A stretch of 31,766 nucleotides of DNA. Source: Gemmatimonadota bacterium. GTDB taxonomy: Bacteria; Gemmatimonadota; Gemmatimonadetes; Gemmatimonadales; GWC2-71-9. Positions 1 through 31,766 of the stretch are shown piece by piece. Made by a program: the position numbers and the translations under genes. Each line of letters begins with the position of its first letter. Positions within the stretch are counted from its first letter, which is position 1. The notes below the pieces were generated by a model, which saw only the letters and a list, made by a program, of their open reading frames with translations, searched no databases and was not told the origin of the DNA. Location: contig JAZDCZ010000433.1 of the NCBI GenBank assembly GCA_036679605.1, positions 1-31,766 of the forward strand, given 5' to 3'.

Positions 1-314
1 GGACGAGGGTCACGCCAAGCAGTTCTGTCGCTCGTTCTTCCGCTGGTACAACGCGGAACATCGCCATGGGGGGATCTCGATGCTGACCCCTGAGCAGGTC
101 CACTTCGGGAGGGCGGACGACGTCATCGCCCGCAGGAAGGCCGTGCTCGACAAGGCCTGGGCCACCACCCCTGAACGGTTCGTCGCCGGAAAGCCGAAGC
201 CCCAACCCCTCCCCGAGGCCGTCTGGATCAACCCTCCCATCCTATCCACCTCCACACAGGACATTGCTCTCTAATTGATCACCAAGAGTGTCTCATTGGC
301 GTTGACAGGTTCCG
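1..314 (+). mobile_element. Right end of IS3-like element, terminal repeat at 288-314
   Basis: Transposase tail followed by GTGTCTCATTGGCGTTGACAGGTTCCG. The Rhs reading frame resumes at 315. Confidence 0.75.
2..274 (+). CDS. IS3-family transposase, C-terminal part (cut by window start)
   Basis: Frame open from base 2: FFRWYNAEHRHGGISMLTPEQVHFG...PERFV..KP.P..LP..VWINPP, typical of the tail after the rve core in one IS3-like group. Confidence 0.85.
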   Translation, partial: DEGHAKQFCRSFFRWYNAEHRHGGISMLTPEQVHFGRADDVIARRKAVLDKAWATTPERFVAGKPKPQPLPEAVWINPPILSTSTQDIAL

Positions 315-398
315 GTAACGCTGTTCGCTGAGACAGCTGTCGATCCGTTCGATCCGTTCGGCACTGCGGCCGAAGCGGAAAGGTCGTACAGCATCCAG

Positions 399-3300
399 AT
401 GAAGCCTCAGCGCAACGTGGTAGTGACGGCCCAGACGCCGAACGTCAGTTGGGAGACGGGTGCGCAGAACAAGGTCGCAAGCTACACGGTCAAGAACGAG
501 AGCGGGCTCACGGACACGTACACGCTGAACTGTCAGCCGGGAACATCGGTCACGTGCGACAGCCCGTCCGGCACGTCTCAGCTTCTCCAATCGGGGCAGA
601 GCGCAACCATCAACACCACGGTGGACCTTCCGCTTTACGTCAACTCGGATCAGGCGGGTCTCAAGGCCCAGACGAAATGGACTGCGATCACGATGCTCAA
701 CGTGCAGCCGCCTCCGGTAGCGGTGACGCCGAACTCCAGCTCGCAGGCCGTGCTCGGTAATACGCAAGCGACCGCGGAGTACACGGTGGACTATCAGGGC
801 ACATCTTCGGTGTTCACAGCGGGCGTCGTTTGTGCCGGTCAGGTATCGGGGTGCTCGGCATCGCCGTCGAGTGTAACGGTCGGGCCAGGATCGCCGGCCA
901 CGGTGACGGTGGCGTTTACGTCTGGTACGGCGCCGGCGAGTGGTACGATCGACCTTACGATGACTGGTGCGGGTACGAGTGATGTGGGGCGCGTGAACGT
1001 AAGCACGATCGAGGGTGCGGTAGCGCTCGCCAACCCGAACACGGACGGCGAGACGATGCGAGGTGACTGCCTCTCGGTAGCCGCGGGCCCAGCAGAGATC
1101 CAATGCGGCGATCTACGGCTCACCGTACCGATGCTTCCGGTTGCCACGATGAGCCAAGCGCGTCAGCTCACGTTCGTGTACAACAGCGCCTTCGTGAAGC
1201 CACGCCCCATCGTTGCAGCCAATGTGACGGCGGCCGCGTCGCAGGCGAACGTTACGGCCAAGCTAAAGCGGGGCCAGACGACCGTCGCCGAGCATACGTG
1301 GGCGGGTACGGGGTTTCCGGTGGATAAGACCGTTCGGATCGCGTTGTCTTACGACGCCTCGGGCCTGAACACCGGTCTGGATGACCTGACGTTGGAGGTG
1401 ACGCTCGATCCTGACCAAGGGTTGACGACCACGACAACGCTCCCCGTCACAGTTCCGATCGTGAATTGGAAGGACTCCGACGCGGGGGAGGGCTGGCAGC
1501 ATACCGCGAACGAGAAGCTGGTTCTTGGTCAGGGCACGACTGGCAACAAGATCATGTGGGCAGGAGCGGACGGAAGCACGAGGATCTACGACAACATCGG
1601 GACCAATCTGTGGGCAGCACGTAGGCCATCGCTACCCGATACGATCCAGAAATTTCCGACCTACTACAGACGCAGTCCGATCGGTGGTGGGGCCGTTGTG
1701 TACACGGTAAGCGGGCTTCTCTACAGTATTACGGACGTGTTCGGTAAGAAAACCTCGATTACATGGGGAACCGTGAACGGGAAGAATCGGGTCCTCAACA
1801 TCAAGCCGCCAACCAAGACGGGTTCAATCACCGCGTATGAACTCCAGTACAACGGTGCGACAGAACCGACGGTCACGCAGGTAAAGGTGCGTGATCACGC
1901 GGGGGGAATGTCGCGCATAACCACGTTCGGCAAAGATGGGGACAAGGTTGCCTCAATCACGGCGCCGGATGGGCGTTCCACCTCGTTCACCTACGAGACC
2001 GACGGACGGGTGAAGACAATCGCCAGTCCGCGGGGTGACACGTCGACTGTCACCTACGAGTCCTCGTCGACCTGGTTCCAGGCTCAAAAGGTCACAGGTG
2101 TGACCACCGTCAACGGTGCCCTAACCGCTACCACCGCGTACACGCCGTTCATGAGCCTGGGCCGCACGTCGCCTGTGGAGATCGATCAGGCGTTCGCTCA
2201 GGTGAATGGACCGCGGACCGACGTGAGTGATGTGACCAAGTTCTGGCTCACTGGATGGGGCGCACCATGGAAAATTGAGGACGCTCTCGGGGCTACGACC
2301 CAGATCGAGCGCACGCATACGACGTTCACCGAGTTCGTGACGGGTGTACTCTCGCCGAACGGGCTGCGGGTCACGTCAGACTACGACGCGACGACCGGCG
2401 AGCTGCTGAAGACCACGAATGAGGATACCCAGGCGGAGACCTTATATCAGTGGGACTCGAACTTCCATAGGGTCCTTCGGTCCACGAACGCGGTTGGCGT
2501 GGCGACGCTTCGGAGCCTCGATCCCGCGAACGGCAACGTGCTGTCGATCCGGCCCGTGGACGCGATCGGTGTCCAGCACGACTCGATGGCGGTCACGTTC
2601 TCGTATTCTCCGACGTACCCCGGGCTCATGACGAGCACGGATGATGCGAAGGGGGGAAGGACCACGATCACCTACGACGGGTGGGGGAATCGGCGCAGCG
2701 TTCAATTTCCCATGGGCGCGGGATCCGGTGGCTACCTCACAACGACCTATAAGACTCAGGTTGGCCTCGACACGCTTATTATCGCCGACATCGATACGAA
2801 CCGGACCCAACGCACGAAGATCTTCTACGATGTGATGGACCGCGACACGCTACGGGTTCAGACGAGCAACGACGCGAGCCCGGACTCGCTTTTCGTTCGG
2901 ACGGTGTATGATGCTGTGGGTGACCGTGTAAGAGTCGAGCGCTGGTCGCGCCCGGATCCGAATGGGATCGGCCTCATAAAGACCGAGTGGGAATACGACG
3001 GCTTCGGGCGCGTGAAGAAGGAGATCGCGTTCGACAGCGTGGGTGTCGAACAGCCTGTTGTGTACACCTACGATCAAGCCGGCAACCAGACGGCCGTGGT
3101 GACCCGCAACGGCCATACGATTACAATGCAGTATGACGCACTCAACCGGCTAACCCAGCGGGTCGTACCCCAGGTGACCACCGCCCAGGTGGCGACGCTC
3201 AATAGCAGTCAGGACACCGTTTCAGTGTATCCTCGATATGGCGACTCGAACGGTGCACTCGTCATCCCTCAGAACACGGATACCTACGTCTACGACAACG

Positions 3301-5540
3301 TCGGCAACATGATCCAGGCGGACAATGAAGACGCCAAGGTGCGCCGCGTCTACGACCTATCGGGGCGGTTAGTAACCGACTCACTGCTCATCCGGAACTA
3401 CGATCGGGCCAGCTCGGCCACCCACAAATACGTCAACACCTACAGCTACGACTCAATAGGTCGGCGCACGACGATGGGGAGGCCCACGGGGTTCGACGGG
3501 GTCAGCACGGACGTCGTATCCTATGGATACAATACTGTCTCTGGCCAGCTCAACCTCGTGACGGACGGCTCGATGAGCTTCACCTGGGTGCATGACCAAG
3601 CGGGGAGGCCGGTGAAGGCCACGATCCCGGGTGGCATCGTTGACGATCGAACCTACGACTCGAACGGCCAGCTTAGGAAGCGCATCGTTGCAGGAGGGGC
3701 GGCGCCTGGCTCCGGCGGGTTCCCCGGCCAGCAGATCTTGGACGACACGTTGAAGTATGACCAACAGGGCCGAGTGCTCTGGGTCGACGATGCCGGCGGA
3801 TTGAGCACCATGACCTACAATGGAATGGGCGCCGTCCTTACATCAGAGCGGTTGATGGATACGCTGAGCTTCTTCCACGCTTTGGCAGAGCCGGGGAGCC
3901 TGCCTACAAGTCGTGAGACCAACGTCCTGGATGCGCTGGGTAATACGCTGACTGCCGATCGCGACGGCTGGAGCATCCAAGGCGGAGTGTTTCCCTCGGA
4001 AAGCTCGACCTATCACTACGAACCCCTTACGGGGCGACTACTCTCGCGGGTGCCGTTTATCGGAGGGTCTGCCGATGCGTACCTATACGACGACGCCGGT
4101 AACCGAATCAGCCAAGGGTGGGGTAACGGGAGTGATACCAATGGCTGGACACGGTCGTATTACGGTGCGGATGGCAAGCTCCGGGTCATCGATCGGCAAG
4201 GCTGCAAGGTCATACAGCTTGCCGGTGGGGCATTGGGGTGTGGATTGATGGCCTACAACCGGCTGTCGGTATTCGAGGAGTATCGATACGACGCCTTGGG
4301 GCGGCGAATACTCGTTCGCGCCCGAAATGATGCGACACGCTGCACAGGGAACATGTGCCCGAACTACATCCAACGGACCGTCTGGGACGGAAACCAGATC
4401 CTCCTGGAGATCCGCCGGCCCGGAGCGGACACGATGTCGATGGCGGCACTCGACTCAACCGATCGCGGCATCGTCTCATTAGGGGCGACAGAATGGATAT
4501 GTGATCCGAACGTTGGGGTCTGCAATTTCGAGGGCAACCCACCCGGAGAGGATGACTGTGCCAACGCTGCGATCATGGTGGAGGTCCCACCAGGGTGCGT
4601 GGAGGTGCCTCTCCCACAGGACTTTTTCCCGTATGGCGTCACCGCCTACCTGCACGGTGGGGAGCTGGATCGGCCGCTGTCGATCAGACGCCTGGATCAC
4701 AGCACCGTGAACCCTGGGTATATAATCCAGCCACTCGCCAACTGGCGCGGTGACTTCGTTACGGGTGCGTATGCCACGGGAGCGGCGGCCGACTGTATGG
4801 CCTCCTCAGGATCGTGCATCGACATGGAGTGGCCCGGCGAACGGATCTGGAACGGGTACCAGAATCGAGACGATCAGCTCACCAAATTCGGACCGAAACA
4901 TTGGATGGGGTCGCTGGTGTATAGTGGGGCAGATGCCAGCGGGTTGTTGTATCGCCGGAATCGTTACTATGATCCCGTAGCTGGGCAGTTCACCCAAGAA
5001 GATCCCATCGGGCTCGCAGGTGGGCTGAACCTGTACGGGTATGCGAACGGAGATCCAGTCAATCTGAGTGATCCGTTCGGGCTGTGTGCGTCTGAGATTG
5101 CGGGTGATACACTGGAAACCCGGGTTGCGCACCTCAGTGAGAGGTGCGTCGACGAGGGAGATGAAGTCGAGGCGGGCCAGTTGATCGGGTACTCCGGCAA
5201 TACAGGCCGTAGCACGGGTCCCCACCTTCACTACGAAGAGGTAAGGGTGCGGGAAGGCTCACCGTGGGGGAACGACGGCATCGTTCGTTTGGACCCGTTG
5301 TTGCTTCTTGCGACAAGTGGTTTTACCCCCCTTGGAGGCAACGCCGTGAGTTTCTATCCCCGGATTAACTCGCGTTTCGGTAGGCGGACTGACCCCATAA
5401 CCGGGCAGTCGGCAGGTCATGGCGGGGTTGATGTAAGGGTTCCTGTGGGGACACCGGTTTACGCGCCATTCTCAGGGGTGGTCGTCCGCTCGGGCACCAG
5501 TTCGAGCTACGGAGAGGTGATATACATCCGACATAGGTGA
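399..5540 (+). CDS. Rhs/YD-repeat polymorphic toxin with M23-like C-terminal tip; probably 5'-truncated by the IS
   Basis: Many YD repeats; Rhs core GLLYRRNRYYDPVAGQFTQEDPIGLAGGLNLYGYANGDPVNLSDPFGL; tip has HLH and HGGVD motifs. Frame is open from 315 and has no signal peptide. Confidence 0.92.
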   Translation: MKPQRNVVVTAQTPNVSWETGAQNKVASYTVKNESGLTDTYTLNCQPGTSVTCDSPSGTSQLLQSGQSATINTTVDLPLYVNSDQAGLKAQTKWTAITMLNVQPPPVAVTPNSSSQAVLGNTQATAEYTVDYQGTSSVFTAGVVCAGQVSGCSASPSSVTVGPGSPATVTVAFTSGTAPASGTIDLTMTGAGTSDVGRVNVSTIEGAVALANPNTDGETMRGDCLSVAAGPAEIQCGDLRLTVPMLPVATMSQARQLTFVYNSAFVKPRPIVAANVTAAASQANVTAKLKRGQTTVAEHTWAGTGFPVDKTVRIALSYDASGLNTGLDDLTLEVTLDPDQGLTTTTTLPVTVPIVNWKDSDAGEGWQHTANEKLVLGQGTTGNKIMWAGADGSTRIYDNIGTNLWAARRPSLPDTIQKFPTYYRRSPIGGGAVVYTVSGLLYSITDVFGKKTSITWGTVNGKNRVLNIKPPTKTGSITAYELQYNGATEPTVTQVKVRDHAGGMSRITTFGKDGDKVASITAPDGRSTSFTYETDGRVKTIASPRGDTSTVTYESSSTWFQAQKVTGVTTVNGALTATTAYTPFMSLGRTSPVEIDQAFAQVNGPRTDVSDVTKFWLTGWGAPWKIEDALGATTQIERTHTTFTEFVTGVLSPNGLRVTSDYDATTGELLKTTNEDTQAETLYQWDSNFHRVLRSTNAVGVATLRSLDPANGNVLSIRPVDAIGVQHDSMAVTFSYSPTYPGLMTSTDDAKGGRTTITYDGWGNRRSVQFPMGAGSGGYLTTTYKTQVGLDTLIIADIDTNRTQRTKIFYDVMDRDTLRVQTSNDASPDSLFVRTVYDAVGDRVRVERWSRPDPNGIGLIKTEWEYDGFGRVKKEIAFDSVGVEQPVVYTYDQAGNQTAVVTRNGHTITMQYDALNRLTQRVVPQVTTAQVATLNSSQDTVSVYPRYGDSNGALVIPQNTDTYVYDNVGNMIQADNEDAKVRRVYDLSGRLVTDSLLIRNYDRASSATHKYVNTYSYDSIGRRTTMGRPTGFDGVSTDVVSYGYNTVSGQLNLVTDGSMSFTWVHDQAGRPVKATIPGGIVDDRTYDSNGQLRKRIVAGGAAPGSGGFPGQQILDDTLKYDQQGRVLWVDDAGGLSTMTYNGMGAVLTSERLMDTLSFFHALAEPGSLPTSRETNVLDALGNTLTADRDGWSIQGGVFPSESSTYHYEPLTGRLLSRVPFIGGSADAYLYDDAGNRISQGWGNGSDTNGWTRSYYGADGKLRVIDRQGCKVIQLAGGALGCGLMAYNRLSVFEEYRYDALGRRILVRARNDATRCTGNMCPNYIQRTVWDGNQILLEIRRPGADTMSMAALDSTDRGIVSLGATEWICDPNVGVCNFEGNPPGEDDCANAAIMVEVPPGCVEVPLPQDFFPYGVTAYLHGGELDRPLSIRRLDHSTVNPGYIIQPLANWRGDFVTGAYATGAAADCMASSGSCIDMEWPGERIWNGYQNRDDQLTKFGPKHWMGSLVYSGADASGLLYRRNRYYDPVAGQFTQEDPIGLAGGLNLYGYANGDPVNLSDPFGLCASEIAGDTLETRVAHLSERCVDEGDEVEAGQLIGYSGNTGRSTGPHLHYEEVRVREGSPWGNDGIVRLDPLLLLATSGFTPLGGNAVSFYPRINSRFGRRTDPITGQSAGHGGVDVRVPVGTPVYAPFSGVVVRSGTSSSYGEVIYIRHR

Positions 5541-5541
5541 G

Positions 5542-6327
5542 ATGATGACAAGGATGTTCAAGACGATTCTATTGATCAGCCTGGTGTTGGCGGCCTGCGC
5601 GCCGTCGGATGGCCAAGTCGGGTCTGACGACGCGATTTTGGGCGGGGAAAGGGACGGGGATTCCGCAGTTGAGAAGCTGGAGGATCAGGATACGCTCCAG
5701 GCTGCTGCTCCCGCCGATACGGTACGGATCGTCTCGGATGGTGGGCGCAACTTGGTGTGGTCGACCTGGGTGGATGGCCGGCGCGTGGAACGGTTTCGCT
5801 CGGGGGATCTCTACTCGGGCAACCCGTCCTTTGAGCTTGGTGACTTCCTCGGCGACGAGCAGCCCGATTTATTTGTGACCTTTGACTTCGAGGAGATGGT
5901 CTCCGGGGTCCTACTGATAGGAGAGCCTTCGGGGCGCAGCAGAATTGTCTTTTCTACGGCGAACCTCTTGGCATGCAGACCTCCTATGCTCGTGGACGTT
6001 GACGGCGACGGAGTTCGTGATATCGTTGCCTTCACCACGGGACCGTTCAGCTTCGCAATGTGTCGGGGTGAAGGCCGCTACGACCTGTGCGTGGATGACT
6101 ATCCTCTTGCCTGGCCAGAGATATTCTTCGGTGGGAGTGACGGCGCGTTCCGAACGGACTCGACTGCTGCGCCCGCGCTCTATGCCCGCTGGGCCGAGTC
6201 TTACCGAACAGGGAAGGCGTCACTCGACCGAGAAGGGGGGGGTGACCGCTGTGGCCCAGGCATCGCTGAAGCTTTGGTCGCTGCGGGAGACCGAGCCGCC
6301 AGGCTCGCATCACGATCGCCCGGGTAG
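5542..6327 (+). CDS. Lipoprotein, putative cognate immunity protein
   Basis: Starts 2 bp after the Rhs stop; signal peptide with lipobox LAAC; FG-GAP/VCBS-like DVDGDGVRDI motif. Confidence 0.75.
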   Translation: MMTRMFKTILLISLVLAACAPSDGQVGSDDAILGGERDGDSAVEKLEDQDTLQAAAPADTVRIVSDGGRNLVWSTWVDGRRVERFRSGDLYSGNPSFELGDFLGDEQPDLFVTFDFEEMVSGVLLIGEPSGRSRIVFSTANLLACRPPMLVDVDGDGVRDIVAFTTGPFSFAMCRGEGRYDLCVDDYPLAWPEIFFGGSDGAFRTDSTAAPALYARWAESYRTGKASLDREGGGDRCGPGIAEALVAAGDRAARLASRSPG

Positions 6328-6581
6328 CGCGCTCACCGGGTGCACATAATATGTACGGTACGCTTACGCCTGGGCCCGGCGCTTTATTCGAGTGAGATCC
6401 ATTCGGTTCGCTGGTACGACGCTACGGGTTCTGTCTGAGTCCCGAGCGACCGATTCGGAGCGATTGATGGACTCTTGATCGTTTTGGGTCCTTCTGGGGA
6501 ATCGGCCGCGATGGGTCACGCACGAGCACCGAATATCCCTAGCGACAGGCCTGAAAAACGTGAGTTGGTGTTGGATGCAGA

Positions 6582-6743
6582 ATGGCTAAGGCAGCTAAGC
6601 TCAAGCGCCGGAGCTTGACCCGGATCCAGGCGGCGGCCGAGCTCAAGCTCTCCGAGGAATAGCTTCGCCGCCTGACCACCCGGGGGGACGTCACTCGGTA
6701 CATGAACGGGCGGTATCCATTTCCTAAAGTCGCCGAGGAATAA
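6582..6743 (+). pseudogene. Degenerate small HTH (excisionase/Nu1-like) remnant
   Basis: MAKAAKLKRRSLTRIQAAAELKLSEE*LRRLTTRGDVTRYMNGRYPFPKVAEE* with an in-frame TAG at 6660. Confidence 0.35.
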
Positions 6744-6807
6744 GCCGCGTATCGGAAGACCGATAAGGCCAAACGCGAGTCCGGGTTCGGCACGTACAAA
6801 TGAGGAC

Positions 6808-7182
6808 ATGGCCCGATCCGACCTGAAGCACCTTGCAGCCGCAATGCAGGGCCACCCATTCGCTACTGAGAAACCCCGGTTCATTGGGTATGCGAAGGAT
6901 CGCCCCGAGGAGCGATGGACGGCCGTCATCGCATTTTCCAAAGCGCTCGATCGGGAAATCTTCATGGGAGGCGATCGGATGCGAGAGATCGTGCGGCCAT
7001 TCATGGAAGTCAGTGCCCCAGAGGCGGCAGAACCGGCCCAGACTGACGAACCGCTCCTCATCATCTTTCCGCCCGAATCCACGCTTCAGCGTATTCGTGG
7101 GAAGCGTCGACGGCCTCAGTATCTCGATCTTCGGAACTATCCAGGGCTGGGAGTCGGGTCAGAGATCTTCGCAACGAGCTGA
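6808..7182 (+). CDS. Hypothetical protein
   Basis: 124-aa ORF with GAGGA upstream and protein-like composition. Confidence 0.5.
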   Translation: MARSDLKHLAAAMQGHPFATEKPRFIGYAKDRPEERWTAVIAFSKALDREIFMGGDRMREIVRPFMEVSAPEAAEPAQTDEPLLIIFPPESTLQRIRGKRRRPQYLDLRNYPGLGVGSEIFATS

Positions 7183-7248
7183 GCGTGTGTCGGTAGGTGG
7201 GGGCACCCCGATAAGTCCCCCGGCCTCGGTCCTATCGGCATGCGCTCA

Positions 7249-7279
7249 CCCTCTCTGCCAACGTAGGTGAGACACGGAG
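7249..7279 (+). repeat. Solo IS terminal-repeat remnant
   Basis: CCCTCTCTGCCAACGTAGGTGAGACACGGAG is 30/31 identical to the reverse complement of 27586-27616. It has the same N7-TG(T/C)CAAC-N5-TGAGACAC layout as the IS end at 288-314. Confidence 0.6.
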
Positions 7280-7461
7280 CACGTAACGAATCAGAGTGGG
7301 GCGAAGGCGGAGAACTCAAAAATGCTGGGAGGGGCAGGAACAGGATGTTCAGTGGCTACTGCCACAATGCGTCTCGTTCGCCCCCCATCTCAAGGACAGC
7401 TCGCTAGGGCCCGCCTAATCCAGCCCGAGTCGGTGCGTTCCTGATGAGCAACTTCCGTGGA

Positions 7462-7573
7462 TGTGTCACTTCATGTGTCGATTGGGCCGGTTTTTGTGTC
7501 GATTCAAAGCGGCAGATTCCGGCATGATCGGTAGGGAAGTACGGCAGATCGTGCGTCCTACCAAGGTTTATCC
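7462..7573 (+). repeat. Junction J1 arm (112 bp)
   Basis: Identical to 22105-22217 and 31654-31766 except for one missing G; contains three TGTGTC(ACT/GAT) direct repeats. Confidence 0.95.
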
Positions 7574-7605
7574 AGTTATTTACCGGAAATCGTGCCGTTC
7601 TCGCT

Positions 7606-7617
7606 CCGGCGCCCCGA
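7606..7617 (+). other. Residual tRNA-Pro 3' end at J1
   Basis: CCGGCGCCCCGA followed by TAA matches the end of the longer fragment at 22244-22259 with one G missing. Confidence 0.6.
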
Positions 7618-7664
7618 TAAGCGAAGAGCCTATGGACGCAGTGCGTTCATGGGCTCTTTGCTTA
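7618..7664. terminator. Long hairpin, probable intrinsic terminator after the tRNA remnant
   Basis: TAAGCGAAGAGCCTATGGACGCA-G-TGCGTTCATGGGCTCTTTGCTTA pairs using G-U; same position as the hairpin at 22257-22304. Confidence 0.7.
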
Positions 7665-7674
7665 ATTCGGTACC

Positions 7675-8326
7675 GGATGCGAACCGCAGGTTCGAGCCGA
7701 GCGGCCACCCAGCTCTCGAAGATCCCCCAGCTCTCCCGCGAGACGAGCGAGAATCGCGTCAGCGATTCGCAGCTCCATCCGGGCGAGGCCTTTCCGCTCG
7801 AGCCCCAGCCGAAAACAGACCGCTGGGCGTGGCAACTCCACTCCTCGACCTCAATGCCGAGCACTCGTAGCACCGCTTCGCGAGCCGCTGAGAAGTCGGG
7901 TAGCCTCCAGGCTCGAGCGTTTCGGTCCCATCGACGTTGCGGAAGCGTCCGTGCCTGGGCCACGAGCGTCGGTTCGTACGGGACGCCTACTAGGATCATG
8001 CCCCCCGAAGCGAACGCAGGTACTGATTCGGTTTGGGGAGCCATAACGGAGCTTGGCACCCTTTGGTGGGCGCACCCATGCTTGAATCGGACACCCGGTC
8101 CGGGGCCATGTATGGCGCGCGTGTATTTGCTGCGGTAAGTTGGCCTCGCCGTCTTACCACGCGGGCCGGTGCGGCAGGGGTTGCGGGAGGGTGAGATTCC
8201 GAAGCAGATCCGACGAAAGGTGTTTACACGCCCTCCTTCACAGGCATCCGCCATTCATTCCTTCTCCCGCCGGTCTCAGATCTCCGGAGGGTGTGTGGGT
8301 TCGTGTACGGCGGAGATTCGCCCGTT
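7675..8326 (+). repeat. Conserved island left arm plus integron platform, copy B
   Basis: Highly similar to 22316-22852 apart from the segment after CAACTCCA; its first part also matches 15285-15414. Confidence 0.9.
7841..8044 (-). pseudogene. Truncated 5' end of a putative integron-associated recombinase with HARP-like N-terminal domain
   Basis: MAPQTESVPAFASGGMILVGVPYEPTLVAQARTLPQRRWDRNARAWRLPD fits the HARP-like pattern PY...l....r.lP.RrWd...r.W.lP. It is divergent from attI, in the position intI normally occupies. No catalytic domain remains. Confidence 0.55.
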
Positions 8327-8330
8327 ATAA
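8245..8330 (+). other. attI-like site of array B (core GTTATAA at 8324-8330)
   Basis: Homology with island D stops at this GTTA. GTTATAAGAC is the exact reverse complement of GTCTTATAAC at the start of the first attC (9365-9374). Confidence 0.85.
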
Positions 8331-8450
8331 GACATGTCTCAGAAAGGGTGATTGTCGCGGGTGGAAGGCGGATCCATGAGGCCGAACAGTGCGGGAGTGC
8401 TTTTCAACTCTGCGGTGGTGGTACCCACGAAGTGAGGCGATTCACAAACA

Positions 8451-9335
8451 ATGGCTGAAGCACCCGAAGACGGCCTCTACGTTGGGTCTCACCAGTTCAC
8501 ATTCTCCGAGAAAAACTGGAGGGAATCAGGCAGGGAGTTCTTGAGGTTCTTGTCCGGGGAGCTCAGCGCGTTCGCAGCGACGGCGCTGGGGCTCTGGGGG
8601 CTGGCAGGTGTCTTGGCAGCGGCGACGAATGAGAGCGTGCCAATTGAACGTCTAGCAACTCCGGTCCTACTTGCCGCCCTCGCGGTAGCGGTTTACCGGG
8701 CGTATCGGGCGAGGGACGCCCACGTGCCTGAGGCGCTCGCCTCGGAGAACTCTACGGTCCACCGGATCTTTCGGCGTCAGCGGTGTGGCTGGAATGCTGC
8801 GCTTGCGCGGGCGATGCTAGTTGACCGCATTGACGTTACGGAGGCGACCCTGCAGCGAATCAAGCTGGGGGCTGAGTATATCTCGCATCGTCGTGTGGAA
8901 CGAGAAGAGTACCTGGACTGGCTCAAGACCCGACCGGAGTCCATGCAGCGGCTCGTTCGTGCTGCCAGAGTGCTCGTTACAGAGATCTTGCCAGGGGTGA
9001 TCGGTCGCACGACTGGAGAGGCGGATCTGGCGGACTTGAAGAACGAAATCGACGCACTGGCAAGAGTGTATGGCTCTGCGCGGGATCTTGAGATCGAGTG
9101 CTTCCGCCTTGTGCCGCCCGAAGAGTTCGCTGCAATCCATGAGATGACCCATGGCTGGACGGACACCATCCGAAAGAGCGTACGAGAGTTCTGTGAAATT
9201 CTGGAGAACCTGGAGGCTGTCGGTAGGAAGCGACTCCTCAAAGGAGATGTTCCGTCACCGAACTTCCGCATCACTGTGGGCGCACCCGAGAACATCGAAG
9301 AGTTCAACAGGCAGTTAGAAGCATTCGCAGGCTAG
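8451..9335 (+). CDS. Cassette B1: membrane protein, two N-terminal TM helices and a helical domain
   Basis: 294-aa ORF filling the space between attI and attC B1; two hydrophobic stretches near the N-terminus. Confidence 0.8.
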   Translation: MAEAPEDGLYVGSHQFTFSEKNWRESGREFLRFLSGELSAFAATALGLWGLAGVLAAATNESVPIERLATPVLLAALAVAVYRAYRARDAHVPEALASENSTVHRIFRRQRCGWNAALARAMLVDRIDVTEATLQRIKLGAEYISHRRVEREEYLDWLKTRPESMQRLVRAARVLVTEILPGVIGRTTGEADLADLKNEIDALARVYGSARDLEIECFRLVPPEEFAAIHEMTHGWTDTIRKSVREFCEILENLEAVGRKRLLKGDVPSPNFRITVGAPENIEEFNRQLEAFAG

Positions 9336-9367
9336 GATCGAATTGGCGGATGTGGGTTCGACACGTC

Positions 9368-9462
9368 TTATAACAAACAATTGCCGGCTCCGTTCGCTTC
9401 GCTCACTTCGACGAGCACGGCTCGCTGAAGGCGAGCCGCGCCGGCAACTTAGAATGTTTTGT
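9368..9462 (+). repeat. attC-like site B1 (short family, 95 bp)
   Basis: TTATAAC...TTGCCGGC...GCCGGCAA...GTTTTGT. Confidence 0.85.
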
Positions 9463-9472
9463 AACACCACCC

Positions 9473-9946
9473 TTGGGAGACGCATTGAGACGTGACCAGA
9501 TGCATTCGATCGCACTCCAGTTTCGGCGAGCCATCGAGCAGGTTGGACCAAGGGACACAGTCTTTGCAGCGATGAAAAGCTTTCCCAAGGGGTGCTGCAA
9601 GGACACATCGTTCCTCTTGGCTCGGATTCTGAACCTAAGGTATGGAGTGCACGAGTCTCGATATGTATATGGCACGCGCGCAGCGGAGAGTCTAGAGTGG
9701 TATACACACGGCTGGCTCGAGACTGCGGGCTACATCCTGGATGTGACTGCTGATCAGTTCGAGGAGGTCAGTGAAAAGGTTATGGTGACGCCGATAGGAG
9801 AGAGCGAGTTTCACGATTCGTGGTCCGGGCAGTGCTCCTCCGCGTACCCGCGGTTCTGGAGCTTCAATGACGAAGCCGGGCCCCAATTCGAAGAGACTCT
9901 GGAGCTTCTGATGGCTGCGATGGCGTCTTCGCAGGTACGTGACTGA
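9473..9946 (+). CDS. Cassette B2 gene 1: papain/transglutaminase-like protein (start may be ATG 9500)
   Basis: FPKGCCKDTS...HGWLE...ILDVTADQF gives a Cys-His-Asp triad pattern. Confidence 0.65.
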   Translation: MGDALRRDQMHSIALQFRRAIEQVGPRDTVFAAMKSFPKGCCKDTSFLLARILNLRYGVHESRYVYGTRAAESLEWYTHGWLETAGYILDVTADQFEEVSEKVMVTPIGESEFHDSWSGQCSSAYPRFWSFNDEAGPQFEETLELLMAAMASSQVRD

Positions 9947-10319
9947 CGGAGGAATCTTGGGTAACAGGCAGCTCAGCAATTCGGAACTGGACGACCTTTT
10001 CCAGCCGCTTCTGGAAGAAACCCGGGCGAGTATTCGGGAGTTGGCGGGGCCCGATAATGAACTCGCCTGGGCTCTTCGACGGAAACTCTACAAGGAACTG
10101 AGTTACGACGAACGGGGAAAGCCAACGCACCGAAAGAGGCTCAAGGCGGCTAAGCGAGATCAGCAGAATGGCCTCTGCGCGCTTTGCGGTGAGTCGCTTC
10201 CTGAGAAGGGAGCCGTGCTTGATAGGTATGAAGCAATGAGCGGCTATACGGAGGAGAATACACGGCTACTCTGCCCCATCTGTGATACGCAGGTGCAGAC
10301 GAGCCAACGGTACTCGTAG
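9939..10319 (+). CDS. Cassette B2 gene 2: HNH-like Zn-binding nuclease
   Basis: CALC...VLDR...GYTEENTRLLCPIC; overlaps the upstream gene by 8 bp. Confidence 0.7.
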   Translation: MTDGGILGNRQLSNSELDDLFQPLLEETRASIRELAGPDNELAWALRRKLYKELSYDERGKPTHRKRLKAAKRDQQNGLCALCGESLPEKGAVLDRYEAMSGYTEENTRLLCPICDTQVQTSQRYS

Positions 10320-10341
10320 AACGTGTGGTGCGGGTGGCGTC

Positions 10342-10436
10342 ACATAACAATCAGTTGCCGGCTTCGTTCACTTCGCTCACTACGGCGAGCACGGCTCGCT
10401 TAACGCGAGCCGCACTGGCAACTTAGAACGTTATGA
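10342..10436 (+). repeat. attC-like site B2 (short family)
   Basis: ACATAAC...GTTGCCGG...CTGGCAAC...GTTATGA; near-identical to 26105-26198. Confidence 0.9.
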
Positions 10437-10458
10437 GACGTGCCTAGAGGGGACTGGG

Positions 10459-10879
10459 ATGCCTGAAGTCGAAACGAAGTTTGGTCGAATCGCGCTTCGT
10501 GCACATGAGCTAGCATCTGCGGGATTGCATGCTCTCGATGCCTGGCACGGAAGCCTTCAGGAGAAGTTACGCTGGGAGGCAGTTGGAAACCCAGACCCGT
10601 CACAGCTGCCCCAAGTGGGCCTTCAGCATCTTGTGCCATGAAGGACATCTCAAGGCAATCGAATCCGGAGGCTGCCCTAAGGCGGAGACCAGCAGTTCAG
10701 CCGCCTATGCGATCAGGGGACTGAGGCAGTTGCTGAAGGAGCCGTGGCTGGCACGGAATAGAAGAGCGCTTAAGAGCCGCGTGTTTGGTGACCGCGGCGA
10801 TCCGGACCATCGAACGCCTAATGGTGAGATGGAGGTTCTCCTCGCACTTTGGAAGGCGGGGGCCATGAGTCGAGGCTGA
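10459..10879 (+). pseudogene. Cassette B3 gene 1: frameshifted DUF6979-like gene
   Basis: ORF 10459 (KFGRIAL...DAW) continues in another frame after about 10546 (SCPKWAFSILCHEG...NGEMEVLLALW), consistent with a single +1 base. Confidence 0.55.
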
Positions 10880-10931
10880 TGTGATCAAGTGGCCGGCAGG
10901 TGAGCAGTTGAATTGAGATCGTGGAGGCAAG

Positions 10932-11162
10932 ATGGGAAGTCGCGAAGATCGGGAGACAACGAGTCGGGGATACGTAAATCGGAATCGCCAGACCAACGTC
11001 CGTGCGACGGATCTCCCCGGGAATGATCATCTGCAAAGGATCTATGTCCTCAAATGCCAGGACTGCGGAAACAAGTATGGAGCTAATGGCTCAGACGTCT
11101 TTCAGCGGAAGTGCCCAGAGTGCCAAGGCGGTGCTCCAGGGCTGCCGTTCGATGGCCCCTAG
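10932..11162 (+). CDS. Cassette B3 gene 2: small Zn-ribbon protein
   Basis: GGAGG RBS; CQDC...YGANGSD...CPECQGG. Confidence 0.75.
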   Translation: MGSREDRETTSRGYVNRNRQTNVRATDLPGNDHLQRIYVLKCQDCGNKYGANGSDVFQRKCPECQGGAPGLPFDGP

Positions 11163-11204
11163 GTGAGCAGGATCGCAAGCCAGGAGATTCGACCGCGGCA
11201 CATC

Positions 11205-11356
11205 TCATAACACTGGGCCTCCGGCTCGGGCCGCCACATGCGACCCTCGACCCAACCGGCCGCGACCGGGACGGTGCTGGTGACTGGAAGTGATAGATCA
11301 ACGAAAGTGAAGCAAGAACAGAAGCAGGGCCGGTTCGGAGGCCCTGAACGTTATCT
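11205..11356 (+). repeat. attC-like site B3 (long family, 152 bp)
   Basis: TCATAAC-ACT-GGGCCTCCG...CGGAGGCCC-TGAAC-GTTATCT; closely similar to 27311-27462. Confidence 0.9.
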
Positions 11357-11411
11357 GACACACGCACCCCCAGGGATGAGAATCCACTTTAGCCTAAGAG
11401 AAGGCAGAACC

Positions 11412-12032
11412 ATGGATGCTGATGTTCCCTACATGCCGTCGATCAAGAATTTGCCTGCGATCTTGGACTCCATTCAAAACGCCGGAGCCCCTGATGCCTT
11501 CGGTTTGGACTTCCTCCAGGACCTAGGCTACACCAGCTCGAATGACCGCTCCGTAATCAAGGTCCTGAAATATCTTGGCTTGCTCGACGCGTCAGGGAAG
11601 CCGCAAGCCGCGTACCGGGAGTTCATGGATCACACCAAGGCCAAGTCAGTGCTTGCTGGCCGGCTTTGCCACGCGTACGACGATCTTTTTCGCGCCGACA
11701 AGGAAGCGCAGTCCCGGACCACAGAGAAACTCAAAGGCTGGTTCAAGACCAAGACCGGAGTGGGCGACGCGGTAGCAACCAAGATGGCGTCAACGTTCAG
11801 GGCGCTAGCAGCCTATGCTGACTTCACCGACGTCCCGGCAGTTGAGCCGAAACTCGAAGCGGAGCTTCCTAAAGAGGAGACGACGGAGGAGGAAGAACCG
11901 AAGCGTGAGACACCACTCCCGAATCAAAGCCTCGGGCTGACCTTCCGAGTGGAGGTCAACCTCCCGGACACGACGAATGTGGATACCTACCGGGCGATAT
12001 TTCGCGCGCTCCGCGAGGAACTCCTGTCGTGA
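11412..12032 (+). CDS. Cassette B4 gene 1: DUF5343-like protein
   Basis: PYMPSIKNLPAILDSIQNAGAPDAFGLDFLQDLGYTSSNDR...LKYLGLLD. The longer ORF from 11238 runs through the attC, so ATG 11412 is preferred. Confidence 0.75.
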   Translation: MDADVPYMPSIKNLPAILDSIQNAGAPDAFGLDFLQDLGYTSSNDRSVIKVLKYLGLLDASGKPQAAYREFMDHTKAKSVLAGRLCHAYDDLFRADKEAQSRTTEKLKGWFKTKTGVGDAVATKMASTFRALAAYADFTDVPAVEPKLEAELPKEETTEEEEPKRETPLPNQSLGLTFRVEVNLPDTTNVDTYRAIFRALREELLS

Positions 12033-12604
12033 GGCGGCAGATAAAGCAGTTTGTGTTCTCCGGGCTCCTAGCGCGCCATGCCGTACAGGACATGGAAGCC
12101 GTGGGCCTTCTTCACCATGCCAACGTCACCGTCACTGAGCGCGGGGACGGCGACCTCTACGCATCGGTGCAGGAGCGCATTCGCACTGGCTCCATTGAGA
12201 TGCAGCGCGTTTATCGCGTGCTGTTTGTCCTAGAGAACATGGTGAGAGGGCTCATCAGCTCGCGCCTTCAGGAGGCTGATGGCGCAGATTGGTTCGAGAA
12301 GCGTGCTGGTGCGCCCATGAAGCGCAACGTTGAGAAGCGGCGTGAAGCGGAAGCGAAGAACCAGTGGCATACCGGCCGGAACAAGGAGCCAATCTATTAT
12401 CTCGACTTCGGCGACCTATCGAAGCTCCTGGTCACCCATTGGTCTGAGTTCGAGGACCTTCTCCCTAGCCAAACCTGGGTGCAAAGCCGCCTTGAGGATG
12501 CCGAACGAAGTCGGAACGTGATCGCCCACACGAATCTCCTCTCCTCAGACGAGGTGTCCCGTCTTGAGATGTACCTTCGTGACTGGATTAAGCAGATAGG
12601 CTGA
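12029..12604 (+). CDS. Cassette B4 gene 2: Swt1-like HEPN RNase candidate
   Basis: LFVLENMVR, YLDFGDLSKL and the HEPN RxxxxH motif RNVIAH; GTGA overlap with the upstream gene. Confidence 0.8.
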   Translation: MRRQIKQFVFSGLLARHAVQDMEAVGLLHHANVTVTERGDGDLYASVQERIRTGSIEMQRVYRVLFVLENMVRGLISSRLQEADGADWFEKRAGAPMKRNVEKRREAEAKNQWHTGRNKEPIYYLDFGDLSKLLVTHWSEFEDLLPSQTWVQSRLEDAERSRNVIAHTNLLSSDEVSRLEMYLRDWIKQIG

Positions 12605-12662
12605 CGATGTACTCCACGGAGCACGAGGTGCTCGGCATTCGGAATGCAGAGGGCTGTGAGTC

Positions 12663-13466
12663 ATGACCGATTTTTCACCAAGAACAGTGCTGGCCGCTGT
12701 TGAGGCGTTTGGGTTCAACACTAACGCTCAGGTCGAGAACCTCGCCCTGGAGTATGGCCTAGATGGTATCATGGGTGATGGAGGGATCGCCAAGAAGGAG
12801 TCTCGTTTGGCCAGACACTTGGTTGAGCACCCTGAACTAACGGGCTACGCCGGCGTGAGCTTGGTCTACGAATTGATCGAGAAGGCGATCGACGCACGGT
12901 GCCAACCCGATTGGGGAGGCCCACACGATCCGGTTGAGGTCGTGCCGAAGCTCGTCAACTCGTTGGAGCAGGACGGCTTCATCGTCGAGGACTACAAACT
13001 GGTGCGGATGTTGCCGGACGCGGTTCCGGTTGCGGCCGCGCAAGACGAACTCACACGCCTCCTCGAGAAGCACGGTTTCGCCACGGCGGCCGGGCACCTT
13101 GGCCAAGCGTTGACTGCCCATGCCAGGGGTGATTGGGCGGCCGCCAATGCCCAATTGAGGACGTTCGTTGAGGAGCTGTTCGATAGAATTGCTGATCATC
13201 TCTCAGGTGGGGAAAGCGGAGCTTTTGGCTCGAGTCACGAGCGGCGGGAGTGGCTTGCGACGTGCGGCCCACCGTTCTTCGATCCAGAATTGAACGAGTG
13301 GGATCCCGGGAAGAGTGGCGGGTTCCTACAGGGTTTCTGGCGGCGCCTGCATCCGGAGGGGTCTCACCCCGGCCTATCGGACGAAGCGGATTCGAGTCTC
13401 CGGCTTCATCTTGTGCTGATCACGACAGAGCATTTCATGGGTCGTTTCGATCAGCGCGTGACGTAG
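12663..13466 (+). CDS. Cassette B4 gene 3: abortive-infection-like protein (Abi_C/HEPN-like C-terminus)
   Basis: HLGQAL...GDWAAANAQLRTFVEELF...RLHPEGSHPG helical pattern resembling Abi C-terminal domains. Confidence 0.55.
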   Translation: MTDFSPRTVLAAVEAFGFNTNAQVENLALEYGLDGIMGDGGIAKKESRLARHLVEHPELTGYAGVSLVYELIEKAIDARCQPDWGGPHDPVEVVPKLVNSLEQDGFIVEDYKLVRMLPDAVPVAAAQDELTRLLEKHGFATAAGHLGQALTAHARGDWAAANAQLRTFVEELFDRIADHLSGGESGAFGSSHERREWLATCGPPFFDPELNEWDPGKSGGFLQGFWRRLHPEGSHPGLSDEADSSLRLHLVLITTEHFMGRFDQRVT

Positions 13467-13469
13467 GAG

Positions 13470-13665
13470 GGTACTGTCAACTTGCGCCCGACAGCGTCAG
13501 ACTCTGCGGATGAGAACGAACTCAACGAACTACCGCGGCCATCGGTTTCCGCCTGAAATCATCAGCAACGGTGTCTGGTTGTACTGCCGATTCTGCTTGA
13601 GCTTCCGTGACGTGGAGGAACTCCTCGGGAAGCGTGGAATTCTTGTCACCTAGGAGACCGTCAGA
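13470..13665 (+). mobile_element. IS6-family remnant (left end and transposase 5' pseudogene)
   Basis: GGTACTGTCAACTT end, then ATG 13510: YRGHRFPPEIISNGVWLYCRFCLSFRDVEELLGKRGILVT*ETVR. Confidence 0.85.
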
Positions 13666-13787
13666 TGCGGCGCCCATGCCAACCAAGCATCGCACCAGAC
13701 CCTAGATGGGCCGGCTGCAGCACCCTATCCTTCAATCTGTCGACTCGTCAACATGCGAGATGTCACTGAGACTTTGAGGGGGGGGGA

Positions 13788-14966
13788 GTGATCACTCGAC
13801 TATTAGGAGTGGCCTTGCTTGCGAGTTGCCTGGCAACCCCCGTGGTCGCGCAGGTTTCGATCCGGGTCGTGGACTCCTCCGGCCATCCGGTTCCGGCGGT
13901 CCTCATCGAGGTCTACGGACGCGGGGAGCTCATCGCAGTCACCTCCACCTCTGCGGATGGCGGTGCTCAGCTGAGTTCCGAGCGGTGGTCCCAGGTGCGT
14001 CGGATCACCCTTAGACATCTTGGTTTCCAGACACTCATCGTCCAGGTCGATGAGATTCCGCCAGATGGGTTGATCCAACTCGAGTCCCGACCGATAGAGA
14101 TCGAAGGCCTCACGGTTGAAGCGAGGGAGCTGTGCCCGATCAATGACAGCCCGGAGGCACGTAGGCGTTGGTCGGAGGTCGCATCTCTCTACTCAAGAGA
14201 AACCGGGTCTCGAGCGTGGTCAGTGTATTACTCAGGGCATGCCGGTCGAGTACAAGAGGTGGATCTACATCGACCGACCGACTCTGGGGCAGTGGGCCGC
14301 GTGTCTGGAGGTGGGGCCGGAGTCGTACACGGCGGCGACCGTGCCCCTAGCTCCTTGGACGACCACATTCGGACCGAGGGTTACGCGTGGCCCCCTCTCA
14401 TTATAGGCGGCACCACGGGCTCCCGTACGCGGGCGTGGAAGTATCCCCAACTCGACCATGAGCATGCATACCACTTCGCGAGCTCCGTATTCGGCGCTCT
14501 CCACAACTTCGAGGTCGTGCGTGAGTCGGAAGGACAGACCACGCTGGCTTTCTGCCCGAACGGTGCGGGGAATGGAGCGACGATCAAGGGCCTCCTCACG
14601 TTAGGCCCTGGAGAAGCCTTGATCGCTGCCGAATGGCGCTTCGAGACAAAGGACCCCGATGAAGGGGCAGGTGGAGCAGTTTCGTTCGCATCCTACATCG
14701 AGGCGCCGGGGCTGAAGCCTCACCTTGTGGCGTCCCGCGGGCTCTTCTATCTCCCTAGCGGGAGGAAATCCCCGTACCCGGATGGCCCTCGAACGTACGC
14801 CCGCGTCGTTACGGTCCAGTCACGATGGTACATCCATCCATCAGCTGAACATCCATGTAAGCCAGGTGGTGGCCGTGGCTTCTTCACGGTTCACACAGAT
14901 CCCCCGAACTCACCCCTCGGCATCCGCTTCTCTGAGTGTGTGGCCCGCTATTGGGGCCTCCGATAG
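13788..14966 (+). CDS. Secreted protein with carboxypeptidase-regulatory-like N-terminal domain
   Basis: Signal peptide ending VVAQ; RVVDSSGHPVP...TSADG...RHLGFQT...PIEIEGLTVEA. Confidence 0.75.
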   Translation: MITRLLGVALLASCLATPVVAQVSIRVVDSSGHPVPAVLIEVYGRGELIAVTSTSADGGAQLSSERWSQVRRITLRHLGFQTLIVQVDEIPPDGLIQLESRPIEIEGLTVEARELCPINDSPEARRRWSEVASLYSRETGSRAWSVYYSGHAGRVQEVDLHRPTDSGAVGRVSGGGAGVVHGGDRAPSSLDDHIRTEGYAWPPLIIGGTTGSRTRAWKYPQLDHEHAYHFASSVFGALHNFEVVRESEGQTTLAFCPNGAGNGATIKGLLTLGPGEALIAAEWRFETKDPDEGAGGAVSFASYIEAPGLKPHLVASRGLFYLPSGRKSPYPDGPRTYARVVTVQSRWYIHPSAEHPCKPGGGRGFFTVHTDPPNSPLGIRFSECVARYWGLR

Positions 14967-15153
14967 CCGTCGGTCGCGAGGAAACGTGAGCCTGTCGTGC
15001 AAGGTGGAGTAACGCTGCTACTTGCACCTCCGGCTGCTGGTAACAGGGGCTTCACGCAAGAAGTCACGCTCCCAATTCGAGGTGACAGTACCTTCCCCGG
15101 ACCGGCAAGCCCATCAATTCGAGCGCGGCCGGGATTGGTCGGGTCCTTTGGGC

Positions 15154-15186
15154 CACTCCATGTGTCGATTGGGCCGTATCGACACA
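15154..15186 (+). repeat. Junction J2 partial arm
   Basis: CACTCCATGTGTCGATTGGGCCG matches the 113-bp arm and is followed by an inverted copy ATCGACACA. Confidence 0.75.
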
Positions 15187-15243
15187 TCAACTGGCCCAAT
15201 GGGGCTGAAAATCAAATGTCTAAGCCGATTAGTCCCTGATACT

Positions 15244-15278
15244 GGAGCAGGGGGTCCCCGGGTCGAATCCGGGCGCCC
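15244..15278 (+). other. tRNA-Pro 3'-half fragment at J2 (att core remnant)
   Basis: GGAGCAGGGGGTCCCCGGGTCGAATCCGGGCGCCC has one mismatch to 22219-22253. Confidence 0.8.
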
Positions 15279-15545
15279 TCCCGCGCTCTCGAAGATCCCC
15301 CCAGTCTCCCGCGAGACGAGCGAGAATCGCGTCAGCGATTCGCAGCTCCATCCGGGCGCCCCCTCGGGCTTGAGTTCCTAGTCGAGAACAGTCTGCCTGG
15401 GAGGATCAACTCCACTGCCAGTGGTGCGCGCCTCACACGAGCAGCACGAGTCCGTGCGGGGGTCAAACTCTGCGTGCGCCATGAGGCTTTCCCACTGGAT
15501 GCGCGTCGACTCAGTGCCAGGCCTTCCACCCCAGGAGATCAACAC

Positions 15546-15899
15546 ATGAAGTCGGAAGGAGTTGAGGGAGCAGCAGAACGGATCAGGCGGACCCTACGGG
15601 ATTGGAGAGAGGTTTCCCTATCGGAGCACCCTGCCGGGGAAACCGTTTCTAGGGTGGGGGAGAAGGAGTTTGGGCAGGTACTCGGCAATGTCTAGGTCGG
15701 TATCAAGTTTGCCTCTGACGTAATCGACGAGTTGGAGGCCCACGAGGAGGTCGACTCGGTCTATGTCGATGATGCCGGACAGGGGCGAGTCACGGTACAC
15801 CTCCGACGCCGTATCGATGGTGCACACGCGATCGCGCTCCTCGAGCGGTCCTATTGGGACATCCTCATGATCGATGAGATCAAGGAACAGCTCACCTAG
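15546..15899 (+). pseudogene. Hypothetical gene with in-frame TAG at 15693
   Basis: AGGAGA RBS; the frame continues for 67 protein-like codons after the stop (VGIKFASDVIDELEAHEEV...). Confidence 0.5.
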
Positions 15900-16005
15900 C
15901 CAACGGTGCACAATGCCTCTAGGAGGGAGTCCGCGTAAACCCAAAGGGGCCGGACCGCCCGTTAGGACTGCCCGGCCCCCTCTGTCTTACATCTGCCAGG
16001 AACCT

Positions 16006-16866
16006 CTAACCTCCTCCGACCCGTCCCCGGATCTTCTGCTCGAACTCAATGCCAAACCTCCCGCGTTCGCGAGCGGCCGCGACAACAGGGAGGCGCTTGA
16101 TCTCGTCCAAAACACGTAGCACGTTCCGTCGTGCGTTGTCGGAGACTGCATACGGCGAGCCGCGAGGCTCAGCAGCGGAAAACGCTAAGTAGTTGAAGAG
16201 TTCACCGGCCCACTTGCCTTCCGGATGCGTTCGGACCTCCTCGGCTGCCGTCGCCACGAATTCATCCCTCATCTCGCTACGAAGAAGTTCGTTGAGTTCA
16301 CCGGCGAAATAATTATTGCGGGGAAACTTGTCCTGTTGGAAAACAACTAGGAAGACGTCCGCTCGAACCGACAACTCTCCGGCCTCACTCACACCCAACA
16401 GGATACCGCCTCTCACATCGTCCGACACACCCTCGCTCACGATCGCTGCTCGCAGTGCCGAGAGATGCTCGGGGCGGTCGGATGTTACGAGTGCTTCGGC
16501 TATGACCTTGCCGGTGAAGGCTCCCGTGGCGAATCCCAACGCACGGCTGAACCACGCGTTCACTACGGCGTCGTTGCACCGTAGGATGGCCTGCCACCCG
16601 GCGGCGATCTGCCAAGTCTGCGTATCCGTGGGGACGATCGCTGCCATGCCGTTCACCACCGCACGATACCATGGATGTTCACCTGGACAGGCGGCTGCAG
16701 ATGCGAAGTGAAGTGTAGGATGCCCCCCGGCGATCCACTCAGCGACTGTCGTTTGTGCATCAGGAAACCCAAGAGTGGGTGATTCTTGAGCCGCTAGGGG
16801 ACTGAGCGTAAGAGCGGACAAACAGACGACCACATGTATCTTGTAGCGGATATTTCTCAGTCTCAT
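16006..16866 (-). CDS. Secreted helical protein
   Basis: CAGGAG RBS before ATG 16866; signal peptide ending PLAA-QE; 16 bp from the upstream gene. Confidence 0.7.
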   Translation of the reverse strand: MRLRNIRYKIHVVVCLSALTLSPLAAQESPTLGFPDAQTTVAEWIAGGHPTLHFASAAACPGEHPWYRAVVNGMAAIVPTDTQTWQIAAGWQAILRCNDAVVNAWFSRALGFATGAFTGKVIAEALVTSDRPEHLSALRAAIVSEGVSDDVRGGILLGVSEAGELSVRADVFLVVFQQDKFPRNNYFAGELNELLRSEMRDEFVATAAEEVRTHPEGKWAGELFNYLAFSAAEPRGSPYAVSDNARRNVLRVLDEIKRLPVVAAARERGRFGIEFEQKIRGRVGGG

Positions 16867-16882
16867 CGGTCTTATCTCCTGG

Positions 16883-18811
16883 CTATGGAAGGCATTGAGA
16901 TTGAATGGCAAGCCTTGTCGAAGTGAGTGTATCGCCCGGTAAAGGTCGAATTTCGACTACGCCAGAGGAGTTGATAAACGCGATCGGTAAGGTTCCCCGA
17001 TGATCATGCACCATGGAGTGTCCTGTCGCTTGGTCGAACATATGCTTTGCAGACACTGTTTTCACTGTGTTCACCGCATCGGCAAACATAGTGGACGTAC
17101 CTGCACTTCCCGCTATCGATTCCAGTAATTTGTTGATGTTGCCGCAAACCGTTAACACCTCCCGCTCGATTTCTGCCTGGTGTGAAGGCGGGCTCTGACC
17201 GTCTTTTTCATGGCTCTTGACCCCCGAAAACAGGGCCGCGGCCGGGGTAGGGCCAGCCAGAAACGTGGTGGCGTCCACAAAATTGAGCGAGGTGCCACCA
17301 ACGAAATAGTCGAATCGAATCGAGTAAGGCTTGAGGTGCTCATTAAACCAGACCCGCCGGTCATAGTTATGCGTGGTACTTGTGTGGTAAGTATACCCCT
17401 TGTTGGGCCCACTAGGCACGACGGCCTGGGTCACGGACCCCTGTAGGGTGAGGCCCATCGAACCATCGGGATTTGTATTTTCACCTAGGACGCCCATGGC
17501 AGTACCTGGCCGAAAGGTTGGCCGGGCACCGGGAGACAACTCGGCGCCCATGCTGCTCGGAGTGGCCGTCCATCCGGCGGTCGTGCGCGGGTCAACCGTG
17601 AGGCTCGCCGGCTCTGCTAGGTGTGGCCCGTTGAGGTCCGTCGCGACCACAGTTACCATACCGGATAGCACTGCTTTTCCGTTCCATTTGTTGTTCCCGG
17701 TTGAAACAAAGCCGCCGGCCGGTACACGGCTGGCTACCACAGTTGGAGCCTCTCCTGGAAAGAGTACGATAGGGTCTGGCTGGAAGAACCAATCGAAGAC
17801 GACACCACCATTCCACAGGGGCGAGAGACTGCTTCTTGTCGCCTCGCATTCGGTGTCCACCCCACGTATCACCGGATCGCACGCAAGGAGGAGTGATATG
17901 AACCCGATTCCCGCGCTCGTGCACCCGTTATTGATGCCAAAGCGGGCCTCGCAGAAATCCTCCTGCGGGAAAGTGCAAACCCACATGGCAGATGCACTGC
18001 CACGACAAACCCCGCCAAAGCCGTCAGGTATCGTGCATCCGTTCAAGAACGACTGCTGTACGGAACACCCTCCCTCTACATCATCGCAGTCTGGATTTTG
18101 GGGGTCGATTTCGCAGCACGGGGTGTTCGGATCGTCGTCAGCGCAAGGTTCTACTATAATCTGCGAGGAAACAGCTGCACTGCTGGCAGGAGCCGCGAAC
18201 AACTTGCGCGGACCCAGGAATGTCTGCACGAGGGAAAACAGTCTATCAAGAGGGCCTGCCTTAGGCAGATCGTTCAACGCAAGCGTGGTCGGGGCACCAC
18301 CAGCGAGGCTGAACCGATTCCACGCGAAGTTGCGAGCCGCCGTACTCCGGGGGATTAGGCAAGTCGTTAGGCGTAGAAGGTGGTGCGGGTCATCGTCCGC
18401 AACTCTCCAGTAATTGTAGCCCATGGCGTTCCCTTCGGCAGCCTCAATCATCTCCGGCGGGAACTCGAGTTCCACCTGATCGCGAGTGAAGTGGGAGTTC
18501 TTTTCTCCCTCCTGAGGAGCCACCATCGTACTACACGTGCCGAGCTGGTTCGGTCGCTTGGGTAGGTTGGGGATATTCTCTCGAAAGAATTGAATTCGGG
18601 GGTCCGCACCATTGGCGATACCCCTTCTTGTTCCAGTCGTGGCCCGGGGGGTGTTCGAGGTGGTCTTCATATTGATGGGCGCAACTACGAATTGTGACTG
18701 AGTTTCATCGGGTGAGGTCGTCGTTGTCGCGGAATCACACCCCGCGATGCCAAGGACCAGCAGGGGAATGGTCGCCTGGAGCGACCGCCAAATAGGAATA
18801 CGTCGGTTCAT
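16883..18811 (-). CDS. Large Cys-rich lipoprotein
   Basis: GGAGGG RBS before ATG 18811; lipobox IAGC; central Cys-rich acidic segment. Confidence 0.75.
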   Translation of the reverse strand: MNRRIPIWRSLQATIPLLVLGIAGCDSATTTTSPDETQSQFVVAPINMKTTSNTPRATTGTRRGIANGADPRIQFFRENIPNLPKRPNQLGTCSTMVAPQEGEKNSHFTRDQVELEFPPEMIEAAEGNAMGYNYWRVADDDPHHLLRLTTCLIPRSTAARNFAWNRFSLAGGAPTTLALNDLPKAGPLDRLFSLVQTFLGPRKLFAAPASSAAVSSQIIVEPCADDDPNTPCCEIDPQNPDCDDVEGGCSVQQSFLNGCTIPDGFGGVCRGSASAMWVCTFPQEDFCEARFGINNGCTSAGIGFISLLLACDPVIRGVDTECEATRSSLSPLWNGGVVFDWFFQPDPIVLFPGEAPTVVASRVPAGGFVSTGNNKWNGKAVLSGMVTVVATDLNGPHLAEPASLTVDPRTTAGWTATPSSMGAELSPGARPTFRPGTAMGVLGENTNPDGSMGLTLQGSVTQAVVPSGPNKGYTYHTSTTHNYDRRVWFNEHLKPYSIRFDYFVGGTSLNFVDATTFLAGPTPAAALFSGVKSHEKDGQSPPSHQAEIEREVLTVCGNINKLLESIAGSAGTSTMFADAVNTVKTVSAKHMFDQATGHSMVHDHRGTLPIAFINSSGVVEIRPLPGDTLTSTRLAIQSQCLP

Positions 18812-19137
18812 ACACCCTCCGTTCGTGGTGATAGTGTGCCTCGGAGGGGGAGAGTTGCTTGGCTGTTGTGAACCGATGCCGCAGGACACGGTACGGTCCG
18901 TGCACCATGGGTGCACGAGACGAGTGAGCAATCTCAAACTAACTCCTTGGCAGTGACGGGGGGGGCAAGAAGTTATCGACACCATATCGGCATGTCAGGA
19001 TACCCGCAAGTAGTGGACCTGGGGTCGGTCGTTGATGTGACAATTGGAGGCGTCCGAACGGGAACCGCCGAACTCGAGTGGCGCCTCTAGGAGGGAGTTG
19101 TAGTAAACCGGTTGGCCCGGCTGAGGATTGCTGGTGC

Positions 19138-20097
19138 TTACCAGTTTAGGTCTACATTCGGCCACGTGGCCTTGAGTCCCGTCCCGATTCTATCCCGCAA
19201 CATCGTGGCACGCAGGTACGTGAGTGACCCGGAGGCCCGGAAATATCGCTCCGCTACGGCTGCGATGACGGACGCTGGGCGTGGCCCGGCGAGGGTGGGG
19301 ATCCACGCGTGAGCCCGCGCAACGAAAACGGTGACCACGATGCCTTGATGGCGACGCCACGGGCCGGGAGTCGGCACCAGCATTCGAACGGCTCCGACGA
19401 GCTCGTCGAAGGAATTGTTTACGGTCGATTCGAGAGTCGCGTAGTTGGGTGGATTCACCTCCAATGCAGCGAGGTCGGATTCGATGAGCGCACTAGCATC
19501 GATCACCAACATCCCGCCCCCGGAAGGACGCTTGAGCTGCGTTCGAGCTTTCGATACGGCCCGGCTTAGTCCACTTCTGGCGAACGGCGCCTTCACCTCG
19601 ACGCCATGGGCAAGATTGCCATCCGATATGATGAAGTCGGGTAATCCCTGATTCACAGGGGCCGCAATGGGCTTCCCATCCTGCCTGAGGATAGCCCCGA
19701 AGAAAAGCTGAGCTTGCAACTGAAGCGACGGCCCAGTTCGGGATCCGAGCTTACCCTTTATAGCACGCCGCATGTCCTCCTTTACCGTTCCGAGCAATGC
19801 GTCCTTATATACCATCGAAATCAGTGGCCACTCGGCGGCATCCCGGATGGCGTCAAGTAACTCGGTTCGTTTTTGGTCAGCAGTTGGGAAGGCGTCCGTT
19901 TTCGCAACACGTGAAAGAGCTCGCACTGCCGAGGGCAACCGGCTGGCGGACGGGACACTCATGCCGGCCGCGGCTAGCCGGTCGATCGCATCCTGGAGGC
20001 GGTCGGCAAACTCCCCGCAGCGACGCGGGGTCGTCTCAGGCCCAACGCTCCGGATATTCAAGCGACTCTGTCCCCCTTTGTCTTCGGTCTGCGGCAA
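19138..20097 (-). CDS. PD-(D/E)xK nuclease-fold protein (start uncertain)
   Basis: Motif PDFIISDGNLAHGVEVK followed by KARTQL...LVID. Confidence 0.6.
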   Translation of the reverse strand: MPQTEDKGGQSRLNIRSVGPETTPRRCGEFADRLQDAIDRLAAAGMSVPSASRLPSAVRALSRVAKTDAFPTADQKRTELLDAIRDAAEWPLISMVYKDALLGTVKEDMRRAIKGKLGSRTGPSLQLQAQLFFGAILRQDGKPIAAPVNQGLPDFIISDGNLAHGVEVKAPFARSGLSRAVSKARTQLKRPSGGGMLVIDASALIESDLAALEVNPPNYATLESTVNNSFDELVGAVRMLVPTPGPWRRHQGIVVTVFVARAHAWIPTLAGPRPASVIAAVAERYFRASGSLTYLRATMLRDRIGTGLKATWPNVDLNW

Positions 20098-20302
20098 TTA
20101 GGAGAAGATCACCAGCGTGCTCAATGTAGTGGGCTGGATCCGGCGCTCGCGACTTCCTTGCGGTGTCCCTCCCTGTGTGCCTATGTTGCGATTACATGAT
20201 TCTAGGCTGCGTCCGTTATCCCCCCTTGACGGATTCGTAGCCAGGAGTGGCTGGTCCGAGTGACCTGCCTTTGGAACAACGACTCGGGATGAGGAAAGGC
20301 CC

Positions 20303-20836
20303 ATGACCCGCACCATGGGATTGCTGATCGCCGGCGCAATGCTCGGGTGCGGTGATTCAACTGGGCCTCCAGACCCTCCTGAGTTCTTCATTACGACGGA
20401 CTCGCTGAGCTATACGCTGCACGAGACGGATGTATCAGACCTTTTTTCCTTCGACCTAGTTACGCAATTCACGAATGCTCTGCCGGACACGGTGTATATC
20501 CTCTCATGTGGCGGGAAGCCGTTTTGGCACTTTGAACACAGCCGTAACGGGGTCTTCACCCTGTCCGTACTCGGATTTGGCTGTGCGCCTACATTCCTAT
20601 GTGCGACGCCTTTCCCTCCCGGATCGGTTAGGACGGATACCGTTCAGTGGTTTTTCAGTCGGCGAGGCCCAAATAACGTGGAGCGTTTCGACCAGGAGAT
20701 TCCAGGAACATTTCGCGCCTCACTTGTCGTTTGGGACAGCCTAGGCGAGGCCCCGTTCACCGGCCGCGAGATCGCGAAGGAACTGCGCGTTTCCGCTCCC
20801 TTTGATATCCTTCCGGCCCCTGGTACAGGAGGCTGA
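20303..20836 (+). CDS. Lipoprotein, paralog 1
   Basis: GAGGA RBS; lipobox MLGC; similar to the next gene. Confidence 0.8.
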   Translation: MTRTMGLLIAGAMLGCGDSTGPPDPPEFFITTDSLSYTLHETDVSDLFSFDLVTQFTNALPDTVYILSCGGKPFWHFEHSRNGVFTLSVLGFGCAPTFLCATPFPPGSVRTDTVQWFFSRRGPNNVERFDQEIPGTFRASLVVWDSLGEAPFTGREIAKELRVSAPFDILPAPGTGG

Positions 20837-20837
20837 T

Positions 20838-21392
20838 GTGGGTCGAGGGCCCATACCAAGGAGGGCCATCCAGGCGATGGTTCTGATCGTGCTCGCAACG
20901 CTTGCATGCGGGGATTCGACTGAACCTCCAGACACGCCGGAGTTTTTCATCACCACGGACTCTTCGAGTTACACGCTTAAGGAGAGCGGCATACCAAATT
21001 TCTTCCTTATGAGCTTAGTCACTCAGTTCAAGAATCCTCTACCGGACACGGAGTATATTTCTTCATGTGGAGGAGGCCCATTTTTTCGGTTTGAACATCT
21101 CAGTGACGACGTTTTTACGCTCGCGGGACAAGGAGTCGCATGCGCGCCCCTTTTTCTCGGCGAGACCGCGTTTCCACCTGGCGCCGTAAGGACGGATACA
21201 CTCCTGTGGCCCTTCGACAACGGTGGAAATAACGAGCCATCATTCAACCGAGAGATCCCAGGGGCATTCCGCGTGTTCTTCATCGTGTGGGACAGAGTGG
21301 ACGTGGGTCGGCACACCGGCCGGGAGATTGCAAAGGAACTGCGCGTTTCCGCTCCGTTCGATATTCTGCTGGCCCCCGGTACAGGAGGGTAG
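20838..21392 (+). CDS. Lipoprotein, paralog 2
   Basis: GTG after GGAGG; lipobox TLAC; shares PEFFITTDS and TGREIAKELRVSAPFDIL with paralog 1. Confidence 0.75.
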   Translation: MGRGPIPRRAIQAMVLIVLATLACGDSTEPPDTPEFFITTDSSSYTLKESGIPNFFLMSLVTQFKNPLPDTEYISSCGGGPFFRFEHLSDDVFTLAGQGVACAPLFLGETAFPPGAVRTDTLLWPFDNGGNNEPSFNREIPGAFRVFFIVWDRVDVGRHTGREIAKELRVSAPFDILLAPGTGG

Positions 21393-21621
21393 CCGTACTC
21401 GATCGGTGCAGGTGCGGATAACGCCGCTATAACACCCGACCAGCGCGAGCCCGTGCGGTGCGCCTACGTACTCTTCGCAAGATTCCATCTACGTCAGACC
21501 ACGTATGGGTCGAGCCTCACTCCAAAGGCATTCTGTGTCCCACAGACGGATGCTCGCATGCGTTTGAGTCTGTCCACCTCGGAGAACTCGAGATGGTGGA
21601 GCCCTGACAAGGAGTCCCAAG

Positions 21622-22023
21622 ATGAGCTTGCGCCGTTATCGCCCCGTCGCACTCGTGTTAGTCGTACTCCACCTGAACGCCTGCACCGGTTGGCAACCTA
21701 TTTCGTTGCACACTGGCCCGCCTCCCGAGAAGGTTCGCGTCACGACCGAGACCGATCGGTTCGTCCTCAACGACACTCGATTCGTCGGCGATACGGCGAT
21801 TGCAGGGACGTGGAACGGAAGGCCGACCGATACCCACCTCGACCTTAGCGAGTTCGTGGGCGGCCTCCGTACCGTGCCGTTGACCGACGCCTTGTACGTG
21901 GAACGAGCGAGCTTCAGCCCTCTACGGACATTGGGCCTGGTCGTTGGGATTGGATTCGCGGTGTTCGTGGCTGCGATCGCGATCGCGTGCAGCGGTGGTG
22001 GTTGTGCCTACCGGGTGAGGTAG
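21622..22023 (+). CDS. Small lipoprotein with C-terminal TM helix
   Basis: AAGGAG RBS; LNAC lipobox; hydrophobic C-terminus. Confidence 0.75.
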   Translation: MSLRRYRPVALVLVVLHLNACTGWQPISLHTGPPPEKVRVTTETDRFVLNDTRFVGDTAIAGTWNGRPTDTHLDLSEFVGGLRTVPLTDALYVERASFSPLRTLGLVVGIGFAVFVAAIAIACSGGGCAYRVR

Positions 22024-22104
22024 GCTCGTTCGGTGGGTTGCTCGATTGGCATCCGCGCAGCGCGAGCCGGAGCTCGAGCGGTTCCGCACGCCGGTTGGCC
22101 CTGG

Positions 22105-22217
22105 TGTGTCACTTCATGTGTCGATTGGGCCGGTTTTTGTGTCGATTCAAAGCGGCAGATTCCGGCATGATCGGTAGGGAAGTACGGCAGATCGTGCGTC
22201 CTACCAAGGGTTTATCC
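22105..22217 (+). repeat. Junction J3 arm (113 bp)
   Basis: Identical to 31654-31766; direct repeats at 22105, 22117 and 22138. Confidence 0.95.
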
Positions 22218-22256
22218 GGGAGCAGGGGGTCCCCGGTTCGAATCCGGGCGCCCCGA
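22217..22256 (+). other. tRNA-Pro 3' half, anticodon loop to discriminator (att core; not a functional tRNA)
   Basis: CGGGA-GCAGG-GGGTC-CCCGG-TTCGAAT-CCGGG-CGCCCCG-A: perfect T-arm, G72/A73 Pro identity elements, no 5' half. Confidence 0.85.
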
Positions 22257-22304
22257 TAAACGAAAAGCCCGCGACACCTTAGGGTGCCGCGGGTTTTTCG
22301 TTTA
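22257..22304. terminator. Bidirectional intrinsic terminator
   Basis: TAAACGAAAAGCCCGCGACACC-TTAG-GGTGCCGCGGGTTTTTCGTTTA. Confidence 0.85.
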
Positions 22305-22315
22305 CTTGCGATGCT

Positions 22316-22852
22316 GGATGCGAACCGCAGGTTCGAGCCGAGCGGCCACCCGGCTCTCGAAGATCCCCCCGTTCTCCCGCGAGACGAGCGAGAATCGCTT
22401 CAGCGATTCGCAGCTCCATCCGGGCGAGGCCATCGGTGCTTGAGTCCCTAGTCGAGAACAGTCTGCCTGGGAGGGTCAACTCCAGTAGGCCTCTCGTGTT
22501 CGAGCCGCATAGCCGCGCAGCCACATCTCCTCTTCGAAGCGAACGCACGCACTGATTCGGTTTGGGGCGCCATAACGGAGCTTGGCACCCTTCGGTGGGC
22601 GTACCCATGCTTGAAACGGACGCCGAGTCCGGGGCCATGTATGGCGCGCGTGTATTTGCTGCGGTAAGTTTGCTTCGCCGTCTTACCACGCGAGCCGGTT
22701 CGGAAGGGGTTGGGGGGTGAAATACCGAAGCAGATCCGACGAAAGGTGTTTACACGCACTAGTTCGCAGACCTCCGCCACTCATTTCTTATACCGCCGGT
22801 CGCAGATCTCCGGAGGGTGTGTGGGTTCGCGCACGGCGGAGATTCACACGTT
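22316..22852 (+). repeat. Conserved left arm plus integron platform, copy D
   Basis: Homologous to 7675-8326; keeps only about 13 codons (MAPQTESVRAFAS, ATG at 22573 on the - strand) of the recombinase remnant. Confidence 0.9.
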
Positions 22853-22856
22853 AGGC
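22771..22856 (+). other. attI-like site of array D (core GTTAGGC at 22850-22856)
   Basis: Fits GTTRRRY; GTTAGGCGAA is the reverse complement of TTCGCCTAAC at 23711-23720. Confidence 0.85.
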
Positions 22857-23002
22857 GAAACCGTCTTGTATCAGTTTTGTTCCGACGAGATGACTGAATG
22901 TCAAGAGATGACGAGGGGTACCGAGAGGGTTCGCTCTCTATAGAACCGGACAATCGTGGCATCCGACTCTCCTTCGGAGGAGGGACTTCACGAGAGAGAC
23001 TG

Positions 23003-23695
23003 ATGCCCTCCCCCGATGCCAGTCAGACTGACCCACGCGCTTACTACGCGTACGCCCATGTGGACAGCTCCGGGCGCATCTTCTACGTGGGCAAGGGGAA
23101 AGGAAGACGGGCGTGGGACAAGGATCGGCATAGCGTCTGGCAGTTCTACGTGAACAGGCACTTGGACGGAGACTACCGCGTTCTGATTCTGGCAGACGGG
23201 CTGGAGGAGCGAGCCGCTGAGGATCTGGAGGCCGAGTGGATCGCCCAGGAAGGCGCGGGATTGGTCAACTGGTTCAACATGGCGCGCGGGATTGACCTTG
23301 AGGCAAACGCGAGATTCCATCGACTTAGAAACAAGAACCGGGACGTTGCCAGGCGAGCACGAGCGCTGGAGAAGTCAGACCTTGTTGCTGCCGTGGAGCT
23401 CTACGAGGAGGCTGTGAAGAGAATCGACGAGTACGCCTCGATCGACTATGAAGAGGGACTTGTAGGGGATCTCCTCCGGGAGATGCGCGAGGAAGAAGGC
23501 ATTGCTGGAGACATTGGAATCCTAGACCGGCTGTCGATTTGTCTCGTCCGATCAGGAAGAGCCTTGGATGCCCAGCGGATCGCGGATGAGTACTTCTCCA
23601 AGTATCGGAGGGACGCGAGGCTGAAGGTCGCTGATCGGATTCGAACCCGCGTCAGGAAGGCCGTCGCTCGTGTACAACACAGTCAGGAGACCTGA
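23003..23695 (+). CDS. Cassette D1: GIY-YIG-like nuclease with TPR-like helical C-terminus (alternative start 22898)
   Basis: YYAYAH...IFYVGKGKGRRAW...AEDLEAEWI...LVN. Confidence 0.75.
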   Translation: MPSPDASQTDPRAYYAYAHVDSSGRIFYVGKGKGRRAWDKDRHSVWQFYVNRHLDGDYRVLILADGLEERAAEDLEAEWIAQEGAGLVNWFNMARGIDLEANARFHRLRNKNRDVARRARALEKSDLVAAVELYEEAVKRIDEYASIDYEEGLVGDLLREMREEEGIAGDIGILDRLSICLVRSGRALDAQRIADEYFSKYRRDARLKVADRIRTRVRKAVARVQHSQET

Positions 23696-23713
23696 CGGAC
23701 CGGGCACGGCTTC

Positions 23714-23808
23714 GCCTAACAAGGGCGTTGCCGGCTCCGTTCGCTTCGCTCACTACGACGAACACGGCTCGCGGGGCGAGCCGCGTCGGCAACGCCTGAA
23801 CGTTATCG
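23714..23808 (+). repeat. attC-like site D1 (short family)
   Basis: GCCTAAC-AAG-GGCGTTGCCG...CGGCAACGCC-TGAAC-GTTATCG. Confidence 0.9.
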
Positions 23809-23898
23809 GCCAGCGGAAGGAAGACGACGCGCCTCTGGCTCGGGAGAGGGACAATGGGGTATGATCCGAGTGAGCCCGGACCCACCGAGGGAGAGTCG

Positions 23899-24105
23899 AT
23901 GAGAACGTATACAGCAGTTGTGGAGAGAGACCCGGATACGGGGCTCTTTGTCGGCTACGTGCCGGGGTTCGCGGGCGCCCATTCTCAAGGCACTACGCTC
24001 GATGAACTGAACAAGAACTTGAGCGAGGTGGTGGCCATGCTCCTGGAGGACGGCGAGCCGAAGCTCGAAGCTGACTTCATTGGTACCCAAACTATCTCGC
24101 CGTAA
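23899..24105 (+). CDS. hicB: Cassette D2: HicB-family antitoxin
   Basis: MRTYTAVVERDPDTGLFVGYVPGFAGAHSQGTTLDEL. Confidence 0.88.
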   Translation: MRTYTAVVERDPDTGLFVGYVPGFAGAHSQGTTLDELNKNLSEVVAMLLEDGEPKLEADFIGTQTISP

Positions 24106-24108
24106 CCC

Positions 24109-24333
24109 ATGGGTCAGTTGCCCGTCCTGAGGTCGCGAGAGGTGATCGCCATTCTCGCGAAGATGGGATTCGAAGAAGTAAGGCAACGAGGTTCTCACAA
24201 GCAGTTCCGTCATCAAGACGGTCGCCGCACGACCGTTCCAGTACATGGTGGACGCGATATCGCCCCCCTCCTACTCCGCCAGATCATCAAAGACATTCGA
24301 ACCACACCGGAGGAGTTTCTCCGGAACCGATAG
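24109..24333 (+). CDS. hicA: Cassette D2: HicA-family toxin
   Basis: GFEEVRQRGSHKQFRHQDGRRTTVPVH. Confidence 0.92.
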   Translation: MGQLPVLRSREVIAILAKMGFEEVRQRGSHKQFRHQDGRRTTVPVHGGRDIAPLLLRQIIKDIRTTPEEFLRNR

Positions 24334-24351
24334 ATCATCCGCAGCGCCGGC

Positions 24352-24501
24352 CGATAACACGGGGCCTCCGGCTCGGGCCGACAAGCGGCCCTCGACCCAA
24401 CCGGCCGCGAGCGGGAGGACGTTGAAATACAGGAGTGGTTCGTCGAAGGAAGCAGACGCGGCCAACGAATGAGGCCGGTTCGGAGGCCCTGAACGTTATT
24501 G
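24352..24501 (+). repeat. attC-like site D2 (long family)
   Basis: CGATAAC-ACG-GGGCCTCCG...CGGAGGCCC-TGAAC-GTTATTG. Confidence 0.9.
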
Positions 24502-24656
24502 GAAACGGGCCTTAAGGTTGATCACGGATTGCATGAATGGTTCGATATGAATCTTGTGATGCGGTCGCGTCGCACGGCAGTTTGGATGTCCTGCGCGCAG
24601 AATCCATCTTGTAATCCGTCACTCGGACAAATGACGACGACAAAGGACAAATAGTC

Positions 24657-25859
24657 ATGTATGAGATCATCTGCCCGCACTGCAAGAAGACCTTCAAGGT
24701 TGACGAGGCTGGGTACGCGGACATCCTCAAGCAGGTTCGCGACGAAGATTTCGAGCAGCAGTTGCATGACCGGCTCGAGTTGGCCGAGCAGGACAAGCGG
24801 AATGCCGTTGAGCTCGCGGAAACCAAGGGCGCCAGCGATTTAGAGAAGGCGGCCGCCACGAAAGACGCGGAGATTCAGGAGCTGAAGGCAACGCTCAACT
24901 CCAGCGAGGTAAAGCAGAAGCTCGCGGTTACAGAGGCGGTCAATGCCGTTGAAAAGGAGCGCGATGAACTGAAGAGCGGCCTTGAGCTGGCGCAACTTGA
25001 GAAACAGCTCGTCGAGAAGTCACTCAAGGACAAGTACGAGACGCAGATCAAGGATCGTGATGACGCGATCGAGCGACTGCGGGACATGAAGGCTCGCCTG
25101 TCTACCAAGATGGTGGGCGAAACCCTCGAACAGCACTGCGAAACCGAGTTCAATCGCATTCGCGCGACGGCGTTTCCGAGTGCGTATTTCGAGAAAGACA
25201 ACGACGCCCGAACTGGGAGCAAGGGAGACTACATCTTTCGTGACTCGGATGAGGCTGGCACCGAAATCGTCTCGATCATGTTCGAGATGAAGAACGAGAG
25301 CGACGAAACAGCTACCAAGAAGAAGAACGAAGACTTTCTCAAAGAGCTCGACAAGGACCGGAATGAAAAAAGCTGCGAATATGCGGTTCTCGTTTCACTT
25401 CTTGAACCTGACAGCGAACTCTACAACTCCGGCATCGTCGATGTGTCTCACCGTTACCCGAAGATGTATGTCGTCCGACCGCAATTCTTCATCCCGATCG
25501 TTACGTTGCTGCGAAACGCGGCCAAGAACTCACTGAAGTACAAAACAGAGCTCGCGCTAGTGAAAGCACAGAACATCGATATCACGAACTTCGAGAACGA
25601 ACTCGATACGTTCAAGACTGGCTTCGCCCGGAACTACGATCTGGCGTCCAGGAAATTCAAGACCGCTATTAAGGAGATCGACAAGACCATCGACCATCTT
25701 CAGAAGACCAAAGATGCGCTGCTAGGTTCTGAAAACAATCTCCGCCTTGCCAACAACAAAGCCGCCGACCTGACCGTGAAGAAACTGACTAAGGGCAACC
25801 CCACCATGGCCGCGAAGTTCGCTGGGCTCAAGAACGATGAAGCTTCCGATTCTGAATAG
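24657..25859 (+). CDS. Cassette D3: DUF2130 family coiled-coil protein
   Basis: EIICPHC N-terminus, coiled coil, [31 protein letters not shown]. Confidence 0.85.
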
Positions 25860-26104
25860 GCTTTGCTCTCACCACCGCCGAGGAGTGTGACGGCTAGCGA
25901 GGGCTTGCGGCTGACACCAGCCGGGCGGGCGTTCCTGGGTCTGGTACCTTCTGGCCGTGAACTTTTGTGGCTTCGGCGAAGCCCGCCAGCCCTGGCGGGC
26001 GGAGCTGAAGCCCGATCCGTCAGCGCCTAGACACAGGAGCCGGGATGTCCTCGTAGATCCTGCTTGGGTATCAACGGGCTGATGAGCCCAACGGGGCCCG
26101 CTCC

Positions 26105-26198
26105 CGATAACAATCAGTTGCCGGCTTCGTTCGCTTCGCTCACTACGGCCATCACGGCTCGCATGCGCGAGCCGCGACGGCAACTTAGAACGTTAAGC
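26105..26198 (+). repeat. attC-like site D3 (short family)
   Basis: CGATAAC-AATC-AGTTGCCG...CGGCAACT-TAGAAC-GTTAAGC. Confidence 0.9.
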
Positions 26199-26223
26199 GG
26201 AATAGCCTCAAGACGAGCGACCG

Positions 26224-27300
26224 ATGGGCGAATTCAGATTTCACCGCCTAGAGCGATGGAAGCAGGGAGGCTCCAGAGACCGAATGGAGTTGGGGATTCC
26301 ACTGCCGATCTCTAGCGGCGGCCTGGTCCTCCGCTGGTGCCCGAATGAAGAGTGCCAACCGCGCAGGTTTCAATTGGGTGACGTCGCCGAGGGAGTGGAG
26401 GTGCCGGGATACGATGGCGCCGTTCAGCGCCGAAATCCGGGGGAACAGGTCTGTACGTGCCCATATTGCGGACTAGACAAAGAGGATGATGCCTTCATCG
26501 CACCCGAGGATGTCCAAGCGGCGATGGACAAGGTAATGTGGGCCGTCGAGGAGGATGTTGGCCAGTGGCTAGGTGATTTGACCAAGGACTTCAACCGCAG
26601 CGTGAATCGGGGAGGGAGCAACTTCCTCAAGATCGAAATGACCAGCTTCCACCGGCCGACCCCTGAACCCCGCGCTTGGCGAGAGGATCTTCTTCGCGTC
26701 CTCGAATGTCATAGGTGCGCACGTCGTTATGGGGTATACGCGATCGGGTTTTTCTGTCCCGATTGCGGAGCGGCCAACCTCGCGAGGCACTTCGAGAGAG
26801 AGGCCGCTCTTATCGTCGGTCAGATCGATCTTGCCGAGCAGATCGCGGAACAGGGACAGCGAGAGCTCGCATTTCGCATTCTGGGAAACGCTCATGAGGA
26901 TGTGGTCACGGGGTTCGAGACTTACTTGAAGAGCACGTTTCGTCTGGTGCTTCGCACGCGCCCAGGGGCATCGGATCTCTTCCAGAAGAAGGAACTCAGG
27001 GGAAACCCGTTTCAGAGTCTCGCGCGCGCATCCGGACTCTTCGCCAGGCTCAACGTTCCTCTCTTCGACGCCGTCGATGCGGAGGGCCTCGAGCAACTGC
27101 GTAAGGAATTTGAGAAGCGTCATGTCGTAGGACACAACCTTGGCCTCGCCGATGAGAAGTACGCCGAGGTGGCCGCCGATGTCGAGGTCGGAGAGACGGT
27201 CCCCCTCCTCGGAAGTGAGATAGAGGAGTTCGCTCGGACCTGTGTCACCGTGCTTGAAACGCTGGAGCAGGAGGTGCCGGAGCTACATCCAACGCCGTAA
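26224..27300 (+). CDS. Cassette D4: Zn-finger protein with HEPN-like C-terminus
   Basis: CPNEEC, CPYC, CHRC and CPDC; VTGFETYLK; RxxxxH motif RHVVGHN. Confidence 0.7.
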   Translation: MGEFRFHRLERWKQGGSRDRMELGIPLPISSGGLVLRWCPNEECQPRRFQLGDVAEGVEVPGYDGAVQRRNPGEQVCTCPYCGLDKEDDAFIAPEDVQAAMDKVMWAVEEDVGQWLGDLTKDFNRSVNRGGSNFLKIEMTSFHRPTPEPRAWREDLLRVLECHRCARRYGVYAIGFFCPDCGAANLARHFEREAALIVGQIDLAEQIAEQGQRELAFRILGNAHEDVVTGFETYLKSTFRLVLRTRPGASDLFQKKELRGNPFQSLARASGLFARLNVPLFDAVDAEGLEQLRKEFEKRHVVGHNLGLADEKYAEVAADVEVGETVPLLGSEIEEFARTCVTVLETLEQEVPELHPTP

Positions 27301-27310
27301 CAGCTACTCC

Positions 27311-27462
27311 GCTTAACACTGGGCCTCCGGCTCGGGCCGCCATAGGCGACCCTCGACCCAACCGGCCGTGACGGGACGGTGCAGTCGAGCGGAAGTGATA
27401 GATCAACCGAAGTGAAGTGAACGAACGAAGGTGGGCCGGTTCGGAGGCCCTAAACGTTATGT
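27311..27462 (+). repeat. attC-like site D4 (long family)
   Basis: GCTTAAC-ACT-GGGCCTCCG...CGGAGGCCC-TAAAC-GTTATGT. Confidence 0.9.
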
Positions 27463-27503
27463 GCAATGGCTTGGACGCGCTGATATGAGAATTCAGTATC
27501 GGA

Positions 27504-27533
27504 TTGACCAAGTGTAGCCAGATGGCTACACTT
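27504..27533 (+). promoter_or_regulatory. TA promoter with overlapping operator
   Basis: TTGACC-17 nt-TACACT; perfect palindrome AAGTGTAGCCA-GA-TGGCTACACTT. ATG lies 5 nt after the -10 box, so the transcript is probably leaderless. Confidence 0.8.
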
Positions 27534-27537
27534 GAGT

Positions 27538-27827
27538 ATGATCGAGATCCGCAAGACTGAGTTCTTCGCGCGGTGGCTCGACGACCTCCGTGTCTCACGT
27601 ACGTTGGCAGAGAGGGGATTGAGCGGCTCGCCGCTGGCAATCCAGGGGATGTCAGGCCCGTTAGTGAGGGTGTCTCGGAGCTACGAATCGATTACGGACC
27701 CGGATACCGAGTCTATTTCAAACGGTATGGGCGGGAGTTGATCATTCTGCTTGTGGGAGGGGACAAGAGTTCGCAGACCAAGGACATCAAGGCTGCACTC
27801 CGCCTCGCTCGCAGTCTCTCGGAGTAA
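27538..27827 (+). pseudogene. Cassette D5: RelE/HigB-like addiction-module killer, frameshifted by an IS-end remnant
   Basis: MIEIRKTEFFARWLDDLR in one frame and IERLAAGNPGDVRPVSEGVSELRIDYGPGYRVYF...GGDKSSQ in another, joined by foreign sequence at about 27592-27616. Confidence 0.8.
27586..27616 (-). repeat. Solo IS terminal-repeat remnant inside the toxin gene
   Basis: Inverted copy of 7249-7279 (30/31). Confidence 0.65.
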
Positions 27828-28480
27828 TGAGCATGAGAACGACCACGACGACCCGATACGACGTTGCTGAACATCTCAGGACGCCCGAGGAAATGGCTGC
27901 GTACCTAGAGGCATGCCTCGAAGAAGCGGATGGAGACGCGGCATTTGTGGCAAAAGGCCTTGGAGACATTGCTAGGGCAAAAGGAATGACTCAGGTGGCA
28001 CGAGATGCTGGACTGTCTCGAGAGAGCCTGTACAAGGCTTTGTCCGGCGAGCGCAGCCCGGGCTTCGACACAATCCTAAAGGTTGTGCGCGCCCTTGGAC
28101 TCAAGCTACACGCCGCGCAATGGTCAGGTGGTAGAGGGATGGATTCTGCCCCGACGCGCTTGGGCGCGGAGGGGTCTTATCGAGCAGGACAACTAGGAGG
28201 AAGTATGGGAACGAAGAAAGTTGGCTATAACAAGTCTGGAATCGACAAGCTCCCAGACGACAAGCCCGTGCTGTACCGCATTAAGACCCAAAGTGGTAAT
28301 GACAACTATGTAGGCGTTGCGAAGCGAGGCCGAGTGCAAGATCGCATAACCGAACATCTGGGTGAGATCCCAGGAGCCAAGGTGTCGATCGAGCAGTTCA
28401 GCAGCATTGCTGACGCTAGGGCAAAGGAAGCAAATGTGATCAAGCGGCAGCAACCGAAATACAACAAGCAGGGCAAGTAG
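27827..28480 (+). CDS. Cassette D5: HTH addiction-module antidote reading in frame into a small GIY-YIG-like protein
   Basis: YDVAEHLRTPEEMAAYL...GMTQVARDAGLSRESLYKALSG; no stop before a second module with its own GGAGG and ATG at 28205 (PVLYRI...NYVGVAKR...EH...PKYN). Confidence 0.8.
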   Translation: MSMRTTTTTRYDVAEHLRTPEEMAAYLEACLEEADGDAAFVAKGLGDIARAKGMTQVARDAGLSRESLYKALSGERSPGFDTILKVVRALGLKLHAAQWSGGRGMDSAPTRLGAEGSYRAGQLGGSMGTKKVGYNKSGIDKLPDDKPVLYRIKTQSGNDNYVGVAKRGRVQDRITEHLGEIPGAKVSIEQFSSIADARAKEANVIKRQQPKYNKQGK

Positions 28481-28539
28481 CGGCGATCGACCGTAGCCAC
28501 CCGGCGGCGCTCACAACGGGGGCTGCCCGGGGCCACCGC

Positions 28540-28694
28540 ACATAACACTGGGCCTCCGGCTCGGGTCGCTTTCGGCGCCCCTCGACCCAACCGGCCCAAC
28601 GTGGTGGGCTTCGGTCGAACGAACGAGGCCTGAGATCTGAATGAGAACAGGGAAACGAAGCAGAGGGCCGGTTCGGAGGCCCTGATCGTTATCA
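28540..28694 (+). repeat. attC-like site D5 (long family)
   Basis: ACATAAC-ACT-GGGCCTCCG...CGGAGGCCC-TGATC-GTTATCA. Confidence 0.9.
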
Positions 28695-28730
28695 GAAGGC
28701 CCGCAGATCGAAGATCCGGTGGAGGATCGA

Positions 28731-29000
28731 CTACAAATGCGACAGGAGCTGGTCGTAATCGGAATGGGAGCCGATCCAGAACCAGACCCAGGTGTCTTCA
28801 TCGCGGATCGCGAGCGCGCGGTAGCCGAGAGAGACACGCGCAGAGAAGATGGATCGGGATGCGTGGACTTGCTTGAAGTTGAGGCCGGGATGAGACGGAT
28901 CTTCAGCGAACGTCGCGTAGGCCTGTCGAGCACGGACCTGGATGCGCTGTGGGAGGACCTTGAAGCACTTCCTAAAGGCGGAAGTGGTCGTAGACCTCAC
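28731..29000 (-). CDS. Cassette D6: RelE/ParE-like toxin (antisense orientation)
   Basis: DPSHPGLNFKQV...SARVSLGYRALA...WFWIGSHSDYD. Confidence 0.8.
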   Translation of the reverse strand: MRSTTTSAFRKCFKVLPQRIQVRARQAYATFAEDPSHPGLNFKQVHASRSIFSARVSLGYRALAIRDEDTWVWFWIGSHSDYDQLLSHL

Positions 29001-29215
29001 AGCTTGTCAGGATCGAGCTGCTTTGTGTCCCCGGCACGCTGTTCCGCCAGAGCGGCATCTGCCAACCCAGCTAGGTCGTCCTGGGACTCCGCTAGCGTGG
29101 CGTCCCACTTCTGCTCGGCCTTGATCTCCTCAAGGAGAGCGGAGGCGAGCGCGTCCTGCTCCGGCGCGGGGAGCTTCGAAGCCTGCTCAAAGGCTTTCTG
29201 AAGAAGTTCAGTCAT
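28997..29215 (-). CDS. Cassette D6: small acidic antitoxin candidate
   Basis: MTELLQKAFEQASKLPAPEQDALASALLEEI...WD; overlaps the toxin start by 4 bp. Confidence 0.75.
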   Translation of the reverse strand: MTELLQKAFEQASKLPAPEQDALASALLEEIKAEQKWDATLAESQDDLAGLADAALAEQRAGDTKQLDPDKL

Positions 29216-29327
29216 GTACGGAGTAGCCCCGAAGATTCTGAGTGATGTAGTTGATACCCGTGGGCTCGCGGATGGATTCATGATGGGCTGGATACAGACG
29301 ATGAAGCAAGCCTCACCGCAGGCCAAC

Positions 29328-29447
29328 TGATAACACGGGGCCTCCCGCTCGGGCCGCCACAGGCGGCCCATCGGGGCGGGTTTCGGTCGGCGAAGGTGTT
29401 TGAACGAACGAAACAGAGCGCCGGTTCGGAGTCCCTGAACGTTAACT
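29328..29447 (+). repeat. attC-like site D6 (long family variant, 120 bp)
   Basis: TGATAAC-ACG-GGGCCTCC...GGAGTCCC-TGAAC-GTTAACT. Confidence 0.85.
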
Positions 29448-29471
29448 GCAATACTCCCTCGTGGGTTAGCG

Positions 29472-29527
29472 TTGACCCCGAGCCGCCATCGTTTCCATAT
29501 TGGTAATCAGTGTTGCCAACATGGGAA
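29472..29527 (+). promoter_or_regulatory. higBA promoter with two operator palindromes
   Basis: TTGACC at 29472; TTTCCA-TAT-TGGTAA (29492-29506) and TTGCCA-ACA-TGGGAA (29513-29527). Confidence 0.55.
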
Positions 29528-29548
29528 CAAAGTGATTGAGGAGAGCGG

Positions 29549-29845
29549 TTGCGGATTATCTCCCGGAAAGCCCTGCGCGAGTTCGGTGAGAGGCACGCGG
29601 ATGCGAAGGAACCGCTCGACGCATGGTATCGGATACTGAAGGGGCGAGAGTATCAATCTCCGCATGAACTTCGAACGGACTTCCCGACGGCCAGCTTCCT
29701 GGGTGCTCGCCGAACGGTCTTCAACGTTGGCGGAAACAAGTACCGGTTGGTGGTCGACATTCGGTACGACCTCGGGCGAGTGTACGTACGAGATGTGTTG
29801 ACCCATGCGGAATACGACCGAAAGTCGATTGATGGTGCGCTATGA
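29549..29845 (+). CDS. higB: Cassette D7: HigB-family toxin
   Basis: MRIISRKALREF...VFNVGGNKYRLV...VLTHAEYD. Confidence 0.9.
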   Translation: MRIISRKALREFGERHADAKEPLDAWYRILKGREYQSPHELRTDFPTASFLGARRTVFNVGGNKYRLVVDIRYDLGRVYVRDVLTHAEYDRKSIDGAL

Positions 29846-29865
29846 CTGCGCGAGGAGGAACGATC

Positions 29866-30255
29866 ATGACCACAGCTCTCCTGGACTTCTCGAAGCCACA
29901 CGTCCTGAAGAACGACACGGAGTACGAAGCCGCGATCGCTGAAATCGAGCGCCTTCTGGATGAAGAGGTCGAGCCTGCGAGTGAGGGCTATGATCGACTC
30001 GAGTTCCTTTCCGTATTGGTCGAGCACTACGAGGAAGCCCAGTACCCGATGGGGACAGTCACGCCCCAACAGTCCGTGACGTTCATGCTTGAGCAGAAGG
30101 GACTGAATCGGTCCGACCTCGACGAGGTCATGGGTGGCAAGAGTCGCGTCTCAGACTTTCTCAATGGCAAGCGCGATCTCTCGAAGTCGCAGATTGCGGG
30201 ACTGAGGCGGATGCTCGGAATACCAGCAGATATTTTGCTCGGAATTGGGGAGTAG
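29866..30255 (+). CDS. higA: Cassette D7: HigA-family HTH antitoxin (alternative start 29842)
   Basis: EYEAAIAEIERL...LSVLVEHYE...KSRVSDFLNGKRDLS; GAGGAGG RBS. Confidence 0.88.
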   Translation: MTTALLDFSKPHVLKNDTEYEAAIAEIERLLDEEVEPASEGYDRLEFLSVLVEHYEEAQYPMGTVTPQQSVTFMLEQKGLNRSDLDEVMGGKSRVSDFLNGKRDLSKSQIAGLRRMLGIPADILLGIGE

Positions 30256-30276
30256 TTCGCCCATCGGTCGTACTGC

Positions 30277-30299
30277 ACTTAACAATGGGTCTCCGGCTC
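30277..30299 (+). repeat. Truncated attC-like site D7 (5' part only)
   Basis: ACTTAAC-AAT-GGGTCTCCGGCTC matches the long-family start and is complementary to the cassette start at 29441; the rest is missing. Confidence 0.75.
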
Positions 30300-30313
30300 T
30301 TAGCGCCCAACCA

Positions 30314-31513
30314 TCACCGTACCTCCCACACCTCGATGTACTCCTCGTCGAGGCGGGTGTGGAGGCGCACAGCCACACGGCCGTCCCGGATGTCCAACAC
30401 TTCGTTGAATCGCAGTATCCCCCAGAACTCCGTCGGCAACCAGACCCGTCCGTAGGGCATTCCAGTGGAGTCGAACACGACCCACAGTCTCCGCTTTTGA
30501 CCCGGGCGCTTTCCGCCTGCCACCCACACCCGACCCTGGTCGTCCATGGAGAGTGCGCCCAACGGTGGCACCGACGTCCTTACGGGGCCCGTACGCCACG
30601 CCTCGATGGCAAGTGGGGTGTCCATCGGGATCTTCGCCAGCAGGACTTCCCGGTACTCCTGGATCTCGTCGGGGGTCGCTGGGTCGGGGGCCGCAGTCCC
30701 CCAAAGAACCCACTCGAGGCGTCCGGCCAGGTCGAACTTCCGAACGTCGATTGCGTCCGTCGATCCGATCACCACGTGGCCGCCTCGTCCCGCCGCAACC
30801 GCCATTCTGGAGAACACGATCGGTACGAAGAGCCTTCCTTCGGGTACGGTCGCAAAAGCCCGCTCCGTCGAAGGCCAGAGGCCGAGTGTATCGAGGGATC
30901 CCGAACGCAGGATGCGAAGCAGGGGCGTGGTATCCCTCACCTCTCCGCTTGAGCCAAAGTGCCCGAACCTCCCGTGTACCGCCAGCACCGTGTCACGGGC
31001 GATGGTCAGCGGCTGGACACTAGATAGGGCATCTCGATTATCGAGCCGCTGCGAGTGCTCGAACTGAAGTTCGGGTCCGAGCCTCGTGAGGCGCCGTAGG
31101 GCCTGATCGTAGACCCAGACCCCGGCGGAATCGGCCTGTAGCCACTTCGGATCTATGTACTCGCCGGGGCCTTCGCCCGGGCGGCCGATCCTCCGAATCT
31201 CAGCTCCCTTTGAATCGAGGAGTACGAGCTCGGAGTTGCCTTCACTGGCCAGCAAGAGGGAGCCGTCGGCCAGGAAGGCGCCATCCCCGATACGGGACAG
31301 AACCGTCTCGTCTGGGTCGGTACGGAAGATCAACTTTGCCGTGAGCAACTGGGCCTGAACCTCCTCGAGCTTGCCGAAACTCACGACCCGAACTCCCGCC
31401 GAGTCAGTGAGCTCGACCTCGGAGAGGGGTTCGCTCCTGCCGTCAGCACCACCACAGGCCGCCGATACGCAGGAGACGAGTGCCAAGCCGAGTAGCGTGC
31501 GGTGCTTCACCAT
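30314..31513 (-). CDS. Lipoprotein, 6-bladed beta-propeller-like
   Basis: Lipobox SAAC; DSAGVRVV; IGRPGEGPGEY; DDQGRVWV; LDEEYIEVW. Confidence 0.8.
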   Translation of the reverse strand: MVKHRTLLGLALVSCVSAACGGADGRSEPLSEVELTDSAGVRVVSFGKLEEVQAQLLTAKLIFRTDPDETVLSRIGDGAFLADGSLLLASEGNSELVLLDSKGAEIRRIGRPGEGPGEYIDPKWLQADSAGVWVYDQALRRLTRLGPELQFEHSQRLDNRDALSSVQPLTIARDTVLAVHGRFGHFGSSGEVRDTTPLLRILRSGSLDTLGLWPSTERAFATVPEGRLFVPIVFSRMAVAAGRGGHVVIGSTDAIDVRKFDLAGRLEWVLWGTAAPDPATPDEIQEYREVLLAKIPMDTPLAIEAWRTGPVRTSVPPLGALSMDDQGRVWVAGGKRPGQKRRLWVVFDSTGMPYGRVWLPTEFWGILRFNEVLDIRDGRVAVRLHTRLDEEYIEVWEVR

Positions 31514-31653
31514 CTGGTTCGCGTCTCATCGAGGGGGCGGGCGGGCACATCCCAGTCGGCATGCCTTCGGCCCGACTTGGCCCAAGCTGTGCGCTTAAGA
31601 TGCAGTTCGCACCGGAGCAGCGCGAGCCGGTGCGGTACAGGGGTCACTGGATG

Positions 31654-31766
31654 TGTGTCACTTCATGTGTCGATTGGGCCGGTTTTTGTGTCGATTCAAA
31701 GCGGCAGATTCCGGCATGATCGGTAGGGAAGTACGGCAGATCGTGCGTCCTACCAAGGGTTTATCC
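31654..31766 (+). repeat. Junction J4 arm (113 bp, runs to window end)
   Basis: Identical to 22105-22217; the window stops where the J1 and J3 copies diverge. Confidence 0.95.

Follow-up and report, generated by a model that had tools for sequence, protein, structure and literature searches.

The question raised by this locus is how parts of a tRNA-Pro gene came to be repeated along one contig, at four junctions (J1 to J4) spaced 7.7, 6.9 and 9.5 kb apart, with two quite different arrays of gene cassettes among the DNA that they delimit. The window, by which we mean the whole stretch of 31,766 nt analysed here, is the entire contig C372 of a marine Gemmatimonadota MAG, and its right end falls within a repeated segment, the arm; a second contig of the same bin, C427, begins 12 nt into the arm in which C372 stops, and the two together amount to 56 kb. 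We lean towards reading the region as a CIME-like accumulation of decayed integrative islands at a tRNA-Pro gene or close to it, with islands B and D headed by integron-like platforms that are themselves headless. The features are as follows, with positions in the window and strand.

7461–7608 (+): J1 arm, the 114-nt repeat with an extension of ~34–42 nt; contains direct repeats of a TGTGTCGATT-type motif
7609–7617 (+): tRNA-Pro 3' vestige, the last 9 nt (10-nt match to the tRNA-Pro end), followed by a hairpin at ~7626–7656
7673–7840 (+): module i (~7673–7785) and its tail of ~55 nt, ending in ...CAACTCCA
7842–8044 (−): what is left of a HARP-domain, Xer-like tyrosine recombinase gene, a 5' stump of ~67 codons whose likely ATG is at 8044
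8045–8327 (+): region upstream of the stump, up to the attI-like boundary with GTTA at 8324–8327
8328–11358 (+): cassette array B, three cassettes; attC at 9369–9464, 10343–10438 and 11206–11358
11359–15145 (+): non-cassette cargo of island B, with a PDC-M34A/B pair (DUF5343 and HEPN_Swt1; ORFs 11238–12604)
15146–15416 (+): J2, with a variant arm (15146–15243), a tRNA-Pro fragment (15244–15278), then the 3' two-thirds of module i and the tail
15417–22103 (no strand assigned): cargo of island C, with ORFs of 301, 700 and 319 aa on the − strand and no family match
22104–22484 (+): J3, with the arm (22104–22217), a tRNA-Pro(CGG) 3' fragment (22217–22256), a hairpin with T-run (22268–22293), and module i with its tail (22314–22484)
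22485–22853 (−): two recombinase pieces of J3, separated by an internal deletion, and the attI-like end with GTTA at 22850–22853
22854–29449 (+): cassette array D, six attC at 23715–23810, 24353–24503, 26106–26200, 27312–27464, 28541–28696 and 29329–29449
29450–31652 (no strand assigned): right-end cargo of island D, with an NHL/beta-propeller-like ORF (30314–31513, −) that is 92% identical to a C427 copy
31653–31766 (+): J4 arm, cut by the contig end; C427 starts within the same arm

The coordinates of the repeats bear out the number and spacing of the junctions given in a preliminary description of this DNA, and the repeats and tRNA-Pro fragments all share one orientation. The 114-nt arm is present at 7461–7574, 22104–22217 and 31653–31766 in copies that are 95–100% identical, and the extension of the J1 copy is common to C427 (103–137) and the contigs L025, L027, L028, L030 and L037. 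The layout reported earlier for both J1 and J3, an arm followed by a tRNA-Pro 3' fragment, a terminator and a shared downstream arm, holds for J3, including its T-run hairpin; at J1, however, the 42-nt extension precedes a tRNA vestige of a mere 9 nt, and the hairpin behind it fails the terminator scan. J2 is a reduced version, as had been stated, but its arm is a different variant, and its portion of module i closes with the tRNA 3' end once more; J4 does break off after the arm and lacks the rest of the junction because the contig ends there. The J3 fragment agrees with the host's gene, as had been supposed: it corresponds to positions 35–74 of the bin's tRNA-Pro(CGG), on contig C173, from the anticodon onward, with 36 of 40 bases matching, and is 95–98% identical to the tRNA-Pro genes of relatives. 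The junctions have the look of attP/attR scars left by an element that targets the tRNA-Pro anticodon loop, and the direct repeats in the arm resemble arm-type integrase sites.

The proposal that islands entered tRNA-Pro genes at the anticodon loop gains from other contigs, where the arm recurs beside tRNA 3' fragments and once borders housekeeping genes. One genome contig and five metagenome contigs carry the arm at 73–87% identity; in L028, the arm, the extension, a tRNA-Pro(GGG) 3' fragment and a terminator abut FGAM-synthase-like, M28 peptidase and amidase genes, an arrangement that fits the attR layout of an element targeting the anticodon loop. The same layout of arm plus fragment is seen in G654 and G275, the latter a closed genome in which the copies lie far from any tRNA-Pro gene and none of the three Phage_integrase matches found genome-wide is near them. 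The preliminary description had looked to the assembly and its relatives for further arms, and this was answered in part: the bin itself holds six matches (three each on C372 and C427) and 6 of the 70 sampled genomes of the sister family f7 have the arm, but f1, the family of the bin itself, has it in none of 166 genomes, and in the 40 nearest relatives, the whole junction is matched by its tRNA part only. The arm, module, recombinase and attC types are all found in f7, and C372 is possibly mis-binned.

C427 contributes four further decayed junctions, in which deletions lie at the microhomologies GGTTCGA and GGGTC; across the two contigs, six of the eight att-like junctions carry deletions, the exceptions being J3 and the cut-off J4, and they therefore look like fossils. 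An intact tRNA-Pro gene and an integrase had been expected upstream, and mobilisation in trans had been proposed. Yet ARAGORN predicts no tRNA gene anywhere in the window, none of the bin's contigs links tRNA-Pro to the leader or the arm, the Phage_integrase domain is absent from the 31 ORFs of the window and the 22 of C427 that were scanned, neither contig has a TIGR02249 match, and no integrase family could be linked to the arm. The contig may simply stop before the intact gene. Excised circles fared no better: among the 15 joints listed of 53, those at the arms agree with C427 variants and none is a clean island-deletion or circle joint, contigs being unable to show rare forms. With no integrase, intact head tRNA or excision joint found and with deletions in most junctions, mobilisation in trans is no more than putative.

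What had been described as a single shared downstream arm proved to consist of three parts: a structured repeat of ~113 nt that is linked to tRNA genes (module i), the 5' stump of the recombinase gene and an attI-like end at GTTA. That B and D carry homologous platforms with unrelated cassettes was seen correctly, although the islands do not possess an integron of their own, as the platforms are headless, with a recombinase 5' stump and an attI-like end only. Each platform is made up of the first ~67 recombinase codons, the upstream region and the attI-like end, followed by three or six cassettes with attC of the classical kind. The attC sites, nine in two classes (island B has three, island D six), are the sole sequence that the two arrays have in common; they are imperfect inverted repeats with R''-L''...L'-R' pairing and a GTT end, one per cassette, and 4 of the 12 predicted stem pairs show compensatory changes between the two classes. 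A search of the island B cargo at E≤1 with filters off gave no additional attC. The stump has no catalytic domain; at J1, it is 78% identical in DNA to G511:C85 and 65% in protein over 115 residues (E 4e-45), and 53% to a homolog in G590. In G511:C85, the platform forms the 5' part of a recombinase gene of 387 aa; a cassette and a class-2 attC come behind that gene. All four copies (J1, J3, G511 and G295) are conserved as far as GTTA and no further, and both the position and this abrupt end fit a candidate attI. No sigma-70-like promoter was found in the region upstream of the stump (8045–8327).

In related genomes of one Gemmatimonadota family, the recombinases to which the stump belongs stand at the head of long attC arrays, reaching ~44 kb. 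Judged by the IntI-specific region, the stump does not come from an IntI gene: the insertion is absent in all 27 readable loci of the 30 examined, the spacing from GKGxKDR to HxxRH is 59–63 residues in the family against 100 in the bin's two true IntI, and the family scores 115–205 bits against TIGR02249, whose cut-off is 265. The RKHRHY residues are conserved among intact members. At the N terminus, three of three members match HARP (PF07443) at 15–18 bits, below the cut-off of 25; a profile of 14 members matches only PDB 4o66 (E 6.7e-4), and Foldseek, with a model whose core has a pLDDT of 87–94, places 4o66 first at E 0.046 and XPB N-terminal domains next, none reaching 0.001. HARP, known from SMARCAL1, is a fold through which the structure of DNA is recognised. 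Two true intI genes are present elsewhere in the bin, on contigs of their own and with attI unrelated to these platforms, and the attC types of the window (model R1) are not found beside them. In G483, the platform comes after tRNA-Leu, as it comes after a tRNA-Pro fragment in the window. It is possible, if doubtful, that we are looking at a second kind of integron, with an Xer-like recombinase that never had the IntI-specific domain and has a HARP-like one at its N terminus instead and with a platform that is tRNA-proximal within the tRNA-targeted islands of this lineage; if so, whole cassette platforms would move as island cargo, and one enzyme may even serve both reactions.

The history that we have in mind for the pile-up of islands starts from the order of parts at a junction, which would be the right arm of the left-hand island, the 3' part of tRNA-Pro from the anticodon loop, and the left end of the next island. 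A tyrosine integrase crossing over in the anticodon loop is the probable agent, and related elements would have inserted successively, by accretion, into the regenerated tRNA gene; they may later have lost the integrase or may never have possessed one, and several junctions would then have been trimmed by deletion at short homologies, probably in that order of events. Cassette shuffling would have gone its own way in each array, presumably either while the recombinase gene was still whole or through a recombinase supplied in trans. Alternatively, a composite locus may have been copied by segmental duplication or unequal crossing-over and then have diverged, with no successive site-specific insertions, which we think rather unlikely. 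J1 and J3 are indeed alike in architecture from end to end: the leader at 7668–7790 is 94% identical to 22309–22431 (and 67% to 15241–15363), and 8006–8327 matches 22535–22853 at 89% by BLAST. Likewise, C372:30286–31703 and C427:14944–16357 are 92% identical, and module i occurs in tandem copies beside tRNA genes of other genomes, so such DNA amplifies locally. However, J1 and J3 differ in the hairpin that separates fragment from module, the two being unrelated in spite of conserved sequence on either side, the arms of J3 and J4 are 100% identical against 83–89% for the leaders, the stumps of J1 and J3 are truncated at different points, and the cargo between junctions is unrelated save for that one 1.4-kb piece. 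The unrelated hairpins and the contrast between arms and leaders thus fit separate insertions better than one duplication, and they are to be expected under accretion because the fragment and left end at each internal junction would come from a different arrival.

Module i deserves a closer look, as it invites an explanation by function. In the sister family, 17 of 23 loci have it immediately behind an intact tRNA-Pro or tRNA-Cys gene, and the shared junction sequence therefore need not all be element DNA. All 41 distinct copies keep its hairpin, despite 20 different sequences, and further pairs covary; the arm, too, is conserved across genera (73–87%) and its surroundings are not. The module might, then, act as a structured RNA made in one transcript with the tRNA, or as a recombination site in folded single-stranded form, the arms might be maintained protein-binding sites, and the repeats as a whole might be under selection. 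We consider this improbable: no Rfam family matches module i at its gathering score, RtT RNA (RF00391), with 14.4 bits (E 9.2), falling short of its threshold of 45, and several of the copies in the window are truncated, which functional selection would oppose.

The order of the islands comes from the original MAG assembly alone because the Logan contigs break at every junction of the array. We give the least credence to a partial artefact, in which exact 114-bp repeats and shared attC sites would have misordered an assembly of several strains or organisms, and the contig would have been mis-binned: C372 stops and C427 starts in an arm, none of the Logan contigs listed bridges J1, J2 or J3, the junction parts are found only in another family, and the bin measures 6.7 Mb (434 contigs, 95 tRNA genes and 6.3% contamination) against the 2–4.6 Mb of relatives, but the unique parts of B, C and D lie at an equal, flat depth of ~13–16x in a run with 94% of the sampled words, every junction has unique flanks and private variants, and every feature, arm, fragment, stump and attC included, is confirmed in independent contigs elsewhere.

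A pile-up of decayed islands has its closest counterparts among elements already described. In the accretion of CIMEs at the 3' end of a target gene, of the ICESt1 type in Streptococcus thermophilus, att sites are kept without integration genes, in tandem with later arrivals that enter the regenerated target (PMC5704250). Decayed elements without integration genes, att-like sites and tandem stacking are common to both; here, however, neither an integrase nor a working partner element is present, damage affects most of the att-like junctions, and mobility, in cis or in trans, is putative. Islander recognises the ends of islands by displaced 3' tDNA fragments that share an orientation, and an anticodon-centred crossover is one of two common sublocations; each island requires an integrase gene and a fragment, together with an intact tDNA, and the tandems given number 125 of two or more islands and 4 of three or more (PMC4383910). 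Our array is like these in its presumed crossover point and in its displaced fragments in tRNA orientation, present at J3 and J2 and, with only 9 nt, at J1, whereas the intact head tRNA and an integrase for each island are missing. Salmonella genomic island 1 (SGI1) is, to our knowledge, not targeted to a tRNA gene. It is an integrative mobilizable island with an integron and can integrate in tandem (PMC2297512). Cassette shuffling on an island is common to SGI1 and our locus, but SGI1 encodes an integrase itself and contains a class 1 integron that is complete, while our islands lack an integrase and bear a headless integron-like platform of a non-canonical type. CALINs have at least two attC and no nearby integron integrase; 15 of 279 come with an intI pseudogene, and loss of the integrase is one proposed origin (Cury et al. 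2016, PMC4889954). The arrays of three and six attC are of this kind, with the difference that the stump belongs to a non-IntI, Xer-like family with a HARP-like N-terminal domain; of the integrase with an IntI-specific region that marks a complete integron, there is only the stump in its place. With canonical IntI (TIGR02249, with the IntI-specific domain near patch III), the family shares a tyrosine recombinase beside an attI-like end and a folded attC array, and it differs in its sub-cut-off scores, shorter motif spacing and extra N-terminal HARP-like domain. In Escherichia coli, 178-bp repeats after tyrT yield RtT RNA (Rfam RF00391); like module i, those repeats stand in tandem just behind a tRNA gene and close every unit with a copy of the 3' end of that tRNA, but the sequences are unrelated and module i has a conserved fold of its own. 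The arrangement had not been recognised as a described one, yet tandem tDNA islands, CIME accretion, SGI1 and CALINs beside intI pseudogenes have all been published, and with stacked islands, islands with integrons and CALINs already described, the tRNA-Pro array is a variant of what is known.

The four junctions that delimit islands B, C and D (J1–J4) combine a 114-nt repeat, the arm, with remnants of tRNA-Pro and a conserved leader, which includes a repeat, module i, discussed below.

Junction features of the window
7461, 22104 and 31653: arm, three copies, 95–100% identical (repeat search)
7668, 15241 and 22309: starts of the leader copies (repeat search)
7673–7785, 22314–22426 and 15283–15362: module i, about 113 nt
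8006–8327 and 22535–22853: block of 322 bp, 89% identical between the copies (BLAST)
15244–15278: second tRNA-Pro fragment, at J2, with a variant arm in front
22217–22256: tRNA-Pro fragment at J3

The J3 fragment corresponds to positions 35–74 of the bin's own tRNA-Pro(CGG), from the anticodon onward, with 36 of 40 bases identical, and is 95–98% identical to the tRNA-Pro genes of relatives; the match to the host tRNA that the preliminary description had assumed is thus real. The same description gave both J1 and J3 a 3′ fragment, which holds for the 40 nt at J3 but not for J1, where just the last 9 nt of tRNA-Pro are left, preceded by a 42-nt arm extension. J4 is indeed cut after the arm, as the contig end falls there. 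The "shared downstream arm" exists as shared sequence but is no single arm, being composed of module i, the stump of a recombinase gene and an attI-like end. A second contig of the bin (C427, 24 kb) begins 12 nt inside the arm and contains four further junctions (1–263, about 7680–7864, 16307–16460 and 18230–18282), all shortened by deletions at short homologies. It also carries a single attC site and 1.4 kb of sequence that matches the right end of island D at 92% identity. Counting both contigs, the structure therefore has no fewer than eight junctions over 56 kb or more. Both J2 and the beginning of C427 show an in-register fusion of the tRNA fragment to module i at a common GGTTCGA.

The window is a complete contig of a MAG of 6.72 Mb (434 contigs, completeness 96.5%, contamination 6.3%) and has a GC content of 59% vs. 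58% for the bin. The bin looks composite, given its 95 tRNA genes, including two very different tRNA-Pro sets, and a size of 6.7 Mb, about twice the 2–4.6 Mb of its relatives. The contig may owe its presence in the bin to mis-binning or to a recent transfer: 6 of 70 genomes sampled from the sister family f7 contain the arm vs. none of 166 genomes of the bin's own family f1, a search with arm plus leader matched 84 of 314 f7 genomes, and the window's arm, module, recombinase and attC types were found in f7 rather than f1. Among relatives from the bin's family and order, the J3 junction was matched in 31 of 41 genomes (a tally that includes the unpublished genome G015 and supports no conclusion here) through the tRNA part alone, except for one weak row of 37 nt. 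As a lineage marker, the NHL-like protein was not decisive, with best matches of only 30–38% identity that are somewhat commoner in families f6 and f7 than in f1. The arm is also present in a named record, a Gemmatimonadota MAG, and the sequencing runs containing parts of the stretch carry marine metagenome labels.

An exact 23-nt arm pattern matched six contigs, five from metagenomes and one from a genome, whose arms are 73–87% identical to those of the window over about 90–115 nt. In one fetched locus (L028), the arm with its extension precedes a tRNA-Pro(GGG) 3′ fragment starting in the anticodon loop; a terminator comes next and, beyond it, FGAM-synthase-like, M28 peptidase and amidase genes, a layout that is that of a putative attR at an island edge; the same arrangement of arm and fragment occurs in genomes G654 and G275, and in locus L027 the arm adjoins a piece of a different tRNA. 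A TGTGTCGATT-type motif occurs two or three times in the arm as a direct repeat, and further copies of it lie in a second, more degenerate arm in L028; we infer a resemblance of these repeats to arm-type integrase sites. In the closed genome G275, arm copies are far from any tRNA-Pro gene and from its three Phage_integrase matches; such copies can be old relics.

A single duplication event would account less well for the array than successive insertions: the hairpins following the fragment in J1 and J3 are unrelated while the flanks on both sides are conserved, and the arms of J3 and J4 are identical while their leaders differ by 11–17%. These two observations make insertions one after another the probable origin. 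Under such accretion, every internal junction would retain the fragment, the terminator and the left end of the right-hand element, and this retention predicts exactly the observed pattern of hairpins, arms and leaders. The window contains no tRNA gene, none of the bin contigs searched joins a tRNA-Pro gene to the leader, and the search of the window contig and C427 gave no integrase, in agreement with the islands having been called integrase-less. In the run containing 94% of the sampled words, unique sequence of islands B, C and D has a flat coverage of about 13–16×, but its contigs are interrupted at each junction, so that the island order depends on the original assembly. Among the joints listed at the arms in Logan contigs, from this run and three marine runs, there were the variants seen on C427 and not island deletions; in contigs of this kind, uncovered parts and the lack of excision joints carry no information. 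On balance, we lean slightly towards interpreting the locus as a tRNA-Pro hotspot with a CIME-like graveyard that includes two headless integron-like platforms.

A few observations concern the surroundings of the junctions. Left of J1, 399–5540 encodes a 1713-aa protein that has RHS repeats and an M23 peptidase domain, and an FG-GAP-like ORF comes after it; lying there, the protein belongs either to another island or to flanking DNA. Island C contains a direct repeat of some 510 bp (20324–21388, 69–75% identity) that corresponds to two adjacent paralogous ORFs (20303–20836 and 20802–21392) without a known family. Insertions also concentrate at tRNA genes within the bin's own family: a tRNA-Pro(TGG) has a 3′ fragment 2.4 kb further on in G017 (L020:14357–16852), a tRNA-Pro(CGG) has one 7 kb on in G007 (L023:8706–15748), and two tRNA-Arg(CCG) genes are 3.9 kb apart on contig C173 of the bin itself (L003:7876–11866).

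The recombinase stump was recognised through the full gene of a relative. The segment 7842–8336 is 78% identical to contig C85 of genome G511, where the counterpart is the 5′ end and upstream region of a gene for a 387-aa tyrosine recombinase and a cassette with a class-2 attC then follows; the window ORF at 7580–8254 on the reverse strand matches residues 5–119 of that protein (65% identity, E 4e-45), and J3 retains two smaller pieces of the gene. The bin itself yielded no full-length copy, and a blastx comparison of five junction leaders with all its six-frame ORFs gave no match beyond the window contig and C427. Conservation ends at GTTA in J1, J3, G511 and G295, with a different continuation in each, and the boundary looks like an attI recombination point. 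The attI platforms of the preliminary description are real as attI-like ends, in that conservation stops at the same place in four copies, but they are decapitated and keep a mere stump of the gene. The locus indicates that integron platforms can lose their heads and be carried along inside island graveyards, a point to bear in mind when MAGs are used to assess cassette reservoirs.

The nine attC sites fall into two classes, of about 96 nt and about 121–156 nt, and show the R″/L″/L′/R′ symmetry and unpaired spacers, with covariation of the stems between the classes. The covariance model derived from the nine (R1) matched, in the bin, these and the one on C427; with 150 of about 4190 candidates scored, it found no attC outside these two contigs, though the model is narrow and a blank result is not proof of absence. 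The arrays of islands B and D have nothing but attC sites in common.

Cargo of islands B and D
11238–12604: PDC-M34A/B pair (DUF5343 and HEPN_Swt1), PADLOC candidate defence system, E 3e-64 and 3e-61
24539–25852: cassette with a DUF2130 protein, found in other runs at 90–99% identity
29842–30255: PD-Lambda-2_B-like HTH protein, matching the first 119 of 402 positions (E 1e-32), either a fragment or a short relative
HI1420-type antitoxin

The PDC-M34A/B pair comes directly after the final attC of array B (11206–11358) and hence is counted as non-cassette cargo. Contigs from the holder run and the three marine runs join the attC sites at 11234–11360 and 23729–26108 to other cassettes, so other arrays in those communities also use attC of the window's types. 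Adding to the composite look of the bin, two canonical intI genes lie on short contigs (C73:382–1503 and C407:8658–9599) and are 88.5% identical to each other. They score 456–463 bits against TIGR02249, their attI is unrelated to the attI-like end of the window, and R1 detected none of the window's attC types beside them.

Homologs of the full recombinase (E ≤ 1e-30) occur in 117 of 314 f7 genomes. R1 attC sites adjoin the gene in 7 of 30 short and 6 of 14 longer loci. The family stands at the head of long attC arrays (L069:9503–10702, L079:3866–5044, L073:10349–11527 and G370:C1:1094822–1140893), and in four of five near-complete genomes, the main array starts within about 1–3 kb of the gene. 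Gene and array can have either relative orientation.

R1 attC matches within 1–3 kb of the recombinase gene in five near-complete genomes
G370: 27 of 30, in an array about 44 kb long
G317: 9 of 9
G265: 8 of 12
G550: 2 of 3
G474: 0 of 4

In genome G483, about 210 bp separate the 3′ end of the gene from that of a tRNA-Leu(CAA) and the cassettes are on the gene's other side, the same layout of tRNA, recombinase and cassettes as in the window. The family differs from IntI in having no IntI-specific insertion: the spacing from GKGxKDR to HxxRH is 59–63 residues in 27 of 30 loci (the motif pair being unreadable in three) vs. 100 in the bin's two true IntI, where the insertion is present, and TIGR02249 scores are 115–205 bits for a cut-off of 265. 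The N-terminus is a conserved domain of about 70 residues. Pfam HARP scores 15–18 bits in three of three members, under its cut-off of 25; a 14-member profile has the SMARCAL1 HARP domain as its sole PDB match (E 6.7e-4); and for an AlphaFold model with a core pLDDT of 87–94, Foldseek places a SMARCAL1 HARP structure first (E 0.046) and XPB N-terminal domains next, none reaching 0.001. On G511:C85 (L035:407–3814), three tyrosine recombinase genes of 323, 424 and 387 aa lie on one strand in a RIT-like manner, the one adjoining the cassettes having an apparent frameshift near its C-terminus. Such trios are not the general rule: among the 29 other short loci, L046 alone has a weaker match to the second gene and none has the third. 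A tie between arm and recombinase family could not be established either: of 17 genomes in which close homologs occur, only 4 have the arm as well, and never on the same contig.

Module i has its own distribution. The sequence at 7673–7785 recurs in f7 genomes (L034:6470–7307; L036:3534–3797 and 6832–6950; L038:5525–5794), and in 17 of the 23 loci fetched, the module is directly 3′ of an intact tRNA-Pro(CGG), tRNA-Pro(GGG) or tRNA-Cys(GCA); four of the other six run to the contig end. There are one to four copies in tandem with a period of about 150–240 bp, and every copy closes with roughly the last 10–15 nt of the tRNA next to it, starting from the T-loop. A hairpin occurs at the same place in all 41 distinct copies through 20 different sequences, and RNAalifold finds further pairs with compensatory changes; judging from this sequence pattern, module i is a structured element, either RNA or a folded single strand, and thus a candidate for a new structured RNA or single-strand recombination site. 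Rfam reports no family in the whole window at gathering thresholds and, at E ≤ 10 on 7440–8340, gives chance-level rows only (two miRNA families and RtT). The nearest analogy is provided by the 178-bp repeats after tyrT in Escherichia coli.

The general scheme, with islands stacked at a tRNA gene and some of them carrying cassette arrays, is already described and forms no new category. Islander lists 125 tandems of two or more islands at tDNA (PMC4383910), CIMEs and accretion are in print (PMC5704250), SGI1 is an island with an integron and integrates in tandem (PMC2297512), and CALINs beside intI pseudogenes were reported by Cury et al. (PMC4889954); the two-tier shuffling once proposed as an undescribed arrangement is a variant of these. 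The IntI-specific region is treated as defining by Cury et al. (PMC4889954) and by Ghaly et al., the latter also describing it as necessary for integron recombination. Searches of the IntegronFinder type define integrons through this region, and all arrays headed by the present family would therefore be filed as CALINs, most of which are without explanation in the data of Cury et al. (PMC4889954). A recombinase family without the region would explain some of them and would offer a test case for the recognition of folded attC without the IntI insertion. Our literature search, covering few subscription journals, found no paper in which a recombinase lacking the IntI domain heads attC arrays, a result that leaves room for an earlier publication. 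The non-IntI, HARP-bearing family at the head of attC arrays may be new, as may the tRNA-linked structured repeat; both points come from computation on the public genomes denoted G here. Compared with the known systems, the value of the window is in what its junctions led to rather than in the stacking of islands.

Follow-up and report, generated by a model that had tools for sequence, protein, structure and literature searches.

The stretch of DNA analyzed (the window; 31,766 nucleotides) is one whole contig (C372) of a 434-contig, 6.7-Mb MAG with about 60% G+C. It includes remnants of a recombinase gene in two copies, B and D, of a repeated platform, each next to an attI-like site and an array of cassettes. 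The features are as follows.

7461..7840, plus strand: repeated module of ~380 bp that adjoins and truncates the copy B remnant (repeat analysis, alignment)
7841..8044, minus strand: copy B remnant, codons 1-68 of a HARP-type tyrosine recombinase (tblastn with the relative P0005)
8045..8327, plus strand: copy B platform from the gene start to the first cassette, with an attI-like site and GTTA at 8324-8327 (B/D alignment)
9364..11353, plus strand: array B with three attC, at 9364-9461, 10345-10433 and 11208-11353 (repeat families D3, D5 and D6; folds)
22482..22544, minus strand: copy D remnant, frame-shifted, start of the SAM-like core-binding domain, about P0005 residues 92-111 (tblastn)
22535..22573, minus strand: copy D remnant, codons 1-13 (alignment with copy B)
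22574..22853, plus strand: copy D platform with an attI-like site and GTTA at 22850-22853 (B/D alignment)
23717..29444, plus strand: array D with six attC, the first three at 23717-23805, 24355-24498 and 26108-26195 and the last three at 27314-27459, 28543-28691 and 29331-29444 (repeats, folds, scanner)

The copy B remnant starts with an ATG at 8044 on the minus strand and continues for 68 codons, ending at 7841. P0005, the one relative returned by a word-indexed search of longer proteins, is a 360-amino-acid protein from a JGI metagenome; the metagenome scan did not return the contig encoding it. The 68-residue peptide and the N-terminus of P0005 share 78% identity over the full 68 residues. 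When the complete P0005 was compared with the window by tblastn, its residues 1-70 aligned to 8044-7835 (76% identity, E 2e-27), a match far above chance level. Since P0005 was matched in both the protein and the tblastn searches, the window peptide is a genuine gene fragment. The copy B remnant is the entire HARP-like domain and nothing beyond it. The 68 codons are in frame within a 224-amino-acid ORF (7580-8254, minus strand), and no homologs were found for its flanking parts on either side of them; outside the 68 codons this ORF is most likely spurious, given the 60% G+C content of the DNA. The AlphaFold2 model of the window peptide is confident (pLDDT 84.3) and shows the order strand-strand-helix-strand-strand-helix. 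One 365-nt contig from the public run X1 spans the truncation junction (7763-8127) with zero differences. The tblastn search with P0005 detected neither a catalytic domain nor any further piece of the recombinase gene in the window beyond the B and D remnants, and no intact integrase gene was found in it. No paralog of the peptide was found in its genome; 200 genomes of the same order had no match, and 6 of 400 other genomes of the phylum had one.

The first 13 codons are common to copies B and D. After codon 13 the reading frame of copy D is shifted by an internal deletion, and the region 22571-22482 encodes 'VRFEEEMWLRGYAARTREAYW', which matches P0005 residues 82-111 (67% identity over 30 residues, E 2e-6, tblastn) and corresponds to the first helix region of the SAM-like domain. 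Copies B and D thus retain different pieces of a single ancestral gene. The two copies share 87-95% identity between the first codons and the GTTA, with 87-92% in the platform stretch that is 8045-8327 in copy B, and are unrelated past it. The distance from the start codon to the GTTA is 280 bp in copy B and 277 bp in copy D. The arrays are on the strand opposite to the gene; the arrangement of gene and array is thus divergent. An earlier note on this DNA had proposed a gene start 280 bp from attI, divergent from the array and conserved in both copies, with truncations after about 68 and about 13 codons. The position, the orientation and the conservation of the gene start were borne out, and so was the length of the copy B remnant; the length given for copy D had to be amended, as this copy also keeps the frame-shifted SAM-like piece.

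Repeat analysis and alignment delimited the platform copies at 7461-8327 (B), 22104-22853 (D) and, partially, 15149-15414 (C); the contig end interrupts a fourth copy, which starts at 31653. Contig C427 of the MAG begins with the same repeat and probably continues the C372 locus. Contigs of runs X1, X2 and X6 cease to match exactly at 8327, and past this point one X6 contig runs into another first cassette, of different sequence. These public data are contigs and not reads, and a single study produced X1 and X6. The public run X1 has 91% of the sampled words of the stretch and may be the source sample; no RNA data set was listed among those matching the stretch. Runs X2-X9 contain small shares of it, and X2, X6 and X7 cover mainly dispersed repeats and the attI region. 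Over the window, neither ARAGORN nor Rfam returned anything, a permissive Rfam scan of 22050-22900 returned sub-threshold matches only, and a promoter and terminator scan of 7400-8500 found nothing.

The module that truncates the copy B remnant has other copies at 22104-22484, 15149-15414 (partial) and 31653-31766 (contig end), and pieces of it are present at C427:1-261 and in further places. It starts with TGTGTCAC plus two TGTGTCGATT repeats. Its right end is fixed (...CAACTCCA), and a different sequence abuts this end in copies B, C and D: codon 68 of the gene (B), unrelated DNA (C) and about codon 111 (D). A third truncation variant was observed in run X6, three contigs of which join the module end (...GGGTCAACTCCA) near codon 13. 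The module contains a 40-nt copy of the 3'-end of tRNA-Pro(CGG), at 22214-22253 in copy D and 15239-15278 in copy C; the fragment sits 230-450 bp behind the remnants, and in relatives part of the module follows a tRNA-Pro gene or fragment. The module of copy D also has a hairpin followed by a T run. Contigs of four runs, belonging to three studies, show high depth for the segments 7249-7314, 7462-7565 and 7673-7789. An inverted repeat of 36 nt (92% complementary) has its arms 20 kb apart, at 7249-7284 and 27581-27616, and the left arm belongs to a high-depth dispersed repeat.

On these alignments, the loss of the gene looks like a series of nested deletions anchored at one end of a repeat. In the proposed course of events, the platform would have been duplicated to produce copies B and D, each of which would then have lost most of the gene through deletions ending at one fixed boundary of the ~380-bp module. 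Copy D would also have taken an internal deletion of ~230 bp, covering about codons 14-91.

To the right of each GTTA, plus-strand cassette-like genes are located between imperfect palindromes that start with TAAC and end with GTTA. The attC sites of the window belong to two families, a short one of ~89 nt and a long one of ~145-150 nt. The scanner adopted for these sites looks for TAAC and GTTA 50-210 nt apart with a 9-bp stem beside each. It recovered seven of the nine known sites of the window (two of three in array B and five of six in array D) and zero elsewhere in it; the site at 9364-9461, with a 3' end that is GTTT and not GTTA, was missed. Ten shuffles of the window yielded 2, 0, 0, 0, 0, 0, 0, 0, 2 and 0 sites. 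Two other scanners were dropped: an earlier one found two of the nine known sites and had matches in shuffles too, and a fold-based one produced many matches throughout the window. Within the MAG, the attC families of the window are present only on C372, plus once on C427. The arrays of the window are now orphans that may be frozen or may be served by an enzyme encoded elsewhere, the latter being the trans-acting enzyme on which the earlier note took them to depend.

The cargo of the cassettes includes a DUF2130 protein, an HI1420-type antidote/HTH protein and a DUF6979 protein (24657-25859, 27827-28480 and 10529-10879). At the edge of array B, right after its last attC, a DUF5343 gene and then a Swt1-like HEPN gene occupy 11238-12604, and the region beyond the array, 12663-14966, has no attC; this part may lie outside the cassette DNA. 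To the left of copy B, 399-5540 encodes a 1713-amino-acid protein with RHS repeats and a C-terminal M23 peptidase domain, unrelated to the array.

The assignment of the N-terminal domain was examined by sequence and by fold. The Pfam HARP model (PF07443) matched the window peptide (P0003) with E 0.026 and 14.5 bits, below the 25-bit gathering cut-off, and matched 5 of 58 relatives at E<=0.01. A phmmer search with the peptide, exhaustive over 1.84 billion representatives, returned 143 of them at E<=1e-3, the best at 1e-13. Twenty-eight of these 143 were scanned against Pfam; 20 match HARP at E<=0.001, among them SNF2 helicases, HARP-only proteins and one recombinase, and 14 of the 20 are above 25 bits, with scores of 25-55 bits. 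The 28 scanned proteins include 15 SNF2-family helicases (12 also with HARP, 8 of these above 25 bits), 6 proteins with HARP as the main or sole domain (5 above the cut-off), 3 full tyrosine recombinases and one more with only a weak SAM-like match, and one exonuclease VII large subunit with a HARP match below the cut-off; 4 of the 28 had no Pfam match at E<=0.001. A profile of 55 N-terminal sequences searched against all PDB sequences had a single significant match, the HARP domain of SMARCAL1 (4o66, E 5e-5). Foldseek with the 68-residue model returned the XPB damage-recognition domain (E 0.026) and 4o66 (E 0.047), with nothing at E<=0.001, and VIA-align gave Z 5.4 for XPB and Z 3.6 for 4o66, with unrelated folds at equal Z. 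Because the fold searches gave no clear match, the label 'HARP-like' rests on sequence, not on fold. The domain shares the motif h-F-x-Y-x(3)-h-h-x(3)-K-x(3)-G-x-x-W-x(5)-W-x-h-P with the HARP domains of SMARCAL1 (4o66) and of bacterial SNF2 proteins. It differs from them in that it is fused to a tyrosine recombinase, not to a helicase, and is present as a single copy in the recombinase clade, and its fold match to them is weak. The HARP domain of SMARCAL1 binds branched or fork DNA.

P0005 and the product of the intact gene found on contig C13 of genome G327 both have the domains PF13495 and PF00589. P0005 was aligned with 57 complete relatives taken from 80 genome loci, and R216, K244, H306, R309, H332 and Y341 are invariant in all 58 sequences, every one of which matches PF00589 and PF13495. 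The W39/W46 motif at the N-terminus is conserved in at least 90% of the relatives. The gap between GKGxKDR and HxLRH is 58-61 residues in 58 of 58, compared with 100 in the classical IntI encoded on contig C407 of the MAG, and the IntI-specific insertion (~40 residues, I2 helix region) is absent from all 58. The BLASTP alignment with the classical IntI of the MAG has gaps of 23, 6 and 4 residues, which are located at the IntI-specific segment. All 58 relatives match TIGR02249, and the two that were scored in full reached 198.2 (P0005) and 206.9 bits (G327), each in two stretches and below the cut-off of 265; the C407 IntI, used as a control, reached 455.9 bits in one stretch. P0005 was also below the cut-offs of the Xer families, with 179.9 bits for TIGR02225 (cut-off 329.6), 179.1 for TIGR02224 (335.15) and 198.9 for NF040815 (220). 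Judged from these comparisons, the HARP-type enzyme is outside IntI by the family's own criteria, the insertion being absent and the score below the cut-off.

The intact gene of G327:C13, a contig from one of the six matching genomes of the phylum, encodes a protein with 76% identity to P0005 and 58% to the window peptide. An attI homolog is located ~330-430 bp upstream of this gene, in divergent orientation, and ends with ACGTTA; it corresponds to the last ~110 bp of the attI-like platform of the window, which are conserved there. The sequences of copies B and D and of G327 all diverge directly past the GTTA. The G327 contig ends 29 bp past the junction, with no cassette within the visible sequence, and no attC-like site was found in the 3 kb behind the gene. 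As an intact gene lies here beside the same attI, the divergent layout exists with an intact gene, and G327:C13 is the only intact parallel for this order. The genes of four further genomes of the same class (G384, G343, G308 and G252) are 44-50% identical to P0005 and have co-oriented arrays. The arrays behind the intact genes of G384, G343 and G308 use the two attC families of the window: the short attC of the window is 89% identical to a site 1.6 kb behind the G308 gene, and the short family recurs across ~40 kb in G384. No classical IntI was detected in G308 (one contig, 97% complete; no TIGR02249 match at E<=1e-30), and G384 and G343 have one classical IntI each, elsewhere in the genome. 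No sequence similarity was found between the attI of the window and the gene-to-array spacers of co-oriented loci. In the G308 locus (L197, on G308:C1, reverse strand), the first site behind the gene starts with TAGCAACAAGG, not TAACAACAAGG, and ends like the long attC family; it may be an attI-side hybrid of a co-oriented platform.

The MAG of the window, 96.5% complete, yielded no intact HARP-type gene. It has two classical IntI genes, C407:8619-9602 (plus strand) and C73:385-1503 (minus strand), which share 88.6% DNA identity and are on small contigs with few repeats; the attC families of the window were not found on either contig. The MAG measures 6.7 Mb with 6.3% contamination and its relatives measure 3-4 Mb, so that it may hold two strains or organisms.

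The link between HARP-type genes and attC arrays was then measured with the scanner in two independent sets of 80 loci. In the genome set, 71 attC-like sites were found in 257 kb downstream of the genes and 11 in 570 kb upstream, and of the 39 loci whose downstream sequence reached 1.5 kb, 25 had at least one site and 13 at least two. In the metagenome set, the numbers were 36 sites in 137 kb downstream and 5 in 291 kb upstream, with at least one site in 14 of 26 loci of that minimum length. The attC-like sites were thus ~15-fold denser downstream than upstream of HARP-type genes in both sets, and the pooled sets had at least one downstream site in 39 of 65 loci. No site was found in 14 of 39 and 12 of 26 loci, respectively, where the blunt scanner may have missed arrays. 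The 3' arm has a spacer between its R and L boxes that exceeds that of the 5' arm by 2-4 nt, in the window as in the 160 loci. The longer spacer is on the same arm in nearly all downstream sites, and therefore these sites have one orientation relative to the gene. Among 59 genome contigs, 15 stop within 400 bp past the gene, as repeats tend to cause. By self-similarity analysis, many loci have repeat arrays located shortly past the gene; inspected by eye, these consist of TAAC...GTTA palindromes in Desulfitobacterium, other Bacillota, Bacteroidota, Ignavibacteriota and Nitrospirota. The window has its array in front of the gene and divergent, whereas nearly every other locus has it behind the gene, in the same orientation. 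A tRNA or tmRNA gene is present in 6 of 45 family loci scanned. In the chromosome of Desulfitobacterium sp. Sab5 (L014:11200-20960), which has a co-oriented array, a second conserved hairpin (GGCCGCCGTCCATGGCGGCC-like) precedes many attC, and one copy of it is located between the gene stop and the first cassette.

Given the catalytic residues of the relatives, the array enrichment and the same-class attI and attC links, the remnant is most likely a dead HARP-type integrase. We consider it probable, with some room for doubt, that the gene was the integrase of a non-classical integron whose intact relatives head integron-like arrays. This reading agrees with the earlier note, which had seen a HARP-like signature in the peptide and had suggested a non-classical integrase from a clade of HARP-type recombinases, part of a distinct integron class. 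The signature is weak in Pfam but is recovered by phmmer and by the profile match to 4o66. All three checks named in the note spoke for its reading: the closest full-length homologs, P0005 and G327:C13, are tyrosine recombinases with the R-K-H-R-H-Y set and not helicases; the IntI-specific insertion is absent; and adjacency to the same sites was found, for attI in G327:C13 and for the attC families in G308, G384 and G343. The origin of the platform in such a clade is therefore supported. Several points stand against the reading: the links between gene and arrays are by position; nearly all other loci are co-oriented, and the attI of the window shows no similarity to their spacers; a share of the loci had no site; the Pfam HARP model matches few relatives, and the fold searches gave no clear match; the MAG has two classical IntI genes, and G384 and G343 one each, so that a classical enzyme could be the one acting on the arrays; and the tRNA-Pro 3' fragment behind the remnants also fits an island integrase.

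According to a competing explanation, which we regard as improbable, the gene encoded an ordinary Xer-like or genomic-island integrase, for example one with a tRNA-Pro target, that came to lie beside attC, and the cassettes had been, and still are, moved by classical IntI enzymes. The tRNA-Pro(CGG) 3'-end fragments close behind the remnants and the direct TGTGTCGATT repeats, which resemble arm-type sites, speak for it, the two classical IntI genes of the MAG could be the real enzyme of the arrays, and the NCBIfam scores are equally high for XerA and IntI, below both cut-offs. Against it stand the attC-like sites enriched on one side and in one orientation over 160 loci, the same attI junction beside the intact G327 gene, and the array of the same attC family and the HARP-type gene that G308 has without a classical IntI. 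The lack of the window attC families on the IntI contigs C407 and C73 and the low number of loci with a tRNA or tmRNA gene also speak against it.

Still less probable is that the HARP-type recombinase was associated with arrays without being a cassette integrase, for instance as an enzyme that resolves or stabilizes folded repeats or moves the platform. In its favor, G384 and G343 carry both enzyme types, and integron function is said to require the I2 insertion (PMC8138268, PMC9024848). Against it, G308 has no classical IntI, the gene holds precisely the place of intI with respect to the attI-like GTTA, and the first cassette varies by copy and sample. Finally, the 68 codons could in principle be a chance ORF, long ORFs being frequent in high-G+C DNA, or a piece of a HARP-bearing SNF2 helicase, a family found among the top phmmer matches, but this was ruled out as next to impossible by the identity of the peptide to a recombinase across all its residues, by the adjoining SAM-like piece of the same recombinase in copy D and by the lack of any helicase motif found nearby.

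If the remnant was a HARP-type integrase, the gene would have encoded a tyrosine recombinase of ~360 amino acids with an N-terminal HARP-like domain, a SAM-like core-binding domain and a catalytic domain near those of IntI and Xer, without the IntI insertion. It would have held the intI position, separated by a 280-bp promoter/attI region, with GTTA at its end, from cassettes on the opposite strand that each end in an attC. By analogy with IntI, intact relatives would cut and join folded attC and attI, and the HARP-like domain may help to recognize the folded site instead of the missing I2 insertion.

The window shares with classical integrons the divergent layout of gene, attI and array with a GTTA junction, the imperfect TAAC...GTTA palindromes at the cassette ends and a cassette-like cargo (toxin-antitoxin type, HEPN, DUFs), and the recombinase is also of the IntI/Xer branch, with a SAM_4 core-binding domain. 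It differs in that the gene is dead and in that the HARP-type relatives are without the insertion, score below the TIGR02249 cut-off and have an extra N-terminal HARP-like domain. In classical attC sites the R-L spacers of the two arms differ by about 1 nt, whereas in HARP-type sites the spacer of the 3' arm is 2-4 nt longer. Compared with XerC, XerD and XerA, the HARP-type enzymes have the same two-domain core and a catalytic domain of similar length (XerA 199 bits, XerD 180 bits), but they are below all cut-offs (220, 329.6 and 335.15), have the extra HARP-like domain, are located beside attC arrays (Xer enzymes act at a dif site, close to the terminus), and can be present in several copies per genome. 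Clusters of attC without an integron integrase are known as CALIN (IntegronFinder, PMC9024848). As the IntegronFinder definition uses the IntI-specific domain, the arrays of the window would be filed as CALIN, and like CALIN they are without any intact integrase; unlike them, the window keeps an integrase remnant and attI, and elsewhere arrays of this kind are headed by intact relatives that belong to another recombinase type.

The extra domain is described as the feature that distinguishes IntI from other recombinases (PMC9024848), and the insertion is said to be essential for recombining folded single-stranded attC (PMC9024848, PMC8138268). Integrons are reported to be rare in Bacteroidetes and Firmicutes (PMC9024848). 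Smyshlyaev et al. describe the insertion as 'not fully conserved' in an integron-like subgroup (PMC8138268, section 'Simple YRs'), in a passage that mentions neither HARP nor attC. A literature search, subscription journals being outside it, found no paper joining HARP with tyrosine recombinases or integrons.

On balance, we lean towards the view that HARP-domain recombinases without I2 are the working integrases of a second, widespread class of integrons, which software relying on the IntI insertion files as integrase-less, present in Bacteroidota, Bacillota, Ignavibacteriota, Nitrospirota, Gemmatimonadota-like lineages and some archaeal MAGs, in which the HARP domain reads the folded and branched attC instead of I2. 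To this class the window would add, and we somewhat favor this too, a subclade with the classical divergent layout of gene and attI, together with a view of the death of a platform by nested deletions at a dispersed repeat. The window supplies a matching attI and two attC families, and G327 an intact partner gene, which together make a defined set of substrates. If HARP-type enzymes work, the rule of the IntI insertion would not be general, integron censuses would overlook a large class, many 'CALINs' would be complete, and a new mode of recognition of folded DNA by a tyrosine recombinase would become testable.
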